Part shown: piece by piece, positions 1-45,904 of the stretch
Layout of the letters: each line of letters opens with the position of its first letter
How positions within the stretch are numbered: the stretch's first letter is position 1
Sequence record: NC_073064.1
DNA from: Escherichia phage vB_EcoS_PTXU06
Direction: 5' to 3' (one strand)
Length of the DNA stretch: 45,904 nucleotides
Notes under the pieces: model-generated
Databases searched by the model: none
What the model was told of the DNA's origin: nothing
Seen by the model: only the letters and a program-made list of their open reading frames with translations
Translations under genes and position numbers: made by a program

Positions 1-44
1 CAGCAGATAGCGATCAACTTTTTCATGCGCGTGATTAATATTGG

Positions 45-73
45 TTGCATTCAGCCCAGCACCCGGCTATATT
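45..73 (+). promoter_or_regulatory. candidate sigma70-like promoter (-35 TTGCAT 45-50, 17-bp spacer, -10 TATATT 68-73)
   Basis: Hexamers read directly; the -35 is embedded in the recurring ATTGGTTGCAT motif (40-50); lies upstream of the first ORF at 102. Confidence 0.35.
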
Positions 74-101
74 GGTCGCACACCGACATGAGGACTGAAC
101 G

Positions 102-407
102 ATGAGAGCATTAATCTGGAATTACACAATGTCTGTGGCTAAGCTGTACGAAGCAAAACACACAAACGGCAACGCAGACGACGCGCGCCAGGCTGTCATC
201 CTGGCCCAGCAGGGAATCATGAACGCGTTAGACAATATGTTTGCCAGCCTGGACGAACTGGAGCCGCTGCGCGTGGCAATCTGCGAATATGCGATGGCAT
301 TTGCCCGTGAGCGCCTGGCTTATCGCTTCGGAATCGGCGAGACGGCAGTGACAAACGTCGCCAGGATTAAATCCCAGCGCGAACTATTCGCCCAGCTTGC
401 TAAATAA
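102..407 (+). CDS. hypothetical protein
   Basis: 101-aa ORF downstream of the candidate promoter; no recognisable motif. Confidence 0.5.
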   Translation: MRALIWNYTMSVAKLYEAKHTNGNADDARQAVILAQQGIMNALDNMFASLDELEPLRVAICEYAMAFARERLAYRFGIGETAVTNVARIKSQRELFAQLAK

Positions 408-416
408 GGGGTCAAA

Positions 417-686
417 ATGGGGCGTAGACGAGCAAAACAGCTTTCGTGGCGTATCCCACTGCATTGCATACGAATATGGGCTAAGAATGCGAATGCGGGG
501 GATTCTGTGTACTGGTGCTATCGCGACGACGTAAAGCCGTTGACGCAGACTCGCTACTTGCACCAGTTCGCAGCACAACACGATTTCAGGGTGCGGACTT
601 CCTTGCAACCAATGGGGATCCGTATTACATTACGCCGGAAGCCCGCCATTGAGCGGGTAGGCAAACACTGGAGACTGAGCAAATGA
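417..686 (+). CDS. hypothetical protein
   Basis: 89-aa ORF; AAGGGG Shine-Dalgarno-like sequence just upstream of the ATG; tightly packed with neighbours. Confidence 0.45.
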   Translation: MGRRRAKQLSWRIPLHCIRIWAKNANAGDSVYWCYRDDVKPLTQTRYLHQFAAQHDFRVRTSLQPMGIRITLRRKPAIERVGKHWRLSK

Positions 687-835
687 CACCAATGCAAAGA
701 GCACTAATGGCGGGATTCTCGCAGAAGTTTATTTCAGTAGACGCCTGCATAGCTGATTATGAGATGGACAGCATCGCTACGGTATGCGATGGCGACTATA
801 AGACTGTTGACGAGATTGAGGAGACTGAGCAATGA
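683..835 (+). CDS. small hypothetical protein (50 aa)
   Basis: Below the ORF-track cutoff; ATGA stop/start overlap with both the upstream (686) and downstream (832) genes suggests translational coupling. Confidence 0.3.
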   Translation: MTPMQRALMAGFSQKFISVDACIADYEMDSIATVCDGDYKTVDEIEETEQ

Positions 836-1386
836 GATTACTATTCCGCCGCAAATCAGACGGGCGCATACTGAAGCCGATCCAGACCCTGGATTCCTAC
901 GTCCGCTTGCACCACGCGGCAAGCGATCGGGTATTCCGCGCATCGAAGGGCACATTGCCGCAGTTCTTCGAAGTCCTCACACACGATATCGAGCGGGGCG
1001 ATGTTCTGCGTGATATTCGCGACGGGCAATTGTGGGTCGTGGAGCACACCCACCGGCACGGCTTGCGGTTGAAGTCCGGAATCTTGCTAAAGGGTATGAC
1101 GTACTTCGGGCTAATCAACTACGAGCGCGTGGGCCGCAAATACAGCCTTCGCGAACGCCATCCGCATGAGCGCGTTGAGTTCCGCAAGTCACAGCCAGCC
1201 TATGCGACCTACGACGCGAGCAAAGTGATGGACCCGGTCCGCCAGGCGACGCATGAGATTATTAATCGCTTCGATGCCGTGACGAACGCACAGCGCCATG
1301 CGCAGGAATACGGCGTTGGATTCATCCGTGTCGAACCAGACGGCAGCATGAATGCCATCGACCCGCGCTCGGTGATTCTGAAATGA
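832..1386 (+). CDS. hypothetical protein
   Basis: 184-aa ORF in the same-strand gene train; no recognisable motif. Confidence 0.55.
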   Translation: MRLLFRRKSDGRILKPIQTLDSYVRLHHAASDRVFRASKGTLPQFFEVLTHDIERGDVLRDIRDGQLWVVEHTHRHGLRLKSGILLKGMTYFGLINYERVGRKYSLRERHPHERVEFRKSQPAYATYDASKVMDPVRQATHEIINRFDAVTNAQRHAQEYGVGFIRVEPDGSMNAIDPRSVILK

Positions 1387-1523
1387 GTGCGTCTATCCGT
1401 GATATGCTGATGCACAACCGCTTTGAGATCGGCGGTCGGGTGTTTCGCAATTACTTCGTGGCGCGTGCCTGGGCGCGCCATATTGGCAAACCAGAGGGGG
1501 CAATACGATGCTACACGATTTGA
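1383..1523 (+). CDS. small hypothetical protein (46 aa)
   Basis: ATGA overlap with the preceding gene fills an otherwise empty 120-bp gap; weak support. Confidence 0.2.
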   Translation: MSASIRDMLMHNRFEIGGRVFRNYFVARAWARHIGKPEGAIRCYTI

Positions 1524-1795
1524 TATATTGGTTTGGATTGGCCAGTTGGCTATGCTTGGTCACGGCAGGGCTTGGCGCGATATGGGTATTCCTGCTTTGG
1601 CCCGCGGTAGAAGCCGCCAGCATTACCCGCATGACGTTCCAGATATACAAGCGCCGTGGCATCACTGAGCACCCTACCAGGTTGCGCATGTGGTGGCTAT
1701 GGTATCGGGATATGATAGGGGGCAGGATGTTCGAGGCCGTCAGGTCGAGTGGATGGGAGTGGAAAGGCGTCGGCAAGTGGTCCATTTTCGATTAA
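1508..1795 (+). CDS. small membrane protein
   Basis: 95 aa; strong RBS (AGAGGGGG) 7 nt upstream; hydrophobic N-terminal segment (WFGLASWLCLVTAGLGAIWVFLLW). Confidence 0.5.
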   Translation: MLHDLIYWFGLASWLCLVTAGLGAIWVFLLWPAVEAASITRMTFQIYKRRGITEHPTRLRMWWLWYRDMIGGRMFEAVRSSGWEWKGVGKWSIFD

Positions 1796-1812
1796 GTATG
1801 CAAGCGTGATAT

Positions 1813-1847
1813 AGTCCCAGTGAGATAAAACTTACTGGGACTTTTTT
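1813..1847 (+). terminator. rho-independent terminator
   Basis: Inverted repeat AGTCCCAGT / ACTGGGACT followed by TTTTTT. Confidence 0.55.
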
Positions 1848-2138
1848 ATGGATAAGCTAAACGAGTGGTTATTCGCCCTTGCGTGTCTGGCGGGCGGCTT
1901 CGTAGGCGCGCGCATTCACGGCGAGGCTACGAAAGGGCCGCTAAACTTCGTTTTATATATCGTAGTTGGCTTCCTGTGTGCCATATTTGGTGCGCCAGCT
2001 ATCGCCGAGTGGGCGGGCTTATCGGGCGAGCGCACTGTCGCCGGTTTGGGCTTCGTAACTGCAATCTTCTGGATGCCAATAGCCGCCCGGATCAGGGAGA
2101 CTATTGAGTCGTTCCGACTTCCGGGGGGCGCAAAATGA
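1848..2138 (+). CDS. putative holin (multi-TM membrane protein)
   Basis: 96 aa with 2-3 hydrophobic helices; two genes upstream of a lysozyme. Confidence 0.45.
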   Translation: MDKLNEWLFALACLAGGFVGARIHGEATKGPLNFVLYIVVGFLCAIFGAPAIAEWAGLSGERTVAGLGFVTAIFWMPIAARIRETIESFRLPGGAK

Positions 2139-2380
2139 TTATCTCCGTCCTGTTGTTTGTTATCATTGGGGCTTCGTCCCTGTTTAACGTGTATGCGCCG
2201 TCCGTCCAGGATGGCATTTTAGGCCGGGTGTTATATCTGCTAACGGCGATGATCTGCGTTATCGGATTGTTGCAAACGGGAGACGTATCAGACACCACCT
2301 GGACCGCGTTAATCTGGCTGTTTGCATTGCGCACGCTGCGTAATGCTGTTTTGAATGGGGTAAAACATGCGATTCAGTGA
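2135..2380 (+). CDS. small membrane protein (holin/antiholin-like)
   Basis: 81 aa, three hydrophobic segments; ATGA-coupled to the upstream gene; directly precedes the lysozyme. Confidence 0.4.
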   Translation: MIISVLLFVIIGASSLFNVYAPSVQDGILGRVLYLLTAMICVIGLLQTGDVSDTTWTALIWLFALRTLRNAVLNGVKHAIQ

Positions 2381-2858
2381 CAACGGTCTAAGATTTACGG
2401 CAGCATGGGAGCAATTCAGCCCAGTGCCGTATTTCGCGACTAAGAAAGAGCAGGCCCGCGGCCTGTATACCTGGGGCTATGGTCACACCGGCACTAATCC
2501 GCCGCGGAGCATTACCCGTGCGGAAGCACTGGAGCTACTCAAGCGCGACGTGGCGTATGCCGAAAACTGGGTGAACAAGTACGCACACCCGAGCATCAAT
2601 CAGGCGCAATTCGACGCGCTGGTGGACCTGGTTATCAATGCTGGTCCAGGTCCGATCATGCCGGACGACGTCGCGGGTGATTTCGACGATGCGATCCGCC
2701 TGGGTGACTGGGCGAAGGTCCGTGCTATTCTGCCACAGTTCCGCAAGCAAGGCGGGGAAGTGCTTAAGGGACTTGTCCGTCGAGCAATAGGCAGGCAAGC
2801 GCTATTCGATGGAAAGCAGTGGGACGTCGCCGAGAAGATCGGACGTAACGCAGCATAA
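2367..2858 (+). CDS. endolysin, lysozyme (GH24 / T4-lysozyme-like fold)
   Basis: 163 aa; WEQF...TWGYGHTG arrangement resembles the catalytic Glu and downstream TxGxGH region of phage lysozymes. Confidence 0.7.
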   Translation: MRFSDNGLRFTAAWEQFSPVPYFATKKEQARGLYTWGYGHTGTNPPRSITRAEALELLKRDVAYAENWVNKYAHPSINQAQFDALVDLVINAGPGPIMPDDVAGDFDDAIRLGDWAKVRAILPQFRKQGGEVLKGLVRRAIGRQALFDGKQWDVAEKIGRNAA

Positions 2859-2874
2859 TACGAGGGGACACAGT

Positions 2875-3288
2875 ATGTTAAAAAGTATTCTTGATCATAA
2901 CGCCGACGCGCTCGCCGCGCTGGCTAAAACCGAAGACCCCGGCGCACGCGCGATTGTAGCGGATACGATCAGCCATGCGGGGGTCTTCGACGCGAAGCTG
3001 CCTCGCCCGCCGGAAAGTAAGCCGGTGACAAGCGCCACCGTAACCATCACACCGGAATCCGCCGCAGTTGGTGCGAAGGCCACCGCTTCGGTTGAGGTCC
3101 AGCCACCCGACGCGACTAACAAGGCCGGGAAGTGGGTGTCGTCGAATCCCGCCTGCGCGGCAATCGATCAGACTACCGGCGAAATCACAGCCCAAACGGC
3201 GGGTAGCGCCCACATCTTTTGGGTGGCCTCAGATGGTAGCGGGGCGATGGCGTCCGCCATCTTCACCGTAACGGGGGCGGAAGAATAA
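2875..3288 (+). CDS. Ig-like (Big_2-type) domain protein
   Basis: Start taken at the ATG with GAGGGG RBS (the track ORF begins at 2809 inside the lysozyme); sequence TVTITPESAAVGAKATASVEV...WVSSNPACAAIDQTTGEITAQTAGSAHIFW resembles bacterial Ig-like group 2 domains. Confidence 0.45.
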   Translation: MLKSILDHNADALAALAKTEDPGARAIVADTISHAGVFDAKLPRPPESKPVTSATVTITPESAAVGAKATASVEVQPPDATNKAGKWVSSNPACAAIDQTTGEITAQTAGSAHIFWVASDGSGAMASAIFTVTGAEE

Positions 3289-3294
3289 ATCTAC

Positions 3295-3321
3295 AAGCCC
3301 GGTTAATTCCGGGCTTTTTAT
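3295..3321 (+). terminator. rho-independent terminator
   Basis: AAGCCCGG-TTAATT-CCGGGCTT hairpin followed by a T-run. Confidence 0.6.
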
Positions 3322-3324
3322 TGC

Positions 3325-3354
3325 TTGACTTGCAACCAACATAGAGGCCATACT
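3325..3354 (+). promoter_or_regulatory. candidate promoter (-35 TTGACT, 18-bp spacer, -10 CATACT) abutting a TGCAACCAA motif
   Basis: Read directly; sits between the terminator and the next gene block. Confidence 0.3.
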
Positions 3355-3384
3355 GCGACCAATCAACGAGAGGAGTATTACACT

Positions 3385-3465
3385 ATGGCACGTAATGATA
3401 TTTGGGTATTGGCAATCTGGTCCGCCGCGGGATTTATCGGTATGGTTATTTGCGAATTGCTATAA
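3385..3465 (+). CDS. small hydrophobic peptide (26 aa)
   Basis: Strong AGAGGAG RBS about 8 nt upstream of the ATG; peptide MARNDIWVLAIWSAAGFIGMVICELL is mostly one hydrophobic helix; below the ORF-track cutoff. Confidence 0.25.
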   Translation: MARNDIWVLAIWSAAGFIGMVICELL

Positions 3466-3517
3466 CCCGCCGCAATAGGGACCGTGGTATATTGTCCTCG
3501 GTCCCATAATCAGGAAG

Positions 3518-4669
3518 TTGATTAATATGCACCCGCAAACTAAAATCACCGACGAGCAATTGATCGCCGAGTTGCAATCCGGCACTACCGCGAAAGAGAT
3601 TGCGAAGAAGTACGGCCTTTCCCTACGAAACGTCTACATGCGCAAAGCCCGCCTGTCGAAGAAAGGTATTGGTCACGGCAACGATGCCGTAATCCGTAAG
3701 CGCGTTGCCGATGGCTTCGGCGTTAAGCGCGTATCCGCCCTGGTACGCGGCAATGGCGAAGAGGTCATGTCGTGGGTTATCACTGAGCAGGACAAAGAGC
3801 GCCAGCTTGAAGCAATGCGCGCCGTTGTCGATGGTATGAACAGCGAAATCACACCGGCAGCACCCGTAAGCGCCCCGCCAGTCCCGATCCAGGCGCTCGA
3901 CCTGCTCAACCTGTACACCGTGTCCGACTTCCACCTGGGCATGTTGGCCTGGGGCGAGGAGACTGGCGAAGACTGGGATATGGCGATTGCCGAAGACCTG
4001 TTCTACCGCTGGTTTGTCGAAGCCTTCGCACGCGCACCGGACGCAGGCACTGCCGTAATTAATATCCTCGGTGATATGGCACACTTTGATAGCCTCGATG
4101 CCGTCACACCTGCCAGCGGTCACGTACTGGACGCGGATACCCGCTACCAGAAGCTGGTCCGCTACATGATTCGCATGGTGCGCAACGTGGTGGAACTGGC
4201 GCTGCAAAAACACCACAAAGTCAAACTGCTAATCGTCCAGGGGAATCATGATGAGTCGGGCATGATTTGGCTGGCTGAAATGTTCAATACTCTGTACGAG
4301 AACGAGCCACGCGTCGAGGTGGACACATCCCCAGATGTGTACAAAATGGTGCAGCACGGTAAAACAACGCTGTTCTTCCACCACGGGCACAAAGCACGTT
4401 TTGACGCTATTGAAACCGTCATGATTTCCAAATTCAGACAAGCGTTCGGATCCAGCGAGTACAGCTACGCGCATGTAGGCCACTTGCACCACCAGAAGAT
4501 TGTAGAATCCCGCAACATGATTGTTGAACAGCACCGGACCCTCGCCGCGAAAGACGCATATGCCAGCCGCGGCGGTTGGATGTCCGGTCGTAGCGCCAAC
4601 GTAATCACCTATAGCGCCAACTACGGCGAAGTAGCGCGCTTAACCATTAGCCTGGAAATGTTGAAATGA
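3518..4669 (+). CDS. HTH domain + calcineurin-like metallophosphoesterase
   Basis: N-terminal HTH-like segment (TAKEIAKKYGLSLRNVYMRKARL); ordered phosphoesterase motifs DFH, GDMAHFD, GNHDE, HHGH, GHLHH. Confidence 0.6.
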   Translation: MINMHPQTKITDEQLIAELQSGTTAKEIAKKYGLSLRNVYMRKARLSKKGIGHGNDAVIRKRVADGFGVKRVSALVRGNGEEVMSWVITEQDKERQLEAMRAVVDGMNSEITPAAPVSAPPVPIQALDLLNLYTVSDFHLGMLAWGEETGEDWDMAIAEDLFYRWFVEAFARAPDAGTAVINILGDMAHFDSLDAVTPASGHVLDADTRYQKLVRYMIRMVRNVVELALQKHHKVKLLIVQGNHDESGMIWLAEMFNTLYENEPRVEVDTSPDVYKMVQHGKTTLFFHHGHKARFDAIETVMISKFRQAFGSSEYSYAHVGHLHHQKIVESRNMIVEQHRTLAAKDAYASRGGWMSGRSANVITYSANYGEVARLTISLEMLK

Positions 4670-4923
4670 TTAGACAAGTATTCATGAGCACGCAGGCCGC
4701 ACGCCTGAAAGAACTACGCAAACAACTGGAAGGATTGCGTCGATTCGAACGAACGGCAGCGGCAATCGGCATGTCTATCAGCGAGCGGATCGAGATACTA
4801 TCGCAAATACGCTACACAGAAGGCGCTATACGCGAAGTAGAAAGCATGTTAACCGATACTACGGTCGCGCCGTTTAACCCTCCTAGCCTGCCGATTTGGT
4901 GGGCTTTTTTGTGCCTGTTATAA
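4666..4923 (+). CDS. hypothetical protein
   Basis: 85 aa; ATGA overlap with the upstream gene. Confidence 0.45.
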   Translation: MIRQVFMSTQAARLKELRKQLEGLRRFERTAAAIGMSISERIEILSQIRYTEGAIREVESMLTDTTVAPFNPPSLPIWWAFLCLL

Positions 4924-4993
4924 TCCCCTTAGATGGCAGGGCCGTCTCCTATGTTGCCGATGGTCGGCGCATATGCACAAAAGGGCTTATATC

Positions 4994-5545
4994 ATGGCAG
5001 AAATTAAAGTTAAAGGCCGTCGCGCTAAACTGGACGGACGAGTAGCAGTTACCCCGCGCCGTAAACCAGGCGAGCAAACCGAGCATACCAATCTCGGACC
5101 TGAAATCGAGTACGGAAAGCGCCGTAAAGGCGGCAAATGTGGACGCCCTACTGACTACCGATCCGTTTACTGCGACCAGCTTCGCCGCTATTTTGCCGAC
5201 GCCGACGCCTGGCAGGTAAACTACTCCGATAAAGGCGCTGCGCAAGTAATCCCCCGCAACAAAATGCCAACCTTCGGTCGATTTGCCGCGGAAATCGGCG
5301 TGGGCGTAGCTTGCCTGTATCGCTGGGCGCGTGCGCATGAGGAGTTCGCCGAGGCGATGGCGGACGCTATGGAGTTGCAGAAAACTTTCCTGATGGAAGC
5401 TGGCGGCGTGACCATCGCGGCGGGCTTCGCTACCTTCCTGCTTAAAGCCAACCACGGCGTCCGGGACGACGTACCGCTGGATGACGACGAAGATGATAAC
5501 GGCGACGTCGTTGTGGAACCTACCGGCAAAGGCCAGGGTGATTAA
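4994..5545 (+). CDS. putative terminase small subunit
   Basis: Immediately upstream of and overlapping the large terminase; basic N-terminus; start at 4994 has the better RBS (track start 4973). Confidence 0.5.
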   Translation: MAEIKVKGRRAKLDGRVAVTPRRKPGEQTEHTNLGPEIEYGKRRKGGKCGRPTDYRSVYCDQLRRYFADADAWQVNYSDKGAAQVIPRNKMPTFGRFAAEIGVGVACLYRWARAHEEFAEAMADAMELQKTFLMEAGGVTIAAGFATFLLKANHGVRDDVPLDDDEDDNGDVVVEPTGKGQGD

Positions 5546-6930
5546 TGCGTAACTATGCGGCAGAACATCGCGCCCTTGAACGAGCGATCGCAAAGCGAAA
5601 CCGACCGCCGCGCCCGACACGCGTTGCGCAGGCCGTCCGCCTTTACCAGCCTGATTGCTTGCCGCACCAGGTTGAACTACTGCGCGACACGAAGACTAAA
5701 ATCCTCGGCCTGTGTTCCGGCTTCGGTGGCGGCAAGTCATGGGTTGCGGCGCGAAAGGTCATCCAGCTTTTAACACTGAACCCCGGTCATGATGGCATCG
5801 TGACAGAACCGACTATTCCACTTCTGGTCAAAATCATGTACCCGGAATTGGAAAAGGCATTCGACGAGGCGGGCTTCCGGTGGAAGTTCAATAAGCAGGA
5901 CAAGATTTATAGCGTGCTGGTGAAAGGCAAGTGGACGCGCGTAATCTGTGAGTCAATGGAGAACTACACCCGCCTTATCGGGGTTAACGCCGCATGGATT
6001 GTTGCCGACGAGTTCGACACCACGAAACAAGACGTCGCAATGGCGGCATATCACAAATTGCTTGGTCGTCTGCGTGCGGGCTTTGTCCGCCAGTTCGTCA
6101 TCGTGTCCACGCCTGAAGGCTTCCGGGCGATGTACCAGATTTTCGAAGTGGAGAAAGACAGCCAGAAGCGTTTGATCCGGGCGAAGACTACCGATAATCA
6201 CCACTTACCGGCAGACTTTATTGACACGCTGCGCAGCCAGTACCCGGCTAACCTGATTGACGCGTACTTGAACGGCCTGTTTGTAAACCTTACGTCTGGC
6301 GCGGTTTACAAGATGTTCAATCGTGAGGAGAACGCCAGCACCGAAGAAGTGCAACCGGACGACACGCTGATTATCGGTATGGACTTTAACGTCACGAAAA
6401 TGGCGGCGGTTGTGTACGTCAGACGGCAGCGCATCACCGAGAACAAGGAGTTCCGCGACGAGATCCACGCAGTGGATGAATTTGTGGACCTGTTTGATAC
6501 CCCGGCTATGATTGAGGCGATCGAGGAGCGCTACCCCGATCATTGTGCTGCCGGTAGGGTCGTCGTTTACCCGGATAGCAGCGGAAAATCCCGCAAAACG
6601 GTCAACGCGTCGTCGTCCGATATCGCGCAACTGGAAGATGCGGGCTTTGAGGTGGAATACGACAGCGTTAACCCGCCTGTGAAAGATCGATTGATCGCGA
6701 TGAATACGATGATGTGCAACTCGAAGGGCGTGCGCCAGTATTTTGTCAACCTGGATAAATGCCCTACACTAGCGAAATGTCTGGAACAGCAGGTTTACGA
6801 CCTGAAGAAAGGCGAGCCGGATAAAACCGCCGGTGTGGACCACATGAACGATGCCGCGGGCTATCCAATTGCGCACCTGTTCCCAGTGATTCGCCCAATC
6901 GCCGTTGTTCCAACTGTAGACTTCTACTAA
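5545..6930 (+). CDS. terminase large subunit
   Basis: 461 aa; P-loop GFGGGKS, Walker-B-like WIVADEFD, C-terminal nuclease-like acidic residues; followed by portal. Confidence 0.85.
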   Translation: MRNYAAEHRALERAIAKRNRPPRPTRVAQAVRLYQPDCLPHQVELLRDTKTKILGLCSGFGGGKSWVAARKVIQLLTLNPGHDGIVTEPTIPLLVKIMYPELEKAFDEAGFRWKFNKQDKIYSVLVKGKWTRVICESMENYTRLIGVNAAWIVADEFDTTKQDVAMAAYHKLLGRLRAGFVRQFVIVSTPEGFRAMYQIFEVEKDSQKRLIRAKTTDNHHLPADFIDTLRSQYPANLIDAYLNGLFVNLTSGAVYKMFNREENASTEEVQPDDTLIIGMDFNVTKMAAVVYVRRQRITENKEFRDEIHAVDEFVDLFDTPAMIEAIEERYPDHCAAGRVVVYPDSSGKSRKTVNASSSDIAQLEDAGFEVEYDSVNPPVKDRLIAMNTMMCNSKGVRQYFVNLDKCPTLAKCLEQQVYDLKKGEPDKTAGVDHMNDAAGYPIAHLFPVIRPIAVVPTVDFY

Positions 6931-6940
6931 GGAAACGACC

Positions 6941-8461
6941 ATGACCGTTAACGTTGACAACCAGCACCCACTCTATGCGCGCATCGCGCCAGAGTGGAAG
7001 ATGATCCGCGATTGTGTAGCAGGTGAGCGCGCCGTGAAGGCGTGCGGCCCCTTGTACCTGCCTCATCCCGCCAGTGGCGACAATACTGACCCGAAAGCAC
7101 GGGCGCGGTATAAGGCGTACAAGCAACGCGCTGTATTCCTGAACGCCACCGCCCGCACACTTAACGCGCTGTTAGGCGTTGCCTTTGCTAAACCGGTAAG
7201 TCTGGACCTTTCCGGGGCGATGGCTGACCTGATTGACGACGTAGACGGCAGTGGTATGCCGCTGCCGCAACTCCTGCGCGGTGCTATGTCTGAAGTTCTG
7301 CAATCAGGCCGTGCGGGCTTTATGGTCGACTACGACCGCCAGGCGCATTTTGATGAACTGGGTAACGTAGTTCCGCAGACAGCCGCCGAGATGGCGTCAC
7401 ACCGCCCGCTTATCCGCCTGTACACGGCAGAACAGATCATCAACTGGCGGCAGACCCACGGCGTCGATACGCTAATTGTGCTGAAGGAAACGGACGAAAT
7501 CAGCACCGAAGACCCGGACGACTTCGCAAACCACGAAGTAACAATCTGGACCGAGCTTCGCATGGTTAACGGTGCGGCACACGCCCGCCGCTGGTTTTAT
7601 AACGCGGACACGTCCGAGGTGAAAATGGACTTGCCGCGGGGATTTACCCGCACCGACCTTGTGCCGCTGGTGGATGCCTCCGGTAATGCGCTTACACAAC
7701 TTCCGTTTTGCTGGTGTGGTGCTGTGGACAACAACGCGACGCCGGACGCCGCGCCGCTGGCAGATATCGCATCCATCAACATTAAGCACTACAACGCCGA
7801 AGCGGACGTCGCCGAGATTGCGCACATCGTGGGTCAACCTACTCTGGTGGCAACGGGCTTGACTCAATCATGGGCGGACAAAAACCTGAAGGGTGGCATT
7901 GCCCTCGGTGCGACTAAGGGCGTTATCCTGGGCCAGAACATGGACGCTAAACTGATCCAGGCCGAGGAGCGCAACTTGTCTGTTGCACTGTGTGAGCGAC
8001 GCGAATTGCAAATGGCTAAACTAGGCGCGGCCCTGGTTGAGAAGGGGACCGCACCTAAGACGGCAACAGAGGCGGCCTACGATGCGCAGACTGATAACAG
8101 CATCCTGTCGCTTATTGCCGGTAACGTTGAGAAGGCTTTCAACCGTGCGCTGCAAATCGTGCAGCTTTTCACTGGTGACACCGCCGACCAGCGTGTGACG
8201 CTGAATAAGTTCTACACCGAAATCACGGTTGATGCGCAGCTTATGACCGCGATGATGTCGGGTGTGCAGACTGGCACGGTCCGCCTGGCCGATTTCATCA
8301 AGTGGATGATGGCGCAGGGCGTCATCGACGACTCGCAAACCGTCGAGCAGGTGGAAGACGAATTGCGAAATCAGAATCCATTGCCTCAAATGTCCCCTGA
8401 TGCGGTAGAATCTACCGAAGAAGACCCGGACAAGGTAGCGGACAATGGCGAAGACAATTAA
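6941..8461 (+). CDS. portal protein
   Basis: 506 aa directly after the large terminase; acidic C-terminal tail; size and position typical. Confidence 0.7.
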   Translation: MTVNVDNQHPLYARIAPEWKMIRDCVAGERAVKACGPLYLPHPASGDNTDPKARARYKAYKQRAVFLNATARTLNALLGVAFAKPVSLDLSGAMADLIDDVDGSGMPLPQLLRGAMSEVLQSGRAGFMVDYDRQAHFDELGNVVPQTAAEMASHRPLIRLYTAEQIINWRQTHGVDTLIVLKETDEISTEDPDDFANHEVTIWTELRMVNGAAHARRWFYNADTSEVKMDLPRGFTRTDLVPLVDASGNALTQLPFCWCGAVDNNATPDAAPLADIASINIKHYNAEADVAEIAHIVGQPTLVATGLTQSWADKNLKGGIALGATKGVILGQNMDAKLIQAEERNLSVALCERRELQMAKLGAALVEKGTAPKTATEAAYDAQTDNSILSLIAGNVEKAFNRALQIVQLFTGDTADQRVTLNKFYTEITVDAQLMTAMMSGVQTGTVRLADFIKWMMAQGVIDDSQTVEQVEDELRNQNPLPQMSPDAVESTEEDPDKVADNGEDN

Positions 8462-9548
8462 TCAATATTTGGCGGATCGAATGATCCGCCGTCACATCTT
8501 CACCCAACGCCTGAGCAATGACCAGGCGCGAAGGGTGCTGGCTATGTGGGAGAAGTTCCGCCCCGCTTTACTGGGTAAGTTGACCGAGCTACTAGATGGT
8601 AAAAAGTCCATGAGCAACAAGGCACTTACCACACTGTTAACGCAACTAGACAAGACCGTCAAAACGGAACTGCGCGCCGAGTTTAAAGTGCTGGCGGAGA
8701 GCCTTCAGGAGTTCGCCGACACCGAGGCTGATTATCTCGCTGACACACTAACGGCAGCGATCCAGCCCGCTGTCGCCGTACCCGCTGTTGAAGTAGTTGG
8801 CGTTGTTACCGGCGCGCAGATTGCAGCGACTGCAGTGAAAAACCCGTTCCAGGGTAACACCATGATGCAATGGCCTGACTCACTTTCCGAGTGGACCAGG
8901 ACGCAGATCGGCAATCAGGTGCGCGCTGGATTCATCCAGGGCAAGCCGACTATGGAAATTATTGCGGACGTGAGGCGCGCGCTAGGCGGTCGTAGTGCGC
9001 AAGCAATCTCAAGCGTTGTTAAGTCCGCGGTCAACCACTATGCGGCGACCGCCCGCGAATTAATGGTAAAAGCTAATGATGATATTCTCGAAGGTCGCCA
9101 ATGGTTGGCTACATTGGACACGCATACTTCTCCCATGTGCCAGCTACGCGATCGCCTGTTTTATCCGGTTGCTGTTACTCCCGACACCAAAGGCAAGCGC
9201 GGCGGGAAAGTGGTGGCGGGATCACAATATGGCGCTGGTCCGGGCAAGCTGCATTATTGCTGCCGTTCGACGGAGACGTGGAAAGTCAAAGGTATGGAAG
9301 ATTGGCCCAGTGGTAAGCGTCCGGCACTGAAGGCTGACGCAGGCAGGTTGCTGAGTGAGCAGGTCGACGCGCAGACTGATTTCTTCTCCTGGGTGCAGCG
9401 CCAGCCGCGCCATATTCTGGAGGAATTATATGGGGTGCAACGCGCCGACCAGATTATGCGCGGCGTGAAAGTGCCGAAGATGTTTACCGATTCTGGCGAA
9501 CTGATGACTATTGCACAGCTTAAAAACCGGGGGTTATGGCGTGATTAA
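8445..9548 (+). CDS. head morphogenesis / minor head protein
   Basis: 367 aa directly after portal; positional call. Confidence 0.5.
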   Translation: MAKTINQYLADRMIRRHIFTQRLSNDQARRVLAMWEKFRPALLGKLTELLDGKKSMSNKALTTLLTQLDKTVKTELRAEFKVLAESLQEFADTEADYLADTLTAAIQPAVAVPAVEVVGVVTGAQIAATAVKNPFQGNTMMQWPDSLSEWTRTQIGNQVRAGFIQGKPTMEIIADVRRALGGRSAQAISSVVKSAVNHYAATARELMVKANDDILEGRQWLATLDTHTSPMCQLRDRLFYPVAVTPDTKGKRGGKVVAGSQYGAGPGKLHYCCRSTETWKVKGMEDWPSGKRPALKADAGRLLSEQVDAQTDFFSWVQRQPRHILEELYGVQRADQIMRGVKVPKMFTDSGELMTIAQLKNRGLWRD

Positions 9549-9870
9549 ATATGCAGCGATCGTACTGGTTATCGGTCTGGTGGTAGGATTCTGGCTAGGT
9601 GACTCCTATCGCGCTGGCGTAGTGGCGGAGGCGGCACAAGAAGCGCAAGCAGAAGCCCAACGGCAGCAAACTAAAGTTATTGAGCGCTCCGTGCAGGCCG
9701 AACAAGCCCGCGACGTAGAATACCGGACTATCACGAAAGAGGTTGTTAAATATGTTACGCGCCCTAACCGCCCTGATTGTAGTTTTGATGCTGAGCGCGT
9801 GCGGATCAAGCAACGTGCCGTTGATGCCGCTAACGGAGTCGGCACTGCGACCGCCGTGCAAGTTCGATAA
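9541..9870 (+). CDS. i-spanin (Rz-like)
   Basis: GTG start with CCGGGGG RBS 7 nt upstream; N-terminal TM helix (AAIVLVIGLVVGFWLG) then coiled-coil-like AEAAQEAQAEAQRQQ; contains an embedded lipoprotein ORF in another frame. Confidence 0.45.
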   Translation: MIKYAAIVLVIGLVVGFWLGDSYRAGVVAEAAQEAQAEAQRQQTKVIERSVQAEQARDVEYRTITKEVVKYVTRPNRPDCSFDAERVRIKQRAVDAANGVGTATAVQVR

Positions 9871-9982
9871 CCCGTCCGCGGACCCCGACGAAGATTTGAT
9901 GATTGACGTGAAAAATATGGAATGCGGCGCGAAGCTAAGGGCGCAGGTCCTGGAGTTGCAGCAAATGATTAAGGGGCCGTAA
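9752..9982 (+). CDS. o-spanin (Rz1-like outer-membrane lipoprotein)
   Basis: ATG 9752 with GAAAGAGG RBS; signal peptide with lipobox L-S-A-C (MLRALTALIVVLMLSACGSS); proline-rich; starts inside the i-spanin gene in a different frame. Confidence 0.55.
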   Translation: MLRALTALIVVLMLSACGSSNVPLMPLTESALRPPCKFDNPSADPDEDLMIDVKNMECGAKLRAQVLELQQMIKGP

Positions 9983-9995
9983 TGGCCCCCTTTTA
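9973..9995. terminator. rho-independent terminator between convergent genes
   Basis: GGGGCC-GTAAT-GGCCCC hairpin followed by TTTT; located between the plus-strand spanins and a minus-strand gene. Confidence 0.55.
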
Positions 9996-10760
9996 TTAGC
10001 GCGGAATACCGCAGATTTCGTTTAACGTCTTCACGTCCAGCGCCACCGCCGTGGACTTCGGCTTATCCGGGTATGGAATAAACTGTTCAACTTCAGGCCA
10101 CGCCTTGATCAGCTTCTTATCGGTATTGTGCATATCAAGCACGCCGGTAACGGTTAGTTTGAACGCGTCATACTTAGCACGCAACTCACGTCGGGCATTG
10201 TCGTTACGGTCCAGGCGCTTGCAGAAATCATGATCCGCCGGGAAATCCGCACGACAGCGCGGCTTATAGATCGGCAGCGCTTTCCCATCCTCGTCCACTT
10301 CGCACACAGAAGCCAGCATTACTTCTTCGAACCCAGGTACAATATCGCCGAGATCGGGAGATAGCTTATTCATGTATTTATATTCCCAGTATCCGCGATG
10401 TACTCGGTATTGTCGTCCGTCACCGCTCAATGACAGTGTGCGCACATTTCCGCCTGCGTTGATTTCGAAAGTGGCGTCGTAAACGCTGCCGATGCCTTTT
10501 GGGCGGTCAGCGTTATAACTATACGTCGCCTTGTTGGTGTATACGCTTACTCCGTACATCTGCGACGGGTCGTCGCCGATTGCTTTAATGCGCGCGAGTA
10601 GCTCGGCGAAAGTGCGAATGCCTTCCGGCATACAGTCCAGCGTAATGGCGTACGCCAGGTCGCGCGAGTCCATCATGATGGATTTGGCTTCGGTCGCGAT
10701 TTCATGGTCGCGCAGGATGTTAGCCAGGATCAGGTTTTTAATGTCTTTTGTCAGTCTCAT
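9996..10760 (-). CDS. hypothetical protein (minus-strand insert in structural block)
   Basis: 254-aa ORF with GAGGA RBS; opposite strand to all flanking structural genes; no recognisable motif. Confidence 0.6.
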   Translation of the reverse strand: MRLTKDIKNLILANILRDHEIATEAKSIMMDSRDLAYAITLDCMPEGIRTFAELLARIKAIGDDPSQMYGVSVYTNKATYSYNADRPKGIGSVYDATFEINAGGNVRTLSLSGDGRQYRVHRGYWEYKYMNKLSPDLGDIVPGFEEVMLASVCEVDEDGKALPIYKPRCRADFPADHDFCKRLDRNDNARRELRAKYDAFKLTVTGVLDMHNTDKKLIKAWPEVEQFIPYPDKPKSTAVALDVKTLNEICGIPR

Positions 10761-10803
10761 TTTTGTGTCCTCGTTGTTGGGGCTTTCGCCCCGTTTGGTT
10801 TAG

Positions 10804-11211
10804 TTAAAGTGCTTCTAGAATCTCGTAAAACTTATTTGCCAGCGCTTGGCGGCGTTCGAATTTTTCAGTGATAACCAATTCCGGGCGGTTAAATAGCTTT
10901 GCGTGGGTGTTCCAATTGAGGATTTCCGTTTCCATTATTTTCTTCCGGTTGTAGTCGGTGTTTTTGATGCTAAATTCCTTGATAGCGTCATTAAGAAAAT
11001 CAGTCATACACTCAACGTCTGTTCTCTTAACTTCGAACGTACGGGCCTCGATTGGGCTATTTGTGCGAAGTACGACGACTCCGCCGTGGTAGGTGTCGAC
11101 TACCATATACTTATAAGTCACCCCATCCCACTCCGGATCGAAAGGGCGCCCAAATACGTCGTCGGCTTTCCACACTTTCTGGTACGGTGTTTCTTTGATT
11201 AATGTTGGCAT
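10804..11211 (-). CDS. hypothetical protein (minus-strand insert in structural block)
   Basis: 135-aa ORF; region looks AT-richer than its flanks by eye; no recognisable motif. Confidence 0.55.
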   Translation of the reverse strand: MPTLIKETPYQKVWKADDVFGRPFDPEWDGVTYKYMVVDTYHGGVVVLRTNSPIEARTFEVKRTDVECMTDFLNDAIKEFSIKNTDYNRKKIMETEILNWNTHAKLFNRPELVITEKFERRQALANKFYEILEAL

Positions 11212-11284
11212 TTTGTTTTTCCTTCATGTCTCTGTTGGTGTGCAACCAATATATTGCAACCAATACCCGGATTGCAAGCGAATT

Positions 11285-11312
11285 TTGCGATTATTTTTAT
11301 CGCTGATAATAT
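11285..11312 (+). promoter_or_regulatory. candidate promoter for the scaffold/capsid operon (-35 TTGCGA, 16-bp spacer, -10 TAATAT)
   Basis: Read directly; two TGCAACCAAT direct copies lie just upstream (11241-11264). Confidence 0.3.
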
Positions 11313-11367
11313 TAAAGGCGTGAAGTCGAGCGGGAGGCCCGCTCTGCCACAATCCCAGGGGGATAGC

Positions 11368-12072
11368 ATGAAACTTACTAAAGCAGAATATGACGCGTTG
11401 CCGGAAGGTATGAAGGCGCTTTTTGTTGCCGATGGCGACGGGTATAAATCAACGTTCATGACCGCAGAAGAAGTACAGGCGGAAATCAAGGGTCTGAAAG
11501 AAAACAACGCGAAGCTGGTGAGCGAGAAGAAAGCAGAAGCCGAACGCCGCGCCGAAGCTGAGCGCCTTGCGAAAGAGAAAGAGGAAGCCGCCGCGCGCAA
11601 AAATGGCGACCTCGAAGCGATCGACAAGTCCTGGAAAGATAAGTTTGCTAAACACGAAGCAGACACATCGGGAAAAATCGAAGCCTACCGCAAGCAGATC
11701 CACGATCTCACCATCGGCAGCGCTGCCAAAGACCTGGCGTCGAAGCTGTTCGGCAAGAATGCGGGCATCATGCAACGCCACGTAATGGACCGCCTGACGC
11801 TGGAAGACGGCGAAGACGGCAGCTTGAAAGTGCGTGTCTTGCAGGATGGCAAACCGTCCGCGCTGACGATGGAAGAGCTTGAAAAAGAGTTCCGTAATAA
11901 CGCCGATTTTGCATCCGTCCTGGCTGGCACGCCAGCCGGTGGCGCGCCTAGCAAACCGACGCAGGTTGTCGAAGATGTGAAGTCGAAAATCACTATGGGC
12001 CATAGCTTCGGTATCACTGACCTTACGAAACAGGCGGGGGATATCATCGCGAAGATGGGCGACGACGAGTAA
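11368..12072 (+). CDS. putative head scaffolding protein
   Basis: Start at the ATG with AGGGGGA RBS (track start 11254 lies in the intergenic promoter region); charged coiled-coil-like sequence; immediately precedes the major capsid gene. Confidence 0.55.
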   Translation: MKLTKAEYDALPEGMKALFVADGDGYKSTFMTAEEVQAEIKGLKENNAKLVSEKKAEAERRAEAERLAKEKEEAAARKNGDLEAIDKSWKDKFAKHEADTSGKIEAYRKQIHDLTIGSAAKDLASKLFGKNAGIMQRHVMDRLTLEDGEDGSLKVRVLQDGKPSALTMEELEKEFRNNADFASVLAGTPAGGAPSKPTQVVEDVKSKITMGHSFGITDLTKQAGDIIAKMGDDE

Positions 12073-12077
12073 GCAGA

Positions 12078-12101
12078 TTGCCCGCTTTCGCGGGCAATTT
12101 T
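12078..12101 (+). terminator. weak terminator / attenuator
   Basis: TTGCCCGC-TTTC-GCGGGCAA hairpin followed by TTTT, between scaffold and capsid genes. Confidence 0.4.
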
Positions 12102-12169
12102 GCGAGCGCGGAAATCTAAGGTAACATTAACGTCACTGGGCGAATGCTCACAACTCAAAGGATTTCGAT

Positions 12170-13270
12170 ATGTCTTTAACAGTGTTCCAGCGTAAACTCG
12201 TTACCGCGGTTACGCAAATGATCCCCGACAACCTGAACGTTTTCAACGCCGCCGCCAATGGCGCTGTTGTTCTCGGTACTGGTGAAGTGCTGAAGGATGT
12301 TGTTGAGAAAATGTCCGTAGGCTTGATCGCCAACCTCGTTACCGACCGTAACGCCTACGCCCCTGTCGGCACTCCGGCAACCGCGAAAGTGCTGGCTCGT
12401 ATGCTGACCAACTCGGTTAACCTTTCCGCAAAAGTGGGTCCGGTAGCAATCACTAAGGCTATGATGGCTAAGATCGAAACCAACGTTAACAGCGTTGCGG
12501 CTGAGATTGCGGCACAGGCTACTCAAGCGATTATGCTGCACTACCTGAAAGCTGGTATCGGCGCAAGTAAAGCGGCGATCGAAAGCAACGCAGCGGCAAA
12601 ATACACCCAACCGGCGCGCGTTGACGGCGTTGGCGGTCGTACCTTCCCGACCCTGGCAGACTTCCCGCTGGCGGCTTCTAAGTTCGGCGATCAGGCGTCT
12701 TTAATTAAATCCTGGTTTATGGACGGCGTTACCTGGGCAAACTTCATTGCATACCAGGCGCTCCCGTCTGCCGAGCAGGTATTCGCAATCGGCGATCTGC
12801 AGGTAATGGGTGATGGCCTGGGCCGTCGTTTCATTATCTCCGATGCCGCTGCCGATGCTATGGGCACGGGTAACATGCTGGGTCTGGTCCCTGGCGCTGT
12901 TGCGGTTACCACCAACGGCCTTGATATGCTGGCGCAGGAAAAAGGCGGTAACGAGAACATCGAGCGCTGGTGGCAGGGTGAGTTCGACTTCAACGTGGCT
13001 GTTAAAGGCTACCGTCTGAAGGCGTCCGCTCGTACCCCGATCGAAGGTGTGCGCTCGTTCAAACTGAGCGATATCACCACCTCCGCGAACTGGGAACTGG
13101 ACCAGGGCCAGGTAGACAACGCACCGGCAACCGTTCAGGACGTTGGCGCTGTAGGCGATGGTGATACTAAAGGCCGTCGTAAGACACAGGCTGCTCAGGA
13201 AGTGCCGACCCGCAACATCAAGGAAACGGCTGGCGTACTGGTTACGCTGACGGCGACTACCGCGTCTTAA
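12170..13270 (+). CDS. major capsid protein
   Basis: 366 aa after the scaffold gene; followed by a strong terminator; positional and size call. Confidence 0.7.
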   Translation: MSLTVFQRKLVTAVTQMIPDNLNVFNAAANGAVVLGTGEVLKDVVEKMSVGLIANLVTDRNAYAPVGTPATAKVLARMLTNSVNLSAKVGPVAITKAMMAKIETNVNSVAAEIAAQATQAIMLHYLKAGIGASKAAIESNAAAKYTQPARVDGVGGRTFPTLADFPLAASKFGDQASLIKSWFMDGVTWANFIAYQALPSAEQVFAIGDLQVMGDGLGRRFIISDAAADAMGTGNMLGLVPGAVAVTTNGLDMLAQEKGGNENIERWWQGEFDFNVAVKGYRLKASARTPIEGVRSFKLSDITTSANWELDQGQVDNAPATVQDVGAVGDGDTKGRRKTQAAQEVPTRNIKETAGVLVTLTATTAS

Positions 13271-13288
13271 CGGGCGCACATCCCAAAG

Positions 13289-13313
13289 GGGCGGGCTTAT
13301 GCCCGCCTTTTTT
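13289..13313 (+). terminator. rho-independent terminator
   Basis: GGCGGGC-TTAT-GCCCGCC hairpin followed by TTTTTT. Confidence 0.65.
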
Positions 13314-13328
13314 ATAGGAGTGAATACA

Positions 13329-13829
13329 ATGTATGGCGACCCGCAAACCTTTGTCGATTATGCCGCTGCGCGAGGCGTTGAAATTACGCTAGGCGATGCA
13401 ACGCGACACCTTACCATCGTTAACGACTTCCTTAACGGAATCAACTGGGTCGGCGAACAAGCGGACACGACCGGAATCGACGCATGGCCCCGCATCAATT
13501 ACCCATCGGACGGGAAGCCGGTGCGCGACACGCTAACCGAAGTCGTGGCGGTAGTGCCTGCCGGGCAAATCGTAGACTTTGCATCAATCCCCGTTGCCGT
13601 TGAGCAAGCTGTATACCGGCTGGCGCTGTTGGTGGCGGACGAGATCGATATTTCTCCGGTCGGCGATGGTAAAGAGACTATCCGCGAAACGGTCGGCCCG
13701 ATCACGATGGAATATGACCCGGCGTCGATTGGTAGCGGGGTATCGTTCCCGTGGTGGGATGGCTTGTTAGGGCACTGGGTTGATTCTGGCGGCAACGCCG
13801 CAGGCAATTTCGACGTATTCAGGGGGTAA
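13329..13829 (+). CDS. putative head-tail connector / head completion protein
   Basis: Start at ATG 13329 with AGGAG RBS (track start 13299 lies inside the terminator); position between capsid and tail genes. Confidence 0.45.
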   Translation: MYGDPQTFVDYAAARGVEITLGDATRHLTIVNDFLNGINWVGEQADTTGIDAWPRINYPSDGKPVRDTLTEVVAVVPAGQIVDFASIPVAVEQAVYRLALLVADEIDISPVGDGKETIRETVGPITMEYDPASIGSGVSFPWWDGLLGHWVDSGGNAAGNFDVFRG

Positions 13830-13830
13830 T

Positions 13831-13956
13831 ATGAATCCTGCATTACTCGCGGCGATTATCGCCGCCATCACTAAACGGCAACCAGAACAACCAGTACCAC
13901 CGGAGCCAGAACCAGTACCACCGGCACAGGAGAGCGAAGAAGATGGCGGGCTTTAA
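13831..13956 (+). CDS. small hypothetical protein (41 aa)
   Basis: CAGGGGG RBS; N-terminal hydrophobic stretch then PEPxP-rich tail; overlaps the next gene start. Confidence 0.25.
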   Translation: MNPALLAAIIAAITKRQPEQPVPPEPEPVPPAQESEEDGGL

Positions 13957-14296
13957 TTACGCAGGATTAAAGCGGAAAGTGAATCCGCTGATTAAAAAAT
14001 TCGGCATGACCGTTAAGGTTACGCGTCCCGGATCGGTGGACCGCGTAGACGGCGACGAAGTGGTAATCCCGCCAACGTCGTTTGCCGTCATCGGTCTTCG
14101 AGAGGAGTACAAGCCTAGCGAGATCGACGGAACGCGTATCGTTGCTGGTGATGTGAAGTTTTTATGTCGGGCGGTTGAGCAATTGCGGGTGGGCGACCTG
14201 GTTAACCTGAACGGCACTGACTACCGGGTCGTCAACCCTAACCCACTGCAACCGGCTGGCACTATCATGCTGTTTCAACTACAGCTAAGGGGCTGA
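13943..14296 (+). CDS. putative head-tail joining protein
   Basis: 117 aa in the head-tail connector region; positional call. Confidence 0.45.
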   Translation: MAGFNYAGLKRKVNPLIKKFGMTVKVTRPGSVDRVDGDEVVIPPTSFAVIGLREEYKPSEIDGTRIVAGDVKFLCRAVEQLRVGDLVNLNGTDYRVVNPNPLQPAGTIMLFQLQLRG

Positions 14297-14297
14297 C

Positions 14298-14891
14298 GTG
14301 GCTGAAGTCTACTCATTCGCCGCCACTATTGCTACGTGGGTGGATAAGACGAAGGAGAACAACGATAAGGCGGTGCGGGCGTACGGTATGCAAATACTCG
14401 GACGCCTTATTGAGATCTCCCCGGTAGGCGACCCACGCCGGTGGAAGATTAACAAGGCTTACGCGCTTGCACGCGAACACGCGAACAAGGTGAACGCCGC
14501 ACAGCGCCGCAAGAATGGCGGCAAACTGAAGCGCGGGCAGAAGAAGCACGCCAGTGTGCTCATCTCATTCAAAACTAAAAACGGCAACGTCACGTTCCGC
14601 CAGCGTGGCTGGGCTGCGAAGAATTACACCGGCGGACGCTTCCGGGGAAACTGGCAGGTTACGTTCGACCGCCCAGCTGTAGGCGCTATTGACCGCGTGG
14701 ATAAGGCCGGAACGGCAACATTAGCCGCAGGGCGTGAAGTGCTGGCGCATTACGATTCCGGTGAATACGGGTCGATCTGGTTTACTAACAATGTGCCGTA
14801 TGCGCAGCGACTTGAGTATGGCTGGAGTAAACAAGCGCCCGCGGGGATTGTTCGCGTCGTAGCGGCAGAAATTAATTCGAAGGTGAAATAA
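14298..14891 (+). CDS. putative head-tail adaptor / tail completion protein
   Basis: 197 aa, GTG start with AAGGGG RBS; positional call. Confidence 0.45.
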   Translation: MAEVYSFAATIATWVDKTKENNDKAVRAYGMQILGRLIEISPVGDPRRWKINKAYALAREHANKVNAAQRRKNGGKLKRGQKKHASVLISFKTKNGNVTFRQRGWAAKNYTGGRFRGNWQVTFDRPAVGAIDRVDKAGTATLAAGREVLAHYDSGEYGSIWFTNNVPYAQRLEYGWSKQAPAGIVRVVAAEINSKVK

Positions 14892-15313
14892 TGAGCAATA
14901 CACTAATCCGCAAGGCGCTTAACAGCGTAGTTGAAGAATTAGCGGGGAGCCTGAGCACTAATCAGCGTCCGATCCAGGTTAACTGGGAGAACGTGAGCGG
15001 CGACCACGCTAACGGCAATGGTGTTTACCTGGAACCGTATCTGCTTCCGGCGCCGACCCAGTTTGTTGGCTTTCAGCAAAAAGGCCGGATCTATGCAGGC
15101 GTGTATCAGGTCGCTGTTGTGTTCCCCGCAGGCACTGGCACACAGTACGCGAGCGAACTGGCGGACGCCATCGCGACGTCGGATAAGTGGCAGGCGGTGA
15201 AGATTTACGGCGCTTCATTTCAGCTTCAGGACGCGCCATACACCAGTTCCGTGATTGAGGACGTCGATCGTGCTCGCATCGTGGTTACAGTCCCCTACAC
15301 CTGTTGCGCCTGA
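14891..15313 (+). CDS. putative tail terminator / completion protein
   Basis: 140 aa; ATGA-coupled to the upstream gene; immediately before the major tail gene. Confidence 0.45.
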   Translation: MSNTLIRKALNSVVEELAGSLSTNQRPIQVNWENVSGDHANGNGVYLEPYLLPAPTQFVGFQQKGRIYAGVYQVAVVFPAGTGTQYASELADAIATSDKWQAVKIYGASFQLQDAPYTSSVIEDVDRARIVVTVPYTCCA

Positions 15314-15373
15314 TTTGGCGCAATTCTGCGCGTGCTGTATCATTAAACCGTATATCTAAACAGGAGCGTCATT

Positions 15374-16099
15374 ATGGGTTATCAACTTCCTAACGGGTCC
15401 AGCGTGCAGATTGGGTCCGTACTGGGCAGCGGCATCGCTGTTACGGCAGCTACCAACGCCGCCGCATCTATCTCTGATCTTACGCAAGGTTGCGTAATTA
15501 CCTGCGCGGCTTCGCATGGTCTGGTGGTTGGCGACGTTGTTATGTTCACTAAAACCCCGTGGGTCCGAGCGCTTAACCGCGCATTCATCGTGGGTAAAGT
15601 GGACACCAACGACGTGACGCTGGCGCGCTTCGACACCTCGGACGTGACCAAATATCCTACCGGCGCGTTTGGGGTGGGCACTCCGGGCGAAGTGGTGAAG
15701 GTGTCTAACTTTATCGACTTTCCGTTTATCACTAACGTTGCCGTGTCGGGTGGCGACCAGCAGACGACTACCTTCCAGCCGTTGCAGGTGAACACAGCAA
15801 TCAGCCTGAACACCACGAAAAACCCGCTGGTCCAGACTTACACCTTCACCCACGACGAAGAAGACCCGATCCGCCCAATCCTGGAAGACCTGGACGATAC
15901 ACAGAAAACCACTGTGATTAAGTTCACTAACCCAGCGGCAGCAAGCGGCAAAGGTGAAATTCGTATTTACCCGGCGAAGGTATCCTTCCAGAAGATTCCG
16001 TCCGCTGAGGTAAACAACGTGGAAACGGTACAATCTACTCTGACCATGCAGTCAGATATGGTTATCTACCGTAAGGATCTGGTCGAGGCATTGTCTTGA
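15374..16099 (+). CDS. major tail protein
   Basis: 241 aa with strong RBS (ACAGGAG); lies between connector genes and the chaperone/tape-measure pair; followed by a terminator. Confidence 0.65.
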   Translation: MGYQLPNGSSVQIGSVLGSGIAVTAATNAAASISDLTQGCVITCAASHGLVVGDVVMFTKTPWVRALNRAFIVGKVDTNDVTLARFDTSDVTKYPTGAFGVGTPGEVVKVSNFIDFPFITNVAVSGGDQQTTTFQPLQVNTAISLNTTKNPLVQTYTFTHDEEDPIRPILEDLDDTQKTTVIKFTNPAAASGKGEIRIYPAKVSFQKIPSAEVNNVETVQSTLTMQSDMVIYRKDLVEALS

Positions 16100-16129
16100 T
16101 TTGGTCGCTTAAATAGCGAGTGATAATAT

Positions 16130-16152
16130 GGGGCCAGCACGGCCCCTTTTTA
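16130..16152 (+). terminator. rho-independent terminator
   Basis: GGGGCC-AGCAC-GGCCCC hairpin followed by TTTTT. Confidence 0.6.
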
Positions 16153-16167
16153 TTGGAGAATATTACG

Positions 16168-16530
16168 ATGGCTAAAGCACCACTCTTCACACTTGACCCT
16201 AAGCCAACCTTTAAGCTGCCGATTGAGATCCCGCGCCCTGGCGAGAACGAACCGGGCAAGATGACGTTTACCGTCCGCCACCGACCTATCGACGAGTTTT
16301 CGCAAACCATGCAGGACACCGAACGGAAGCTGTCTGAATATGACGACAATGACCCGGACGGCTTTAACGTTATGGTCGAGGCAATCATGCACGTCGCTGA
16401 AGGCTGGAATCTGCCGGACGAATTTAACGCGGAGAACGTCCGTCGCCTGGTGGTCAACTATCCACGCGCGTTCGGTGTGTTCCACACGTCGTACTATCTC
16501 GAACTGATGGGATTGCGTGAAAAAAACTAA
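16168..16530 (+). CDS. tail assembly chaperone (lambda G-like)
   Basis: 120 aa between major tail and tape measure; ends in a slippery heptamer; start at ATG 16168 with GGAG RBS (track start 16120 lies in the terminator). Confidence 0.65.
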   Translation: MAKAPLFTLDPKPTFKLPIEIPRPGENEPGKMTFTVRHRPIDEFSQTMQDTERKLSEYDDNDPDGFNVMVEAIMHVAEGWNLPDEFNAENVRRLVVNYPRAFGVFHTSYYLELMGLREKN

Positions 16531-16844
16531 TTGAGGCGGCGCGGCGCTTTTACGGCCCGCCGCCACCCTCTGAAGATTTAGCCGCGAGTTTATGGGGTGC
16601 GGCCCCCGAAGATGTTTGTCCGCCTGTTGCGCTATGGCCCGACAACGCGAAGATAGTCGCAGTCTTCACAGATTGCGCCACGCAATGGCGCACAGGATTT
16701 GGTGGCGCATACGGCATCGACTACGGCGTGTTGGAGTGGTTATTTAAGATGCACGGTATCGAAAACGAGCAGCGCGCGTTTAAAGATATCAAGCTAATGG
16801 AGCGAATCGCGCTTGATGAAATGGCGCAACAAAACCCCGCATAA
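16168..16844 (+). CDS. tail assembly chaperone frameshift product (G-T-like)
   Basis: The -1 frame is open from 16521 to the stop at 16842-16844 (about 107 codons) and contains W/G/Y-rich T-domain-like sequence; entry by -1 slip at A_AAA_AAC. Confidence 0.5.
16521..16564 (+). other. programmed -1 ribosomal frameshift signal (slippery heptamer plus downstream GC-rich hairpin)
   Basis: A_AAA_AAC at 16521-16527 in the zero frame of the chaperone; 7-nt spacer; GC-rich stem-loop GGCGGCGCGGCG...GGCCCGCCGCC at 16535-16564. Confidence 0.55.
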
Positions 16845-17160
16845 TGAAGCGGGACGTCCCGCTTTGTCCCGCCCTGTAAAACCGCATATCTAATCACTTT
16901 CATTGCATAAACTCAAAGCGGGACAGGCGGGACGTCCCGTTTTGTCCCACCACGCAAATGCGCATACCTATGCAGTTTTATTGCATAAAGTAAGCGGGAC
17001 AGAAAGCGGGACAGACAAGGGGCGGGACAAAGTGGGACAGCACCCCGTCCCCGCCAGTGCTGCCGCGGTTTTCAGCCGATCGGGACAGGCGGGACAAACC
17101 CCAGTCTTTCAGACTAGACGGGGGTCAGCGGTCCCCCTCGTCTGAGACTGAATAAGGTTT
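16845..17160. repeat. iteron cluster A: about 14 GCGGGACA boxes in both orientations plus a long imperfect palindrome
   Basis: Read directly; 374-bp non-coding gap between the chaperone stop and the tape-measure start; homologous to 45606-45790. Confidence 0.8.
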
Positions 17161-17218
17161 GTTTGAAATTCGCTGATACAATGACAGTCGGCAACTGCAT
17201 AAAAAAGGGGACTGCATA

Positions 17219-19861
17219 ATGGCAGATCAAGCAGCAGGCATCACGCTGAAGGCTGATGTTGCACAAATCAGAACGGCAAATACTGTGCTGGACTCCTTCG
17301 CACAGAAATCCGAGAACACAGAAAACAAGGTTAAGAAATTAAACGACACCCTCGGCAAATCCAAAAATGTGACGAGTGACGCCGCGGGCGGAATGGAGAA
17401 GCTGGCGACTGAATCGCAGCGTGCCGCCGACGGCATGACGAAACAAGAGCGACTTGCCAACCGGTTAGGCATGTCGACCAAAAACCTGGGCTTTGCCTCG
17501 CGTAACGCCGCATTCCAGTTACAGGATATTGCGGTTACGCTTGAGATGGGGATGCCATTGCACCGCGTTATGCTTCAGCAGTTACCACAGCTTACTGGGG
17601 CGTTCGGTGGATTTGGTAACACGCTGCGTTATGTTGCGGGCTTCCTCGGCCCGGTAGGGATCGGCATTGCGGCACTAACGGCAACGCTAGGCGTAGGGGT
17701 GGCGATTACGTCCCGCGCAGAAAACCAGGTCGCAGCGCTTAACAAGACGCTGGCGCTATCCGGTAATATCTCCGGCCTAACAGCTAACCAGATCCTGGTG
17801 TTATCGGAGAACGCCGAGCGCATGGGCGGATCATTCCGCAAGACGCGAGACACAATTCAGGCACTGGCGGCGGCGGGCGTGAAGGCGGGTGCTGACTTCG
17901 GCGCACTGGCTAAGACCGTTAATGACTTCGCGAAGGCGTCCAGCCAGCCGATCGAGGATGTGGTCGCGGCGGTAGCGAAGCTGTCTACAGACCCGGTAGG
18001 CGGCTTGCGAGCATTGGCTGATAAGTATCACGTCGTAAACGAAGCGCAGATCCGGCAGGTACAATCCCTGGTGGATATGGGTCGTGAGACTGAAGCGGTG
18101 GCGCTGGCTAATAAAACAGCCGCGGCGTCGTTCACCACCATGACCAACGATATTAAGTCCAACATGGGAACGCTCGAGCGGTCGATGAACATCGTCACAT
18201 CGGCAGCGAAATCTATGTGGGATGCCATCCTGGATGTTGGACGCGCGCAGTCCTCGAATGAGTCAGAGATGAAAGCGCGTGAATCATTGCAGCGACTGAC
18301 CACGGCTTACTATGCCGAGATGAAAGCGGTAAACGCTGCCGGTGGGGTGATGACCGAAGCGCAGAAAGCGCGTATTAACATGCTTTACAGCGAACTGGTA
18401 GCCCAGGAAAAAGTAGTGGCGTCGCTCACCCTGCGCAACCGTGCCGAGCGTGACAACGCCAACGCCGCGGAACAATCAGCGAAGGCGAACGAGGAGGCCA
18501 ACCGCACCGCGCGGGACCGCGCCGCGTTCGAGAAGGAGTACGCAACCAACGCGAAGAGGCGCGCCGACGAGATCGCCCGCCTCAATTTGCTTAATAAGCG
18601 CGGCGTGATTGACGAGAAAGAGCTTGCCGAGGCGGTGAAGCAGGTAAACGAGCGTTACAAAGACCCCGCCCCGAAGAAGGCCGCCGCCGTTCGAGTCGAT
18701 GCCGGGCTGAAAATGCTGGAGGTCGCACGGAGCGAACTGGCACAGCTTCGAGAATCCGGCAAGCAGATCGAGGCCAACTCTTCGACGCAGACCCGCACGC
18801 AACGAGCGCAAGCGGCCCTTAACAAGCTGATTGCCGACAACGAGCAGTTAATCGCTGCGAGCAAAGAAAGGGCGCTGACGGCAGCAGAGAAGCAGCAATT
18901 AGTCGAGTTCGGACGCGTGAAGGAAGTACGTGAGCAGATCGTCGAAGAAGCCAAATTGCTGGACGCGAAAGAGAAGCAGGTCAAGGCGCACGCGCAGATC
19001 GACGCCTTCGTTAAGAACCAGAACGCCGAGCTAAAAGCCACCGCGGCGGGCTATGCGCTTTCCACTCGCGAAGCGGCTAACCTGCGCGAAGAATTGCAGC
19101 TAATTGACCGCCTTAAGCGGGTGGGCGCTAGCGATACCGATATTGATCTGGCGGTGTCTAAGCTGCGCGAAGTGCAGGAAGCACAGACCGGTGCTAACGC
19201 CTCGCTATGGGATGGATTCAGCCGTGGGCTTAAGGATAGCGTGGATGAAATGGGTAACGGATATACGCAGATGGCGTCACTCACAAAATTCACGTTCGGC
19301 GCTATGCAGGACACGATGAACGAGTTTTTCGAGACTGGCAAGCTGAACGCAAAGGATATGGTTAAGTCCATCCTGAGCGAATTAATCAAGCTGGCTACAT
19401 CGCAGGCGTTCAAGTCCATCGTTAGCGCTTTCGGTGGCGACGGCGGCAAAAACGGATTGTTCGGCGCTATCTTCTCCGGCCTGACTAAGAATGCGGACGG
19501 CGGAGCGTACGCAGGGGGCAATCTCGCGGCCTATTCAGGGCAAGTGGTAAGCCAGCCAACCTTTTTCAGTTATGGCGTCCAGGCGTTCGCTAAGGGGGCA
19601 GGATTGATGGGGGAGGCTGGACCCGAGGCCATCATGCCGCTGAAGCGCGGGCCAGACGGGAAACTGGGCGTTGCCGCTGCCGGTGTAGGCGGGGGAATGA
19701 TTGTAACGACCAACGTTAACATGGGGACCGGTAAGACGGATACCAGTGTTAGCGGACCAGACCCGCGCACCGCGCAGGCGTTCGGGAAGCAAATCACCGA
19801 GTCGGTCAAGGCCGAGATCGTGAAGGCGACGAAACCGGGTGGTGTACTTTACAAACGATGA
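17219..19861 (+). CDS. tail tape measure protein
   Basis: 880 aa, long alpha-helical/coiled-coil character with Gly-rich C-terminal region; follows the chaperone pair. Confidence 0.85.
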   Translation: MADQAAGITLKADVAQIRTANTVLDSFAQKSENTENKVKKLNDTLGKSKNVTSDAAGGMEKLATESQRAADGMTKQERLANRLGMSTKNLGFASRNAAFQLQDIAVTLEMGMPLHRVMLQQLPQLTGAFGGFGNTLRYVAGFLGPVGIGIAALTATLGVGVAITSRAENQVAALNKTLALSGNISGLTANQILVLSENAERMGGSFRKTRDTIQALAAAGVKAGADFGALAKTVNDFAKASSQPIEDVVAAVAKLSTDPVGGLRALADKYHVVNEAQIRQVQSLVDMGRETEAVALANKTAAASFTTMTNDIKSNMGTLERSMNIVTSAAKSMWDAILDVGRAQSSNESEMKARESLQRLTTAYYAEMKAVNAAGGVMTEAQKARINMLYSELVAQEKVVASLTLRNRAERDNANAAEQSAKANEEANRTARDRAAFEKEYATNAKRRADEIARLNLLNKRGVIDEKELAEAVKQVNERYKDPAPKKAAAVRVDAGLKMLEVARSELAQLRESGKQIEANSSTQTRTQRAQAALNKLIADNEQLIAASKERALTAAEKQQLVEFGRVKEVREQIVEEAKLLDAKEKQVKAHAQIDAFVKNQNAELKATAAGYALSTREAANLREELQLIDRLKRVGASDTDIDLAVSKLREVQEAQTGANASLWDGFSRGLKDSVDEMGNGYTQMASLTKFTFGAMQDTMNEFFETGKLNAKDMVKSILSELIKLATSQAFKSIVSAFGGDGGKNGLFGAIFSGLTKNADGGAYAGGNLAAYSGQVVSQPTFFSYGVQAFAKGAGLMGEAGPEAIMPLKRGPDGKLGVAAAGVGGGMIVTTNVNMGTGKTDTSVSGPDPRTAQAFGKQITESVKAEIVKATKPGGVLYKR

Positions 19862-19868
19862 TAAAATG

Positions 19869-19896
19869 GCCCTCACTACAACGTGGGGGCTTTTTT
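19869..19896 (+). terminator. terminator / attenuator hairpin
   Basis: GCCCTCAC-TACAAC-GTGGGGGC hairpin followed by TTTTTT immediately before the next start codon. Confidence 0.45.
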
Positions 19897-20496
19897 ATGT
19901 CACAAGGTACAATCACACTAACGAAAGGAAGTAAGACCGTCACGGGCGCGGGGACGGCGTTCCTGAGCGAGATTGGGAAGGTCCGCGTATTTGCCCGCAT
20001 CGACGGCAACGACTACACCGGCAAAATTGCAGCATTCAACTCTAACACCGTCATCACCCTGGCGGATAACTGGGCAGGTCCGACAAAAGCCGGTGTGGCT
20101 TATGAGCTAATCGAAGCGCACGACCCGCGGTCAAACGAATGGCCCTATTACTGGCACATGCAATTGCAAGGCGGCGGGGACGTGCAGTTAGCTTTCCGGT
20201 CCGAGGAATTGCAATTTGGTAACGGTTACGGTCAGAACATCGCGGACGGCCCGAACGCCGAAACGAAACAGTTCCCCGTGCAATTCATCGGACTTACTAC
20301 TGACAAGTGGTGCAACCCTAAACTGGTTTACAACTTTCTTCGCGGTCACTTCGTCAAGCCGTTTGTTGTCACCGCGCCGGATGGCGAAACAGGTTTATTC
20401 GTGGTCGAGCGTTCGAGCTTGTCGTACACTGACAACGGGAACTACACGGCAACTGTGTCCGCCACCCTCAAGACTGCTATCGGATTTGTAAGATGA
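19897..20496 (+). CDS. minor tail protein (lambda M position)
   Basis: 199 aa directly after tape measure; N-terminal GTITLTKGSKTVTGAGTAF motif shared with the side tail fiber at 27312. Confidence 0.55.
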   Translation: MSQGTITLTKGSKTVTGAGTAFLSEIGKVRVFARIDGNDYTGKIAAFNSNTVITLADNWAGPTKAGVAYELIEAHDPRSNEWPYYWHMQLQGGGDVQLAFRSEELQFGNGYGQNIADGPNAETKQFPVQFIGLTTDKWCNPKLVYNFLRGHFVKPFVVTAPDGETGLFVVERSSLSYTDNGNYTATVSATLKTAIGFVR

Positions 20497-21281
20497 ATAA
20501 ATTATATCGTGAGGCGACGCGCTTTGATCCATCGGGTCGCGTTCGCCTGATTCACATTGACGCGCAGGACGTGGAACCAGGCGACGGTGCGATCGGCGCG
20601 GGCCATCACTATTTCCACTACTGCTTTATTCCGCACACTGCCGAGGATATTGCTGCCGCGGGCGGAGACGAGGACAAGCTAAAGCCAAAATCTATCTTCT
20701 TCGGCGGGCAGGAATTCGAATTCTGGCCCTTCGATTTGTCCGGCCTTAACTTCTCCACATCAACGGCAGCGGAACCGCAGCTAACCATCGTTGATATTGG
20801 CGGAATCATCACCCGGTTGTCGCTGAATCACGACCAGCTACTGGGCGCGAAGGTTGAAATAATCGACACGTTCGCGAAGTTCCTGGATAACGGGTCGGAT
20901 CCAGACCCGACGCAGAAACGAGTTCAGGAGTATTACATCGACTCGCAGGTTGGGCGCAATCCTGGCAAGCAAATCACCTTCGCACTATCCTCTCCTGCGG
21001 ATATGGAGGGGCAAGTAGTCCCCCGCCGCCAAATCATGAATATGTGCGAATGGGCGTTAAATGGGAAGTACGCCAGCGGGGACGGGTGCACCTGGAACCT
21101 TGCGAAGCCAGGTATCAAGTATTACGACGAGCGGGGTAATGAAGTCATCGCGATGAATATGGACCGATGCGGCGGATGCTTGTCGGACTGCTATCTTCGT
21201 TTTGGACAAGGTCTTGCAGACCCAAAAGCGGCGGTGCTGGACTTCGGCGGTTTTCCAGGGTCCAAATTAATTAAGGGGTAG
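20493..21281 (+). CDS. minor tail protein L-like
   Basis: 262 aa; C-terminal cysteine cluster (CGGCLSDC) as in Fe-S-binding lambda L proteins; position in the tail-tip operon. Confidence 0.7.
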   Translation: MNKLYREATRFDPSGRVRLIHIDAQDVEPGDGAIGAGHHYFHYCFIPHTAEDIAAAGGDEDKLKPKSIFFGGQEFEFWPFDLSGLNFSTSTAAEPQLTIVDIGGIITRLSLNHDQLLGAKVEIIDTFAKFLDNGSDPDPTQKRVQEYYIDSQVGRNPGKQITFALSSPADMEGQVVPRRQIMNMCEWALNGKYASGDGCTWNLAKPGIKYYDERGNEVIAMNMDRCGGCLSDCYLRFGQGLADPKAAVLDFGGFPGSKLIKG

Positions 21282-21283
21282 TC

Positions 21284-22024
21284 ATGCTAACGAAGAAGGT
21301 TAAACGCGATATCGCCGCACACGTTGCGGCATGTCTGCCGGAAGAAGCGTGCGGGCTGGTCGTCATGGTGGGCCGCAAACAAGTGTTTATCCCGTGCCTG
21401 AACGTGTTTGAAGACCCGACCGGCGTGCGCTCACGCAAAGACGCTTTCACGATTAGTGATATGGCCTGGATGGACGCCGAGGATATGGGCGACGTTGTGC
21501 GCGTAGTCCACTCGCACCCGGGTCAGCGCGAGCTAACCCCGTCATTGGGCGACGTTAATGGGTGCAACGGCAGCGGCGTCGTCTGGACCATCACTAACGA
21601 ATATGGCGACTTTATCGAGATCGACCCGGAAGACCCGCCGCTGGTAGGTCGCCGATTTGTTCTCGGAATTACGGATTGTTATGGCCTCGTTATGGATTGG
21701 CATAAAAAGCAGGGCGTAAACCTGCCAGACTTCCGTGTACCGTACAACTGGTGGGAGACAGGCGAAAACCTGTATATGGACAATTGGTATGGCGCTGGCT
21801 TCCGGGAGTGTGAGGAGAACACGCCGGGGGCGATGGTCATCATGCAGATTAGCGCGCCAGTGCCTAACCATGCCGGAATCTACCTTCCGGGCAACCAATT
21901 ACTACACCATATATACGGCAGCCTGTCTAGCGTGATCCCCTTCCGGGCGGGATTTTTCCGCGACAATGTGGTTAAATGGGTACGTCATAAAGACCTACCG
22001 GGGGATATCACAGAATGGCAATGA
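21284..22024 (+). CDS. tail assembly protein K-like (JAB/MPN plus NlpC/P60-like)
   Basis: 246 aa; HSHPGQRELTPSLGD matches the JAMM HxH...S..D metal-binding pattern. Confidence 0.7.
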   Translation: MLTKKVKRDIAAHVAACLPEEACGLVVMVGRKQVFIPCLNVFEDPTGVRSRKDAFTISDMAWMDAEDMGDVVRVVHSHPGQRELTPSLGDVNGCNGSGVVWTITNEYGDFIEIDPEDPPLVGRRFVLGITDCYGLVMDWHKKQGVNLPDFRVPYNWWETGENLYMDNWYGAGFRECEENTPGAMVIMQISAPVPNHAGIYLPGNQLLHHIYGSLSSVIPFRAGFFRDNVVKWVRHKDLPGDITEWQ

Positions 22025-22632
22025 CCACCTTTAAACTCTACGGCGTCTTAGGACGTCGTTTCGGTAAAGTGCATAAGCTGGACTGCTTCACGCCGGGCGA
22101 GGGTATCACCGGCCTGTGTGTGAAGTTACCAGGCCTACAGGACTTTTTAATGTCGGCCCACCTTGACAACATGATGTTCAAAGTGCGCAAGGGCAATCAC
22201 ACAATGACCGGCTACGATGAGCTGGGCGAGTTCCACGGCAACCGCGTAGTAACCATCGCCCCGGTTATGACTGGTGCAAAAAGCGGACTGGGCCAATTGC
22301 TGGCGGGTGTAGCAATCGTGGTGGCGTCGTTCTATACCGGCGGGCTTGCGACTGCCGCTTTCGGAGCTTCAGCGGCGACCGCGGCCTCTATTGGCGCAGC
22401 GACGTTTTCGTTCGGGATGTCTATGGCGCTGGGGGGCGTTATGCAATTGCTATCGCCGCAACCGAAAGGATTGCAGACACGGCAGGACGTGGATAACAAG
22501 GCGTCGTATGCGTTCGGCGGACCGGTAAACACGACCGCGCAAGGCACGGCACTTGGTGTATTATGGGGCGAACGTGAGATCGGCGGCGCTATTATTTCAG
22601 CCGGAATCGTAACAGAGGACTTGAACGAATGA
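22015..22632 (+). CDS. tail assembly protein I-like
   Basis: 205 aa; Gly/Ala-rich hydrophobic C-terminal half; position between K-like and J-like genes. Confidence 0.6.
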   Translation: MAMTTFKLYGVLGRRFGKVHKLDCFTPGEGITGLCVKLPGLQDFLMSAHLDNMMFKVRKGNHTMTGYDELGEFHGNRVVTIAPVMTGAKSGLGQLLAGVAIVVASFYTGGLATAAFGASAATAASIGAATFSFGMSMALGGVMQLLSPQPKGLQTRQDVDNKASYAFGGPVNTTAQGTALGVLWGEREIGGAIISAGIVTEDLNE

Positions 22633-25600
22633 CGATTATCTACGACGTCACTGGGCATAAAGGCGGCGGCGGCAAACAGCACACCCCGCAGGAGACGCCG
22701 GACAGCCTGCATTCGCTGGCTAAAATCCGCATCTTGCTTGCGCTGGGGGAAGGGGAGTTCGAAAGTATTACCAGCGCCAGCGAATTGCGGCAGCGAGTAT
22801 ATCTGGACGGCACGCCGATCCAGAACGCCGACCTGTCGGAAAACTTCCCCGGCGCGCGCGTGGAGTTCCGCCCAGGCACACAGCACCAGGACGTGATCCA
22901 CGGATTTTCAGCGGTAGAAAGCGAGCAGTCCGTCGGTGTAAAACTGGAAAACGGCACGCCGTGGGTGCGCCAGATTAATGACACCAGTCTTGACGCTGTG
23001 CGCATTCGAATCGGCATTCCGGCTTTGTACACCAACGAAGATAATGGCGACCTGGTGGGCGGGCGCATCGACTATAAAATCGTTGTGTACACCGATAACG
23101 CGGATCCGCGCGAGTTCAACTTCGCTGCCGTTGGTAAAACAATGTCGCTATATGAGCGCGACCACCGCATCGAATTACCGCCGAACGTGAATACCGGCTG
23201 GCGCGTGGAAGTTCACCGCACAACGGCAGATTCTACATCGGCGAAAGTGGTTAATGATATCCGGGTGCAATCCATCACTGAGATTATCGACGCCCGCCTG
23301 CGTTACCCGCTAACCGCGCTGTTGTTTGTGGAGTTCGACGCCAAAGCGTTCCAGAACATCCCGCGCGTGTCCATCAAGTGCAAAGGCCGCAAAGTTCTAA
23401 TACCGAACAACTACGACCCGATTAATCATACCTATTCCGGGGACTGGGATGGCACGTTCAAACGCGCATGGACGGATAACCCCGCGTGGCACTGGTACGA
23501 TATTTGTATTACTGAGCGCTTCGGCCTCGGTCGGCGTATCAAACCGCAAATGTTAAACCGGTACGCGCTCTACCAGATTGCGCAGCGCTGCGATCAGTTG
23601 GTCAGTGACGGCAACGGCGGGCGAGAAATCCGCTTTAAGAATGATATGTACATACAGTCGCAGACCGACGCCTGGACCGTGCTTAAGGATCTAGCTGCCA
23701 TCTTTGCCGGTATGACCTGGTGGGGAAACCAGATGTTGAATATCGTAAGTGACCAGCCGGTCGCAGCGGTATCGCACACTATCACCAACGCCTCGGTTAT
23801 TGATGGCAGATTTGACTACGCGTCAGGGAGCCAGAAAACCCGCTATTCCACGTTCGCGGTAGCATACGGCAACCCGAAAAACCACTATGATGACGCTATC
23901 GCAACGGGCCAGCGCGTCGAACTGGTGCGCCGCCATAAGATTAACCGTCTTGATATAACGGCGATCGGCTGTACGCGCGAATCTGAAGCGCAACGCCGCG
24001 GACACTGGGCGCTAATCTCCAACCAGTTGGACCAGCAGGTCAGCTTCAAGGTTGGCATGGAGGGGCTATTCTTTATTCCTGGTAGCGTAGTCGCGATCGC
24101 GGATACTAATATTTCCGGCGGATTCGAGACTCGCGGCGGTCGCCTGTTGTCAGACCCTGGCACGCGTACCGTGCTTAACACAGACAGCGAAATCACATTC
24201 CGCCCTGGTGATAAGTTCCTGGTGCGCACCGATAGCGGAAATGTGGAGACTCGCGAGATCGCCAGCGTCAACGGCAACAAGGTCACGCTAAAAACCGCAC
24301 TGGATGCCGACCCGATTCCAGACCAACCGTTTTGCGTTGATGGCGACGATATCCAGTTGCAAAAATTCCGCATCACCGATCTGGAGTATGACGACTCTAC
24401 GAGCACTTTCTCGGTGCGCGGGATTGAATACAACGATAGCAAATATGATGCCGTTGATAATGGCGCACGACTAGACCCGGGCATCTTTACGCAAGTGCCA
24501 GACGGGGTAATGAAGGGGCCGGAATCCGTGACCATCACCCCGTCGCAGATTTCATCGCAAGGACAGCTAATCACCAACGTGGATATTGTTTTCCCGCCGG
24601 TGAAAGATGCCGTTGTATACGAAATCCAGTGGCGACGTACCAGCTTGCAGAATATGGCAATCCAGTGGGGAAACGACTGGGTAAACATCCCCCGCACGGC
24701 ATCGAACGGCGCTCACATCCCAAATGTGTTTTCTGGTAACTACCAGGCCCGCGTCCGCGCGATCGGTATGGGCGAGATTTCATCCCCGTGGGTGGAGTCT
24801 GCCATCACGCCGGTAGAAGGTCGTCTCGGTGGGCTTAACGCGCCTATCATCACTAACGCGATTTCTGGCCTCCACCAGATTTTGTGGAAGTGGAACCATA
24901 ACAACGCCGCGACGGATATCTCTTACACCGAGCTTGAAGTGCGCAAGACTGGTGAAACGGAATGGAAATTTCTTACAAACGTCCCATATCCGGGGGCGGA
25001 GTATGCCCAAACGTCACTGGAGTTCGGGATCTATCAGCAGTTGCGCGCCCGTGTAGCGGATAAAATCGGCAACCTATCGGACTGGTCGGACCCGTTTGAA
25101 GGGCAGGTGAGTGACAAAGTTGACGAGTACATGAAGGGTCTTGATGACGAGTTCTTGACTTCCGAGGATGGTAAACGCTTCCAGGAAGCAATCGACACGA
25201 TCCCGCAGGGTATTTACGAGGCGATGCTCACCGACGCGCAGCAATTGTTCAACGCCCGCGCCGAGTACAAGGGTATTTATGCGGAAATCTCGGTCGCGTA
25301 TAACGTGGCGGCGGACGCCCACAAGGCGGTCGCCCAACTGGAGACGTTGATCGGCACGCGACTTGACGATGCGGAAGCGGCGATCCACACGTTGCAGACA
25401 GCGCAAAGCACGCACGAACAAGCGTTTGCCCAGTACCAGCAAACTGTTGCCGCTAAGTTCGGGGAACAGGAAGCCGCCATCCAGCAGGTGCAAACGGCAA
25501 CGGCAGACGTAGCGGGCGCGCTGGCGGAGTACAAGACCCAGGTCGCGGCACAGTTCGGTCAGCAGTCCGCCGCTATCGAGCAGAAGATGACGTCCACGTT

Positions 25601-26051
25601 TAACCATGCCGGTGGCAACGCCACATACCGCCTTAAGGCTGGCGTGACGTATAACGGGACTTACTACGATGCCGGTATGCAGCTTTCAGTTGTTGCGGAA
25701 GGTGGCGAGGTTAAATCCCGCATCGCGTTCAAGGCGGACCAGTTCTACATCATGCACCCATCTAACGGGTCGCTTTCGTCCGCGTTTATCGTGGACGGCG
25801 GCGCGGTGTATATTGACACGGCACGCATCAAGGACGCGACTATCAACTTCGCGCAGATCACGGACACGCTGCAATCGAATAACTATGACGGCTACTCGCG
25901 TGGCTGGCGCTTAGGGAAAGACGGAACGTTTATCAACCTGGGAACCGGTAACGGTGGCGGGGCGATGAAAATGACGAATGACACAATCAGCGTAAAGGAT
26001 TCTAACGGAGTTTTGCGAGTTCAGATTGGTAAAATCACGGGGGGTTGGTGA
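22629..26051 (+). CDS. host specificity protein J-like central tail fiber
   Basis: 1140 aa; N-terminus (HKGGGGKQHTPQE...) resembles lambda J-family proteins; terminal gene of the tail-tip operon. Confidence 0.85.
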   Translation: MTIIYDVTGHKGGGGKQHTPQETPDSLHSLAKIRILLALGEGEFESITSASELRQRVYLDGTPIQNADLSENFPGARVEFRPGTQHQDVIHGFSAVESEQSVGVKLENGTPWVRQINDTSLDAVRIRIGIPALYTNEDNGDLVGGRIDYKIVVYTDNADPREFNFAAVGKTMSLYERDHRIELPPNVNTGWRVEVHRTTADSTSAKVVNDIRVQSITEIIDARLRYPLTALLFVEFDAKAFQNIPRVSIKCKGRKVLIPNNYDPINHTYSGDWDGTFKRAWTDNPAWHWYDICITERFGLGRRIKPQMLNRYALYQIAQRCDQLVSDGNGGREIRFKNDMYIQSQTDAWTVLKDLAAIFAGMTWWGNQMLNIVSDQPVAAVSHTITNASVIDGRFDYASGSQKTRYSTFAVAYGNPKNHYDDAIATGQRVELVRRHKINRLDITAIGCTRESEAQRRGHWALISNQLDQQVSFKVGMEGLFFIPGSVVAIADTNISGGFETRGGRLLSDPGTRTVLNTDSEITFRPGDKFLVRTDSGNVETREIASVNGNKVTLKTALDADPIPDQPFCVDGDDIQLQKFRITDLEYDDSTSTFSVRGIEYNDSKYDAVDNGARLDPGIFTQVPDGVMKGPESVTITPSQISSQGQLITNVDIVFPPVKDAVVYEIQWRRTSLQNMAIQWGNDWVNIPRTASNGAHIPNVFSGNYQARVRAIGMGEISSPWVESAITPVEGRLGGLNAPIITNAISGLHQILWKWNHNNAATDISYTELEVRKTGETEWKFLTNVPYPGAEYAQTSLEFGIYQQLRARVADKIGNLSDWSDPFEGQVSDKVDEYMKGLDDEFLTSEDGKRFQEAIDTIPQGIYEAMLTDAQQLFNARAEYKGIYAEISVAYNVAADAHKAVAQLETLIGTRLDDAEAAIHTLQTAQSTHEQAFAQYQQTVAAKFGEQEAAIQQVQTATADVAGALAEYKTQVAAQFGQQSAAIEQKMTSTFNHAGGNATYRLKAGVTYNGTYYDAGMQLSVVAEGGEVKSRIAFKADQFYIMHPSNGSLSSAFIVDGGAVYIDTARIKDATINFAQITDTLQSNNYDGYSRGWRLGKDGTFINLGTGNGGGAMKMTNDTISVKDSNGVLRVQIGKITGGW

Positions 26052-26054
26052 TAT

Positions 26055-26076
26055 AGGGGCTTCGGCCCCTTCTATC
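26055..26076. terminator. bidirectional terminator-like hairpin
   Basis: AGGGGC-TTCG-GCCCCT hairpin between convergent genes; weak T-tract. Confidence 0.4.
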
Positions 26077-26689
26077 AATCGTATTTAGCCGCATCTATTG
26101 CGAGTATGGATGGTGAATAATAAACGCCGAGCGGCCCTGGTGTGTGGGCGACTTGCTTAGATATCGAATAAATGCTTGTTCCGGATGCGCCGGATTGTGA
26201 TTCATAAATCGCGTGCCCACCAATCTGAGGGGTGGGAACCGAGTTTATTGCCGTTTGTTGTGGCGATACGGCACATGTATACCCCAGATTAACATCAAAA
26301 GACAGACCATTTATCGGTATTTGGTGGGCCTCCAGCGGCAGCATTTTCCCGTGGTACACCATATTCCCAGCAGAATTATAGAATGCGATCCCGTAGTCTC
26401 CTGGCGGGGTAACCATATCACTAAAAGCATAAACCTTAATCCATCCGGGATTGTCGGTCTTGTCTAGCCGGAGCGCATGGTAACCCCCGTTATTTATGTG
26501 AGAGAATGCGGTGTACGCTCGCCCGCCCATCCTCACAAAGAAAAAGCACACGCGATCGAATGGTATTGGCGTTGTAAAAACAGAACCGCTATACACCCCC
26601 ATATCACCGCGACTTATTAAATTAACAGGCGTAAAATCCGGGCTTAACCAAATGGACCCATCCGGCTTTGTGATCTGCATTCCGTACAT
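26075..26689 (-). CDS. hypothetical protein
   Basis: 204-aa ORF with GGGGG RBS; 1-nt gap from the upstream ORF; no recognisable motif. Confidence 0.5.
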   Translation of the reverse strand: MYGMQITKPDGSIWLSPDFTPVNLISRGDMGVYSGSVFTTPIPFDRVCFFFVRMGGRAYTAFSHINNGGYHALRLDKTDNPGWIKVYAFSDMVTPPGDYGIAFYNSAGNMVYHGKMLPLEAHQIPINGLSFDVNLGYTCAVSPQQTAINSVPTPQIGGHAIYESQSGASGTSIYSISKQVAHTPGPLGVYYSPSILAIDAAKYD

Positions 26690-26690
26690 G

Positions 26691-26990
26691 CTACCCCCAA
26701 TACGTATATATAAATCTTGATTCGCCAGCGTTAAAGCCGCTCCAGGAGACAGTGTTGTCGCTTACGGATATTGATGGCGCACCCCAAGATGTGCCGTTCC
26801 AGGTATGCGTACCAACGTAACCTGCCTTTAAACTTTTCCCCGGCGGACGGTTGTGATACGTCTTGCTCCCGGATGGTTGTGTGAATTTGTCAAGAAAAAA
26901 AACCGGCGTTAACAGGCCTGTGACGTCACGACCATGTTCGTCATAAATCGCGTACCCATAGTTACTCACTTCTACACTCCACAATTTCAA
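26691..26990 (-). CDS. hypothetical protein
   Basis: 99-aa ORF, translationally coupled to the downstream gene. Confidence 0.45.
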   Translation of the reverse strand: MKLWSVEVSNYGYAIYDEHGRDVTGLLTPVFFLDKFTQPSGSKTYHNRPPGKSLKAGYVGTHTWNGTSWGAPSISVSDNTVSWSGFNAGESRFIYTYWG

Positions 26991-27231
26991 ATTTATCTTC
27001 GCTTTGCCATCTGTGAACGAAAGTTACAAATTTCTGTGATGGGGCTACTCGGTATTGTTTTTCGCCAAATCGGTTTTCACGCACCGCGTTTAGTTTAACA
27101 GGGTAGCTATCGTTTACGGGGAATGTTTTAACCGCATATTGGCCTACGCAATCGATAGCCTTGTAGTTGCCGTCTGGCGATGCGGAGCAACCGGACAAAA
27201 GAACCGCACAAATCATAATTAAAGTTTTCAT
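26962..27231 (-). CDS. small lipoprotein (candidate superinfection-exclusion / receptor-blocking protein)
   Basis: Start at the internal ATG with GGAGA RBS; signal peptide with lipobox L-S-G-C (MKTLIMICAVLLSGCSA); sits between two tail fiber genes. Confidence 0.5.
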   Translation of the reverse strand: MKTLIMICAVLLSGCSASPDGNYKAIDCVGQYAVKTFPVNDSYPVKLNAVRENRFGEKQYRVAPSQKFVTFVHRWQSEDKFEIVECRSE

Positions 27232-27311
27232 GGTATCATCTCCTATATTTGGTTGAGTTTTAGTATTACACCGCTCGATCAAGAATGCAACCAATTTACG
27301 AGGATTTAGCT

Positions 27312-29135
27312 ATGGCAGCGGGCACACTATCCGTAACGAATAACAGCAAGGCGGTTGTAGGGGTCGGGACAACGTTTACCGCGTTTAACGCTGGCGACTT
27401 CTTAACGCTGGTGGTAGGGCAAGTCCCCTACACCGTAGCAATCGCGTCCGTTGAAAGCGAAACCGCGCTTACGCTGGTGTTACCGTTCGACGGCCCAACG
27501 GCAACCGGCCTTGCGTGGGATGGCGTTAAGCGCGATACCATGTCACTGGCGACGATGGGCGTAACCGTACAGGCACAGAAAGCATTGCGCTTGATGCTTG
27601 CAGATGAAAACAACTGGCGTGCAATCTTCGGCGACGCTGAAGAAATAACCGTGACGTTGCCTAACGGGCAGGTAATGCAGGGTATGTCATGGGGATATCT
27701 GTCGCAGTTGATGAAACAGGTCGACCCAGTTGAGATGCGCAACCTGCAACAGCAAGCCGCCGCATCTGAAGCAGCCGCGCAGGGATACCGGAACGAGGCC
27801 GAAGGCTTCAAGACCGAGACGGCGGGCATTCGCGACGCCACCAATCAGATTAAGGCGGATACGCAGGCGATCCACGACGCCACTAATACCATCAAGACGC
27901 AGACTGACCTGATTAAGACTGATACTCAGGCCATCAAGGACCAGACGAACCAGATCAAGACTGACACCGGCGTTATTCGTGACGAAGCCAATATGGCGAA
28001 GACTGACGCGCAGGCCGCCAGCGCTGCCGCGCAGGGATTTCGCGATCAGGCCGAAGAATGGGCGCAAAGCGTAAACCCCGACAATCTGCTAACCAAATCC
28101 GGCAACCTCGCCGGGCTTGCGGACAAAAGTGCGTCGTGGGCTAACCTTATGCCGTCAGGACCGCTTCGCGTAGGTGCGGACCCCGTAAACACCCTGGACG
28201 CTGCGACTAAAGGGTGGGTGTGGCGCGGTCTTGATGACGTGGGGCTTTGGGGTTTACGCAATAACTACGCTTCAGAACCCGCAGGGGGTGCAGAAGTATA
28301 CGGCGGGCGCTTTGACTCCTCTGTGAACGTCGCAGGGACCGAAAAATACAGAATGTCGATACAGCTTCAGGGGCGTAATAACGTAGACGCCTGGACACGT
28401 TTGGCGACCGCTGACGTCCGCAGCATGGCGAACGCGGCGACGTGGGACTTTAAATATGATGGCAAGATTATTTTCAATAAGGGATTGAGTCCATCGTCCA
28501 CCTCGGCGTCGCCAGGTAATACCTACGTAACCCTTGCGAATACATGGATGGACAGCCAATACTCGGGACACGTCGGCTTTGTTGGAGGCGGGGCGGGGAC
28601 GAGTGGTGGCGGGTGGCGTAACTTTATTTCGTTCGGCGCGCTGATCCACCCGCCCACCGGTAACTCGCACCCCCATGCTATGATTGCGCAGGTCTTTGAT
28701 TATGATTTGGCGTCCGGGACACAGCCTAACGGCGATAGCGTTCGAAACACTACATTCAACCCCGAAGCATACGATATCACCTTCGGCAACAACTTAGGGA
28801 CTGTTAACTATATTTTCGCAAAGTCCCCGGTATCCGATAGGGCGCTGAAGCATGATATCGCCCGGATCGATACTCAAGTTGCGTACGATAACGTTATGAC
28901 TATGGAGTACTCGTCCTTTGTTTATAACTACGACAAAAAAGAGACGGTTAGACGTGGTTTTATCGCGCAGCAGTTGGAAGAGATCGACCCGCAGTATGTC
29001 CGCAAGTACACCAACGCAACCGGTAAAGAGTTTCTGGCATTAGATGAAAACGTCCTACTACTTGACCTAATCGCGACTGTTCAGCATTTGGCGGCGAAGG
29101 TTGAGGCGTTAGAAAGTAAGTTAGCGGAGAAATGA
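27312..29135 (+). CDS. side tail fiber with C-terminal intramolecular chaperone-like domain
   Basis: Start at ATG 27312 with GAGGA RBS; repetitive T/Q/D-rich shaft (IKTDTQAIKDQTNQIKTDTG); C-terminal SDRALKHDI...coiled coil resembles S74-type auto-cleaving chaperone domains. Confidence 0.7.
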   Translation: MAAGTLSVTNNSKAVVGVGTTFTAFNAGDFLTLVVGQVPYTVAIASVESETALTLVLPFDGPTATGLAWDGVKRDTMSLATMGVTVQAQKALRLMLADENNWRAIFGDAEEITVTLPNGQVMQGMSWGYLSQLMKQVDPVEMRNLQQQAAASEAAAQGYRNEAEGFKTETAGIRDATNQIKADTQAIHDATNTIKTQTDLIKTDTQAIKDQTNQIKTDTGVIRDEANMAKTDAQAASAAAQGFRDQAEEWAQSVNPDNLLTKSGNLAGLADKSASWANLMPSGPLRVGADPVNTLDAATKGWVWRGLDDVGLWGLRNNYASEPAGGAEVYGGRFDSSVNVAGTEKYRMSIQLQGRNNVDAWTRLATADVRSMANAATWDFKYDGKIIFNKGLSPSSTSASPGNTYVTLANTWMDSQYSGHVGFVGGGAGTSGGGWRNFISFGALIHPPTGNSHPHAMIAQVFDYDLASGTQPNGDSVRNTTFNPEAYDITFGNNLGTVNYIFAKSPVSDRALKHDIARIDTQVAYDNVMTMEYSSFVYNYDKKETVRRGFIAQQLEEIDPQYVRKYTNATGKEFLALDENVLLLDLIATVQHLAAKVEALESKLAEK

Positions 29136-29139
29136 GAAT

Positions 29140-29164
29140 AAGGGGCCATACGGCCCCTTTTTTA
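29140..29164. terminator. bidirectional rho-independent terminator
   Basis: AAGGGGCC-ATAC-GGCCCCTT hairpin followed by TTTTTT at the switch from plus to minus transcription. Confidence 0.65.
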
Positions 29165-29737
29165 GTTTGAGTTTTCCCAGTCCATTTTGCGCCGCACCAG
29201 CGGGCTTTCAAAGTATTCCTTGCCCTCAACTTCCACCAAAGGCCAGTCGTTCACAATCACGTACGGCTCCGCGATATCCTCAATCACGCCGTGCGCGCTT
29301 TGCGGCCCTAACGACACACCAACCAGGATAACCCCGGCAACTCGACGAGTGAGATACTCGCGAGCGCAACGTGCCTCAACCAGCCCCCTACGGATGCCGC
29401 TGGTGGCCTTAACCTCGTACGCCCAAACGGCATCAATCATATGTTCCCGGAAGTCGGGACCAGACTTTACCTTGCGTTTGCCGACCATGATAATATCGCC
29501 GCGGTCGATAGTGTTAGCGCTAAACAGGCCGGTACGCATTAGCAAACCTTGAGGGATACAGCTACGCCCGCCCGCCTGCCCTTCTAGGTACATGCCCGCA
29601 AACATCTCACCCAGCACACCTACAAGGCGGCTTTGTTTGCACGCGTCAGACTTTAAGCGCCACTGTTCAAACTCTATGCTTGCGATCATTGCTGCGAGGT
29701 GGAATTGTTTACCGGTTATTTCATATTCGCCGTACAT
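29162..29737 (-). CDS. hypothetical protein, possible PD-(D/E)xK-type nuclease
   Basis: 191 aa; GDIIMVGK...IDAVWAYEVKAT resembles a D...ExK nuclease core (weak). Confidence 0.4.
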   Translation of the reverse strand: MYGEYEITGKQFHLAAMIASIEFEQWRLKSDACKQSRLVGVLGEMFAGMYLEGQAGGRSCIPQGLLMRTGLFSANTIDRGDIIMVGKRKVKSGPDFREHMIDAVWAYEVKATSGIRRGLVEARCAREYLTRRVAGVILVGVSLGPQSAHGVIEDIAEPYVIVNDWPLVEVEGKEYFESPLVRRKMDWENSN

Positions 29738-29778
29738 TGTGAATCCCTCATTGATGCGGGCCGAAGCCCGCGATTAAA

Positions 29779-30231
29779 TTATTTAAGTGCGCCAGTCACC
29801 AGTGTTTTTTCCATGTTGCGGAAATCTTCCGGCGTCATGAGGATTTTGGACCCATCTTCGCCGGTGAGCACGACCATAGGCCGGGCGTCTTGATCTGCGG
29901 TGGGGCAACCTTTGAGGCTTTCAAACTGTTCTGCCGTTGTATCGATCTGAATCTCGTCGTGTACGGTCATGTACGACTCGCCCAGCAAGGCCGCATACGC
30001 TACCAGGTCGACGATATTGTCTTCCTGGTGCTTACGGTGCTGGCGCACCAGCTTCAGGCAGATCAAGAAGGTCCATGCTTCTTGCTCGGTCAGGTCGCGA
30101 CCGGTAAGCGCGTTAAACACGGCAGCGATCTGCTTAGCACTTCGTTCTTCTTTCTCGCCGTCATAGCCGTTTTCTTTCCCGCGCTGTTCCATAGTGGTGG
30201 CGGCGTTTTTGCAGTATTCGTATGCTTTCAT
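29779..30231 (-). CDS. hypothetical protein
   Basis: 150-aa ORF downstream of the candidate promoter at 30278-30307. Confidence 0.5.
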   Translation of the reverse strand: MKAYEYCKNAATTMEQRGKENGYDGEKEERSAKQIAAVFNALTGRDLTEQEAWTFLICLKLVRQHRKHQEDNIVDLVAYAALLGESYMTVHDEIQIDTTAEQFESLKGCPTADQDARPMVVLTGEDGSKILMTPEDFRNMEKTLVTGALK

Positions 30232-30277
30232 AGTGTTTTCCTTTTTCGGGGAGGCCGTATTGCCTCCCTGCGCGTTA

Positions 30278-30307
30278 ACTATAGTGCAACCAACCTATTG
30301 GTTGCAA
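30278..30307 (-). promoter_or_regulatory. candidate promoter (-35 TTGCAA, 18-bp spacer, -10 TATAGT) overlapping a palindromic operator-like site
   Basis: Inverted repeat TGCAACCAA-CCTA-TTGGTTGCA at 30285-30306 read directly. Confidence 0.35.
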
Positions 30308-30765
30308 GTAAATTTTGCAACATTTATTGCGTAAATTTTCGGAACCAGATCGCTGCACGCCCGACGAATTGCCGCGATGTTCTTCTCGCAATCTTCAATG
30401 ATGACCAGTTCCGACACGTCCGCATAGCAGACCATTTTGAACACGGCGCACGCCTTAAACTCAGGCGGTGGGGTGTCGTCCAGCATGTGGCGCATAAACA
30501 ACCGACCGACAGGGAAGACCTCCAGTTGCTCGGCGGTAGTCTCCCAGCATTCTCGCTGCCGGTTTGTCAGATACGCGATCTCGAAGCCTTGCTCTTTATA
30601 CATGCTCAACAGCGGCAGCATATCCATGTTAAGGTCTTCGCGTACGTGCGCTTTGTGCCACTTCGCCCAAAATGTTGATTTGGTTTTTATACCTGGAACC
30701 AGGTCGGCGCGTGCATCACTCGAACCATTAATAACGCCATCAAGATCACAAATCAGTAGTTTCAT
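30295..30765 (-). CDS. HAD-superfamily hydrolase, putative 5'(3')-deoxyribonucleotidase-like
   Basis: N-terminal LLICDLDGVI matches the HAD motif I (DxDG) as in phage and eukaryotic 5'-nucleotidases. Confidence 0.5.
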   Translation of the reverse strand: MKLLICDLDGVINGSSDARADLVPGIKTKSTFWAKWHKAHVREDLNMDMLPLLSMYKEQGFEIAYLTNRQRECWETTAEQLEVFPVGRLFMRHMLDDTPPPEFKACAVFKMVCYADVSELVIIEDCEKNIAAIRRACSDLVPKIYAINVAKFTCNQ

Positions 30766-30986
30766 TGTAAGCTCTCAATAAGGGTGTATCGGACGCTGCG
30801 CGCGGAAAACTTGTTACACACAAGATGCCAACGGGCGGTTATGACCAGCCAGCCGGTAAGATCCAGGCCCAGGATATATTCTGGACGTGACACGCGCTTC
30901 ACACGATCGCGGCGCGGGTCGATGTTATAGTCTATTTGCATTCGGACTACTACCGCAGGGTCGCGGTCAACGATTAAGATATTCAA
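30762..30986 (-). CDS. hypothetical protein
   Basis: 74-aa ORF overlapping both neighbours. Confidence 0.4.
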   Translation of the reverse strand: MNILIVDRDPAVVVRMQIDYNIDPRRDRVKRVSRPEYILGLDLTGWLVITARWHLVCNKFSARSVRYTLIESLQ

Positions 30987-31452
30987 GGAGTTCTCCTTCG
31001 CTCATTATTTCAATTTGTGCGCTGCCGATGGGTGGCGCTTCGTCAAAGATTATCAATTGCTGGCACTTGTTATTGCTCGGCCCGACTTCGCCGGTGACGG
31101 CGTGAATGAATCTAATCCGCCAGTCCAGAAGAATTATCAGGTTTGCAGTCTTCCGGGCCAGCTTCGCCCACTTCGTCGACGTGTCCTGATTCAGTAGCAT
31201 GACAGTCCGGCGTCCGTGCGCTGCGCACTCAACCCACGGCAGCGGATCGGAATACGGCGGATTGCACCACTTCCACCCTTTCAACTCTGCCCAGTCCACA
31301 TCAAGCGCGCTGTGCTCTGCCGTGAAGTAACGCGGTAGCAGATGGTTGGCGTCGCTTGCCGCCATGTCATAACGGAATCGGTACTTCCGGCGCAGCGGTT
31401 TAAATAAAGCTGGCGGCGTGCGCCAGCTATCTTTTTGCTCACTCTTCTGCAT
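30967..31452 (-). CDS. DNA N6-adenine methyltransferase (phage Dam-like)
   Basis: 161 aa; N-terminal WRTPP and catalytic NPPYS motif typical of small phage N6A methyltransferases. Confidence 0.75.
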   Translation of the reverse strand: MQKSEQKDSWRTPPALFKPLRRKYRFRYDMAASDANHLLPRYFTAEHSALDVDWAELKGWKWCNPPYSDPLPWVECAAHGRRTVMLLNQDTSTKWAKLARKTANLIILLDWRIRFIHAVTGEVGPSNNKCQQLIIFDEAPPIGSAQIEIMSEGELLEYLNR

Positions 31453-31903
31453 GGTCGGTGTCTATCGCATAAAGTGGAGTCTTACCACCTTTATTGATGA
31501 CGCGCTGCACGCGCTTTGCTTCCTCGACACTAAGCGGGCGCGCGTTCGGGTAGATGCTGCCGTTTGTAGGGTTGCGCCACGCCATGAGCACAAGGTCTTT
31601 CCGGGCGATCGAAGACTGGCGGCTCTTCGGACGCACGTACTCCTCGGCCCGTTTGCAATGCTCGCGCAGACCTTCGGCAGTGATGCGGTTTAATGCAACG
31701 CTGGTTGTGTATCCGGTGCGCTGCATAATACCCATCAACTCATACAGCAGTTCGAAGCGCTCCTCTAATTCCTTGCGCGCCTTCTTCTCGCCTACATATA
31801 GCGCATGGTTGGTGTCCGCCACCGCGTTCGCACGTTCGGCCTGATCGCGGGCTTCTAGGCATTGCGCGGCCCAGTATGCTTTTTCTTCTTGTAAAATTTT
31901 CAT
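31439..31903 (-). CDS. hypothetical protein
   Basis: Start at the internal ATG with GGAG RBS (track start 31963 lies inside a terminator hairpin); coiled-coil-like. Confidence 0.5.
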   Translation of the reverse strand: MKILQEEKAYWAAQCLEARDQAERANAVADTNHALYVGEKKARKELEERFELLYELMGIMQRTGYTTSVALNRITAEGLREHCKRAEEYVRPKSRQSSIARKDLVLMAWRNPTNGSIYPNARPLSVEEAKRVQRVINKGGKTPLYAIDTDHAEE

Positions 31904-31922
31904 CGTGTCGACTCCAGGTATT

Positions 31923-31949
31923 AAAAAAGGGCGTCCAAACCGGACACCC
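31923..31949 (-). terminator. rho-independent terminator (minus strand)
   Basis: On the minus strand GGGTGTCC-GGTTT-GGACGCCC followed by TTTTTT. Confidence 0.55.
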
Positions 31950-31951
31950 TC

Positions 31952-31980
31952 AATATAATGCAACCAATATGATTATGCAA
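31952..31980 (-). promoter_or_regulatory. candidate promoter (-35 TTGCAT, 17-bp spacer, -10 TATATT) built on two ATGCAACCAAT copies
   Basis: Motif copies at 31958-31968 and 31975-31985; hexamers read on the minus strand. Confidence 0.35.
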
Positions 31981-31985
31981 CCAAT

Positions 31986-32303
31986 TTACGCATAAAAATT
32001 CGGGTCGCGCGCGACGTCTACCAGATACAGGTTGCTGATTCGGTTGCCGTAGTGGCCTGGTGTTCGCTGGCGGCACACAACGGCGTAGCCTGGAGGAATT
32101 GTATTGCCGGTCGCGATAATCCACGCCACGCGTGCGCCCGATAGAGTTTTGCCGTTGCATTCGATGCGCGTGCCGCCATCGGCGGTATTGAGGTTGCCAA
32201 TTTTGCAGCCGGTGGACTTCAGACGAATGACGCCGGTTTTGCTGTCGTAGGAGAATAACTGGTTAGTCATTGCAACCGAAAAATCGATGGCTTCGAATGT
32301 CAT
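31986..32303 (-). CDS. HNH_3-like (homing-endonuclease-like) protein, possibly degenerate
   Basis: 105 aa; ARVAWIIATG and GNRISNLYLV resemble HNH_3 proteins but the canonical D-H is replaced (VCRQ); ATGA-coupled to the upstream methyltransferase-like gene. Confidence 0.4.
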   Translation of the reverse strand: MTFEAIDFSVAMTNQLFSYDSKTGVIRLKSTGCKIGNLNTADGGTRIECNGKTLSGARVAWIIATGNTIPPGYAVVCRQRTPGHYGNRISNLYLVDVARDPNFYA

Positions 32304-32995
32304 TTTAAATTTTCCTCGTTAACCGCTATCGCGAAGCCGCGCGGAGTGAGCGACCTGATTAATTTGGTGCGGGCAGATTTGCCTCCGAGGCGACTATACT
32401 GCTTCGAGTACCCTTTTTCAACGAATACAGGCTTTTTCTCTGGCATACGGAAGCCGTTGCCGGTCCATAAGCAGGTCAGCTTCGGATATGAATCACGGGC
32501 GTTGATGTATTCAGGGAATAGCGGGTGCACGTCATCCTCCGGCAAATAGCCGCCATACTCCCACGGGTCAAACGAGTGGTCAGGCTTACGCCATTGAGTG
32601 GAGAGCACGCTGCGCGGGTTCTCAATCAGATACGGCACTTCAAAGAAATCACCCAGGTAAGCGGCGATCTTCGCGGTGCGTACCGCCTTAAGCTGGAAGG
32701 CAGGGTCGCTGGCGCGTTTGCGCGGGAAAGCTGGCGCACCGCTAACCGCCAGATCCGTACACGGCGGGAATGCATAAATGATGTCCGGCGTGCCGAAATC
32801 ACCATTCATCGCACGGTCCACGAAGTCCAGATCGATAAACTCATTGCGATACCGGATTCCGCGACCATAAATCCGGTAGTCAAGGTAAGACCCGTGATCG
32901 GCTTCGGAGTAGTTGAAGCAATAACACTTATGCCCCATCTCGGCAGCACGCTCAATCATCAAGCCGCTGCCGTCGAACAATGACCAGATTATCAT
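32300..32995 (-). CDS. putative DNA (cytosine-5)-methyltransferase-like protein, copy 1
   Basis: 231 aa; LFDGSG (motif I-like), FPPC (motif IV-like catalytic Cys), LIENP (motif VI-like); unusually short for a C5 methyltransferase. Confidence 0.5.
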   Translation of the reverse strand: MIIWSLFDGSGLMIERAAEMGHKCYCFNYSEADHGSYLDYRIYGRGIRYRNEFIDLDFVDRAMNGDFGTPDIIYAFPPCTDLAVSGAPAFPRKRASDPAFQLKAVRTAKIAAYLGDFFEVPYLIENPRSVLSTQWRKPDHSFDPWEYGGYLPEDDVHPLFPEYINARDSYPKLTCLWTGNGFRMPEKKPVFVEKGYSKQYSRLGGKSARTKLIRSLTPRGFAIAVNEENLK

Positions 32996-33168
32996 TTGCG
33001 CGCCTTTTTAGCTTTCATGTATTCCATTAAATCATCCTGAATATCGCGCTTACTGTCGCGACGCTCGGCGACCAGTTCGTCCAGCGTCCCGCGAGCCTGG
33101 ATAATGTAGACGAATACGGGTCGAGGGTGTCCTGCTTGCATCTGGCGAACCGGCCCGATACGTTCAAC
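32992..33168 (-). pseudogene. duplicated 3' fragment of the helicase gene (last ~58 codons)
   Basis: Identical to 34056-34232; the 90-aa track ORF here is a junction chimera of the helicase C-terminus with out-of-frame sequence. Confidence 0.6.
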
Positions 33169-33367
33169 TGCCGGTCGCGATAATCCACGCCACGCGTGCG
33201 CCCGATAGAGTTTTGCCGTTGCATTCGATGCGCGTGCCGCCATCGGCGGTATTGAGGTTGCCAATTTTGCAGCCGGTGGACTTCAGACGAATGACGCCGG
33301 TTTTGCTGTCGTAGGAGAATAACTGGTTAGTCATTGCAACCGAAAAATCGATGGCTTCGAATGTCAT
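33169..33367 (-). pseudogene. truncated 5' copy of the HNH-like gene
   Basis: First ~64 codons identical to 31986-32303, then broken at the duplication junction. Confidence 0.55.
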
Positions 33368-34059
33368 TTTAAATTTTCCTCGTTAACCGCTATCGCGAAG
33401 CCGCGCGGAGTGAGCGACCTGATTAATTTGGTGCGGGCAGATTTGCCTCCGAGGCGACTATACTGCTTCGAGTACCCTTTTTCAACGAATACAGGCTTTT
33501 TCTCTGGCATACGGAAGCCGTTGCCGGTCCATAAGCAGGTCAGCTTCGGATATGAATCACGGGCGTTGATGTATTCAGGGAATAGCGGGTGCACGTCATC
33601 CTCCGGCAAATAGCCGCCATACTCCCACGGGTCAAACGAGTGGTCAGGCTTACGCCATTGAGTGGAGAGCACGCTGCGCGGGTTCTCAATCAGATACGGC
33701 ACTTCAAAGAAATCACCCAGGTAAGCGGCGATCTTCGCGGTGCGTACCGCCTTAAGCTGGAAGGCAGGGTCGCTGGCGCGTTTGCGCGGGAAAGCTGGCG
33801 CACCGCTAACCGCCAGATCCGTACACGGCGGGAATGCATAAATGATGTCCGGCGTGCCGAAATCACCATTCATCGCACGGTCCACGAAGTCCAGATCGAT
33901 AAACTCATTGCGATACCGGATTCCGCGACCATAAATCCGGTAGTCAAGGTAAGACCCGTGATCGGCTTCGGAGTAGTTGAAGCAATAACACTTATGCCCC
34001 ATCTCGGCAGCACGCTCAATCATCAAGCCGCTGCCGTCGAACAATGACCAGATTATCAT
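33364..34059 (-). CDS. putative DNA (cytosine-5)-methyltransferase-like protein, copy 2
   Basis: Translation identical to copy 1. Confidence 0.5.
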   Translation of the reverse strand: MIIWSLFDGSGLMIERAAEMGHKCYCFNYSEADHGSYLDYRIYGRGIRYRNEFIDLDFVDRAMNGDFGTPDIIYAFPPCTDLAVSGAPAFPRKRASDPAFQLKAVRTAKIAAYLGDFFEVPYLIENPRSVLSTQWRKPDHSFDPWEYGGYLPEDDVHPLFPEYINARDSYPKLTCLWTGNGFRMPEKKPVFVEKGYSKQYSRLGGKSARTKLIRSLTPRGFAIAVNEENLK

Positions 34060-35480
34060 TTGCGCGCCTTTTTAGCTTTCATGTATTCCATTAAATCATC
34101 CTGAATATCGCGCTTACTGTCGCGACGCTCGGCGACCAGTTCGTCCAGCGTCCCGCGAGCCTGGATAATGTAGACGAATACGGGTCGAGGGTGTCCTGCT
34201 TGCATCTGGCGAACCGGCCCGATACGTTCAACGATCTGCGAAAAGTGCTCAAAGTTCCAGGTATCGGAGAAGATTGCCAGGTGATGACCGCCGTCCTGCA
34301 AGTTAAGGCCGTGGCCCGCCGATGCCGGGTGTGCAAACATGATGGGGATCTCGCCTCTGTTCCACGCCTCCATATCCTTATTGCCCTGCTTACCTTTACC
34401 CAACGCAACGCCGTGCGGAAATTTCTTCTTAAGACGTGCCAGGTCATGCTTATACTGATACGCAACGAGCAACGGCGCGCCGTTCAACTCCTCCACGATA
34501 CTTTCCAGCGCGTCCAGCTTCGCGTCGTGAATCTTCACCCACTCGTCGGTCCGTTCGCCGTCTTCGTCGACTTTATACACAGCCCCCGAAGCAAGCTGAA
34601 GGCACTTAATAGTCTTCGATGCAGCGTTCGCCGCCTCCACAGTTCCGCTTTCCAGTTCCGCAAATAACTCCGCTTCGAACTGGTCATAAATCTTGCGGGC
34701 TTTCTTCGGCAGGTCCACAACAACCGGCGTATATATTGGCTTGTCGCATCCGAAGTATTCCGCCGCGTCAACGGTTAGCGACACGTCGGACAGGCGTTGT
34801 TGGATCTCTTTCTCGGAGTTCTTAAGCGGGGCGTGCTGCATAGAGAAGCTGCCAGGCTTAACAGGCTTGCTAATGAACCAGCGATCGGTAAATGCCTTAT
34901 AGCTACTGCCGAGGCGTTCGCCACCGTCGACAAACCACGTTTGCCCCCACAGATCTTTCAAGCCATTTGGCGCTGGTGTGCCGGTAAGGTTAATCCAGCG
35001 CTTGACGTGCTTATGTGCGATCGCCGCCAGTGCGCGTGCGCGCTTACTACCCTGCTTACTTCGGTAGCCTTTCAGCTTAGTGGATTCATCGGCAACAACC
35101 ACCGTAAAGGGCCACGCATCGCCGTAATAGTCGACCAGCCACTCAACCACATCGTAGTTAACACAAACCACGTTAGCGTCGCTCTCAAGCGCGGCAATAC
35201 GGTCCTTCTCCGGTCCGGTGCCGTCTACGACCAGCAGGGATGAGAACCGCCATTTCTCCTGTTCCGGGGGCCATGTACCCGACGCAACACGCAGCGGGGC
35301 CAGCACCAGTACGCGGTCCTCATGATGGGACAGGATGCCAGTCTGGAACATTTTGTTCAGCGCCCACATTGTCGCGCCGGTTTTACCCGACCCCATTGTC
35401 GCCCAGATATTGCATCGCTTATGCTTGAGGATGAACGCGGTAATCAACTTCTGATATTCGCGGCGTCGGAATCGTGCCAT
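34056..35480 (-). CDS. SNF2/DEAD-like helicase
   Basis: Walker A GSGKTG, DExx box VVADEST, C-terminal helicase motif QIVERIGPVRQ; start taken at ATG 35480 (MARFRRR); the track ORF extends to a GTG at 35570 overlapping the upstream gene. Confidence 0.8.
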   Translation of the reverse strand: MARFRRREYQKLITAFILKHKRCNIWATMGSGKTGATMWALNKMFQTGILSHHEDRVLVLAPLRVASGTWPPEQEKWRFSSLLVVDGTGPEKDRIAALESDANVVCVNYDVVEWLVDYYGDAWPFTVVVADESTKLKGYRSKQGSKRARALAAIAHKHVKRWINLTGTPAPNGLKDLWGQTWFVDGGERLGSSYKAFTDRWFISKPVKPGSFSMQHAPLKNSEKEIQQRLSDVSLTVDAAEYFGCDKPIYTPVVVDLPKKARKIYDQFEAELFAELESGTVEAANAASKTIKCLQLASGAVYKVDEDGERTDEWVKIHDAKLDALESIVEELNGAPLLVAYQYKHDLARLKKKFPHGVALGKGKQGNKDMEAWNRGEIPIMFAHPASAGHGLNLQDGGHHLAIFSDTWNFEHFSQIVERIGPVRQMQAGHPRPVFVYIIQARGTLDELVAERRDSKRDIQDDLMEYMKAKKARK

Positions 35481-35484
35481 GTCT

Positions 35485-35703
35485 TTATTCCGCCTTTTTC
35501 CAGACTTCGGTTTCACTGTTCCAGTTCCTTTTTGTGGCGTCGTAGTTGGTGGCGTGTCCGATGTGGACACCGGTAGCCCGGAAGCTCTTAAATTTTTGCC
35601 AGCACACCGTCAACGGCAGCGGATCATTCATGCCCGCGATAAACCATACGCGATCGCCCGGTTTACATTCGCCCAGCTTGGTGAGTCGGTAATGTTCTTT
35701 CAT
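35485..35703 (-). CDS. hypothetical protein
   Basis: 72 aa from the ATG with GGGAGA RBS at 7-nt spacing; preceded by a terminator. Confidence 0.4.
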   Translation of the reverse strand: MKEHYRLTKLGECKPGDRVWFIAGMNDPLPLTVCWQKFKSFRATGVHIGHATNYDATKRNWNSETEVWKKAE

Positions 35704-35716
35704 CGTCATGTCTCCC

Positions 35717-35739
35717 AAAAATGGCGGGACAAGCCCGCC
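35717..35739 (-). terminator. rho-independent terminator (minus strand)
   Basis: GGCGGG-CTTGT-CCCGCC hairpin followed by ATTTTT on the minus strand. Confidence 0.55.
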
Positions 35740-35746
35740 GTATTAA

Positions 35747-35920
35747 TTATTTTTGTTCTGCACGGTAGCGGCGCTGCCGTTCGCGCTCTTTCTTATTGCG
35801 GCACGATTTGCACTCTGCCCGATACCCGTCTGGACTGCGCGCAGTCTTACCGGTGTATTTGTGGAACTGGGATAGCGGCTTTACACAGCCGCAATTACTA
35901 CAACGTTTTTCTTCAATCAT
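35747..35920 (-). CDS. small zinc-ribbon protein (CxxC...CxxC), basic C-terminus
   Basis: Start at the internal ATG with GAGGA RBS; CSNCGC...CKSCRNKKERERQRRYR. Confidence 0.4.
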   Translation of the reverse strand: MIEEKRCSNCGCVKPLSQFHKYTGKTARSPDGYRAECKSCRNKKERERQRRYRAEQK

Positions 35921-35951
35921 CTCTAAAATCCTCGATATGGCTAACCGGCAC

Positions 35952-35980
35952 ACTATACCGCTATGCGACCAATTCAGCAA
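35952..35980 (-). promoter_or_regulatory. candidate promoter (-35 TTGCTG, 17-bp spacer, -10 TATAGT) with ATTGGT-type motif variants
   Basis: Read directly on the minus strand; motif variants at 35963-35973 and 35977-35985. Confidence 0.3.
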
Positions 35981-36239
35981 CCAATAAATCGCAGTCGGAT
36001 ATGTTGTCGATAACGCGAACGTCAGCACCGCGGCGGGCCATTCGCTCATGTTCACGTACCTGGTGCGGCTTCGGTTTTCCTCCGGGGCGCTTCACTTCGA
36101 CGAACACTATTTTGCCGTTGATGATAATAATCAGGTCGGGCGCACCCGCGCGCCCCTCCCATGCCAGTTTGCGGCAGAATCCGCCTACCTCTTTCACCCG
36201 TCGCTTCAGGTGACTTTGAATCTTGCCCTCTGGTGTCAT
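35961..36239 (-). CDS. VRR-NUC domain nuclease
   Basis: PDLIIIINGKIVFVEVKRPGGKPKPHQ matches the VRR-NUC D...E.K core; start at the internal ATG (track start 36311 overlaps the polymerase gene). Confidence 0.55.
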   Translation of the reverse strand: MTPEGKIQSHLKRRVKEVGGFCRKLAWEGRAGAPDLIIIINGKIVFVEVKRPGGKPKPHQVREHERMARRGADVRVIDNISDCDLLVAELVA

Positions 36240-36270
36240 AATCTTATTCCCGTCAAAAGCAACATTTCCG

Positions 36271-38562
36271 CTACTTGCGGTAGCGATACATGCAATCGCC
36301 TTCGGCGGCAAGTGGGAAGCCTTTCGCCCATACAGGCAGGTCGCACATCAGCGCGCAAAGCTCCTCGGTCGTGTAGTCGTCGGTGTCGGGCACTTCTGTG
36401 ATCAATTCATCATGCACCGACAGGACGATTTCATACCCCGCAGCTTCAACGCCGGGCATGGACCATGCGAGAATATCGCGACACAACGCCTGCACTATGT
36501 TCTCCGTAAGTTTGCCGCCGTAGGTATACTGGAAGCCCCACTGGCGCGTCGTCTGATTCTCGCCCTGGTATTTGATGCGGGTGCTGGTACGCTTCTTGCC
36601 GGTGTCTTCGTCAATCTCGGTCGTGACAGACAGTGCGATGCCTGGGTAGCTCATGATGCGCCCTGACGGCAACTCAATTTTAAGCCACCACCCTGCCGCG
36701 TTCGGGTCGTCGCGCTCCTCGTCGAAGGTTGGGTCATGCTTCGCCTTCGTACGGACAATCTTGAGCGCTTTTCTACCGTCCGGGCGAACGTTCGCGCCAG
36801 CCCAGTATGCTTTGCCCGGATTGCGGATTGCACACAACACCGCGTCCTCCAGCTCGGCCCAAAAGGCTACCGTCTTCGGGTGCGCCTCACGCCACATACG
36901 TTTGATTGCGTCACAAGTAAGCCATACGTTTTTCGGCAGTATGTATGTTGGGCGCTCGTCTTTCTTACCTGGCTTCGGCGGGCGTTTCGCTTCGTTAATG
37001 CGGGCGTACTCATAGCCGCGTTTCGCCGCCGCCCAAATGTGATCCGGGAACGTGCCTTTCATCACGTCCGCCATAGTGTAAAGGTCGAGGCCCAGGTTTT
37101 TAGCGAACTGCAAGAACGCCGCGACGCCGCCACCATAGCCCAGTCCCAATTCGCACGCCTTACCAATCTGGCGTAAGTCCTTGCGGTTGGCTTTAATGTA
37201 ATCCGGGTCAAGGCCGAACATCTTACCGGCAGTCTCGCAATAGATATCGCGACCGGACTTAAAGACCATTAACGCTGTTTTCTCGCCAGCGATCCAGGCA
37301 AGGCCGCGCCCTTCCACGTTGGAGTAGTCCGCTACGACAAACTTCTTGCCCTTAGCCGGAATAATGCACCCGCGAACGGTCGAGGCGGTCAGCTTAGATA
37401 TGTCATACGCCCAGTGCGCTGTCCCACGTAACAGGGAGTTGATGCCGTTGGTGAGCATGTGCGACCGGACCCAAAAAGCGACGTCGCTCTCGCCTTCGCG
37501 GCGCTTAATCTTCCCTTCGTGGTCGTCGCTATACTCGCCGCGTGCCAGGTTTTGCGGCTGGAAGCCTTTACCAGCCCAGCGCAGCGTGCGCTTTGCGCCA
37601 CCATACTGAAGACACCCACGGCGGCGACCATCTGCGGATAGGCCATTAACTAGCGGATTGTACTTAGTCGATGCCGTTGATGACGCACCGAGGCGCATTT
37701 CGATAAGCGCTTTGCCTTCGTCGGGGAAGTCCGGGTCTTCAAGCAGGTCGTTAAGTGTGGATTTCTGCGCGTTGTGGATTGTGAACGCCGGGGCGATATC
37801 ACGCAGGATTGGCAGGAAGTCATTGCCTGTCAGCTTACCGCCAAATCGCTCCCAGGCTTCTTCCTTCAATTCTTCCTTATGCGCCTGCACCGCTTTGATC
37901 GCGGCGTTCGCCAGGTCAACGTCCACATAGAAGCCGCGGTCGTTGATCAACTGGTCGATAAGCAGGATTTCATCTTCCTTCGGAGTATTACCCCAGTCCG
38001 GTATGCGCCAGTAGACTTCACGCATTGCGATAATATCCAGCGCGGCATAGCGCAGAAATTTGGCCCATTCTTCCGGGTGAGTCTCGCGAGTGTAGCGGCG
38101 TATTTTGTAGGTCTTAGGGGTAGGCTTACAGAATCGTTTAATCAGCGCCTTACCTGCCTTATCCTTCGCGTGCTCTGCGTCAACGCCCAGCACCTGGCAC
38201 TGCATATCGAGGCTACCCGGCAGCGCGTGGCGAAAGGCCATAATCATGGTGTCTTCGATCTGGCTTACCGGCAGGTCGATGCCCCACTTCTCACGGATAA
38301 CCAGGCGGTCAAACAGGAGGCCGTTAGCCATCACTATTTTTGCTTTCTTGCGGGATACATGGCGGAGCGCCTTGCGCAGTTCACGCGGCATTGTGGGGGA
38401 TTCAGTGCAATCCCATGTCTGCACGCGGCCTTCGTCGATGGCGTAGGTGCAAATCATAATCTCGGTGGTTTGGTGCTCCGCGTAGGCGTACGCCCCAACT
38501 TTCTTCAGGTCCACCCCGCTAAATGTCTCGGTATCGAGAAACAGGCGTTCGAAGTCTTTCAT
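36271..38562 (-). CDS. DNA polymerase I (family A) with 3'-5' exonuclease domain
   Basis: 763 aa; N-terminal exonuclease motif LFLDTETFSG (D-x-E); C-terminal polymerase motifs including LSVHDELITEV. Confidence 0.9.
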   Translation of the reverse strand: MKDFERLFLDTETFSGVDLKKVGAYAYAEHQTTEIMICTYAIDEGRVQTWDCTESPTMPRELRKALRHVSRKKAKIVMANGLLFDRLVIREKWGIDLPVSQIEDTMIMAFRHALPGSLDMQCQVLGVDAEHAKDKAGKALIKRFCKPTPKTYKIRRYTRETHPEEWAKFLRYAALDIIAMREVYWRIPDWGNTPKEDEILLIDQLINDRGFYVDVDLANAAIKAVQAHKEELKEEAWERFGGKLTGNDFLPILRDIAPAFTIHNAQKSTLNDLLEDPDFPDEGKALIEMRLGASSTASTKYNPLVNGLSADGRRRGCLQYGGAKRTLRWAGKGFQPQNLARGEYSDDHEGKIKRREGESDVAFWVRSHMLTNGINSLLRGTAHWAYDISKLTASTVRGCIIPAKGKKFVVADYSNVEGRGLAWIAGEKTALMVFKSGRDIYCETAGKMFGLDPDYIKANRKDLRQIGKACELGLGYGGGVAAFLQFAKNLGLDLYTMADVMKGTFPDHIWAAAKRGYEYARINEAKRPPKPGKKDERPTYILPKNVWLTCDAIKRMWREAHPKTVAFWAELEDAVLCAIRNPGKAYWAGANVRPDGRKALKIVRTKAKHDPTFDEERDDPNAAGWWLKIELPSGRIMSYPGIALSVTTEIDEDTGKKRTSTRIKYQGENQTTRQWGFQYTYGGKLTENIVQALCRDILAWSMPGVEAAGYEIVLSVHDELITEVPDTDDYTTEELCALMCDLPVWAKGFPLAAEGDCMYRYRK

Positions 38563-38729
38563 TGCTTTATCCTCACTACGGCGTCAGCGCTGCCGATCAT
38601 GGAGAAGATGCCGTCGGACAGGGCGATTTCTTCGCCGTTGTTGCGAATCTCGGCAACTGTGAAATATTCCCCCAGTAGCTTGGACCATACTTGCATTCCG
38701 ACTTTTACTTCGCTGGCTTTAATACGCAT
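38559..38729 (-). CDS. small hypothetical protein (56 aa)
   Basis: Stop overlaps the polymerase ATG (ATGA); below the ORF-track cutoff. Confidence 0.3.
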   Translation of the reverse strand: MRIKASEVKVGMQVWSKLLGEYFTVAEIRNNGEEIALSDGIFSMIGSADAVVRIKQ

Positions 38730-38744
38730 TTTTCATTGTCCTAT

Positions 38745-38768
38745 TAAAAAGCCCGCATTAAGCGGGCT
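38745..38768 (-). terminator. rho-independent terminator (minus strand)
   Basis: AGCCCGC-TTAAT-GCGGGCT hairpin followed by TTTTT on the minus strand. Confidence 0.55.
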
Positions 38769-38787
38769 TGAATAGTGGGCTTTGCCC

Positions 38788-39573
38788 TTAACGGCGGCGA
38801 CGTTTACGTGGTGCTTCGTCTTCGTCGTCTTCGTCCTCATCTTCGTCATCGCGGGACTTGCGGCGTTTGCGAGGTTTTTCATCTTCGTCTTCGTCGTCGT
38901 CATCGCGGCGCTTGGATTTCTTGGACTTGCGCGGCTTGTCATCTTCATCATCGTCATCACGACGTTTTGACTTCTTAGCCTTGCGCGGTGCTTCGTCTTC
39001 GTCGTCGTTGTCCAGGTCTTCATCGGAGCAAGAAGACCCGCCACCGCCGAAGGATTCACCGTCATCACGGAAGCGTAAACCCAGCAAGCCAGCACCGAGT
39101 CCCTTGCCGTTGGTGTTGTTCCACGCCCAAATATCAAGGGACACGTTGCAATAACAACCGGAGTAGATCTCCTGGCCTTCAATCTCGTCGCCGTCGATGG
39201 TCAGACCCTGTTCAGTCTGCTTCTCGCCGAGTGACGTTTGAATGATAGGCTGTTTGAACGATTTGGCGTTGATGTACAACATGCCTTCGAATTCTTCGGT
39301 AACTTCGTCGCGCTCGTCACCGTCGCGAACTGCACATTCCTTAGAATCCTGGGCATAGTGGCGGTCCATCCACTTATCGGCATTCTTCTCGGATTTCAGC
39401 TTGTCGGTGAGCACTGCGCGTGCTGCCGCTTCCACTTTGTCCACCTGCGGATCTTCTTTATCCAGAAGAATCACGGCACGGTATGCCGGTTTTTGCCCAT
39501 CCTGTTTAGGGGTATCACGTTCCCAAATTTTCAGGAAGCATACGCGCACATTTTTCAGGTTGACTTTAGCCAT
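38788..39573 (-). CDS. putative ssDNA-binding protein (DUF2815-like) with repetitive mixed-charge C-terminal tail
   Basis: Start at ATG 39573 with GAGGA RBS (MAKVNLKNVRVCF...); three tandem RRDDDDEDE-KPRK-KKSK repeats at the C-terminus. Confidence 0.45.
   Translation of the reverse strand: MAKVNLKNVRVCFLKIWERDTPKQDGQKPAYRAVILLDKEDPQVDKVEAAARAVLTDKLKSEKNADKWMDRHYAQDSKECAVRDGDERDEVTEEFEGMLYINAKSFKQPIIQTSLGEKQTEQGLTIDGDEIEGQEIYSGCYCNVSLDIWAWNNTNGKGLGAGLLGLRFRDDGESFGGGGSSCSDEDLDNDDEDEAPRKAKKSKRRDDDDEDDKPRKSKKSKRRDDDDEDEDEKPRKRRKSRDDEDEDEDDEDEAPRKRRRR
38820..39010. repeat. about 3 tandem ~60-bp coding repeats
   Basis: Repeated CTTCGTCGTC...CATCGCGGCGCTTG...CTTGCGCGG units read directly. Confidence 0.6.
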
Positions 39574-39663
39574 TTTCCAATTCCTCATTTTCACATGTAT
39601 CGGGGTAATTGGAAGCCACCCCGTTCGGCTTGGTTGCCAATTTACTTGGTTGCGCCTGAGCGG

Positions 39664-39906
39664 TCAAGCATTTTCATTAAAAAGATTTCTGGTAACGTAG
39701 TTGGTAGCGTTCTCGATCCAGCTTAATGGCGGGCGGTCGCCATGTCTCGCGATCCACGCCACGGCAATGGTGCTGTATCCATCGTCCAGCCATTGGGTCG
39801 GATGTCGAATCATCCACGCCACCATTAACACGCCTTGCACACAATGCAGGATAAAACCCAGCGCGCCGAGCAAAAACATCAATAAGATTGCGAATACTTT
39901 ATTCAT
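39664..39906 (-). CDS. small membrane protein
   Basis: 80 aa; N-terminal TM helix (VFAILLMFLLGALGFIL). Confidence 0.45.
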   Translation of the reverse strand: MNKVFAILLMFLLGALGFILHCVQGVLMVAWMIRHPTQWLDDGYSTIAVAWIARHGDRPPLSWIENATNYVTRNLFNENA

Positions 39907-41329
39907 TGCTTAAATCCTCGTCAGTAGCTTCTGACCACGCAGGGCGCGGGTCGTCAATGGGTGCTAATACAGGTTTAGCCGGTGCGCGTGTGATTTTATC
40001 ACACAGCTTCGCCCATACTTTCGGTTTCTCGTCCTTCAGCACCTTCTCGGCATCCGTAGGACTGAGTAATGTTTCTTTGTACATAACATCGCGCTTGATC
40101 CGGGCCTTCGTGAAGATCTCAATCACTTCGCTTTCGTCCGCCCACTTGCGGATCCCTTCCTTACCGGCAACCATTTTGAGGCCCAGCGATTCGCCATCGC
40201 CAGCCATAACCGCCTTGAATACCGCGGACTCGATAGCCTTGATGTGCTGGCGCATTGCGTCTAAACCTTCATACGCCTTGCGCAGTTCCGCGGCAGTCAT
40301 AGCGCCGGAGGCCGCTTCTTTCTTGCCACGCTTCGCACGTCGTGCCGCTTTGCGGGCTTCGCGGGCCATATTGCGGTCATGATTGGCGCATTCTTCCTCT
40401 GTCGCAATACTCACGTCGTCGCCCAGGTCTTCGTCTGTTGCCGTTGGTGGGGTCATCGTGTCGATTGCAGCCTTAGCGCGGGCGCTACACTGGTCCGCAA
40501 ATCTGCACCACTGACACGCATCAACGCTCGGTCGGAAGTCGGCACGGGTGAGTCCCTTTTTGCCGCGGGCGTACGCTTCCAGGGCGGCGATAGCACGCTT
40601 GGACGCAAACTTCGCGAATATCTCCAGGGCTTCTACCGAAATATCCCACTCCGACGCCCCGCCGCAATACGGCTGGAAGATAACCAGGCGCACGGTCGTG
40701 ATGTCGTACATGGATTGCAGCTTGCGCAGCAGGCCGAGCGCATACAGCATAAGCTGTTTGTTTTCTTTCGCCTCGACCTTATGCCGCCCCGTCTTCAGGT
40801 CGCCAACAATCAGCATGTACGTGCCGTCGGTCTTCTTCATGACCATGACCATATCCGCAGTGCCGAACGTCTTAACCCGGTTGCCGTCGATCTCGAAGCC
40901 AGAGTGTAGGACGCGGGTGAGATCGGCGCGCATCTCAAGCTGAACAAACTCCGCCACTTCGAGGAGCGGTCGCCAGTGGTCGATGTACGCGTCGCACTGT
41001 TTCACCATGTCGTCGTTGACCAGTACGCCGCCTTTCGGTGCTTTCGGGTGCGCCTTTACCGGCCCCTTACCTTCGTTCTCGACGTAGCACCCTTTGTACG
41101 TTTTCGCGGTTATCAGCTTCTCACCGGCAATAATGCGGTTTAGCACGACTTCCGATACTGTGTGCATACTCGTACCGTTAATAGCCGCTTGCCCGGATTC
41201 GTTCGGGATACCCTGTTCTACCACCAGGGCGGCGGGGCAACCCATCCATTTTTTAGCACCGGATGGCCCGAGTAATGAATGTTCCGTATTACTACCGGAT
41301 TGTGTTTTGCGCTTCGGTTTAATCGCCAT
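39899..41329 (-). CDS. PD-(D/E)xK nuclease, Cas4/RecB-like with Cys cluster (DUF2800-like)
   Basis: 476 aa; N-terminal HSLLGPSGAKKWMGCP; C-terminal cysteine cluster C...CQWCRFADQC. Confidence 0.55.
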   Translation of the reverse strand: MAIKPKRKTQSGSNTEHSLLGPSGAKKWMGCPAALVVEQGIPNESGQAAINGTSMHTVSEVVLNRIIAGEKLITAKTYKGCYVENEGKGPVKAHPKAPKGGVLVNDDMVKQCDAYIDHWRPLLEVAEFVQLEMRADLTRVLHSGFEIDGNRVKTFGTADMVMVMKKTDGTYMLIVGDLKTGRHKVEAKENKQLMLYALGLLRKLQSMYDITTVRLVIFQPYCGGASEWDISVEALEIFAKFASKRAIAALEAYARGKKGLTRADFRPSVDACQWCRFADQCSARAKAAIDTMTPPTATDEDLGDDVSIATEEECANHDRNMAREARKAARRAKRGKKEAASGAMTAAELRKAYEGLDAMRQHIKAIESAVFKAVMAGDGESLGLKMVAGKEGIRKWADESEVIEIFTKARIKRDVMYKETLLSPTDAEKVLKDEKPKVWAKLCDKITRAPAKPVLAPIDDPRPAWSEATDEDLSNE

Positions 41330-41517
41330 TATTCCACCCTTGAAAATTGAGCAATGTAATAATCGTGTTCAACATTGGCCCGCTTCGCGGCATTGTTCAT
41401 GGTAGCCGCCAGTCCTCGAGCTTGCATCCAGCAGCAATTCCAGTTTTGATTCATAACAATTTCTGGTTGCTCGTCGCCGGTAATACGGCAACGAAATAAA
41501 ACAAAGAATATAGCCAT
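41329..41517 (-). CDS. hypothetical protein
   Basis: 62-aa ORF in the same-strand gene train. Confidence 0.35.
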   Translation of the reverse strand: MAIFFVLFRCRITGDEQPEIVMNQNWNCCWMQARGLAATMNNAAKRANVEHDYYIAQFSRVE

Positions 41518-41769
41518 TTATTTTGTCTCCCAGCGGTCAATTGTTTTTGCTTCGGATGCAACTGCGAAGCGAACATATTCCAGATTGGAATCCGCCCAAA
41601 TATAAAAGTCGGGGTTAGTAAAGGTGGTGCGCTTAATTTGCGCGGGGGTGTTACGGCGTTTATCTATTACGGCAACGCGTGACTGAAAGCTGCCGATGCG
41701 TTCGAATAGCCAATAGTACGGGCGCTGGTCGCGGGAGTCCACCGCCTCGATTAGCGTGAAGCGTGCCAT
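41518..41769 (-). CDS. hypothetical protein
   Basis: 83-aa ORF. Confidence 0.45.
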   Translation of the reverse strand: MARFTLIEAVDSRDQRPYYWLFERIGSFQSRVAVIDKRRNTPAQIKRTTFTNPDFYIWADSNLEYVRFAVASEAKTIDRWETK

Positions 41770-41782
41770 TGTCTCGTCCTCT

Positions 41783-41809
41783 AAAAATAGGCCCGCAGAT
41801 TAGCGGGCC
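41783..41809 (-). terminator. rho-independent terminator (minus strand)
   Basis: GGCCCGC-TAATCT-GCGGGCC hairpin followed by TATTTTT on the minus strand. Confidence 0.55.
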
Positions 41810-41817
41810 GGAATATA

Positions 41818-41943
41818 TTAATCTTCACCGCCGAGTTGTCTATAAACCTCGTCCGGGTCGTCGCCTCTTTCTTCGCAGAAGGCGGTGAACGCCGCCCAAT
41901 TTTCTGCTATGAAATCGAGCATGATTCTCATTTCATAGTCCAT
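41818..41943 (-). CDS. small acidic hypothetical protein (41 aa)
   Basis: Below the ORF-track cutoff; starts 5 nt after the upstream gene's stop. Confidence 0.25.
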   Translation of the reverse strand: MDYEMRIMLDFIAENWAAFTAFCEERGDDPDEVYRQLGGED

Positions 41944-41947
41944 GATA

Positions 41948-42463
41948 TTAATCTTCCAGTTCGAAATAGGTTTCGACGATTTCTTTTAGCTCTTTGTGGA
42001 AGTCTTCGACGTCGTCATCTTCCAGCTTGGCGATTGATTTGATCTCGAACGATTCCAGCAGGTCGTCGAATTCGTCGTTCGCATCGTCGTCATCACCACC
42101 GGCGATAATCGCGGCATACTGTTTGATTTCGTCGCGCATCTCCGCCAGCGGATCGGCATCTTTCTTACCTTTGCCTTTCGCCGGTGCTTTCTTAGACTTA
42201 GCCGGTTTTTCGTCTTCGGCATCGTCGTCGTCATCTTCTACGACTTCTTTTTTAGCCTTACCTTTCGCCGGTGCTTTTTTAGCTTTAGCCGGTTTTTCGT
42301 CTTCGGCGTCATCGTCGTCATCTTCGACAACTTCTTTTTTGGCCTTAGACGGCTTCTTGTCTTCCTGTTTACCAACGGCAGCGCCAACGGTTTCATAATG
42401 CTTTGCAATGGTTTCCAGTGCTACTACGCCGCGAGTGATCAGGTTTACGATTTGCTCAAACAT
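41948..42463 (-). CDS. acidic repeat protein (possible early protein)
   Basis: Start at ATG 42463 with GGAGA RBS; two tandem ~32-aa Lys/Ala- and Asp/Glu-rich repeats; very acidic C-terminus; first gene downstream of a strong candidate promoter. Confidence 0.5.
   Translation of the reverse strand: MFEQIVNLITRGVVALETIAKHYETVGAAVGKQEDKKPSKAKKEVVEDDDDDAEDEKPAKAKKAPAKGKAKKEVVEDDDDDAEDEKPAKSKKAPAKGKGKKDADPLAEMRDEIKQYAAIIAGGDDDDANDEFDDLLESFEIKSIAKLEDDDVEDFHKELKEIVETYFELED
42167..42356. repeat. 2 tandem ~96-bp coding repeats
   Basis: Read directly; encode KKEVVEDDDDDAEDEKPAK(A/S)KKAPAKGK repeats. Confidence 0.65.
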
Positions 42464-42659
42464 GGTATATCTCCGATTGGTTAAGTTTAGGTGTCGGCAG
42501 TTAACTTCGTCGGTGGCCTTAACATATTGCCAGGTTACGCGTTCTCCCGTTCGGGTAGTGGACCTGGTTATATAATCACGGTTGGGAATCCTGACACTTC
42601 GATCCGGCCCCTGCGTTGCCCCTCTCCAGTTTGCGTCCTGCATCCTGTCGACGGGGTGA

Positions 42660-42689
42660 ATATTAGATTGGTTGCATGTGGGGTGTCAA
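42660..42689 (-). promoter_or_regulatory. candidate strong promoter (-35 TTGACA, 18-bp spacer containing ATGCAACCAAT, -10 TAATAT)
   Basis: Read on the minus strand; located in the 400-bp divergent intergenic region. Confidence 0.4.
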
Positions 42690-42806
42690 CAACTAATTTC
42701 AAAAAAAAAAGCGCCGAGGCAAAATGCGACGGCGCTAACCAATAAGAGACAATGAGACGGGAATCATTATTACACGCGTGCGCGCCCGTTTCAATATCCA
42801 AAGGAT

Positions 42807-42835
42807 TTGACACCGTGCAGTTTTGGGTGTAGTTT
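42807..42835 (+). promoter_or_regulatory. candidate promoter (-35 TTGACA, 17-bp spacer, weak -10 TAGTTT)
   Basis: Read directly upstream of the HTH protein gene. Confidence 0.25.
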
Positions 42836-42866
42836 CGTTGGTCATTAACCAACTGAGGGCAGAGCA

Positions 42867-43196
42867 ATGAATGTAAACGACGCAATCGAAATGTTAACGA
42901 AGACTGTTAGCAGTGAAACAAGCCGGTCATGGGCTTATACCGATGCCGTTGGGGCGGTGTTATTTGAAATCGAACGACTGCGCAGTGTCGAAAAAGAATT
43001 ACGCGCCAGGCTGGAATTGCTCAACGGTACGGCAGCGAGCAAGCTGCAAAAGCACAATGAAGAAATGGAAGAATACAAAAAACAGGTTATCCGTTTGCGC
43101 GATGAGGGCAAATCTTGGGCGATGATTGCCGAGTTGACCGGAATTAATCAGAGCACAGTGCGCTCCTGGGTACGCAATAATAAAACTTCTAAGTAA
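42867..43196 (+). CDS. small DNA-binding protein with C-terminal HTH
   Basis: 109 aa; KSWAMIAELTGINQSTVRSWVRN helix-turn-helix; GAGGG RBS. Confidence 0.55.
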   Translation: MNVNDAIEMLTKTVSSETSRSWAYTDAVGAVLFEIERLRSVEKELRARLELLNGTAASKLQKHNEEMEEYKKQVIRLRDEGKSWAMIAELTGINQSTVRSWVRNNKTSK

Positions 43197-43206
43197 GGCC
43201 GCGGCA

Positions 43207-45471
43207 ATGAGCTTAATTAAATTCGCTGTAACACGACCCGCTAAAAAAGGCGAAAAAGCCAGGGCGGAAAACTTCCAGATGACTACCGAAGAGTTTTTCG
43301 AATTTATCAATGATGCGAAAGAAATATCCTCGGTGCATATCAACAAGACGGAAGATAAAGCGGAGTATGCGCGCCGCAAGCGTAAGGCCGATGGCATTGT
43401 GGCTTATACCAGTGATGGGCTGCGCCGCAAGACCAGTGCGGTGGACCGCTCGATCCTGTTCTTTGATATTGACCGCACCGACACCCGCACCCTGCGCCGC
43501 TGCCGTAAGGCGTTCATCGACGCGGGTCTGGAACACGTATTTCACACCACCACCGGCGACCGCCACCCGCTGAAGGGCGGCACGCGTTGCGCCCGTTTCC
43601 TGGTGCTCACTGACAAGCCTGTACCGGCTGAAGACCTGGGCCGCGTCCAGTATGCACTATTACACCAACTGGGTCTGTCAGATGTGGACTTCGACGATTG
43701 CACGAAAGACACAAACCGCCTGATGTACCTGCCACACCAGCAGTCCGTTATTAAGTGCCACTATGGCAAGCGCGCCAATGTGCGTCGACTACTCCGTCTG
43801 GCGGACAAGCTGGGGGTGGAAAAAGAGGAAGTACGCCGCGAGCTTACCCAGGGCGACGACGCAGTGGCAGACGGCATTCTGGACTGGTGCTTCCAGGCAG
43901 GATTCGAGGAGTTATCTTCCGGTCGCGGTTATGAAGTGCCGTGCCCGAACGAACATCTGCACAGCGGCGAAGGGTCGACGGCTATCATGGTCAAGGATGG
44001 CGAGATCCGTTTCAAGTGTATGCACACCGGCAACGAGTGTTGCTCGGAGCTAAATAGACACCAGCACCTTGCGCTACGTCTTATCGGGATACCGGACCAC
44101 CTGAACGTCGAGCCGCACAACATGTCCCGTAAGCAAATCGCCGCCATCCTTCCGGGACTGGACGACGAGGAAGTCGAATCCTTATATGAACATATTGTTG
44201 ATGCGGTTGGCGACGGCGAAGAATACGGCGTGTGCACCGATGCGGATCTGGATAACGAGCCGGTTGCGCTGTTCAGCAAGCACGACCCGATTATCGAGGG
44301 GTTGGTTAACTTTAAATCAACCTGGTATATGGCGGGTGAGTCGAACATCGGTAAGTCTTTCTACGTGCTGGGGCAAATGGGTGCGGTTGCCGCGGGGATT
44401 CCGTTCGGTGGCGCGAAGGTCGTCCAGTCCCATTGCTTCTATTTCGACGCGGAAGGTGGCGAAGCCTCCAACCAGCGTAAGGAAGCATTGCAGATCAAAT
44501 ATGAGCACGACCTGGACAAGCTGCACATTATTGACCTGCAATCACGCGGCTGGGATATCACCAGCAAGTCGGGCTTGCGCGAAGTTATCAGCTTTATAAA
44601 CCGCACCGCTAACGGCGAACCGGTTGGCCTGGTAGCTTTCGACTCACTCAACCAGACTGTTGCGCTGCGGTCCGCCGATGCTAAACCGTTTGACGAGAAC
44701 AACGCCAGCGATATGGGTGAAGTGGTCAAGGCGCTGAAGGCCATTGCGGAAAATACAGGCGGCAGTGCGGGCGTCATCCACCACCCGGCTAAAGGTGCAA
44801 ACGGAAGCAGATCCCCCCGCGGGTCCGGCGCGCTGCATGGCGCTGTCGATTCTGCGTTCTTCCTGGAACAGCCGGACGACAACCAGCCGGGACAACTTAA
44901 CCTGTATCACGAAAAGGCACGTAACGGCATCAAGCAAGCGCCGCGCGGCTTCGTCCTGCTCAAGTGCAAGGTTAAGGTGGATCTCCGCAAGTCCGAGGCG
45001 TTCGAAGCCCACCAGTCCACCAGCACCGGGCCGGACTTCGGTGATGTGGTCGCCGGTTGGGACGTCAAGCCGATTGCCTCCACGCCTCGCGACGAGACTC
45101 TGTACCTCGTACCGGTCGCCCTGGCACCGTTCGCCATCGAACAGGCGAAGGCCGCGGGCAAGGCAGCAGTTAAGGAAGAGAACGCCGCGGGACCGCGCAA
45201 CGAAAAAGAGAAAGTGCTTTATGCGGCACTGGAAAAACTGATGGAAGATAACCCGGACCATACCGGATTCAGTAAATCGGCAATTGTCCGCCAGGCTGGG
45301 CTTGCGAAAGGTGGCACATCGACGAAGGCAATCGACGATATGGTCGAGCGCGGCGTACTCGGTTTTTACACAGACCCACACACCGGGGCCATCTATGGGT
45401 CGTCGAATATCGTCATCAAAACGAATATACCCATCACGCTTTCGGCGACAGATGACGACTTAAAAGATTAA
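43207..45471 (+). CDS. primase-helicase (N-terminal primase-like domain, C-terminal P-loop helicase-like domain)
   Basis: 754 aa; central Cys/His cluster (CPNEHLHSGEG...CMHTGNECC); Walker A GESNIGKS and Walker-B-like LVAFDSLNQT. Confidence 0.75.
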   Translation: MSLIKFAVTRPAKKGEKARAENFQMTTEEFFEFINDAKEISSVHINKTEDKAEYARRKRKADGIVAYTSDGLRRKTSAVDRSILFFDIDRTDTRTLRRCRKAFIDAGLEHVFHTTTGDRHPLKGGTRCARFLVLTDKPVPAEDLGRVQYALLHQLGLSDVDFDDCTKDTNRLMYLPHQQSVIKCHYGKRANVRRLLRLADKLGVEKEEVRRELTQGDDAVADGILDWCFQAGFEELSSGRGYEVPCPNEHLHSGEGSTAIMVKDGEIRFKCMHTGNECCSELNRHQHLALRLIGIPDHLNVEPHNMSRKQIAAILPGLDDEEVESLYEHIVDAVGDGEEYGVCTDADLDNEPVALFSKHDPIIEGLVNFKSTWYMAGESNIGKSFYVLGQMGAVAAGIPFGGAKVVQSHCFYFDAEGGEASNQRKEALQIKYEHDLDKLHIIDLQSRGWDITSKSGLREVISFINRTANGEPVGLVAFDSLNQTVALRSADAKPFDENNASDMGEVVKALKAIAENTGGSAGVIHHPAKGANGSRSPRGSGALHGAVDSAFFLEQPDDNQPGQLNLYHEKARNGIKQAPRGFVLLKCKVKVDLRKSEAFEAHQSTSTGPDFGDVVAGWDVKPIASTPRDETLYLVPVALAPFAIEQAKAAGKAAVKEENAAGPRNEKEKVLYAALEKLMEDNPDHTGFSKSAIVRQAGLAKGGTSTKAIDDMVERGVLGFYTDPHTGAIYGSSNIVIKTNIPITLSATDDDLKD

Positions 45472-45546
45472 ATTTTGCGCGCATTGGTTGCCGATATGGG
45501 AATTCCCATATCGCCAAAAGATTAAATTTTGCGCGCATTGGTTGCC
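45462..45546. repeat. two 31-bp direct repeats flanking a perfect 20-bp palindrome
   Basis: AAAAGATTAAATTTTGCGCGCATTGGTTGCC at 45462-45492 and 45516-45546; GATATGGGAATTCCCATATC at 45493-45512. Confidence 0.85.
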
Positions 45547-45605
45547 ATTTTGGGTGTTTTTATCCGGTCGTATTGGTTGCCGTGTAATGTAAATATAGTG
45601 AATAG

Positions 45606-45790
45606 TTATGCAGTTTTATTGCATAAACTAAGCGGGACAAAAAGCGGGACAGCCAAGGGGCGGGACAAAGCGGGACAGCACCCCCGTCCCGCCCCGGATG
45701 GCGCGGCCTAGAGAGGAGCGGGACAGCGGGACAGCACCCCAGTCTTTCAGACTAGACGGGGGTCAACGGCCCCCCTCGTCTGAGACTGCA
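45606..45790. repeat. iteron cluster B: about 8 GCGGGACA boxes plus a long imperfect palindrome
   Basis: Roughly 85% identical by eye to 16967-17150, with small indels. Confidence 0.8.
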
Positions 45791-45904
45791 TAAAATCCGG
45801 GGATTGCAAAATACACGGCAGCATGATGCGAAGTGCGGTCGCGGATGAACTAGGCAACCAATGCGAGTTGTATTATGCGGAGTGAAAAACGCGGTTTGCA
45901 GATT

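Follow-up and report, generated by a model that had tools for sequence, protein, structure and literature searches.

A recurrent asymmetric 10-mer in the predicted promoters of an Escherichia coli Dhillonvirus as a candidate genome-wide operator

The window analysed here (record NC_073064.1, the whole stretch of 45,904 nucleotides) is the complete genome of a Dhillonvirus, i.e., an HK578-like E. coli siphophage, in which the 10-mer ATTGGTTGCA recurs about 20 times, with nearly all copies located in promoters or beside replication genes. The recurrence raises the question what the motif does at these places, and which protein, if any, reads it. No published description of the motif was found. 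The reading best supported by its sequence context is that of an operator, as suggested by the asymmetric site, the mixed orientation, the positions in core promoters and the phylogenetic footprint.

A genome-wide scan against 100 dinucleotide-preserving shuffles confirmed the expectation from the initial annotation that the motif is commoner than composition predicts. The genome holds 9 exact copies of ATTGGTTGCA and 20 copies at no more than one mismatch, against 3.27 ± 1.77 in the shuffles (shuffle maximum 9), and TTGGTTGCA occurs exactly 11 times where 0.44 are expected. Location at operon boundaries, originally noticed by eye, was also borne out, as 16 of the 20 copies are fully intergenic in a genome with an intergenic share of 8.1% (binomial p ~4e-13), and 3 further copies lie at operon boundaries, within the final bases of a coding sequence. 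Moreover, among 8-mers the strongest intergenic enrichment is that of TTGGTTGC, which occurs 20 times in the genome, 17 of these in intergenic DNA. All positions listed earlier hold a copy or variant of the motif, to which two copies can be added (604-613 and 3354-3363, both on the minus strand). One copy probably represents a chance occurrence:

21890-21899, minus strand: ATTGGTTGCC, inside the coding sequence 21284-22024; relatives read GTTGGTTGCC

The set of 21 sites used below includes two variants with 2 mismatches, at 39629 and 39645.

The consensus of the motif is A-T-T-G-G-T-T/c-G-C-A/c, an asymmetric 10-mer with sharp edges that carries approximately 16 bits across exactly 10 positions, the flanks being without information. 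Substitutions fall at the low-information positions 1, 7 and 10, and the ATTGG half is conserved as strongly as the TTGCA half. Comparison with related phages revealed a clear phylogenetic footprint: in up to 20 relatives the motif columns are 97% identical versus 89.5% for the flanks (Mann-Whitney p = 5e-11), and the 10-mers are fixed while the spacers between and around the sites vary. The motif ranks first or second among 9-mers in 7 of 7 Dhillonvirus genomes, including that of Sodalis phage SO-1.

Within the window, 17 sites fall in 11 sigma-70-like core promoters, often as pairs and in both orientations. All promoters are consensus-based predictions, and positions were read from the sequence and from promoter scans. 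The promoters and their sites are the following.

45-73, plus strand: P1, TTGCAT-17-TATATT, predicted to drive the operon beginning at 102
40-49, plus strand: ATTGGTTGCA copy, its TTGCAT (45-50) being the -35 of P1; orthologues identical in 16 of 19
71-80, plus strand: ATTGGTCGCA copy spanning the P1 -10/+1, its first 3 bases being the last 3 of the -10 (TATATTGGTYGCACACC); ATTGGTTGCA in 19 of 20 relatives
603-631, plus strand: promoter TTGCAA-17-TACATT, upstream of the gene at 683
604-613, minus strand: inverted copy whose palindromic TTGCAA (603-608) is the -35 of that plus-strand promoter; orthologues identical in 15 of 15
3325-3354: P3325, TTGACT-18-CATACT, predicted to drive the operon of HTH-phosphoesterase, terminase and portal
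3331-3340, minus strand: inverted GTTGGTTGCA copy directly after the P3325 -35
3354-3363, minus strand: inverted ATTGGTCGCA copy, from the last P3325 -10 base into +1
11277-11248, leftward: P11277, TTGCAA-18-TATATT
11241-11250, minus strand: copy overlapping the P11277 -10/+1, within a TATATTGGTTGCACACCAAC module as at P1
11255-11264, minus strand: copy between the P11277 hexamers; lost by deletion in phage JL1, its distance to the partner copy being 13 or 14 bp in relatives
27290-27263, leftward: promoter TTGCAT-16-TAATAC, for genes 27231-26075
27286-27295, minus strand: single copy aligned with the -35 of that promoter; orthologues identical in 12 of 12
30307-30278, leftward: P30307, TTGCAA-18-TATAGT
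30285-30294, minus strand: GTTGGTTGCA copy in the P30307 spacer
30297-30306, plus strand: copy whose palindromic TTGCAA is the P30307 -35
31980-31952, leftward: P31985, TTGCAT-17-TATATT
31959-31968, minus strand: copy in the P31985 spacer
31976-31985, minus strand: copy aligned with the P31985 -35
35980-35952, leftward: P35985, TTGCTG-17-TATAGT
35964-35973, minus strand: ATTGGTCGCA copy in the P35985 spacer
35976-35985, minus strand: ATTGGTTGCT copy aligned with the P35985 -35
39667-39639, leftward: P39667, TTGACC-17-TAAATT
39629-39638, plus strand: inverted variant CTTGGTTGCC, directly downstream of the P39667 -10 (about -6 to +4)
39645-39654, plus strand: inverted variant CTTGGTTGCG in the P39667 spacer, abutting the -10; orthologues identical in 14 of 15
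42672-42699, rightward: promoter TTGCAT-16-TAATTT, predicted to drive an HTH gene and the helicase-primase gene, with its -35 from the 42667 copy
42689-42660, leftward: P42689, TTGACA-18-TAATAT, for an operon of replication genes
42667-42676, plus strand: single copy common to these two overlapping divergent promoters, in the P42689 spacer

Paired sites typically combine a copy that overlaps or adjoins the -35 with one that either spans the -10/+1 or falls in the spacer at 0-1 nt from the -10. Four promoters have a site that ends 1 nt before the -10 (P11277 with the copy at 11255, P30307 with that at 30285, P31985 with that at 31959, and P42689), and the module TATATTGGTTGCACACC spans the -10/+1 in P1 and P11277. 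Site positions range from -40 to +4. Relative to local transcription, 14 sites are forward and 7 reverse, in agreement with the mixed orientation reported initially, and the sites at 30285 (minus) and 30297 (plus) do form an inverted pair. Pair spacings amount to 12, 14, 16, 17, 23 and 31 bp, and one pair differs between relatives (13 versus 14 bp), a variation that argues for independently placed asymmetric sites.

The initial annotation had also regarded the motif as a source of -35 hexamers, with TTGCAT or TTGCAA placed 17-18 bp from a TATA-like hexamer. This spacing holds at some sites and fails at others, and a -35 is supplied by 7 of the 21 sites when relaxed -10 hexamers are allowed and palindromic TTGCAA is also read on the other strand; the remaining sites lie in spacers, across the -10/+1, in TTGACx promoters or in a cluster outside promoters. 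The varied promoter positions, the occurrence of both orientations and this cluster of GCC-ending variants indicate that the motif is more than a -35 hexamer, and its -35 role is incidental. It is improbable that the motif is a phage-specific promoter element comparable to the T4 MotA box, acting as an extended or alternative -35 that the host RNA polymerase reads alone or together with a phage co-activator, instead of a repressor operator. The 7 sites whose TTGCAx or TTGCAA precedes a -10-like hexamer by 16-18 bp and the presence of the motif in almost all predicted promoters outside the structural operon speak for such an element, as does the protein encoded at 42867, which scores above the Pfam cut-off for Sigma70_r4_2, the -35-reading sigma domain (27.0 versus 25.7 bits). 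However, most sites lie off the -35, including inverted ones in good TTGACx promoters, and the cluster at 45483-45862 has no place in this scheme. Moreover, the association of TTGCA with a strict -10 (TAnnnT at 16-18 bp) is marginal (3 of 11 TTGCA-containing copies versus 8 of 123 other TTGCA; Fisher p = 0.048), ATTGG would fall outside the -35 hexamer despite being as conserved as TTGCA, and sigma-54 geometry is absent. An activating or recruiting role may apply at the 7 sites with a usable -35.

The cluster starts 12 bp past the helicase-primase stop codon, in a repeat-rich region, and consists of 4 copies.

43207-45471, plus strand: replicative helicase-primase, in the same operon as the candidate binder at 42867
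45483-45492, plus strand: GCC-ending variant (CGCATTGGTTGCC), first of 3 direct copies, inside a 39-nt direct repeat and devoid of promoter context
45537-45546, plus strand: second direct copy, 54 bp from the first
45572-45581, plus strand: third direct copy, 35 bp further; orthologues identical in 20 of 20
45853-45862, minus strand: inverted GCC-ending variant (GGCAACCAATGCG) on the far side of a GCGGGACA repeat block; orthologues identical in 20 of 20

The shared extended flank of these copies would fit a motif that is primarily an iteron of a replication origin or of packaging and only secondarily present in promoters; the GenBank record of SO-1 labels the region as repeat 'region B', and the window and several deposited genomes begin near it. 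This is nevertheless very improbable, given that 17 of the 21 sites are spread across 43 kb with precise placement in core promoters, that the spacings within the cluster are irregular (54 and 35 bp), and that ori-like regions are dominated by the other repeat, GCGGGACA.

Two HTH proteins had been put forward as binders, and both stand as candidates rather than established ones. Besides these, no HTH protein was detected in the Pfam scans (30 of the 63 proteins, including the majority of the small uncharacterised proteins).

42867-43196, plus strand: candidate binder of 109 aa, directly upstream of the helicase-primase gene
3527-4669, plus strand: candidate binder of 380 aa, combining an HTH at its N-terminus with a calcineurin-like metallophosphoesterase domain

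Judged from the distribution of the sites, the coiled-coil HTH protein at 42867-43196 is most likely the better fit. It matches Pfam HTH_23, Sigma70_r4_2 and HTH_28, and its AlphaFold2 model (pLDDT 82) places a 57-residue helix (residues 23-79) ahead of a three-helix HTH at the C-terminus; a fold search with it retrieved generic HTH modules only (E ~1). The predicted promoter of its gene carries the site at 42667, and the gene adjoins that for the helicase-primase, past whose stop codon the GCC-variant cluster lies. The family is restricted to Dhillonvirus-like phages (153 phage records; 33 clusters), and co-distribution of protein and motif is confounded since both are genus-wide. Within the family, the HTH is invariant (SW..IAE.TGIN.ST.R.W), with the N-terminal half down to 34% identity, and no variant HTH was found that would allow a co-variation test with the motif. 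The invariant HTH parallels the invariant motif.

It is possible, albeit rather unlikely, that the HTH-metallophosphoesterase binds ATTGGTTGCA instead through its N-terminal HTH and represses promoters or acts enzymatically there. Its metal-binding motifs are intact, and its own predicted promoter, P3325, holds two sites. Moreover, an otherwise unrelated metagenomic phage lineage (L034, L111, L127 and L135) has a conserved four-site cluster approximately 260 bp past the 3' end of its phosphoesterase homologue (34% identity); in this cluster, TGTCACCAAT and CTTGGCGGCA come after two exact copies of ATTGGTTGCA that lie 14 bp from one another. If a marginal match between terminases (E = 0.005) is set aside, the phosphoesterase is the sole protein common to the 21 kb of the lineage and the window, and no 42867 homologue was detectable in the 21 kb examined. 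The cluster is partly kept in a relative with an 85%-identical phosphoesterase, and L127 has 5 matches to ATTGGTNNCA versus 0.67 expected. On the other hand, ATTGGTNNCA does not occur at all in Salmonella phage Jersey, whose homologue is 76% identical, nor does any comparable recurrent intergenic motif, and the motif is absent near the gene in five other homologue-carrying phages. The recognition helix in the window (SLRNVYMR) differs more from that in L127 (STRSVERC) than from that in Jersey (SRRNVQLR), the opposite of what shared specificity predicts, and while the motif regulon is confined to one genus, the family spans many types of phage with >3800 members.

The cluster in L127 and L135 also includes the palindrome ATTGGTGTCACCAAT, whose arrangement, ATTGGT-N3-ACCAAT, matches the E. 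coli PdhR box. Together with the occurrence of the motif in phages of E. coli, Shigella and Sodalis and in one unrelated phage, and with TTGGT-N5-ACCAA at two window sites (71 and 11241), this could suggest that the phage exploits a host transcription factor, e.g., one that is GntR/PdhR-like and reads ATTGGT half-sites. Such a host factor is highly unlikely, as TTGGT-N3-ACCAA was not found in the window even at one mismatch, an inverted partner is absent at 19 of the 21 sites, and conservation is equally strong in the TGCA half and in ATTGG. Furthermore, phage Jersey, with its closely related host, has no such motif, and a bacterial genome scan with the tandem motif gave no Enterobacterales among the 120 matches listed.

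The operator reading in its full form holds that ATTGGTTGCA is the genome-wide operator set of a phage-encoded DNA-binding protein, mainly a repressor and likeliest the 42867 protein; we consider the chances of this proposal to be evenly balanced. A protein on ATTGGTTGCA would occupy RNA polymerase's own binding place, and since it would be bound where the polymerase must bind, its main effect is expected to be repression. Such a repressor could switch off the operons for early, replication and accessory functions or exert feedback on them, and the site at 42667 would place the binder's own operon under the same control. As a dimer, the 42867 protein would carry two HTH heads on loose tethers, with which it might reach paired sites of varied spacing and orientation. 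The GCC-variant cluster after the helicase-primase gene may have a second, replication-linked role, like DnaA boxes at oriC and in promoters.

The motif probably represents a new phage-wide operator regulon of an already known kind. E. coli CytR operators contain the octamer GTTGCATT, and their repeats tolerate variable spacing and either orientation. The motif shares these tolerances and contains GTTGCA, but its bases past GCA are unconserved and its invariant ATTGG lies outside the CytR octamer. In the sigma appropriation of phage T4, the place of the -35 hexamer is taken by the MotA box, a phage-specific 9-10-mer that includes TGC and is fixed near -30. A phage-specific, TGC-containing 9-10-mer occupies the -35 place at a set of promoters here too, but the motif ranges from -40 to +4 with flipping orientation, and neither MotA nor AsiA had a detectable homologue in the set of 30 scanned proteins. 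DnaA boxes are asymmetric 9-10-mers read by one HTH domain, in oriC and in DnaA-regulated promoters. Irregular spacing, mixed orientation, clustering beside replication functions and additional promoter copies recall this system, whereas the motif sequence is unrelated to TTATCCACA, neither candidate HTH is fused to a DnaA-like AAA+ domain, and 45472-45904 is only a putative origin. In mycobacteriophage L5, the small HTH protein gp71 binds dozens of stoperators, which block elongation in one orientation relative to transcription, one of them overlapping a promoter -35. Short asymmetric sites with many copies in short intergenic gaps, and a small (here candidate) HTH binder, are common to both phages, but the sites in the window lie inside core promoters, not between genes, and 7 of them are reverse. 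Finally, in the immunity system of the temperate phage P1, a single phage protein, C1, binds asymmetric 17-bp operators with many copies genome-wide and controls many operons. The site described here is 10 bp, the phage lacks a recognisable lysogeny module, and the Pfam scans, which covered 30 of 63 proteins, showed no C1 homologue; the likeness to the C1 system lies in the scattered asymmetric sites that overlap promoters in either orientation and are sometimes paired.

The 10-mer ATTGGTTGCA is present in nine exact copies in the window, and 20 copies are found when one mismatch is allowed, compared with 3.27 +/- 1.77 expected from dinucleotide-preserving shuffles, none of which reached this count; similarly, TTGGTTGCA occurs 11 times against an expectation of 0.44. 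Wholly intergenic positions account for 16 of the 20 close matches (binomial p ~4e-13), three further matches form the final bases of a gene at an operon boundary, and 21890(-) is the sole copy located deep within a gene. The most enriched intergenic 8-mer is TTGGTTGC, of which 17 of the 20 genome copies are intergenic. Chance or base composition as the source of the copies is ruled out by the shuffles together with the intergenic bias. All coordinates that the initial annotation had listed by eye for a recurring motif at operon boundaries were reproduced by the genome-wide scan, and the enrichment and intergenic preference bear out that list, to which two overlooked copies, at 604-613(-) and 3354-3363(-), were added.

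The genome is that of a complete HK578-like E. coli siphophage (Dhillonvirus; 45,904 bp), which is collinear with, and 94.3% identical to, Escherichia phage vB_EcoS_Zar3M, and of which the first 12 kb is matched by 162 phage records. Gene coordinates were taken from Zar3M, for which 63 of 63 coding-sequence coordinates correspond to valid ORFs in the window, and function names were taken from phages BMA1 and SO-1. Only 8.1% of the genome is intergenic.

Gene layout of the window (Zar3M coordinates)
102-3288, + strand: small early genes and lysis cassette
3527-9982, + strand: HTH-phosphoesterase, terminase, portal and head morphogenesis
9996-11211, - strand: two genes
11368-26051, + strand: structural genes
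26075-27231, - strand: minus-strand genes
27312-29135, + strand: tail fibre
29162-42463, - strand: DNA metabolism and replication genes
42867-45471, + strand: small HTH protein and helicase-primase

The window carries two tandem copies (32300-32995 and 33364-34059), separated by a small ORF, of a 231-aa gene whose annotation in relatives is C5 cytosine methyltransferase; Zar3M shares the duplication, and a single copy is present in BMA1, SO-1 and JL1. Moreover, a short conserved ORF (3389-3526, MARNDIW...) with a good ribosome-binding site lies between the predicted promoter P3325 and the HTH-phosphoesterase gene, and is annotated in some relatives only (CHD5UKE2: 47 aa).

A logo of the 21 sites analysed restricts the information to ten positions, A-T-T-G-G-T-T/c-G-C-A/c, with essentially none in the flanks; positions 2-6, 8 and 9 are invariant, and the site is asymmetric. 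Conservation in related phages, proposed in the initial annotation as a check, extends genus-wide: ATTGGTTGC ranks first or second among 9-mers in seven of the seven Dhillonvirus genomes examined, including Sodalis phage SO-1 and CHD5UKE2, and these genomes carry 15-20 copies each at one mismatch or less. In alignments of ten regulatory regions the 10-mers stand as fixed blocks and the adjacent spacers drift, as in the predicted promoter P1, with its 17-bp spacer, and in the 7 bp that separate copy 31959 from copy 31976. Using up to 20 orthologous sequences per site, identity was 97.0% in the motif columns compared with 89.5% in the flanks (25 + 25 columns; Mann-Whitney p = 5e-11), the substitutions observed in the motif being confined to the low-information positions 1, 7 and 10, and site 604 being identical in 15 of 15 relatives. 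This phylogenetic footprint, as read from the alignments, is good evidence that the 10-mer is functional.

Promoter positions were assigned by flank reading, consensus scans and explicit hexamer searches, and all promoters are predictions. Seventeen sites lie inside 11 predicted sigma-70-like core promoters, at differing places.

Motif sites within predicted promoters (named by start coordinate)
40, 27286, 31976, 35976, 42667: supplying the -35, forward (ATTGG upstream)
604, 30297: supplying the -35, inverted, via palindromic TTGCAA
11255, 30285, 31959, and inverted 42667 (leftward TTGACA-18-TAATAT promoter): spacer, ending 1 nt before the -10
39645: spacer, inverted, abutting the -10
35964 and 3331 (inverted): elsewhere in the spacer
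71, 11241: covering -10/+1, with the module TATATTGGTTGCACACC
3354, 39629: covering -10/+1, inverted

The suggestion that the motif often supplies the -35 thus held for seven of the 21 sites, in which a TTGACA-like hexamer lies 16-18 bp 5' of a TATAAT-like one, and failed for the other 14; pairing of the motif TTGCA with a strict -10 was only marginally associated (3/11 vs 8/123, p = 0.048). A role as -35 hexamer alone is ruled out by the positions of the sites, which span -40 to +4 relative to the predicted -10 hexamers and occur in both orientations, 14 sites being forward and seven reverse with respect to local transcription. Most promoters contain two sites, at spacings of 12, 14, 16, 17, 23 or 31 bp; one such pair has a spacing that differs among relatives (13 or 14 bp), and has lost one copy in JL1. 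The single site 42667 is common to two overlapping divergent predicted promoters, one directed at the HTH/helicase-primase operon and the other at the long leftward replication operon.

Other classes of element were considered. A sigma-54 promoter has the geometry GG-N10-GC (TGGCAC-N5-TTGCA), and this candidate was rejected with 13 matches at two mismatches or less against 15.5 expected; the sole match touching a motif site (42673-42688, two mismatches) lies over the -35 of the predicted promoter P42689, and the GG and GC of the motif itself are separated by 2 nt. A structured RNA or tRNA reading was dropped, since searches of Rfam families and tRNAs gave no match. A small leftward RNA, about 60 nt in length, is possible at 42700-42794 (-) and would lie antisense to the leader at the 5' end of the HTH/helicase-primase operon; its predicted promoter (42794-42766) is TTGAAA-17-AATAAT with a TG extension, it would end at a strong intrinsic terminator (42735-42700; hairpin and U10 run, -17 kcal/mol, z = -3.0), and the region is nearly invariant in seven genomes. 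Furthermore, a terminator-like hairpin with U-run (GAGGGTGTCC...GGACGCCCTTTTTT; 31927-31951, -) directly follows the predicted promoter P31985, so that transcripts from P31985 would reach it after no more than about 30 nt; this hints at attenuation, or at a terminator serving the upstream operon.

Taken from sequence, these properties point to the 10-mer being an operator, as the initial annotation had considered: the site is short and asymmetric, is used in either orientation with irregular pair spacing, is placed where RNA polymerase contacts DNA, and its non-hexamer half ATTGG is as conserved as TTGCA. Because many sites extend over the -10/+1 region and the predicted promoters look competent unaided (TTGCAT/TATATT at 17 bp; TTGACA/TAATAT at 18 bp), we infer repression by occlusion as the most economical mechanism, in which a bound regulator would occupy the core promoter and exclude RNA polymerase. 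Such a regulator would control early, replication and accessory units, which fits the core of the putative promoter of the main structural operon (TTGCGA-16-TAATAT, 11285-11312), where no motif copy is found. The spacer of that promoter holds a perfectly conserved inverted repeat, GCGATTATTTTTATCGC, and no ATTGGTTGCA; this repeat may be a separate late-gene control site.

Besides the promoter sites, four GCC-ending variants have the longer flank CGCATTGGTTGCC in common, with direct copies at 45483, 45537 and 45572 and an inverted one at 45853. None of them is in a promoter context, and nearly all relatives have them unchanged; the first starts 12 bp past the helicase-primase stop codon, and the cluster 45483-45581, adjoining this gene, has spacings of 54 and 35 bp, with the inverted copy 271 bp away. 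The variants bracket a block of a different repeat, GCGGGACA, which is duplicated ahead of the tape-measure gene, both places being annotated as repeat regions A and B in the SO-1 GenBank record. The origin-proximal cluster suggests, by analogy, that the motif might have a second role resembling that of DnaA boxes. A pure origin or packaging role cannot explain the 17 precisely placed promoter sites. As separate observations, a second repeat family unrelated to the motif, (A)AGCGGGACA(G), is present at 16847-17100 and at 45627-45745, with about 8-10 copies per region; the two regions have in common a duplicated module of about 150 bp (TATGCAGTTTTATTGCATAAA, GCGGGACA repeats and the hairpin AGACTAGACGGGGGTCARCGGYCCCCCTCGTCTGAGACT) and are possibly a late-gene regulatory site or an origin. 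Moreover, a 39-nt direct repeat (AAAAGATTAAATTTTGCGCGCATTGGTTGCC...; 45462-45554) flanks the near-palindrome GATATGGGAATTCCCATATC, with two copies in the window, BF9 and Zar3M, and one in SO-1, JL1, BMA1 and CHD5UKE2.

A Pfam scan of 30 proteins of the window yielded two candidates for a sequence-specific HTH protein, both of which the initial annotation had named. The 109-aa protein encoded at 42867-43196 (42867 protein) matches HTH_23, Sigma70_r4_2 and HTH_28. Its family (153 records; 33 clusters) does not extend beyond Dhillonvirus-like phages, and has an N-terminal half that falls to 34% identity and an HTH (SW..IAE.TGIN.ST.R.W) that is the same in every member, which parallels the invariant motif. 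The structural model (pLDDT 82) shows a 57-residue helix that continues into a three-helix HTH, a shape that would fit a two-headed coiled-coil dimer; a fold search and a sequence search of the PDB returned generic LuxR, resolvase and sigma-4 HTH matches only.

The second candidate, the HTH-phosphoesterase (380 aa, 3527-4669), has intact catalytic motifs and a family numbering over 3800 proteins; a sequence search of the PDB gave no solved homologue. Its case derives from a scan of viral contigs for tandem motifs, which led to an unrelated metagenomic lineage (contigs L034/L111, recovered also as L127) with a four-site cluster, in which two exact ATTGGTTGCA copies, spaced by 14 bp, precede TGTCACCAAT and CTTGGCGGCA.

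Motif clusters in the metagenomic lineage (including the palindrome ATTGGTGTCACCAAT)
L127: 11464-11520
L135: 1960-2060

The L127 cluster lies about 260 bp from a homologue of the HTH-phosphoesterase (34% identity to the window protein), which, apart from a marginal terminase match (E = 0.005), is the sole protein in 21 kb of this lineage that the window also has, and the cluster is partly conserved in a relative with an 85%-identical phosphoesterase. In both contigs the cluster adjoins a convergent gene pair encoding the HTH-metallophosphoesterase and a small acidic protein. Against this enzyme as the binder, Salmonella phage Jersey encodes a 76%-identical homologue yet has no ATTGGTNNCA, nor any alternative recurrent operator-like motif, its top intergenic k-mers being terminator stems; five further homologue-bearing phages have no motif near the gene, and among the contigs checked (L127, L130-132, L134-136) and Jersey the motif is found in the L127/L135 lineage only. 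Moreover, in its recognition helix the window protein resembles the Jersey protein more than it does the L127 protein. No 42867 homologue is detectable in the available DNA of the L127 lineage (21 kb). If the 10-mer were an address label targeting the HTH-phosphoesterase, as a sequence-directed phosphoesterase or nuclease, to promoters and the origin-proximal region, the enzyme might nick site-specifically or process DNA ends there, and the recurrence of the pairing in the unrelated L034/L127/L135 lineage would represent a modular "site plus enzyme" system instead of a plain repressor-operator pair; we regard this as very improbable. The 42867 protein is weighted above the HTH-phosphoesterase as the candidate binder, with the L127 cluster counting in favour of the latter.

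Binding by a host factor is less likely. GntR/PdhR-type operators are palindromes, ATTGGT-N3-ACCAAT, and a palindrome of this type is present in the L127/L135 cluster; however, TTGGT-N3-ACCAA is absent from the window even at one mismatch, and 19 of the 21 sites lack an inverted partner. In addition, copies are absent from Jersey, a phage of a close E. coli relative, and a tandem-motif scan of bacterial genomes had no Enterobacterales among the matches listed. In one Anaerolineales MAG (bin100123; L172-L192), over 20 different contigs showed the tandem ATTGGTTGCA pattern, which suggests an unrelated dispersed repeat element in that organism. The viral scan returned mostly irrelevant 9-bp coding repeats, (ATTGGTTGC)n, and a few non-coding arrays (L100, L037, L076), none tied to a window protein. 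The IMG/VR contig L100 carries a dense non-coding array (2700-3190) of 10 ATTGGTTGCA copies at one mismatch or less and many further GGTTGCATCC units in both orientations, upstream of a generic-HTH ORF (…MIQKMYGIGRQALRGLI…) not detectably related to either candidate.

The motif set may accordingly be described as a putative phage-wide operator regulon with two candidates for its cognate HTH protein. Dhillonviruses, whose transcription programme is essentially uncharacterised, are common E. coli phages, represented in the BASEL collection, in phage-defence studies and among therapy candidates; a full-text literature search gave no description of the motif or of Dhillonvirus promoters. If the operator reading is right, one 10-mer marks nearly all non-structural promoters and provides a map of the regulatory units of the phage, removal or overexpression of a single regulator should reprogramme the whole infection, and a compact, portable operator-repressor pair would be available for engineering. 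A global promoter-occluding and maybe origin-marking regulator in a virulent phage would be useful as a model of how lytic phages, without an RNA polymerase of their own, time expression.

Several known systems offer partial parallels. The CytR operator octamer is GTTGCATT, which the motif does not match, as its positions after GCA carry at most 0.34 bit and the upstream ATTGG is invariant. Replication-origin iterons are tandem direct repeats with a regular spacing of ~20-23 bp beside the initiator gene, whereas the motif cluster lacks regular spacing (54, 35 bp), though it lies beside the helicase-primase gene. In behaviour, the motif set resembles DnaA boxes, as well as the P1 C1 operators and L5 stoperators. 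T4 MotA boxes keep a single orientation and a constant distance from the start site (about -30), and are resembled only by the -35-aligned subset, the motif having no fixed position and both orientations. L5 stoperators are likewise dispersed and asymmetric, but are uniformly oriented relative to transcription, unlike the motif (14 forward, 7 reverse). Homologues of the cognate proteins of the P1 C1, L5, DnaA and MotA systems were not seen among the proteins scanned. P1 C1 operators are dispersed asymmetric phage operators that overlap promoters, so that the protein bound there excludes RNA polymerase. The motif is likewise dispersed, asymmetric, present in many copies and concentrated in intergenic DNA (21 sites; 16/20 intergenic), 17 of its sites overlap elements of predicted promoters as in the P1 C1 and L5 gp71 type, and for a cognate repressor of this type the window encodes two HTH candidates predicted from sequence.

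Follow-up and report, generated by a model that had tools for sequence, protein, structure and literature searches.

The question raised by this locus is what a protein that joins an HTH segment to a metallophosphoesterase (MPE) domain does upstream of the terminase genes of a phage. The window, meaning the whole stretch of DNA that was analysed (45,904 nt, NC_073064.1), is the genome of Escherichia phage vB_EcoS_PTXU06, a Dhillonvirus-type E. coli siphophage. A sequence-only reading of it had claimed a single 383-aa frame at 3518..4669 on the plus strand and had offered an Mre11/SbcD-like nuclease, a protein phosphatase or a DNA-binding regulator with enzymatic activity as possible identities. 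The frame is present in the sequence, but its extent was probably overstated, the TTG at 3518 being merely the opening of a mechanical ORF call. The ATG at 3527 is the likely start, giving a predicted product of 380 aa, because close homologues all open with MHPQTK.../M..KITDEQ and the Zar3M record annotates 3527-4669. The features of the locus are collected in Table 1.

Table 1. Annotated and predicted features around the HTH-MPE gene, in window coordinates
Feature	Position	Strand	Basis
Intrinsic terminator closing the lysis/Ig-like gene block	3295..3316	+	8-bp GC-rich stem, then T-run
Sigma-70-like promoter candidate, TTGACT-18-CATACT	3325..3354	+	9/12 consensus match
Putative unannotated 25-codon ORF, hydrophobic peptide MARNDIWVLAIWSAAGFIGMVICELL	3389..3466	+	Read from sequence; GAGGAG 5' of it
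Perfect 7-bp inverted repeat GGGACCG-N14-CGGTCCC around extended -10-like element TGGTATATT (3485-3493)	3478..3505	+	
Shine-Dalgarno AGGAAG	3513..3518	+	8 nt 5' of ATG 3527
HTH-metallophosphoesterase CDS, 380 aa, PHROG 704 member	3527..4669	+	PHROG match, homologues, Zar3M annotation
LuxR/GerE/sigma-70-region-4-type HTH, residues 1-48	3527..3670	+	Pfam, family-level profile matches, model helices
Beta-hairpin and helix module, residues 59-105, then Pro-rich linker	3701..3841	+	Model and family consensus
MPE catalytic domain, residues 121-380, motifs I-VI	3887..4666	+	
85-aa ORF overlapping the gene's stop codon (ATGA)	4666..4923	+	PHROG 20931, E 2.3e-42
Terminator-like hairpin before the small terminase gene (4973/4994-5545)	4885..4905	+	9-bp stem, then T-run

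Judged by sequence, the 380-aa protein belongs to an already known phage family, PHROG 704 ('DNA repair exonuclease'), whose HMM aligns with residues 5-380 over profile positions 2-390 of 390 (E 9.4e-161) and whose HTH, hairpin and MPE architecture it shares with no structural difference. Other Dhillonviruses carry homologues 97-99% identical to it. The family as a whole comprises more than 2,000 phage records and ~4,700 clusters at 50% identity, with homologues in Dhillonvirus, Jerseyvirus, Kagunavirus, Drexlerviridae (T1 p16), Webervirus, Era103, N4-like vibriophages and many metagenomic phages, and the gene has been described as persistent in 508 of 522 genomes (PMC13164509). It is a near-universal core gene in several of the most often isolated groups of coliphages, Salmonella phages and Klebsiella phages, many therapy candidates included. 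GenBank labels within PHROG 704 include putative phosphoesterase, calcineurin-like phosphoesterase, wHTH domain protein, HTH luxR-type protein and Ser/Thr phosphatase, and annotation of the gene is inconsistent, calling it an exonuclease, a phosphatase, a regulator or an oxidoreductase. No experimental study of PHROG 704 proteins turned up in literature searches, and the family name 'DNA repair exonuclease' is, as we read it, a guess from homology.

The proposed fusion of an HTH to a complete calcineurin-like phosphoesterase proved correct, with every catalytic motif present and the HTH solid at family level. The motifs DxH, GDxxH, GNHD, GH and GHxH, which had been listed for the frame, occur once each and in canonical order (D134-F-H136, G182-D183-M-A-H186, G239-N240-H241-D242, H285-H286-G287-H288, G318-H319-L-H321), and they are invariant or nearly so in 30 representatives with 32-47% identity to the 380-aa protein and in 55 further relatives. 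Alignments of these 30 and 55 diverse members, together with the secondary structure of the predicted model, show the order of HTH, beta-hairpin module, Pro-rich linker and MPE domain to be kept family-wide. The MPE beta-sandwich fold is present in the model, where strands carry the motifs at their C-terminal ends, and the domain carries conserved segments specific to the family, TPxSGHxLDADxR at 194-206 and EQHRTLAxxDAYASRGGW at 334-351. At sequence level the MPE domain of PHROG 704 is nonetheless divergent as judged by profile scores, the 380-aa protein scoring below the gathering thresholds of the Pfam HMMs for metallophosphatase families (20.0 bits vs 21.5 for PF00149 and 22.3 vs 27 for PF12850). 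Among solved structures, the 380-aa protein as a single query matched only designed armadillo repeats, which is spurious; the full-family profile recovered HTH proteins only, with SbcD at E 0.63, and a profile of the MPE domain gave no match. NCBIfam and PADLOC searches yielded nothing useful, PADLOC being without matches.

The N-terminal part is basic, with a computed pI of 10.2 for residues 1-58, and helices are predicted at residues 9-17, 22-29 and 33-45. For the 380-aa protein alone the HTH scores are weak and below threshold (Pfam HTH_28 E 0.01, GerE 0.018), whereas members of PHROG 704 score down to 1.5e-9 for Sigma70_r4_2 and 2.4e-8 for GerE, and the family profile matched GerE in the PDB at E 0.0045. 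The hairpin module that follows is modelled as strands 64-73 and 79-88 and a helix at 90-105, with the consensus VPDGFxVKGxSTLYxxDGxxxxQWVK across PHROG 704, in which G77 and W83 are invariant.

Upstream of the gene, the terminator that had been reported is real: the hairpin folds at -15 kcal/mol (z -3.9), none of 200 shuffles folds as well, and it is also found in the relatives L014 and L015. The candidate promoter that was said to follow it exists in the window and in Zar3M but is not conserved; its function is doubtful because it is absent from L013, L014 and L015. The putative 25-codon ORF is kept in Zar3M and L013 and missing in L014 and L015. Nearer to the gene, CCGTG(G/A)TATATTG is conserved in all five aligned Dhillonvirus sequences, and the arms of the inverted repeat are kept in three of the five. 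The palindrome occurs once in the whole 45.9-kb window, and homologues in other genera showed no equivalent in their upstream regions. It is probably a dedicated promoter or operator of the HTH-MPE gene, which would be transcribed as its own short unit from the conserved extended -10-like element; a role as a general operator for the HTH was dismissed, the palindrome being unique in the genome and not family-wide.

Taken together, an HTH of the sigma-region-4/LuxR type and a unique palindrome overlapping the gene's own -10-like element would suit a transcription regulator that activates late genes or controls its own expression, in which the HTH carries the function and the enzyme domain modulates it or is secondary. 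The lambda-Q-like position of the gene in some lambdoid contigs, after nin and before the lysis genes, and its place ahead of the lysis cassette in Drexlerviridae point the same way. Relatives are found, however, in SP6-like and N4-like phages that have their own RNA polymerases, a Q-like antiterminator is also encoded downstream in three loci, and the palindrome has neither a second genomic copy nor arms kept in more than the three Dhillonviruses. The invariance of the catalytic residues and the stronger conservation of the enzyme domain than of the HTH (84-86% vs 52-72% identity between genera) make a pure regulator unlikely; a regulatory role for the protein as set out here is accordingly given a low probability.

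Downstream, the 85-aa ORF is predicted to encode a Dhillonvirus-specific small protein co-transcribed with the HTH-MPE gene. It is not a conserved partner, because the small ORFs that follow the gene in other genera are not homologous to it, and the idea of a conserved translationally coupled partner was rejected, stop-overlapping small ORFs being non-homologous across five lineages. The hairpin near its end folds at -12.2 kcal/mol (z -2.3). The gene thus lies upstream of the small terminase gene, as had been noted, but does not abut it, both the 85-aa ORF and this terminator intervening.

This arrangement bears on a possible packaging accessory nuclease that would aid terminase cutting in the manner of the terminase-adjacent HNH proteins of cos phages, since the gene stands just upstream of the terminase genes here and in the lambdoid contig L002. 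Adjacency to the terminase genes is not conserved, however: the HTH-MPE gene precedes the lysis cassette in Drexlerviridae, is found inside the tail module in Bas74, lies among exonuclease, endonuclease VII and ligase genes, which serve DNA metabolism, in Era103, sits beside RNAP2 in an N4-like phage and occupies the nin region in lambdoid relatives. In a census of 32 non-redundant IMG/VR loci, no family accounted for more than 4 of ~120 neighbours on either side, and no terminase family appeared among the 25 most frequent upstream and downstream neighbour families. The large terminase moreover has its own RNaseH-like nuclease domain, and a terminator lies between the HTH-MPE gene and that for the small terminase. 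A packaging nuclease is very improbable. The tie to the terminase genes implied by the sequence-only reading was not borne out, as the gene's position varies among relatives and the gene sits here in its own terminator-bounded unit; its position is incidental and the gene does not belong to the packaging machinery.

The neighbours that do recur beside relatives are genes for nucleotide kinases, DNA polymerase, SSB and exonucleases. In Drexlerviridae without SH3, a 'polynucleotide kinase' and a dNMP kinase are the commonest genes after the HTH-MPE gene (PMC13164509). Neighbours of 150-190 aa had also been taken for kinases, which was wrong, Pfam giving HAD_PNKP phosphatase, HNH, GH108 or nothing.

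The nin-region location in lambdoid relatives also recalls the lambda protein phosphatase (NinI, lambda-PP), a member of the same superfamily, and the Ent2 and S104 records name the product a 'putative serine/threonine protein phosphatase'. A Ser/Thr/Tyr protein phosphatase of this kind is nevertheless most improbable, as the 380-aa protein lacks the PPP-type features, namely GDxxDRG, GNHE and the PPP fold. Somewhat less remote, though still improbable, is a small-molecule phosphodiesterase serving as an anti-defence or metabolic accessory and acting on cyclic or linear defence signalling nucleotides, Ap4A-type compounds or 2',3'-cyclic phosphates. Such an activity would leave the conserved DNA-binding-type HTH unexplained and is at odds with the nuclease-type motif variants, with the lack of PADLOC matches and with the standing of the gene, which persists in the core of entire phage families and is no sporadic accessory.

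The reading favoured here, held with a confidence a little below even, is that the 380-aa protein is a DNA-targeted binuclear-metal phosphodiesterase, a DNase that works without a Rad50/SbcC partner. The basic N-terminal HTH, probably aided by the beta-hairpin module, would bind DNA, and the C-terminal MPE domain would hydrolyse phosphodiester bonds, with metal ligands as in Mre11/SbcD (D134, H136, D183, N240, H286/H288, H319 and H321) and with H186 and H241 placed at the phosphate. We infer that DNA is the substrate, that the host chromosome is the target and that T5 A1 is a homologue. The most likely role would then be of the T5 A1 type, in which host chromosomal DNA is degraded to mononucleotides during infection; in many relatives these may be dephosphorylated by a Dmp-type phosphatase or recycled by nucleotide kinases encoded next to the HTH-MPE gene. 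Some observations speak against a DNase. The LuxR/sigma-4 type of HTH usually reads specific sequences, which one would hardly expect of a bulk DNase. The gene is placed between lysis and packaging genes on the late-gene strand, outside any obvious early region, and the phage's own DNA would have to be spared.

Whether such a nuclease belongs with Mre11 and SbcD can be judged against E. coli SbcD, archaeal and eukaryotic Mre11 and T4 gp47. A nuclease is favoured because DxHLG, GDxxH and GNHD fit SbcD/Mre11, matching the variants of E. coli SbcD (SDWHLG, GNHD), and because there is a distant similarity to the T5 A1 family. The Mre11/SbcD-like nuclease of the sequence-only reading is favoured as to its activity but falls as to its family, the protein being outside Mre11/SbcD because it lacks a profile match, a capping domain and a Rad50/SbcC partner. 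The Mre11/SbcD profiles of Pfam and NCBIfam gave no match, SbcD appeared in the PDB at no better than the E-value given above, and hhalign against E. coli SbcD returned a probability of 2.6%. The capping domain is absent because the protein ends 59 residues past motif VI. The core is compact, with 46 residues between motifs III and IV compared with 101 in SbcD, and, unlike Mre11/SbcD, has a family-specific insert between motifs II and III. No Rad50/SbcC ATPase is encoded in the genome, where all ORFs of at least 360 aa are assigned other functions, nor is one among the 25 most frequent neighbour families upstream and downstream in the 32 loci.

A related alternative is an Mre11-like exonuclease of recombination, repair or replication, which would process phage DNA, replicating or concatemeric, at its ends or hairpins instead of destroying host DNA. 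The PHROG 704 label, the structural neighbours of the predicted model, which include Mre11, SbcD and DP1, the setting of the gene in Era103 and the DNA polymerase, SSB and exonuclease neighbours in other phages all favour it. Against it stand the missing capping domain and the missing Rad50/SbcC partner, both in the genome and among the frequent neighbours of relatives; the phage, moreover, already encodes a PHROG 69 recombination exonuclease, a Gp2.5-like annealing protein and a VRR-NUC nuclease, and the linkage to dNMP enzymes suits bulk degradation better. A repair exonuclease is hence rather unlikely, if less so than the other alternatives. DP1, the small subunit of PolD and an archaeal 3'-5' proofreading exonuclease, and the MJ0936/YfcE-type phosphodiesterases show only 13-18% identity to the 380-aa protein. 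DP1 differs in having OB and other domains and in acting inside a polymerase, and MJ0936 and YfcE differ in having no DNA-binding domain and in having artificial phosphodiesters as their only known substrates.

For the favoured DNase, the closest studied analogue is T5 A1 (PHROG 1745, 'DNA transfer protein'), on the strength of a shared layout. T5 A1 is described as a predicted metallo-phosphatase that shares features with DSB-repair and proofreading nucleases, and in vivo it is reported to be both necessary and sufficient to degrade host DNA (preprint 10.64898/2026.04.02.716235). Its family and the 380-aa protein both have an N-terminal HTH, a C-terminal MPE domain and no Rad50-type partner, the A1-family members carrying N-terminal Pfam matches of the HTH_23, HTH_38 and CENP-B type. 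Aligned by hhalign in the same domain order, PHROG 704 and the A1 family match with a probability of 83% (E 9e-6) over the HTH regions and 60% (E 8.6e-5) over the MPE regions, the MPE alignment being unreliable over the motif I/II part, whereas negative controls against the A1 middle domain reached 0.1-0.2%. Family profiles were required, as hhalign against single sequences of SbcD, T5 A1 and T5 A2 gave fragments around motif III only. The segments NHDxAxSxWL and GHxH...ITY are common to both families, and homology of PHROG 704 with A1 is suggested by these similarities. The 380-aa protein has no match to PHROG 1745 at E <=0.01, where A1 homologues score 1e-145 to 1e-244, and a Foldseek search of BFVD returned family members and viral proteins that were unnamed or labelled 'DNA polymerase II small subunit', with T5 A1 not recognisable among them.

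The two proteins also differ. T5 A1 is ~550 aa long with an extra domain of ~200 aa (residues ~95-295) between HTH and MPE, whereas the 380-aa protein has only the 47-residue hairpin module there, with no similarity to the A1 domain; motif II reads HD in A1 and GD in the 380-aa protein; and in first-step DNA transfer T5 A1 is partnered by a distinct DNA-binding protein, A2, with no equivalent here. Genomic linkage to a Dmp-type phosphatase, a feature of the A1 family, is seen for PHROG 704 in part of its relatives: T5 Dmp (a dNMP phosphatase) and the product of the gene directly 3' of the Era103 HTH-MPE gene both fall in PHROG 415 (E ~1e-57), and at least 12 IMG/VR loci of several lineages have a PHROG 415 gene immediately 3' of the HTH-MPE gene. 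The 45.9-kb window itself contains no Dmp homologue. Host DNA degradation releases m6-dAMP, and a defence system that senses this nucleotide is triggered by Bas12, a T1-like phage; the relevance of the defence-system preprints to the HTH-MPE gene is circumstantial.

A fuller and more tentative proposal, which we regard as possible but doubtful as a whole, is that PHROG 704 comprises compact relatives of T5 A1 that serve as the host-chromosome-degrading enzyme of T1-like, Dhillon-, Jersey- and Kaguna-type siphophages and of some podophages. Each would be a single-polypeptide, Rad50-independent Mre11-like DNase, whose HTH of the sigma-4/LuxR type, possibly aided by phage DNA methylation, would steer it to host DNA and off phage DNA. 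The dNMPs it produces would feed neighbouring Dmp-type enzymes or kinases and could set off defences that sense m6-dAMP, such as Metis and PUA-Cal-HAD. Were the HTH-MPE protein indeed to degrade host DNA, it would account for host takeover and nucleotide salvage by these phages and would be the source of the mononucleotide danger signals for the newly described defence systems. Together with T5 A1, it would define a class of Mre11-like nucleases in which a built-in HTH replaces Rad50.

Judged by its sequence, the helix-turn-helix plus metallophosphoesterase (HTH-MPE) gene of the window falls within a very widespread phage family that had been catalogued before, with little new at the sequence-family level. 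Positions 3200-5600 match 160 phage records in a megablast search, nearly all of them Dhillonvirus siphophages from Escherichia, with identities of 90-96%. Since vB_EcoS_Zar3M (45,901 bp) aligns at identical coordinates, the window is in essence a whole Dhillonvirus genome. The open reading frame that the sequence-only reading placed at 3518-4669 is real, though the TTG at 3518 is merely where a start codon first becomes possible in the frame; translation probably begins at the ATG at 3527, with AGGAAG upstream, giving 380 aa. Siting upstream of the terminase genes holds in the window, with an 85-aa ORF in between, but this adjacency is not conserved in relatives.

Coordinates of features in the window and in related phage loci (L-numbers)
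Sequence	Feature	Position (nt)	Strand	Remark
Window	Holin-like ORFs		+	before lysozyme in the local order
Window	Lysozyme	2367-2858	+
Window	Ig-like Big_2 protein	2872-3288	+	then HTH-MPE gene
Window	Intrinsic terminator	3295-3316		-15 kcal/mol, z -3.9
Window	TTGACT-18-CATACT	3325-3354
Window	25-codon ORF	3389-3466		unannotated
Window	Inverted repeat GGGACCG-N14-CGGTCCC	3478-3505		perfect, 7-bp arms
Window	Extended -10-like TGGTATATT	3485-3493
Window	HTH-MPE gene	3527-4669	+
Window	85-aa ORF		+	directly after HTH-MPE gene
Window	Second hairpin	4885-4905		3' of 85-aa ORF, -12.2 kcal/mol
Window	Small terminase (P22 gp3/Sf6-like), large terminase (Terminase_6N/6C), portal		+	after 85-aa ORF, in this order
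Window	192-nt repeat, intergenic regions	16849-17155; 45602-45793
Window	Tandem direct duplication, about 1,064 bp	32105-34100
Window	Two 231-aa ORFs (duplicated methyltransferase)	32300-32995; 33364-34059	-
Window	Two copies of AAAAGATTAAATTTTGCGCGCATTGGTTGCC	45462-45554		54 nt apart
L005, lambdoid contig	174-aa Metallophos gene	5105-5629		NinI-like position
L007, Era103	PHROG 415, gp27	6175-6669
L093, T5	PHROG 415, dmp	124-858
L098, CcrPW	Methyltransferase near HTH-MPE/A1-like gene	1-395 / 385-2172
L006, JLBYU07	as above	3441-4166
L008, RcIroh	as above	6544-7827
L002	as above	489-1727

The terminator and candidate promoter described upstream of the gene fared differently: the terminator stands, whereas the promoter, probably TTGACT-18-CATACT, is not kept among Dhillonviruses. 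Together with the second hairpin, the terminator sets the HTH-MPE gene and the 85-aa ORF apart from the lysis and terminase genes as a short unit of their own. The stretch CCGTG(G/A)TATATTG, with its extended -10-like element, is kept in all five aligned Dhillonvirus sequences; the inverted repeat enclosing that element is unique in the genome, its arms being kept in only three of the five, and may be an operator, through which the protein might use its HTH to regulate its own gene, or else a hairpin in the 5' UTR. Between terminator and gene lies a 25-codon ORF, preceded by the ribosome-binding site GAGGAG, whose predicted product (MARNDIWVLAIWSAAGFIGMVICELL) is a hydrophobic peptide; some Dhillonviruses keep this ORF, while others have something else in its place. 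The bacterial Ig-like (Big_2) protein ends the lysis cassette with the terminator immediately 3', an unusual site for an Ig-domain protein.

Within the protein, the full MPE motif set noticed earlier is confirmed, five or six motifs occurring once each and in the correct order (DFH 134, GDMAH 182, GNHD 239, HHGH 285, GHLH 318). Pfam Metallophos and Metallophos_2 fall just under threshold and weak Pfam HTH models match residues 5-48, while PHROG 704 ('DNA repair exonuclease') covers the protein end to end (E 9.4e-161). A word-indexed search returned 3,873 relatives, the closest from Dhillonvirus (94-97%) and from Jerseyvirus/Kagunavirus-type Salmonella and E. coli phages (75-82%); an exhaustive search of 50%-identity representatives gave 4,684 clusters at E <=1e-3 and 1,138 at <=1e-30, nearly all representatives being 370-420 aa with full-length matches. 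The 2,061 phage records found by tblastn include Drexlerviridae (T1-like), Webervirus, an SP6-like Erwinia podophage (Era103, whose own copy is annotated 'similar to p16 of phage T1'), N4-like vibriophages and Rhodobacter Casjensviridae, with remoter matches in Campylobacter and jumbo phages that leave the N-terminal HTH region uncovered. When 30 and 55 diverse members are aligned, a single architecture emerges of HTH, VPDGFxVKGxSTLYxxDGxxxxQWVK, Pro-rich linker and MPE, in which D134, H136, D183, N240, H241, H286, G287, G318 and H321 are invariant, H186, D188, H285, H288 and H319 nearly so, and TPxSGHxLDADxR (194-206) and EQHRTLAxxDAYASRGGW (334-351) are family-specific. Members match Sigma70_r4_2 (best 1.5e-9), GerE (2.4e-8), HTH_1, HTH_8 and HTH_50, and a PDB search with the family profile retrieves GerE and NarL/VraR-type DNA-binding domains. 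Comparison of Dhillonvirus with the Jersey/Kaguna-type phages gives 84-86% identity for the MPE domain as against only 52-72% for the N-terminal 117 residues, placing the strongest selection on the enzyme domain.

Among the three functions first offered, nuclease fares best, phosphatase is disfavoured by the fold and regulator is unlikely from context. The AlphaFold2 model (55-sequence alignment, mean pLDDT 81, pTM 0.70) begins with three helices, followed by a beta hairpin and helix; a linker modelled with low confidence leads to an alpha/beta sandwich in which each catalytic motif comes after a beta strand, and the insert 189-203 is disordered. The best PDB match in Foldseek is archaeal Mre11 (E 4e-8), followed by PolD DP1, LpxH, YfcE, Rv0805 and GpdQ, which assigns the domain to the phosphodiesterase/nuclease branch and argues against a protein phosphatase, a scarcely probable reading. 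The fold alone does not separate a nuclease from a small-molecule phosphodiesterase. The motif variants lean towards nuclease; a small-molecule or anti-defence phosphodiesterase is clearly unlikely. SbcD has SDWHLG where the family has (S/T)D(F/Y)HLG, GNHD is common to both, and GD(F/M)xH resembles the Mre11 motif GDLFH. Membership of the Mre11/SbcD family itself was rejected: no sequence profiles linking the protein to it were found, the protein stops 59 residues past motif VI and thus lacks the capping domain, and no Rad50/SbcC occurs among the window ORFs of at least 360 aa (terminase, portal, head/tail proteins, helicase, polymerase, PHROG 69 exonuclease, primase-helicase). A repair or recombination exonuclease acting on phage DNA, in keeping with the family label, is unlikely but to be reckoned with; the phage already has a recombination set of PHROG 69 exonuclease, Gp2.5-like annealing protein and VRR-NUC nuclease.

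The genomic setting varies widely between lineages. Drexlerviridae carry the gene after helicase, nuclease and Dam methylase genes and before holin, endolysin and spanin, an arrangement found in 508 of 522 genomes in a 2026 pangenome study (PMC13164509). Kagunavirus Bas74 has the gene, together with a small ORF, as a cassette of opposite orientation in the tail module, beside a superinfection-immunity moron; Era103 has it between endonuclease VII and a HAD phosphatase with a ligase gene nearby, an N4-like vibriophage after RNAP2, and lambdoid metagenomic contigs between nin and lysis genes or between lysis genes and Nu1/GpA terminase. Across 32 non-redundant IMG/VR loci the top neighbour family reaches at most 3-4 of about 120 neighbours per side, recurrent ones being HNH, Q-like antiterminators (3), endolysin/holin, nucleotide kinases (4), DNA polymerase, SSB and exonuclease, and the small stop-codon-overlapping ORFs of different lineages share no homology. 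Such varied positions, neighbours and small ORFs indicate a self-contained function travelling alone. Roles in packaging and as a general late activator are both unlikely: nearness to the terminase genes is incidental, leaving an accessory packaging nuclease barely credible, and late activation is contradicted by occurrence both in phages with their own RNA polymerases and in phages with Q, a regulator of any kind being very unlikely despite the HTH.

The lambdoid contig L005 has a separate Metallophos gene besides the HTH-MPE gene in its nin region, so the two are probably not redundant. In several phages unrelated to one another, DNA methyltransferase genes lie near an HTH-MPE or A1-like gene, overlapping the latter in CcrPW, which may hint that a phage shields its DNA from the enzyme by methylation. 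Elsewhere in the window, a methyltransferase gene is carried by a tandem duplication with several repeat families, all 1,064 nt apart; both copies in Zar3M score identically against PHROG 757. GC-rich hairpin-forming motifs (GTCCCGCTTTGTCCCGCCC and complement) and tandem 63-nt units occur within a 192-nt repeat (84% identity), which could be a regulatory or terminator element. The paired AAAAGATTAAATTTTGCGCGCATTGGTTGCC copies lie near the right end, just 3' of the primase-helicase gene, with weaker copies at the ends of the duplicated methyltransferase genes.

The closest functional parallel is T5 A1, a 'predicted metallo-phosphatase' with structural features common to double-strand-break-repair nucleases and polymerase proofreading subunits; A1 is reported to be both required and sufficient for degradation of host DNA in vivo (2026 preprint, 10.64898/2026.04.02.716235). 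Its family (PHROG 1745) occurs in 1,135 phage records, and many members, annotated 'homeodomain-like protein', have N-terminal homeodomain-like HTH matches (HTH_23, HTH_38, CENP-B-N), making A1 an HTH-plus-MPE protein as well. The window protein has no PHROG 1745 match, and single-sequence comparison aligns the motif III neighbourhood only (ESNHDLALSRWL in A1 against EGNHDxASSIWLRE). Local hhalign of the family profiles (55 and 42 sequences) joins the HTH regions (probability 83%, E 9e-6, 62 columns) and the MPE regions (60%, E 8.6e-5, about 215 columns, the motif I/II part being unreliable), the latter collinear from motif III as far as a common C-terminal ...(V/I)ITY strand, with HGH and GHxH between. 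A1 differs in having HD for GD and a middle domain that the window protein lacks and that matches neither window domain (0.1-0.2%). The profiles make distant homology with A1, or at the least a shared design, probable, as distinct from membership.

T5 also encodes, two genes from A1, the 5'-dNMP phosphatase Dmp, which falls in PHROG 415 (E 3.6e-57), as does the Era103 gene directly 3' of the HTH-MPE gene (E 6.2e-58; HAD_PNKP phosphatase domain only in Pfam). The PHROG 415 label 'polynucleotide kinase', spread by Pharokka-type annotation, is misleading for a family containing Dmp and HAD_PNKP-only proteins. By local phmmer, at least 12 further loci of several lineages (a group with 74-75% identical MPE protein, L043/L047, L048 and L056) have a PHROG 415-type gene directly 3' of the one for HTH-MPE; the window has no Dmp homologue. 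In A1-bearing phages the recurring neighbour is dmp (AhSzq-1) or 'polynucleotide kinase' (Vibrio D332), and in Drexlerviridae without SH3 'polynucleotide kinase' and dNMP kinase are the commonest genes after the HTH-MPE gene (PMC13164509). Repeated coupling to enzymes with deoxynucleoside monophosphate substrates is expected if the MPE makes dNMPs from DNA; circumstantially, m6-dAMP from degraded host DNA sets off a defence system that restricts the T1-like phage Bas12. Tentatively, and at somewhat short of an even chance, the HTH-MPE protein would be an A1-like DNase, tethered by its HTH and independent of Rad50, with host DNA as its most plausible target. The parallel with A1 and Dmp, which was not found in the literature searched, is directly testable.

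Follow-up and report, generated by a model that had tools for sequence, protein, structure and literature searches.

The window, by which we mean the whole 45,904-nt stretch of DNA that was analyzed, is the complete genome of Escherichia phage vB_EcoS_PTXU06 (PTXU06; NC_073064.1), a Dhillonvirus (HK578-like Escherichia coli siphophage). Its closest relative is Zar3M. Between the head-morphogenesis and scaffold genes, outside any lysis cassette, lie two short overlapping genes that are referred to below as the i-spanin gene and the o-spanin gene. The locus and the genes that precede it are organized as follows.

4973-5545, terminase small subunit gene.
5545-6930, terminase large subunit gene.
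6941-8461, portal gene.
8445..9548, plus strand, head-morphogenesis gene of the Mu gpF / SPP1 gp7 type (PHROG 241 at 2e-115).
9529..9533, plus strand, G-rich Shine-Dalgarno-like run, 7 nt 5' of the i-spanin GTG (read from the sequence).
9541..9870, plus strand, i-spanin gene, 109 aa, GTG start (PHROG 2536, "Rz-like spanin," at 3e-36).
9550..9600, plus strand, codons of the i-spanin transmembrane segment YAAIVLVIGLVVGFWLG, residues 4-20 (maximum 17-residue Kyte-Doolittle hydropathy 2.36, at residue 1).
9737..9742, plus strand, Shine-Dalgarno sequence AAGAGG, 9 nt 5' of the o-spanin ATG and within the i-spanin coding sequence (read from the sequence).
9752..9982, plus strand, o-spanin gene, ATG start, 76-aa precursor and 60-aa mature protein (PHROG 5672 at 8e-26, PHROG 1267 at 1e-11).
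9752..9802, plus strand, predicted o-spanin lipoprotein signal peptide with the lipobox L-S-A-C at its end (Cys17 codon 9800-9802).
9973..9989, plus strand, intrinsic-terminator-like hairpin GGGGCC-GTAAT-GGCCCC, followed by CTTTTATT (terminator scan).

The N terminus of the i-spanin is MIKYAAIVLVIGLVVGFWLG, and its hydropathy supports the transmembrane helix that the original prediction had placed in the open reading frame (ORF) at 9541-9870. This helix is followed by a long predicted helix, a linker containing Cys80, a short second helix, and a variable C-terminal tail. A single-sequence AF2 model placed helices at residues 3-72 and 84-97 with low confidence; the AF2 models of both proteins are of this single-sequence kind, with pLDDT values of 58-66, and give hints of secondary structure only. 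Lys3 lies before the hydrophobic segment, and by the positive-inside rule the sequence fits a predicted N-in, C-out topology. The Kyte-Doolittle profile and the low-confidence AF2 helices thus describe a protein with a single N-terminal transmembrane domain (TMD) and a periplasmic, largely alpha-helical remainder, as is expected of an i-spanin. The GTG start codon is kept in 17/17 relatives, and the equivalent ORF in Bas84 carries an i-spanin annotation. The start of the gene shares 8 nt (9541-9548) with the stop end of the head-morphogenesis gene, to which it appears to be translationally coupled.

The product of the o-spanin gene begins with the signal MLRALTALIVVLMLSAC and satisfies the PROSITE PS51257 lipoprotein rule as re-implemented here, Cys17 being the predicted lipidated residue. 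The lipoprotein ORF starting at 9752 and its LSAC lipobox, both originally predicted, are supported by this rule, but the proline richness ascribed to the protein is only moderate, at 7 Pro in the 60 residues of the mature form (12%). The residues at +2 and +3 after Cys17 are Gly and Ser, with no Asp at +2, so that the protein has no recognizable inner-membrane retention signal and presents the lipobox Cys in the context expected of an o-spanin. The single-sequence AF2 model consists of a signal helix, a disordered stretch at 17-52, and a helix at 53-73. In Bas84, the equivalent ORF is annotated "Rz-like spanin." When applied to the whole genome, the PS51257-type rule also accepted a Cor-like lipoprotein gene and six spurious-looking ORFs lying wholly or largely inside longer ORFs; the lipobox on its own does not exceed chance in this genome. 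The Cor-like protein was the only other credible lipoprotein, and this genome-wide lipobox scan revealed no other spanin candidate. The Cor-like gene adjoins the tail-fiber genes.

The i-spanin and o-spanin genes share 119 nt, with the o-spanin gene in the +1 frame relative to the i-spanin gene. The pair had been described as a classic embedded Rz/Rz1 arrangement. The embedded, lambda-type architecture requires an o-spanin frame wholly within the i-spanin gene, and this description has to be abandoned: the o-spanin frame begins inside the i-spanin gene but ends (9982) 112 nt past the i-spanin stop (9870). Of the three arrangements of adjacent spanin genes (embedded, overlapped, and separated), that of PTXU06 corresponds to the overlapped class of PMC6139136 (P2 LysB/LysC type), and the same study places the HK578-like phages in this class. 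Some relatives carry a 102-aa i-spanin allele with a shorter overlap; the PTXU06 window holds the 109-aa allele.

In 17/17 Dhillonvirus loci, both ORFs remain intact and start at the same offsets, and the lipobox is LSAC, LTAC, or MSAC in all of these. In the part of the locus that encodes only the i-spanin, nucleotide diversity is 0.069/0.037/0.208 at codon positions 1/2/3; in the part that encodes only the o-spanin, read in the o-spanin frame, it is 0.083/0.038/0.210. The region of overlap is less diverse overall (0.079) and has no relaxed third position. Both frames are protein coding and under purifying selection. Among seven aligned family members, C80 of the i-spanin is invariant (7/7), and C36 and C58 of the o-spanin are each kept in 6/7; these are periplasmic cysteines that could be used for intermolecular disulfide bonds. 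Homologs of the o-spanin with 31-47% identity can be recognized in Jerseyvirus, Kagunavirus, and metagenomic contigs. Three genera and 665 phage records retain the pair. We judge the pair to be real because it is intact in all 17 loci, the codon-position diversity fits each frame, and the PHROG matches are strong.

Two-component spanins (a class defined by Summer et al. 2007 and Kongari et al. 2018) combine an inner-membrane protein with an outer-membrane lipoprotein, and a TMD protein with an overlapping lipoprotein and conserved periplasmic cysteines, as predicted here, is the signature of this class. The Jersey i-spanin and o-spanin families were defined by Kongari et al. 2018 (BMC Bioinformatics 19:326; PMC6139136), whose members in the overlapped class include HK578, JL1, EK99P-1, EP23, SSL-2009a, and SO-1. 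The Jersey families, in which the closest group is the short subfamily "EP23 to SO-1," correspond to PHROG 2536 for the i-spanin and PHROG 5672/1267 for the o-spanin; the latter two are also named "Rz-like spanin," and PHROG family names come from annotation rather than experiment. Both PTXU06 proteins have significant similarity to these families, with 92-95% identity to the EK99P-1 pair and 92-97% to EK99P-1 and EP23, and Jerseyvirus and Kagunavirus homologs were found by tblastn. The equivalent ORFs of EK99P-1 are annotated as Rz-like spanin. We are thus highly confident that the pair is a two-component spanin of the overlapped type and belongs to the described Jersey family. Kinship with lambda at the level of sequence is another matter. 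Scans of both proteins against Pfam and NCBIfam gave nothing meaningful, with no Pfam family at E <= 1 except a spurious DUF7904, and hhalign of small family alignments gave probabilities of 0.3% for lambda Rz and 11.8% for lambda Rz1, so that membership in the Rz (Pfam Phage_lysis) and Rz1 sequence families was rejected. The original designation as an Rz/Rz1 spanin pair accordingly holds for the type of system and not for its sequence lineage. No relatives of either protein emerged from profile searches of PDB sequences.

Spanin genes are usually, but not obligatorily, linked to those for the holin and endolysin. In PTXU06 they are not, and the remaining lysis genes lie near the left end of the window.

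1848..2138, plus strand, first holin-like gene (PHROG 2359, "holin," at 1e-31).
2135..2380, plus strand, second holin-like gene, holin or antiholin (PHROG 2508, "holin," at 1e-26).
2367..2858, plus strand, endolysin gene of the T4-lysozyme family (PF00959 at 4e-20; PHROG 7).

The endolysin looks like a canonical soluble enzyme because it has no N-terminal hydrophobic segment. The neighboring ORF at 2809-3288 was considered as a second spanin or a unimolecular spanin and rejected, since it encodes an Ig-domain (Big_2) protein. The coordinates originally reported for the holins, lysozyme, terminase, and portal agree with ours, and the reported separation of about 7 kb, with terminase and portal in between, corresponds to 6.7 kb from the endolysin stop. 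A comparison of lysis gene positions in related phages, which had been proposed as a check, shows that the split is not peculiar to PTXU06: the same order is conserved in Dhillonvirus, Kagunavirus, and Jerseyvirus. A literature search for statements combining "not adjacent" and "head morphogenesis" returned nothing; the split gene order is remarked on in the announcement of the Guernseyvirinae-like phage Schulenberg. Neither the pair nor its location apart from the rest of the lysis genes is out of the ordinary, both having been catalogued already for this group of phages. T4 shows that linkage of spanin genes to holin and endolysin genes is not required (PMC6139136). Members of the same PHROGs are found directly after a holin-holin-endolysin cluster in an IMG/VR contig (L022). 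In Klebsiella phage 2 LV-2017, a DNA relative of the spanin region of this contig is annotated "protein spanin" and lies downstream of Q, directly behind the lysozyme gene. The lysis role of the PTXU06 pair is supported by these homologs because they adjoin an endolysin gene.

The o-spanin stop codon falls in the loop of the hairpin at 9973..9989, and the RNA fold of the hairpin region has an energy of -16.3 kcal/mol (z = -2.5). As read from the sequence, this hairpin would end a terminase-portal-head morphogenesis-spanin transcription unit, and such an operon is supported by the terminator together with the start-stop overlap. The spanin genes would be the last cistrons of this unit. It is conceivable, but quite improbable, that this placement is functional rather than historical, either tying spanin dosage to head-assembly output or reflecting a second envelope role in morphogenesis or superinfection exclusion in Dhillonvirus and Guernseyvirinae.

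Could the out-of-frame lipoprotein ORF be an unexpressed chance frame in and after a real gene? That six spurious-looking ORFs also satisfy the lipobox rule speaks for this, but chance does not readily account for an ORF whose start, lipobox, and two Cys are conserved and which is intact in all 17 Dhillonvirus loci, which can be recognized in other genera and in metagenomic contigs, which is preceded by a good Shine-Dalgarno sequence, and whose diversity outside the overlap is concentrated at the third positions of its own frame (0.21 versus 0.083 and 0.038). The conservation data effectively refute the idea, and we consider it hardly credible. It is also very unlikely that the pair is a spanin that the phage can dispense with, the outer membrane being disrupted by another route, for example, by a disruptin-like peptide. 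Phages without spanins exist, and alternative routes have been proposed (PMC6139136), but the purifying selection on both frames and the retention of the pair across genera argue against redundancy, and the lipobox scan turned up no alternative candidate.

A somewhat stronger, though still unlikely, alternative is that the two proteins are not a spanin at all: the lipoprotein could serve in superinfection exclusion or host modification (like Cor, Llp, or Bor), and the membrane-anchored helical protein could have an unrelated role, such as one at the membrane during head assembly. The position of the genes between head-morphogenesis and scaffold genes, the absence of detectable homology to proven spanins by Pfam or by hhalign against lambda Rz and Rz1, and the fact that we found no published experimental test of the Jersey spanin family in the literature are all compatible with such roles. 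The spanin systems named as tested in PMC6139136 are those of lambda, T7, P2, T4, and T1. Against these points, an endolysin gene immediately precedes the homologs of both proteins in a viral contig and a DNA relative in Klebsiella phage 2 LV-2017. In addition, a Cor-like lipoprotein is already encoded beside the tail-fiber genes of PTXU06, the phage without this pair would have no outer-membrane disruptor that the lipobox scan could identify, and the combined features of the pair are those of a two-component spanin.

For the two-component spanin, a sequence of events can be proposed by analogy with lambda Rz/Rz1. The N-terminal helix of the i-spanin would hold the protein in the inner membrane, with a mostly helical domain extending into the periplasm, and the o-spanin, once processed at Cys17 and lipidated, would be delivered to the outer membrane, in its inner leaflet. 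Binding between the C-terminal parts of the two proteins would yield complexes that span the periplasm and are probably stabilized by disulfide bonds involving i-spanin C80 and o-spanin C36 and C58. During late expression these complexes would build up harmlessly, caged in the peptidoglycan mesh. Once the holins (1848-2380) have triggered and the wall has been removed by the endolysin (2367-2858), the freed complexes would destroy the outer membrane, probably through its fusion with the inner membrane. Because the holin sets the timing, the spanin genes would need only late expression and no adjacency to the holin genes.

The importance of this assignment beyond annotation is slight. Many Dhillonvirus records, including that of Zar3M, label both ORFs "hypothetical protein," and the correct label (i-spanin and o-spanin, overlapped) is useful for genome descriptions in phage therapy. 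As the PTXU06 locus illustrates, spanin genes may sit outside the lysis cassette, where automated annotation based on neighborhood can miss them. Complementation with a member of the Jersey family would add one validated family to the existing handful.

The prototype, lambda Rz/Rz1, likewise consists of a type II inner-membrane protein with a helical periplasmic domain and a small outer-membrane lipoprotein encoded by the same DNA in the +1 frame, with periplasmic cysteines. Unlike the PTXU06 o-spanin gene, Rz1 (46186-46368) lies wholly inside Rz (45966-46427), and the lambda pair directly follows S and R. The i-spanin is 109 aa in PTXU06 versus 153 aa for lambda Rz, and the mature o-spanin is 60 aa versus about 40 aa for Rz1, the latter figure depending on the Rz1 cleavage site. 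In general descriptions, P2 lysB/lysC belong to the lysis cluster of that phage, whereas the PTXU06 pair is some 6.7 kb from its own endolysin gene. In the tested, overlapped P2 LysB/LysC system, the o-spanin frame also starts within the i-spanin gene in the +1 frame and overruns it, but its o-spanin belongs to a different family, and P2 is not grouped with Jersey for the i-spanin either (PMC6139136). T4 PseT.3/PseT.2, also tested, resembles the PTXU06 pair in the location of its genes away from holin t and endolysin e (PMC6139136, Fig. 8), in the similar sizes of its proteins (117 and 83 aa), and in an o-spanin with two cysteines and a predicted C-terminal helix. It differs in its separated architecture and its family, and the T4 holin and endolysin genes are unlinked from each other, whereas those of PTXU06 are adjacent.

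Closer to PTXU06, the Jerseyvirus templet has the same gene order (holin-holin-lysozyme, terminase, portal, head morphogenesis, i-/o-spanin, scaffold, and capsid), and the Kagunavirus K1ind2 shares it from terminase through capsid. In these phages, however, the proteins share only 35-48% identity with their PTXU06 counterparts, and an extra "tail protein" gene is found between the head-morphogenesis gene and the spanin genes. The short Jersey subfamily is from the same genus and has the same overlapped architecture, a two-helix i-spanin with a short linker, and a variable i-spanin C-terminal tail. The predicted secondary structure agrees with the published description of this subfamily, and Jersey o-spanins have two constant Cys at alignment positions 45 and 67, with the same 22-residue spacing as C36 and C58 here (PMC6139136). 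Nothing substantial sets the PTXU06 pair apart from this subfamily, of which PTXU06 represents another isolate.

The 2.4-kb stretch around the spanin pair matches 156 phage records at 80 to 96% identity, nearly all of them from Escherichia/Shigella Dhillonvirus (HK578-like siphophages). Of these, vB_EcoS_Zar3M (45,901 bp) matches best and is colinear with the window at identical coordinates, which together indicates that the 45,904-base window is an essentially complete Dhillonvirus genome. Sequence and ORF list place the two reading frames exactly as described in the original prediction, with ORF 2 starting out of frame within ORF 1:

9541..9870 (+), i-spanin gene (ORF 1), GTG start, 109 aa
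9752..9982 (+), o-spanin gene (ORF 2), ATG start, 76 aa, +1 frame relative to ORF 1
GGGGG (+), at -7 before the ORF 1 GTG, read in the sequence
AAGAGG (+), Shine-Dalgarno 9 nt 5' of the ORF 2 ATG, read in the sequence

The first 8 nt of ORF 1, beginning with its GTG, are also the last 8 nt of the head-morphogenesis gene before it, stop codon included. The ORF 1 product begins with MIKYAAIVLVIGLVVGFWLG (Kyte-Doolittle peak 2.36, 17-residue window), continues as an Ala-, Gln- and Glu-rich sequence, and has a single cysteine, C80. ORF 2 begins with MLRALTALIVVLMLSAC-GSS and passes a re-implemented PROSITE PS51257 lipoprotein rule (Arg within residues 1-7, uncharged h-region, Cys17), bearing out the proposed lipobox LSAC. 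Residues at +2 and +3 after the lipobox cysteine govern lipoprotein sorting (the Lol rule), and since these are Gly and Ser, the o-spanin is predicted to reach the outer membrane. Of the 60 residues of the mature protein, 7 are prolines, and beyond Cys17 it has two cysteines, C36 and C58.

The lipobox rule alone is weak evidence, because a Cor-like lipoprotein gene and six spurious-looking ORFs lying wholly or largely within longer ORFs of the same genome also satisfy it; the comparative data are decisive. Two GenBank records and 15 IMG/VR contigs gave 17 Dhillonvirus loci for comparison, and neither ORF is interrupted in any of them: ORF 1 keeps its GTG start, ORF 2 its ATG at offset +211, and the cysteines and a lipobox of LSAC, LTAC or MSAC are conserved. 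Codon positions 1/2/3 have diversities of 0.069/0.037/0.208 in the i-only segment and, in the o frame, of 0.083/0.038/0.210 in the o-only segment, while the 119-nt overlap has a lower total diversity (0.079) and no relaxed codon position. Two real protein-coding genes that overlap would be expected to give just such a pattern. The i-spanin tail differs among relatives (109 versus 102 aa), and within Dhillonvirus the pair is more divergent (76 to 83% identity in some loci) than its flanks (89 to 100%). The two proteins change together, as expected of interacting proteins encoded by shared DNA.

The reading as a spanin pair holds in substance, with corrections to architecture and to kinship with lambda. 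The i-spanin matches PHROG 2536 (3e-36) and the o-spanin PHROG 5672 (8e-26) and PHROG 1267 (1e-11), all named "Rz-like spanin"; the equivalents in JohannBuxtorf_Bas84 are annotated "i-spanin" and "Rz-like spanin", and both in RefSeq EK99P-1 are annotated "Rz-like spanin." The "Jersey" i-spanin and o-spanin families, which include EK99P-1, EP23, HK578, JL1, SSL-2009a and SO-1, are filed under the overlapped architecture (Kongari et al. 2018, PMC6139136). Rather than being embedded, as first proposed, the o-spanin ends 112 nt beyond the i-spanin stop, and the pair is overlapped. The shorter Jersey subfamily, "EP23 to SO-1," has i-spanins with two helices, a short linker and a variable unstructured C-terminal end, and o-spanins with two constant cysteines spaced 22 residues apart (PMC6139136). 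All of these published traits fit: the C36-C58 spacing is also 22, two i-spanin helices are predicted, and tail length varies among relatives. Low-confidence AF2 single-sequence models place i-spanin helices at 3-72 and 84-97, and an o-spanin helix at 53-73 after a disordered stretch (17-52). "Classic Rz/Rz1" applies by analogy only; sequence kinship with lambda was rejected because Pfam and NCBIfam scans of both proteins gave no match and hhalign comparisons of the family alignments with lambda Rz and Rz1 reached probabilities of only 0.3% and 11.8%. A PDB sequence profile search found no solved structure for any relative of either protein.

The predicted gap of about 7 kb from the lysis genes, with terminase and portal between, proved to be 6.7 kb from the endolysin stop. 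Gene and terminator order is as follows:

1813-1842 (+), strong terminator, hairpin of 12 pairs, then T run
1848-2138 (+), holin
2135-2380 (+), holin
2367-2858 (+), lysozyme (endolysin)
2809-3288 (+), Ig-domain protein ORF (Big_2, PF02368, 3e-10)
3295-3316 (+), terminator, hairpin of 8 pairs, then T run
3518-4669 (+), metallophosphoesterase/exonuclease-like gene, followed by a small ORF
4885-4905 (+), terminator after the small ORF
TerS, TerL, portal, head morphogenesis (8445-9548), then the i-/o-spanin pair (+)
9973-9989 (+), terminator, with the o-spanin stop codon within its loop

This order suggests that the packaging/head-morphogenesis unit ends with the spanin pair. The strong terminator-like hairpins at 1813-1842 and 3295-3316 bracket the holin-holin-endolysin-Ig-domain block, which suggests that the lysis cassette is transcribed as a separate unit from the one bearing the spanins. 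The Ig-domain protein is highly variable (53 to 86% identity versus 93 to 100% for its neighbors). Its real start is probably an internal ATG near 2875, not the endolysin-overlapping one, because the Big_2 match begins at residue 23.

All Dhillonvirus loci that extend far enough share the split order. Jerseyvirus templet has the complete order from holins to capsid and Kagunavirus K1ind2 the order from terminase to capsid, with spanins only 35 to 48% identical to those of the window, which argues that the split arrangement is ancestral to a large group; an i-spanin homolog is present in 665 phage records. In a recent Dhillonvirus paper, the locus tag of the spanin is the seventh after that of the endolysin, a placement left without comment (PMC12677095). 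The pair is already known: it is a catalogued member of a described spanin family, and its position is known as well.

Other genomes bear on function. In IMG/VR contig L022, spanins that, like those of the window, belong to PHROG 2536 (8e-43) and PHROG 5672 (1e-19) complete a contiguous holin-holin-endolysin-i/o-spanin cassette, and a DNA relative of the L022 spanin region in Klebsiella phage 2 LV-2017, after the lysozyme gene and downstream of Q, is annotated "protein spanin." Contig L024 (IMG/VR UViG_3300033070_000410) has at 9947-10450 a more distant relative of the i-spanin (167 aa, PHROG 2536 at 8e-13), about 1 kb after the endolysin gene with an HNH-like gene between; an apparent lipoprotein ORF, MPKILTSAIAVLLLSSGC..., lies wholly inside this i-spanin gene and stops short of its end. 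If that ORF is real, relatives of this family span embedded, overlapped and separated architectures. A genome-wide lipobox scan and inspection of the ORF after the endolysin yielded no alternative spanin in the window: that ORF encodes the Ig-domain protein, and besides the o-spanin there is just one credible lipoprotein, which is Cor-like. These neighborhoods and the lack of another candidate support a lysis function for the pair.

The Cor-like gene (26962-27231, minus strand; 89 aa, MKTLIMICAVLLSGC...) matches PHROG 1119, "Cor superinfection exclusion protein" (3e-7), just downstream of the large tail-fiber gene (22629-26051). A minus-strand island (9996-11370) separates the spanin terminator from the scaffold gene and carries an Nmad5 (nucleotide-modification-associated domain 5) protein (9996-10760; PF18757, 2e-56) and two ORFs, 10804-11211 and 11199-11666, that match no family; most of the second overlaps the opposite-strand scaffold ORF, and it may be no gene. 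The island looks like a variable accessory-gene slot, because 4 of 17 relatives (contigs L005, L012, L015 and L016) lack the Nmad5 match and spanin-to-capsid distance varies by several hundred base pairs. A tandem direct duplication at 32105-34232 (1,064-bp unit, ~32105-33168 and 33169-34232) is apparently perfect (100% identity over the first 300 nt compared, with the few mismatches confined to the scanned-range edges) and yields two identical 231-aa ORFs (32300-32995 and 33364-34059, minus strand) beside an SNF2-type helicase gene. The best 12 relatives have one copy, annotated HNH endonuclease or hypothetical protein, since the 2.5-kb query collapses onto ~1.44 kb of each record; the duplication is either a very recent event or an assembly artifact. 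An 87-bp tandem repeat (42154-42327, two copies, 86% identical), which would encode a charged Lys/Asp/Glu-rich segment, lies in ORF 41948-42643 (minus strand, 231 aa, no Pfam match).

By analogy with the established lambda model, the i-spanin would sit in the inner membrane with its N terminus cytoplasmic and C terminus periplasmic, and the o-spanin, with lipid attached at Cys17, would go to the outer membrane. Their C-terminal regions would bind across the periplasm, probably stabilized by disulfide bonds between conserved cysteines. Held inactive in the murein mesh, the complexes would be freed once the holin triggers and the endolysin clears the mesh, and would then disrupt the outer membrane, probably through membrane fusion. 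Because the holin would set the timing, linkage to the lysis cassette would be unnecessary, so spanin position could drift and then be inherited. 

The textbook example of spanins encoded apart from the other lysis genes is T4 (PMC6139136), which the window resembles in this respect. Among tested spanins, those of P2 are overlapped and those of lambda and T7 embedded (PMC6139136); the window pair shares the overlapped class with P2 and differs in this respect from lambda and T7.

Follow-up and report, generated by a model that had tools for sequence, protein, structure and literature searches.

Two minus-strand genes between the spanin genes and the scaffold and capsid genes of Escherichia phage vB_EcoS_PTXU06 (NC_073064.1) probably constitute a leftward accessory operon, in a cassette slot that extends across the genus of this virulent Dhillonvirus (HK578-like coliphage). 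The window analyzed is the whole stretch of 45,904 nucleotides. According to the explanation we favor, any cassette in the slot would be transcribed from a sigma70-type promoter, conserved in the divergent region, in antisense orientation to the late structural genes, and the minus-strand transcript would end at a hairpin in common with the spanin operon. Three conserved boundaries, namely the leader, a junction with a GNRA hairpin, and the terminator, would be the sites of the illegitimate or short-homology recombination by which cassettes are swapped, gained and lost. The promoter-proximal cassette would be a rare, AT-rich gene, horizontally acquired, whose 135-aa product is predicted to be cytoplasmic, and the distal cassette, Nmad5, would be the ancestral occupant of the slot. 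Nmad5 is most likely a non-enzymatic, host-toxic protein tied to phage DNA replication or recombination, and its C-terminal module, including K216, may be a protein-docking surface. Neither protein would be a virion or assembly component. The features of the locus, and one gene elsewhere in the window, are as follows.

9511–9870 and 9743–9982, plus strand: overlapping Rz/Rz1-type spanin pair, following the spanin annotation in BMA1
9973–9989, either strand: GC-rich hairpin GGGGCCGTAATGGCCCC, overlapping the o-spanin stop codon (terminator scan)
9996–10760, minus strand: nmad5, 254 aa, ATG start, Pfam family Nmad5 (PF18757), promoter-distal in the slot
10761–10803, minus strand: intercistronic junction, a hairpin and then the GAGGA ribosome-binding site of nmad5
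10804–11211, minus strand: 135-aa gene (“cassette B”), ATG start, AT-rich, rare and phage-only, promoter-proximal in the slot
11212–11232, minus strand: 5′ leader, specific to the cassette, that carries the AAGGA ribosome-binding site of the 135-aa gene (read from the sequence)
11233–11367, both strands: genus-conserved divergent regulatory region (promoter scan, repeats and alignment of 17 loci)
11277–11272 (-35, TTGCAA) and 11253–11248 (-10, TATATT), minus strand: sigma70-like promoter candidate with an 18-nt spacer (promoter scan)
11285–11290 (TTGCGA) and 11307–11312 (TAATAT), plus strand: candidate promoter, by our reading of the sequence
~11328–11344: leader hairpin ahead of the scaffold gene (RNA fold)
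11368–12072: scaffold gene, downstream of the minus-strand pair
12170–13270: major capsid gene, downstream of the minus-strand pair
30967–31452: Dam-type methylase, the only modification gene among ten non-structural ORFs scanned

The coordinates of both ORFs, of 254 and 135 aa, are exactly those given in a preliminary description of this DNA, and both minus-strand CDSs are likewise annotated in Zar3M, the closest GenBank relative. Each has homologs and a dN/dS of 0.12, indicating purifying selection, and thus neither is a chance ORF. The spanin genes follow a Mu-F-like head-morphogenesis gene, and the slot lies between them and the scaffold and capsid genes.

We compared the spanin-to-scaffold interval in 20 Dhillonvirus loci. 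The combinations seen were B+A, C+A, D+A, E+A, A only, B only, D only and C+D, where B is the 135-aa gene; none of the 20 slots was empty. Every cassette is on the minus strand behind a common leader, and at least five interchangeable cassettes share one near-invariant divergent promoter region. The alternative cassettes include a truncated beta-clamp-like protein. The preliminary description had spoken of a two-gene insert, but the two genes do not form a unit. The nmad5 gene occurs without an upstream gene in six loci (L004, L016, L022, L024, L030 and L009) and is paired with an unrelated 104-aa gene in ~70 records, HK578 has the 135-aa gene and lacks Nmad5, and no Nmad5 match was found beside the 135-aa homologs in the loci fetched from Serratia and Erwinia phages. 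Either gene is found alone in several genomes, so their pairing is not obligate. HK578, L018, L021 and L028, all viable relatives, are missing nmad5. In HK578 the terminator is joined to the junction hairpin, the ribosome-binding site and 11 nt from the start of nmad5, and in L028 the last ~18 nt of nmad5 adjoin cassette D. Such 5′ or 3′ remnants in genomes without the gene indicate that Nmad5 is ancestral at the slot. A comparable scar in L017 is a 3′ remnant of cassette C.

The boundaries of the slot are marked by hairpins and by a conserved leader. Hairpin GGGGCCGTAATGGCCCC has predicted fold energies of -16.3 and -16.4 kcal/mol, one for each strand (z ~ -3), and is kept in 17 of 17 aligned relatives. 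It had been described as a terminator, which is accurate for the spanin operon but less so for the minus-strand operon: a clean U-tract occurs on the plus strand only, making the hairpin a canonical terminator for the spanin operon alone, and the U-tract on the minus strand is weak. It is nevertheless likely to be the 3′ boundary of the accessory operon. The junction hairpin CGGGGCGAAAGCCCCA (10778–10793) has a GNRA loop and a minus-strand fold of -11.5 kcal/mol (z = -3.5); on the plus strand it has a terminator-like score, with the tail TTTGGTTT. Alignment of the junctions revealed the same junction 3′ of cassettes B, C and D in relatives.

On the promoter side, loci with different cassettes cease to be similar at ~11233. 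Beyond this point, ~135 nt (11233–11367) are near-invariant in 17 relatives irrespective of the gene behind. This interval includes a direct repeat, TGCAACCAATA, at 11241–11251 and 11255–11265, and three TTGCAA/TGCAA motifs occur within 11212–11367. The repeats, motifs and conservation bear out the earlier account of 11212–11367 as a motif-rich divergent region. The promoter match itself does not exceed chance, with one sigma70-like match found against 2.4 expected and no enrichment over shuffled sequences. The -35 TTGC and -10 TATATT elements are kept across the 17 loci, with a variable spacer.

The 135-aa gene differs in composition from its surroundings, as had been suspected from its AT-richness. 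Its GC content is 45.1%, against a genome mean of 54.4% and within the lowest 0.9% of 408-bp windows, and its GC3 is 0.54, compared with 0.61–0.67 in neighboring genes. It was found in six of the 20 loci analyzed and in 5 of ~157 related records (three phages of the genus), and homologs with 52–56% identity occur in unrelated Serratia and Erwinia phages. Between lineages its dN/dS is 0.08–0.15 at a dS of ~0.3, and the copy in SM_W22 contains an in-frame tandem duplication of 37 aa. The protein had no significant match in Pfam, PHROG, NCBIfam or PADLOC, and none there to a described anti-defense or defense family. A word-indexed search of 5.8 billion proteins returned four clusters. An exhaustive HMMER search over 1.84 billion representatives returned six matches, of which two are credible additional clusters; the other four, tandem-repeat proteins whose scores are sums over the repeats, were rejected as spurious on inspection of their sequences. 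No match was found in E. coli genomes and plasmids, considered as possible donors of this AT-rich gene. The AF2 model is compact and confident (pLDDT 87.7), with a predicted N-terminal four-stranded sheet followed by three helices. Its structure matches in the PDB were generic helical ones only, and a Foldseek search of BFVD gave significant matches only to two uncharacterized coliphage proteins.

Morons and hypervariable accessory slots of tailed phages, in the concept of Hendrix and Juhala, are found, for example, in the lambda region downstream of N and at sites between head and tail genes. The slot resembles them in that extra genes lie between conserved neighbors, with a promoter-like site and a hairpin, and are patchily distributed among relatives; transcription independent of the surrounding late operon is a further likeness predicted for the slot genes. 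It differs from classic morons in its regulatory region, which is fixed and conserved in the genus and is not imported with each gene. A role in lysogenic conversion is not expected either, since the phage is virulent; its annotated relative has no integrase. The 135-aa gene fits the classic moron description, being absent from most relatives, foreign in composition and located behind a promoter-like site. Nmad5 does not match morons in composition: its GC content of 52.4% lies at the 19th percentile of genome windows, which is unremarkable, and the gene is present in ~145 of ~157 related phage records, roughly 90% of Dhillonvirus records. The moron reading of the preliminary description is therefore supported for the variable slot and the 135-aa gene, but Nmad5 is not a recent insert. 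That description also held that genome-like composition, conserved synteny and clear structural homologs would speak against it; Nmad5 goes halfway in this direction, and has no virion homolog. The evidence supports an accessory, non-structural status for both genes, in a variable slot on the opposite strand where cassettes have been exchanged repeatedly, and in this broader sense the moron-like reading of both is supported. An anti-defense or host-takeover role of either gene is plausible. From location, variability and composition, the 135-aa protein is most likely a strain-specific host-interaction or counter-defense factor of the class that occupies such slots.

Neither gene had been assigned a function in the preliminary description. 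For the 135-aa gene the searches indeed gave no informative homolog or fold, but the 254-aa ORF is a member of a named family that has already been studied in the genus (PMC11846954). It matches the Nmad5 profile (PF18757) at 191.6 bits (cutoff 27; E = 2.2e-56), with residues 1–253 aligned to positions 1–206 of 206, and phrog_1965 at E = 7e-61; these were its only matches in Pfam, PHROG, NCBIfam and PADLOC. The protein shares with PF18757/PHROG 1965 an N-terminal helix and the C-terminal pattern WPE...AL...LN...G(I/L)P. The Dhillonvirus form differs in its middle part, which is ~48 residues larger, beta-rich and lineage-specific (254 aa against the 206-position model).

The C-terminus is the best conserved part of Nmad5. 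The signature (K/R)L(I/V)xxWPE ... (S/T)xA(V/I)AL ... LN ... G(I/L)P is common to distant members, and the near-invariant module (K/R)LIxxWPE...TAVALDVKTLNEICGIP includes K216. The tail motif is kept in lambdoid, Yua/M6 and Guernseyvirinae homologs at 26–35% overall identity, and L217, W221, P222, P229, A238, A240, L241, L246, N247, G251 and P253 do not vary even in homologs of 26% identity. Omega in the tail is 0.01–0.04 while pS is 0.35–0.42. This normal synonymous divergence excludes a DNA-level cause of the invariance, such as an overlapping regulatory element or a recombination site. AF2 confidence in the tail is low (pLDDT 49–67). No enzyme-like fold was detected in Nmad5, and sequence-profile searches of the PDB with the Nmad5 and 135-aa families found nothing below E = 0.6.

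Several genomic contexts of the family in other phages favor a link with replication or recombination. In mEp235 the homolog lies between N/Nun and cIII, upstream of erf/ssb/exo; in VLCpiS11a it adjoins exonuclease, SSB and polymerase genes; in L010 it follows the PolA gene. In an unrelated 62-kb phage, Nmad5 belongs to an island on the opposite strand, located at the corresponding point of the head module, and in M6/SN1-like Pseudomonas phages the gene is inside a thymidine-hypermodification cassette. Here, the neighbors are the spanin, scaffold and capsid genes and the variable cassette, not modification enzymes.

Experimental evidence on Nmad5 comes from the Dhillonvirus SM_A8, in which the substitution K216E allows escape from the Tmn defense (Yamashita et al., 2025, Commun Biol 8:290, PMC11846954). 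The SM_A8 gene was toxic when cloned alone; its deletion was viable and left Tmn sensitivity unchanged (PMC11846954). The PTXU06 protein is 89% identical to SM_A8 CDS7 over 254 of 254 residues without gaps and has K216. In SM_A8 and SM_S22 the position and strand of the gene agree with those in PTXU06, as does K216 within ...NTDKKLIKAWPE... Given an ortholog at the same position and strand with K216, the properties published for SM_A8 (toxic cloning, dispensability and K216E escape from Tmn) very probably apply here. The two slots differ in the second gene, which is the common 104-aa cassette C in SM_A8 and the rare 135-aa gene in PTXU06. Escape of the K216E point mutant, which deletion does not reproduce, is the sole experimental link of either gene to defense. 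Tmn is activated by T2 RIIB, which anchors the replisome to the membrane (PMC13001434); this fits a replication-linked Nmad5 without proving it.

We compared the 135-aa protein with the published anti-Tmn. Both are small, phage-specific and sporadic in Dhillonviruses. However, anti-Tmn is encoded at ORF35 of SM_S22, a different genome place from nmad5 (CDS6), and has 85 homologs, whereas the 135-aa gene is in ~5 records. Anti-Tmn consists of an N-terminal helical rod and a C-terminal three-stranded sheet (PMC11846954), and the order predicted for the 135-aa protein, sheet first and helices after, is the opposite. On genome position, frequency and predicted domain order, the 135-aa gene is not the anti-Tmn gene.

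Several other explanations were weighed. Nmad5 could be an enzyme or obligatory cofactor of phage base modification, with Tmn sensing, or failing to sense, the modified DNA. The Pfam name stands for “nucleotide modification associated domain 5,” and the Nmad family was reportedly defined by Iyer et al. in 2013 from base-modification gene neighborhoods. Both this name and the M6/SN1 context suggest base modification and count against a docking or replication role, and conservation is wide at a few polar residues (H19, E154, H177, D187, R190 and R191). Yamashita et al. also read Nmad5 as a base-modification factor (PMC11846954). The PTXU06 locus, however, lacks the hypermodification neighborhood: neither the scan of ten non-structural ORFs nor the annotated relative, which has a second putative methyltransferase in addition, gave homologs of aGPT-Pplase, hmdU kinase or thymidylate synthase. 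In this genome there is no support for calling Nmad5 a “DNA modification enzyme,” and we consider this explanation unlikely. Decay, or carriage of the 135-aa gene as a selfish or neutral hitch-hiker without phage function, would suit its great rarity, foreign composition and the tandem duplication in SM_W22. This is quite improbable given that the dN/dS values imply sustained purifying selection, that the ribosome-binding site is intact and the predicted fold compact, and that the similarity persists in Serratia and Erwinia phages.

Both products might instead be head-assembly or injected internal proteins, with the Nmad5 tail as a capsid-targeting or ejection signal. Their place between the head-morphogenesis gene and the scaffold and capsid genes, the equivalent location in the 62-kb phage, and a short, invariant, disordered terminal peptide that could act as a targeting signal are in keeping with this. 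Yet the genes lie on the strand opposite to all structural genes, the content of the slot varies, Nmad5 is absent from four viable relatives and dispensable by experiment (PMC11846954), and in other lineages the family is found outside head modules, in early or replication regions. A head protein is therefore very unlikely. Least credible is a functional toxin–antitoxin or effector–chaperone pair, in which the 135-aa protein would neutralize or aid the toxic Nmad5. The genes are adjacent, 43 nt apart with a hairpin between them, and apparently co-transcribed, and Nmad5 is toxic alone, but their distributions are independent, as the Nmad5-only loci, the pairings with the 104-aa gene, HK578 and the Serratia and Erwinia loci illustrate. 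The expected obligate co-occurrence fails, and the distribution census largely refutes the pairing.

A bolder reading extends the accessory-operon explanation, and as a whole it is doubtful. Nmad5 would be a misnamed, widespread early protein of Dhillonvirus, lambdoid/Stx, Yua/M6, Guernseyvirinae and other phages. Its tail peptide might dock onto a conserved host or phage component of replication and recombination, or of a membrane–replisome complex, by analogy with T2 RIIB, and Tmn would read this docking. The slot would be a counter-defense hot spot, with the 135-aa protein and the alternative cassettes possibly being new inhibitors of host immunity or of replication control.

Overall, the locus is unexceptional as a phage feature, and it yields a few leads that can be tested. 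In annotation, the 254-aa gene should be called Nmad5; “DNA modification enzyme” is unjustified in Dhillonviruses. Unless its knock-out gives a phenotype, the 135-aa gene, an orphan, has low priority. The slot is a place to seek host-range determinants. Dhillonviruses serve against E. coli in phage therapy, and since the slot holds at least five cargo genes and tolerates deletion, it is a natural insertion site for engineered payloads, equipped with a predicted promoter. Finally, K216 lies in the sole Nmad5 module that is conserved across very distant phages, and provides a handle on Tmn in phages other than the T-even group.

The 45,904-bp genome is complete and belongs to a Dhillonvirus, an HK578-like virulent siphophage infecting E. 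coli. The region 9400-12200 is matched by 157 phage records, nearly all of Escherichia Dhillonvirus, with vB_EcoS_Zar3M as the top match (96.2% identity, identical coordinates). In an annotated relative, the plus strand carries lysis, packaging, head and tail genes and the minus strand replication/early genes; its annotation lists no integrase. As the preliminary description had it, two minus-strand ORFs lie between a spanin pair and the scaffold and major capsid genes, and the same CDSs are annotated in Zar3M. Both are under purifying selection (dN/dS 0.12).

Features of the two-gene interval, with one early-region gene
9511-9870 and 9743-9982, plus strand: overlapping Rz/Rz1-type spanin pair flanking the ORFs
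9973-9989, folding on both strands: G+C-rich hairpin overlapping the o-spanin stop
9996-10760, minus strand: nmad5 (254 aa)
10778-10793, between the two genes: conserved intergenic GNRA hairpin (-11.5 kcal/mol, z = -3.5)
10804-11211, minus strand: 135-aa gene
11277-11272 (-35) and 11253-11248 (-10), minus strand: single sigma70-like site, by sequence match
11368-12072, plus strand: scaffold gene flanking the ORFs
12170-13270, plus strand: major capsid gene, beyond the scaffold gene
30967-31452, minus strand: Dam-family N6-adenine methyltransferase, early region (Pfam PF05869, E = 2e-35)

The i-/o-spanin pair (9511-9982, plus strand) follows a head-morphogenesis gene and is ~7 kb from the holin and endolysin genes (~1.8-2.9 kb), so the lysis cassette is split.

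We compared 20 loci, comprising 15 IMG/VR loci anchored on the conserved scaffold gene plus GenBank relatives. All 20 have minus-strand genes in the spanin-to-scaffold interval, drawn from at least five cassettes.

Cassettes found in the spanin-to-scaffold interval
Cassette A: Nmad5
Cassette B: 135-aa gene
Cassette C: 104-aa protein, phrog_24635
Cassette D: 170-aa protein, sub-threshold beta-clamp domain match
Cassette E: 53-aa protein

The arrangements are B+A, C+A, D+A, E+A, A alone, B alone (HK578), D alone and C+D. Full-length Nmad5 occurs in ~145 GenBank phage records, cassette C in 72, cassette D in ~16 Dhillonvirus records with ~258 distant copies elsewhere, and cassette B in 5 records of the genus. 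The position nearest the putative promoter is hypervariable, and the cassette found there least often is B. Recombination scars remain at several loci: in HK578 the junction and first 11 nt of nmad5 are joined to the terminator, in L028 the last ~18 nt of nmad5 adjoin cassette D, and L017 retains a 3′ remnant of cassette C. These scars mark Nmad5 as the ancestral occupant, which has been lost or replaced on several occasions. The locus is a hypervariable accessory slot of an ordinary kind, with a putative promoter, in a virulent siphophage. The earlier proposal of a moron-like accessory insert holds as to kind, with the 135-aa gene the clearest case, but Nmad5 is quasi-core in the genus. Nor do the two genes form one insert, as they are independent of each other in the census, which also refutes a toxin-antitoxin-like pairing.

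Cassette D (L017:2840-3352, L018:2839-3351, L021, L028:2480-2998; also Shigella phage EP23) can replace Nmad5 in the slot and is known from 274 phage records, for the most part siphophages of Salmonella, Klebsiella and Escherichia. Its protein carries the beta-sliding-clamp motif DVRYYLNG...ATDGHRLF and matches Pfam DNA_pol3_beta_2 with 23 bits, short of the 27-bit cutoff; it also matches phrog_947 ‘processivity factor’ at E = 1e-9 and phrog_3007 at E = 1.6e-55. The protein is apparently clamp-like and truncated.

The divergent region at 11212-11367 is motif-rich, as described, with the repeat TGCAACCAATA present twice, several TTGCAA motifs and the sigma70-like site. From ~11233 to the scaffold ATG the sequence is nearly invariant among relatives, regardless of the cassette behind it; the -35 TTGC and -10 TATATT are kept and their spacer varies. 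Wherever Nmad5 is preceded by cassette B, C or D, that cassette ends in a common junction, ...AACTAAACCAAnCGGGGCGAAAGCCCC...GAGGACAC...ATG. The claimed terminator corresponds to the hairpin at 9973-9989, which folds at ~-16 kcal/mol on either strand but has a proper U-tract only on the plus strand. Read on the plus strand, the hairpin at 10778-10793 also scores as an intrinsic terminator, with TTTGGTTT behind it; on the minus strand it lacks a U-tract and may instead help to process or stabilise the mRNA. Together, the two hairpins could block spanin-operon read-through antisense across nmad5. The HK578 annotators also marked terminators here.

The 254-aa ORF had been listed as of unknown function; it belongs over its full length to Pfam Nmad5 (PF18757, 191.6 bits; also phrog_1965), and in this genus the gene has already been tied genetically to the bacterial defence Tmn. 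Its GC content (52.4%) is ordinary for this 54.4% genome. Spontaneous Tmn escapers of SM_A8 and of SM_S22 (anti-Tmn deleted) had one nmad5 substitution in common, K216E in SM_A8 and K296E in SM_S22 (Yamashita et al., 2025, PMC11846954). Reversion restored Tmn sensitivity, cloning of nmad5 failed through apparent toxicity, and the nmad5 deletion phage was viable and still Tmn-sensitive (PMC11846954). The SM_A8 protein and that encoded here are both 254 aa and 89% identical in a gapless alignment, and therefore K216 of SM_A8 is K216 here (...NTDKKLIKAWPE...).

This residue falls within a conserved C-terminal module. The terminus ...K(S/T)TAVALDVKTLNEICGIPR is unchanged even in homologues at only 35% identity, and a reduced tail, (K/R)L(I/V)xxWPE...(S/T)xA(V/I)AL...LN...G(I/L)P, persists at 26-30% identity in the proteins of lambdoid, Yua/M6 and Guernseyvirinae phages. 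Over codons 181-254, omega (dN/dS) is 0.01-0.04 while synonymous divergence is normal (pS 0.35-0.42), so the constraint is at the protein level; codons 41-60 are the most relaxed stretch (omega 0.47).

A role as a base-modification factor is possible for Nmad5, whose gene lies inside a thymidine-hypermodification cassette in M6/SN1-like Pseudomonas phages, but this genome lends it no support. Among ten non-structural ORFs scanned, the only DNA-modification gene is the Dam-type methylase, 20 kb away; the annotated relative has a second putative methyltransferase. Elsewhere, Nmad5 is in the pL operon of lambdoid mEp235 (N/Nun on one side and cIII on the other, upstream of erf/ssb/exo), adjoins exonuclease, SSB and polymerase genes in Klebsiella phage VLCpiS11a, and follows PolA in one metagenomic phage. 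The common thread is early, replication or recombination neighbourhoods rather than base modification, and hence ‘DNA modification enzyme’ is unsupported for Dhillonviruses. We favour a non-enzymatic Nmad5 whose conserved tail would serve as a docking surface, the invariant K216-containing module being the candidate interface. T2 RIIB, described as an anchor of the replisome to the membrane, activates Tmn (2026 preprint, PMC13001434, which does not mention Nmad5); by analogy, replication-linked docking of Nmad5 would fit this activation.

A structural role for either gene conflicts with their strand and variability and with the demonstrated dispensability of nmad5, and a putative counter-defence or host-takeover role is the most reasonable class for both. 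In an unrelated 62-kb metagenomic phage contig, the equivalent position between Mu-F/spanin-like (DUF2514) and scaffold/capsid genes holds a ~5.5-kb opposite-strand island of ~15 small genes (L008:4892-10322), among them one from the Gp54 family and a homologue of Nmad5 with 35% identity. This suggests a hot spot for accessory genes that recurs at the head-module position. Along with the K216-containing module, the slot is among the most useful leads, as a natural payload site and a candidate source of host-range determinants.

Whereas Nmad5 is genetically characterised, the 135-aa gene is a rare orphan. Its reported AT-richness was borne out (45.1% GC against 54.4% genome-wide, within the lowest 0.9% of equal-sized windows). 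Pfam, PHROGs, NCBIfam and PADLOC contain no family for the protein. Its own family is tiny: a 5.8-billion-protein index yielded four clusters, and scanning 1.84 billion representatives exhaustively added two credible ones, the other four hits of that scan being dropped as tandem-repeat artefacts. GenBank Dhillonvirus phages with the gene are Zar3M, HK578 and SM_W22, and homologues at 52-56% identity occur in six Serratia siphophage records, between tail-tip and replication modules in a Serratia phage, and in Erwinia phage Snitter, among small early genes. The fetched Serratia and Snitter loci contain no Nmad5 match, and neither 5,426 complete E. coli genomes nor PLSDB plasmids carry the 135-aa gene. 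The gene is real and under selection, and it moves horizontally among phages. The SM_W22 copy (L002:2905-3423) encodes 172 aa: within the helical C-terminal part, 37 residues (RKKIMETEILNWNTHAKLFNRPELVITEKFERRQAL) are duplicated in tandem and in frame.

A second opposite-strand insert (26075-27294, minus strand; ORFs of 204, 99 and 110 aa) lies between a tail-tip J-like gene (22629-26051, plus strand) and a tail-fibre gene (27285-29135, plus strand). The 204-aa ORF has no Pfam match. The genome's lowest-GC 408-bp window (42.4%, ~26890) falls inside this insert, and the relative Pandora71 has other genes at the equivalent position, including one for a DUF6453 protein.

Follow-up and report, generated by a model that had tools for sequence, protein, structure and literature searches.

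A probable programmed −1 ribosomal frameshift between the tail assembly chaperone gene and a start-less DUF1799 frame in Escherichia phage vB_EcoS_PTXU06

The locus considered here belongs to vB_EcoS_PTXU06, a Dhillonvirus-type E. coli siphophage, and was analyzed within a stretch of 45.9 kb of its DNA, hereafter called the window. All the features described lie on the + strand unless otherwise indicated. The tail tube (major tail) protein gene (15374–16099; Pfam Phage_tail_3, E 1.6e-32) occupies the position of lambda V, and the tape measure protein gene (17219–19861; Pfam TMP_2, E 2.2e-43, and Tape_meas_lam_C, E 7e-14) occupies that of lambda H. Gene G (16168–16530) and the T segment (16527–16844), an extension in the −1 frame, are placed between them, in the lambda-like order U-V-G-T-H-M-L-K-I-J, and a repeat-rich gap of 374 nt lies between T and the tape measure gene. 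A pattern scan of the sequence located a terminator-like hairpin with a T-run (GGGGCC-AGCAC-GGCCCC, 16130–16156) in the interval from the tube gene to G; it probably lowers transcription into G, T and the tape measure gene.

The product of gene G is a tail (tape measure) assembly chaperone of 120 aa, the function that the first-pass annotation had assigned to this open reading frame. Residues 1–120 of the protein matched the whole of the Pfam profile Phage_TAC_4 (PF08748; positions 1–124 of 124, E 1.4e-23) with 83.9 bits, against a gathering cut-off of 21.1, and the match to phrog_569 gave an E value of 1e-40. The mechanically called open reading frame starts further upstream, at GTG 16120 (136 aa). 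This start was rejected in favor of ATG 16168 because the Pfam profile is spanned end to end from the ATG, which has a Shine-Dalgarno sequence, GGAGA (16155–16159), 8 nt upstream, and because the GTG extension contains the terminator-like hairpin and all the records give a coding sequence of 363 nt, annotated also in SO-1, McMelon and UDS3lw.

The T segment comprises 105 codons plus a TAA stop at 16842–16844. Its translation was compared with T-domain proteins, a check that the first-pass annotation had proposed, and it matched the Pfam family DUF1799 (PF08809) from T residue 23 onwards (E 6.8e-21; 74.7 bits versus a gathering cut-off of 26), as well as phrog_680 (E 3.5e-30). No Pfam family other than Phage_TAC_4 and DUF1799 was matched at E ≤ 0.1. 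In all the relatives examined, DUF1799 occupies the T position, and from the sequences it is concluded to be the positional T domain of the Phage_TAC_4 chaperone family. The predicted GT fusion (16168–16527 joined to 16527–16844) has 225 aa and covers phrog_17368 nearly end to end (positions 1–212 of 213, E 4e-32). It was matched by no NCBIfam model, and a sequence search of the PDB returned no solved relative of it. A search for homologous proteins with the fusion as the query was uninformative, as the only hits, two proteins with 58% identity, corresponded to G alone and none was fused. Concerning the possible initiation of T, there is no ATG, GTG or TTG in its frame for 67 codons, the first one being at 16728, and no Shine-Dalgarno motif for it before 16530.

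The 3′ end of gene G reads CGT GAA AAA AAC TAA in the zero frame. The heptamer A_AAA_AAC (16521–16527), which has the X_XXY_YYZ phase in the G frame, is the candidate site for a −1 shift. It directly abuts the TAA stop that closes the 0 frame (16528–16530), and it is immediately preceded by a TGA that closes the −1 frame upstream (16518–16520), so that only the 7 nt of the heptamer can link both frames. The first T codon is CTA (Leu), formed by the last base of the heptamer and the first two bases of the TAA stop. The coordinates and phase of the heptamer, the GAA AAA AAC TAA ending of G and the −1 frame open for 107 codons from 16521 up to 16842–16844 had all been indicated by the first-pass annotation, and were borne out when the frames were read; the TGA at 16518–16520 and the late first start codon in T are two points that it did not contain. 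The heptamer overlaps an A7 homopolymer (16520–16526) that is invariant among the Dhillonvirus sequences. The heptamer string is not enriched in the window (4 copies versus 9.1 expected), and this site is the only in-frame X_XXY_YYZ of the window located at a gene end and preceding a long −1 frame without a start.

After a spacer of 7 nt (16528–16534), the heptamer is followed by a GC-rich stem-loop (16535–16564), a candidate frameshift stimulator, which had been placed correctly beforehand and folds with −20.4 kcal/mol. It consists of a lower stem of 7 bp (GGCGGCG/CGCCGCC) plus 3 bp, with one bulge and a loop of 9 nt, and is among the two most stable 30-nt segments of the + strand of the window. 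When the EAARRFYGPPPP peptide was recoded synonymously, a stability equal to or greater than that of the window sequence was obtained in 5.9% of the trials (p = 0.06), the corresponding values being 28–36% for the commoner Dhillonvirus allele, in which G16544A breaks a pair. The folding z-score of the 80-nt region was only −1.2, and no covariation is possible in the stem because it is invariant within the Dhillonviruses. Among the relatives, pSf-2, Klebsiella K50 and Vibrio Baybae display hairpins of their own at the same spacing that beat their synonymous recodings (p ≤ 0.014), the Baybae hairpin being built from different codons and residues, while a comparable hairpin is absent in phiES15, ACG-M12, Jahat and L022. 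The Dhillonvirus hairpin is lineage-specific and is partly accounted for by Ala/Pro codons. The sequences do not clearly indicate selection on the hairpin as RNA, and its stimulatory role is only partly supported.

Other roles for elements around the site were considered. The stem-loop was rejected as an intrinsic terminator, since the T-run is missing after the stem and the pattern scan does not call it. Likewise, GGGA (16510–16513) was rejected as an upstream stimulator resembling a Shine-Dalgarno sequence, in the style of dnaX, because match and spacing are poor and positions 16512, 16513, 16515 and 16518 vary among relatives. An Rfam scan of 16000–17300 at E ≤ 1 yielded only sub-threshold miRNA/sRNA noise and no known frameshift element.

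The selection acting on the region was analyzed with 19 unique Dhillonvirus sequences. The heptamer A_AAA_AAC is invariant in all 19, and the TGA of the −1 frame is present in 18, being missing in SECphi18 and in many distant relatives. The variable columns of G fall mostly on codon position 3 of frame 0 (78/94), and those of T on codon position 3 of frame −1 (72/104), a pattern which indicates that purifying selection switches from frame 0 to frame −1 at the heptamer. Superimposed on this, the minimum of synonymous variation in the 677-nt G-T region is at 16523–16562, coinciding with the heptamer and the stem-loop, where only 2 of 14 third positions vary, versus 66.5% overall (hypergeometric P = 5e-5). 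The invariant run at 16519–16541, spacer included, is the longest in G-T with 23 nt, followed by one of 11 nt. An extra constraint at the nucleotide level thus acts on heptamer, spacer and stem. In a second clade, the constraint is confined to positions −9 to +12 around the stop.

Beyond the Dhillonviruses, a canonical heptamer abuts the G stop in all 73 distinct junctions collected from IMG/VR (70 A_AAA_AAC and 3 G_GGA_AAC), its phase relative to the G frame being kept in every one, and an in-phase canonical heptamer abuts it in nine of ten diverse GenBank phages. The adjacency of heptamer and stop was found in T1-like, Cronobacter, Pseudomonas, Vibrio and Stenotrophomonas phages, and includes the heptamers G_GGA_AAC (Pseudomonas D14P, Vibrio Baybae, Stenotrophomonas CUB19 and the three IMG/VR contigs) and A_AAG_GGT (Jahat). 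The identity of the stop alternates between TAA, TGA and TAG across the family while its adjacency to the heptamer persists, and the slip site is kept across lineages with 30–45% protein identity. The junctions of the relatives are followed by a homologous −1 frame of about 103 codons. Amino acid conservation of T starts at the first codon after the slip (Leu1, Ala4, Tyr9), with Leu invariant at position 1.

Considering these data together, it is very probable (about 90%) that two tail assembly chaperones are initiated at a single start codon and differ by a programmed −1 ribosomal frameshift. The majority of ribosomes would terminate at the TAA after translating G (16168–16530), giving the chaperone of 120 aa. 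In a minority, the tRNA-Lys paired with AAA and the tRNA-Asn paired with AAC would shift by −1 on A_AAA_AAC and re-pair with AAA AAA, and translation would go on in the −1 frame up to 16844. The product would be a G-T fusion of 225 aa, in which ...LREKN|LIEAARRFY... marks the junction; both its synthesis and its abundance are predictions from the sequence. If the products act as in lambda, both would coat the tape measure protein, encoded by the next gene, through their G part, the tail tube protein would be recruited by the T part (DUF1799), and the slip frequency would set the low GT:G ratio needed for tail assembly. These roles are carried over by position and Pfam family only, since there is no detectable similarity to lambda G/T. 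In lambda, a G:GT ratio of about 30:1 is required (PMC5009743), and reporter assays at two prophage tail chaperone sites gave 6–7% frameshifting (PMC3711429). In E. coli, slippage on A_AAA_AAC is far weaker than on A_AAA_AAG (PMC5009743); this weak site is probably lifted to a useful rate by the hairpin that follows after 7 nt, and the stop abutting the heptamer possibly raises the slip rate as well.

Several other explanations of the same junction were weighed. That nothing is programmed, the open −1 frame being the outcome of a homopolymer sequencing or assembly error, of a decaying gene or of chance, can practically be discarded. It is true that some sequencing chemistries are prone to errors at A7 runs and that the heptamer string is not enriched in the window, but the same A7 and frame relation recurs in 157 independently sequenced phage records with 85–97% identity, distant relatives carry heptamers that are not homopolymers, and the −1 frame encodes a Pfam domain under purifying selection. 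It is also highly improbable that T is a separate gene with a start of its own, either at ATT 16530–16532 or at an internal GTG or ATG (16728, 16749), with no fusion being made. Public annotation leans this way: SO-1 gp16 is annotated from ATT, starting on the last base of the gp15 stop; the records of McMelon, SECphi18, Jahat and phiES15 call short open reading frames from internal starts; and phrog_14875 is a family of 38 residues consisting of such 3′ fragments. However, to the lack of usual start codons and of a Shine-Dalgarno motif described above, it must be added that the conservation of Leu1, Ala4 and Tyr9, which extends across phyla of hosts, and the start of the DUF1799 match precede the internal starts (codons 68 and 75), that the −1 phase and the heptamer, kept in all the relatives, would be unneeded for independent initiation, and that the fusion matches a full-length PHROG.

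Two further explanations lead to a fused product by another route. For transcriptional slippage to be efficient in E. coli, a run of about nine bases or more is usually necessary. It is very unlikely that the RNA polymerase, by stuttering on the A7 run and adding one A, is the main source of the fusion, which would then carry Lys for Asn at the junction (...REKK|LIEAA). The run is present and invariant, and one added base opens the same frame as a −1 shift; besides, frame transitions repeatedly carry poly-A motifs, and some bacterial and IS genes make use of transcriptional slippage (PMC5009743, PMC3711429). Nevertheless, the relatives with G_GGA_AAC or A_AAG_GGT are without a homopolymer long enough and yet obey the tandem-tRNA motif X_XXY_YYZ, which argues for ribosomal rather than transcriptional slippage, and the constant phase of the heptamer relative to the G frame matters to ribosomes and not to RNA polymerase. 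Transcriptional slippage may make a minor contribution alongside the ribosomal shift. As to the stop codon, 'shifty stops' are well established in E. coli, and the same product as by tandem slippage could arise by the slip of a single tRNA: the peptidyl-tRNA-Asn in the P site would move −1 onto AAA while a stop that is decoded slowly (TAA/TGA) occupies the A site, CTA (Leu) being read next, with the stop and not the hairpin as the main stimulator. The abutment of heptamer and stop throughout the family while the identity of the stop drifts, the many relatives that keep both without a hairpin, and the invariant runs spanning about −9 to +12/+14 around the stop in two clades are in favor of this explanation, and lambda offers a contrast, its slip site lying 16 nt before the stop. 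On the other hand, the full X_XXY_YYZ is conserved, including the first triplet (A_AA, G_GG and the A_AA of A_AAG_GGT), as predicted by tandem slippage, whereas a slip confined to the P site would need just the last four bases; and the adjacency may be merely inherited, as the N-terminus of T (Leu-x-x-Ala) and the C-terminus of G are both conserved. On balance, slippage of a single tRNA assisted by the stop seems rather unlikely.

A programmed −1 ribosomal frameshift at this position can be compared with known systems, in the first place with the −1 G/G-T frameshift of lambda (Levin, Hendrix & Casjens 1993; Xu, Hendrix & Duda 2004, 2013, 2014, as cited in PMC5009743). Following the definition of the G/GT frameshift of long-tailed dsDNA phages by Xu et al. 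2004, the locus has the gene position, the start-less −1 frame (with a 7-nt overlap), the in-phase conserved heptamer and the coding downstream frame. Shared with lambda are two open reading frames between tube (V) and tape measure (H) genes, the second one start-less and in −1, an X_XXY_YYZ heptamer in the 3′ terminal part of the first one, and collinear homologs of U, V, H, M, L, K, I and J. In contrast, the slip site of lambda is G_GGA_AAG, apart from the G stop instead of abutting it; the strong GC hairpin after the heptamer is a feature of PTXU06 unlike lambda; and lambda T overlaps H, whereas the 374 nt between T and the tape measure gene are non-coding here. BLASTP of the GT fusion versus lambda GT revealed no detectable similarity (best E = 1.1). 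So, the match to the conserved lambda-like G/G-T frameshift that the first-pass annotation had claimed holds for the architecture and the Pfam chaperone family, not as lambda orthology.

True homologs, with the same Pfam families, occur in T1-like Drexlerviridae (pSf-2, tunzivis, Jahat, ACG-M12), in Klebsiella phages of the Webervirus type and in Cronobacter phiES15. Their T domains are 30–46% identical to that of PTXU06, and they share a G end formed by heptamer and stop, mostly A_AAA_AAC TAA, and a −1 frame of about 103–107 codons before the tape measure gene. They differ in the downstream structure, which is different or absent, and they are without the GGGAC repeat region present in PTXU06, T ending 30–50 nt before the tape measure gene or overlapping it. 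In another phage genus, ORF23 and ORF22 of the Edwardsiella ictaluri phage eiAU, 38% and 48% identical to SO-1 gp15 and gp16, respectively, were proposed in 2011 as a conserved tail-assembly frameshift pair between the major tail and tape measure genes (PMC3025963); this was a prediction only (FrameD), with slip site and stimulator not described. Outside phages, dnaX of E. coli shares an A-rich heptamer read by tRNA-Lys and a stable stem-loop a few nt downstream (PMC5009743). However, the dnaX heptamer is A_AAA_AAG and has an upstream element resembling a Shine-Dalgarno sequence, which is not conserved at the PTXU06 site, where Z is C (Asn codon), a much less shifty combination in E. coli (PMC5009743); the efficiency expected here is a few percent, versus about 50% for dnaX.

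Taking the Phage_TAC_4/DUF1799 family as a whole, we tentatively suggest, while thinking it somewhat doubtful, that the abutting stop could be an obligatory part of the recoding signal. The G:GT ratio would then depend on a 'shifty-stop' cassette, R_RRA_AAC_TRA plus about 10 invariant nt after it, with little need for a downstream RNA structure, and the hairpin would have been added in the Dhillonvirus lineage alone to compensate for the weak A_AAA_AAC. If true, this would be a variant of signal architecture and not a new kind of system.

The kind of signal is already known, both from lambda G/GT and from the proposal made in 2011 for the eiAU homologs (PMC3025963). A literature search on Dhillonvirus and frameshift did not find a paper on the G-T site, the hit that was examined dealing with an escape mutation that is unrelated to it, and a joined G-T coding sequence is annotated in none of the 16 records of relatives examined, including the RefSeq entries of SO-1 and SECphi18. 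In public records, T appears from an ATT start, as 'hypothetical proteins' of 30–60 aa, or is omitted, and the PHROG name of both halves is 'tail length tape measure protein'. The main value of the finding is for annotation: with G and G-T called correctly, about 150 Dhillonvirus genomes and many T1-like ones could be mended, and families that are spurious, like phrog_14875, would disappear. For the mechanism the value is modest; the phages form a clean natural series in which to see how a weak slip site is tuned in E. coli phages to the few percent required for tail assembly, with the core of heptamer plus stop common to all members and the hairpin present or absent. Finally, two open reading frames of the minus strand (16150–16566 and 16550–16717), one of which is annotated in SECphi18, were rejected as genes and read as shadows of G/T, because the substitutions track the frames of the + strand.

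The chaperone gene of the zero frame (G) was read directly at 16168-16530: it starts with ATG at 16168, with GGAGA 8 nt 5′ of the start, encodes 120 amino acids and ends, as the first-pass annotation had it, with GAA AAA AAC TAA (stop at 16528-16530). In the junction sequence, ...CGT GAA AAA AAC TAA TTG AGG CGG..., the heptamer A_AAA_AAC occupies 16521-16527 as claimed, in X_XXY_YYZ phase relative to the G frame. The -1 frame, described as open for about 107 codons, counts exactly 107 from 16521 to the TAA at 16842-16844. Since a TGA stands in that frame at 16518-16520, the heptamer is the only stretch, seven bases long, over which frames 0 and -1 are both open. The first ATG, GTG or TTG of the -1 ORF comes at 16728. 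The heptamer string is not enriched in the window (4 copies versus 9.1 expected), and among the + strand ORFs of at least 100 amino acids this is the sole in-frame gene-end heptamer with a long, start-less -1 ORF behind it. The GC-rich stem-loop proposed at 16535-16564 has a stem of 7+3 bp, a loop of 9 nt and a folding energy of -20.4 kcal/mol, and starts 7 nt past the heptamer. When the whole window was analyzed in 30-nt windows, its stability was equalled at one other + strand site only, 13283-13312. The latter (GGGGCGGGC-TTAT-GCCCGCC, then TTTTTT) is terminator-like and lies directly 3′ of the ORF at 12170-13270, probably the major capsid gene.

G matched Pfam Phage_TAC_4 from end to end (E 1.4e-23), and the -1 frame, once translated and compared with known families, yielded a product (T) that matched DUF1799 (E 6.8e-21). 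In PHROGs, G fell in phrog_569 and T in phrog_680, while the conceptual G-T fusion spanned positions 1-212 of the 213 of phrog_17368 (E 4e-32), so full-length fused homologs are present in that library. The label of these three families, 'tail length tape measure protein', is misleading, and phrog_14875 (38 aa) consists of the T 3′ end, with an internal ATG (window 16749) taken as its start. No NCBIfam model matched the G-T fusion, a PDB sequence search gave no solved relative, and a large protein search with the fusion gave two matches, both G-only; an Rfam scan of 16000-17300 found no known frameshift element.

The surrounding gene arrangement is lambda-like, with the tail terminator at 14891-15313 (Pfam Phage_tail_terminator_5), the tail tube protein at 15374-16099 (Phage_tail_3), the G and T ORFs at 16168-16844 (Phage_TAC_4 and DUF1799), the tape measure protein at 17219-19861 (TMP_2 and Tape_meas_lam_C), and, at 19858-26051, lambda M, L, K and J homologs plus an unassigned ORF where I would be expected. 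BLASTP detected no similarity to lambda G or T in either half (best E 1.1), so the kinship with lambda is architectural and at the Pfam level of chaperone type, not orthology. The site represents the tail-assembly frameshift that Xu, Hendrix and Duda (2004) described as conserved, with the difference that the slip site of lambda is 16 nt before the G stop, whereas in Phage_TAC_4/DUF1799 pairs it touches the stop.

That T continues G was examined in 19 unique Dhillonvirus G-T sequences, 84–97% identical. Of the 94 variable columns in G, 78 were at codon position 3 of frame 0, and of the 104 in T, 72 were at position 3 of frame -1; this substitution pattern indicates that purifying selection changes frame, from 0 to -1, at the heptamer. 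In a T-domain alignment of ten lineages, 29–46% identical to the window T, conservation starts at the first post-slip residue (Leu1, Ala4, Tyr9, then TQWR and G..G.DY), far 5′ of any possible internal start. In IMG/VR contigs with G 42–56% identical, G ends with GAA AAA AAC T[AG]A and a -1 ORF of ~103 codons follows. With the T-domain alignment as query, 73 distinct junctions were recovered, all 73 with a canonical in-phase heptamer touching the stop (A_AAA_AAC in 70, G_GGA_AAC in 3; TGA in 54, TAA in 19). The G end was also inspected in ten diverse GenBank phages. A_AAA_AAC plus stop occurs in the T1-like or Klebsiella phages pSf-2, tunzivis, ACG-M12 and Klebsiella K50 and in Cronobacter phiES15, G_GGA_AAC plus stop in Pseudomonas D14P, Vibrio Baybae and Stenotrophomonas CUB19, and A_AAG_GGT plus TAA in Jahat. 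Only Enterobacter ST22 lacks a canonical heptamer. Its G ends with CTG CGC CAA AAG CCC TGA (stop at locus position 702); frames 0 and -1 overlap over 25 nt, and the DUF1799 ORF of frame -1 is normal. The shift may occur there on CAA_AAG, as an A-site-only slip, or via another route.

RNA polymerase might in theory insert an extra A at the run of seven A, but the relatives with G_GGA_AAC or A_AAG_GGT keep the tandem-slippage rule without a homopolymer, and the heptamer phase relative to the G frame, which is meaningful for ribosomes only, is conserved. Both features favour -1 ribosomal frameshifting, with transcriptional slippage as a possible minor contributor. Contact between slip site and G stop (73 of 73 surveyed junctions, nine of the ten diverse phages) may be a matter of inheritance only, or may reflect a variant mechanism, considered rather unlikely, in which a pause at the abutting stop promotes the slip. 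A consequence of the contact is that the first T codon is Z+T[AG], always Leu.

With -1 ribosomal frameshifting as the preferred reading, most ribosomes would complete G, while a few percent would slip on A_AAA_AAC to give the 225-aa G-T, with the junction ...LREKN-LIEAARRFY.... The anatomy of the first step is seen in the sequence; the later steps are transferred from lambda. G and the G part of G-T would attach to the product of the downstream tape measure gene, the T part would recruit the tube protein, and slip frequency would fix the G:G-T ratio. G and G-T have been described as chaperones absent from virions, in a ratio set by slip frequency (PMC5009743), and two prophage tail-chaperone sites gave 6–7% in reporter tests (PMC3711429).

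In favour of a stimulatory role of the hairpin, the minimum of synonymous variation in the 677-nt G-T region is exactly 16523-16562, with 2 of 14 third positions variable versus 66.5% overall (hypergeometric P = 5e-5), and the longest invariant run is 16519-16541 (23 nt; next longest, 11 nt). The 7-nt spacing from the heptamer is textbook. pSf-2 (p = 0.014), Klebsiella K50 (p < 0.001) and Vibrio Baybae (p = 0.001) each carry a hairpin of their own, equally spaced from the heptamer and more stable than synonymous recodings, that of Baybae being built from other codons and residues. Against such a role, the window stem consists of Ala (GCG GCG) and Pro (CCG CCG CC) codons, and 5.9% of synonymous recodings of the peptide were at least as stable; with G16544A, a synonymous change that is the commoner Dhillonvirus allele, one pair is lost and the figure becomes an unremarkable 28–36%. 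Several relatives lack a comparable downstream structure, and in a second clade (35 sequences) the extra constraint is limited to about -9 to +12 around the stop. We conclude that the conserved core of the signal is the heptamer, the stop and about 10 nt, and lean slightly towards the hairpin as a predicted, lineage-specific enhancer of the slip. Such a role is plausible, given that in E. coli A_AAA_AAC slips far less readily than A_AAA_AAG (PMC5009743). An SD-like stimulator farther 5′ was rejected, as its bases vary among relatives.

The window site is an unannotated case of a well-known frameshift and is not surprising; its value lies in annotation and in a tidy comparative series. Homologs of SO-1 gp15/gp16, the counterparts of G and T in that Dhillonvirus phage, were already identified as a frameshift pair in the eiAU paper of 2011 (PMC3025963), and no paper on this site in Dhillonvirus was found. 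The fetched records of relatives do not show the G-T frameshift: SO-1 gp16 is given an ATT start that shares the final base of the gp15 stop; McMelon, SECphi18, Jahat, phiES15 and others have calls for short pieces inside T or for ORFs on the other strand; and T is left out in UDS3lw and tunzivis. In SECphi18, G carries the label 'major tail protein', and a shadow ORF is entered on the minus strand. Even in the lambda RefSeq copy, T has a CDS entry of its own.

A megablast search of the GenBank phages with 15300-17300 gave 157 records at 85–97% identity, nearly all from Escherichia/Shigella Dhillonvirus (SO-1, HK578, EP23, BASEL phages and others). A terminator-like hairpin at 16130-16156 (GGGGCC-AGCAC-GGCCCC, then TTTTTATT), which lies after the stop of the tube gene and before the start of G, probably attenuates transcription into G, T and the tape measure gene; in the CS16 record, a 'terminator' feature is given under the region of the match. 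The 374-nt gap from the T stop to the tape measure start (16845-17218), without counterpart in lambda and the T1-like relatives, looks non-coding; small ORFs are called inside it in some records. It is rich in GGGAC/GTCCC motifs, with 11 CGGGACR sites over both strands, a 63-nt direct repeat (16849-16911 and 16927-16989, 81%) as well as several inverted repeats; it may serve as a protein-binding array, as an origin or as a regulatory site. The SO-1 record has a repeat_region feature, 'region A ... similarity with region B', on the homologous stretch, and a second CGGGACR cluster at 45633-45733 (7 sites in 100 nt) is probably 'region B'. A perfect 1064-bp tandem duplication at 32105-34232 (32105-33168 versus 33169-34232, 100% identical) doubles a 152-aa ORF (32525-32983 and 33589-34047) and makes up most of the difference in length from the ~44.8 kb typical of Dhillonvirus genomes; the duplication could have occurred very recently or could stem from the assembly. 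In layout, the nearest genome may be that of Escherichia phage vB_EcoS_Zar3M (OM262541.1; 45,901 bp), of nearly the same length, whose G-T match lies at 16168-16843, yet with a listed identity of 89.9% over 676/677 bases.
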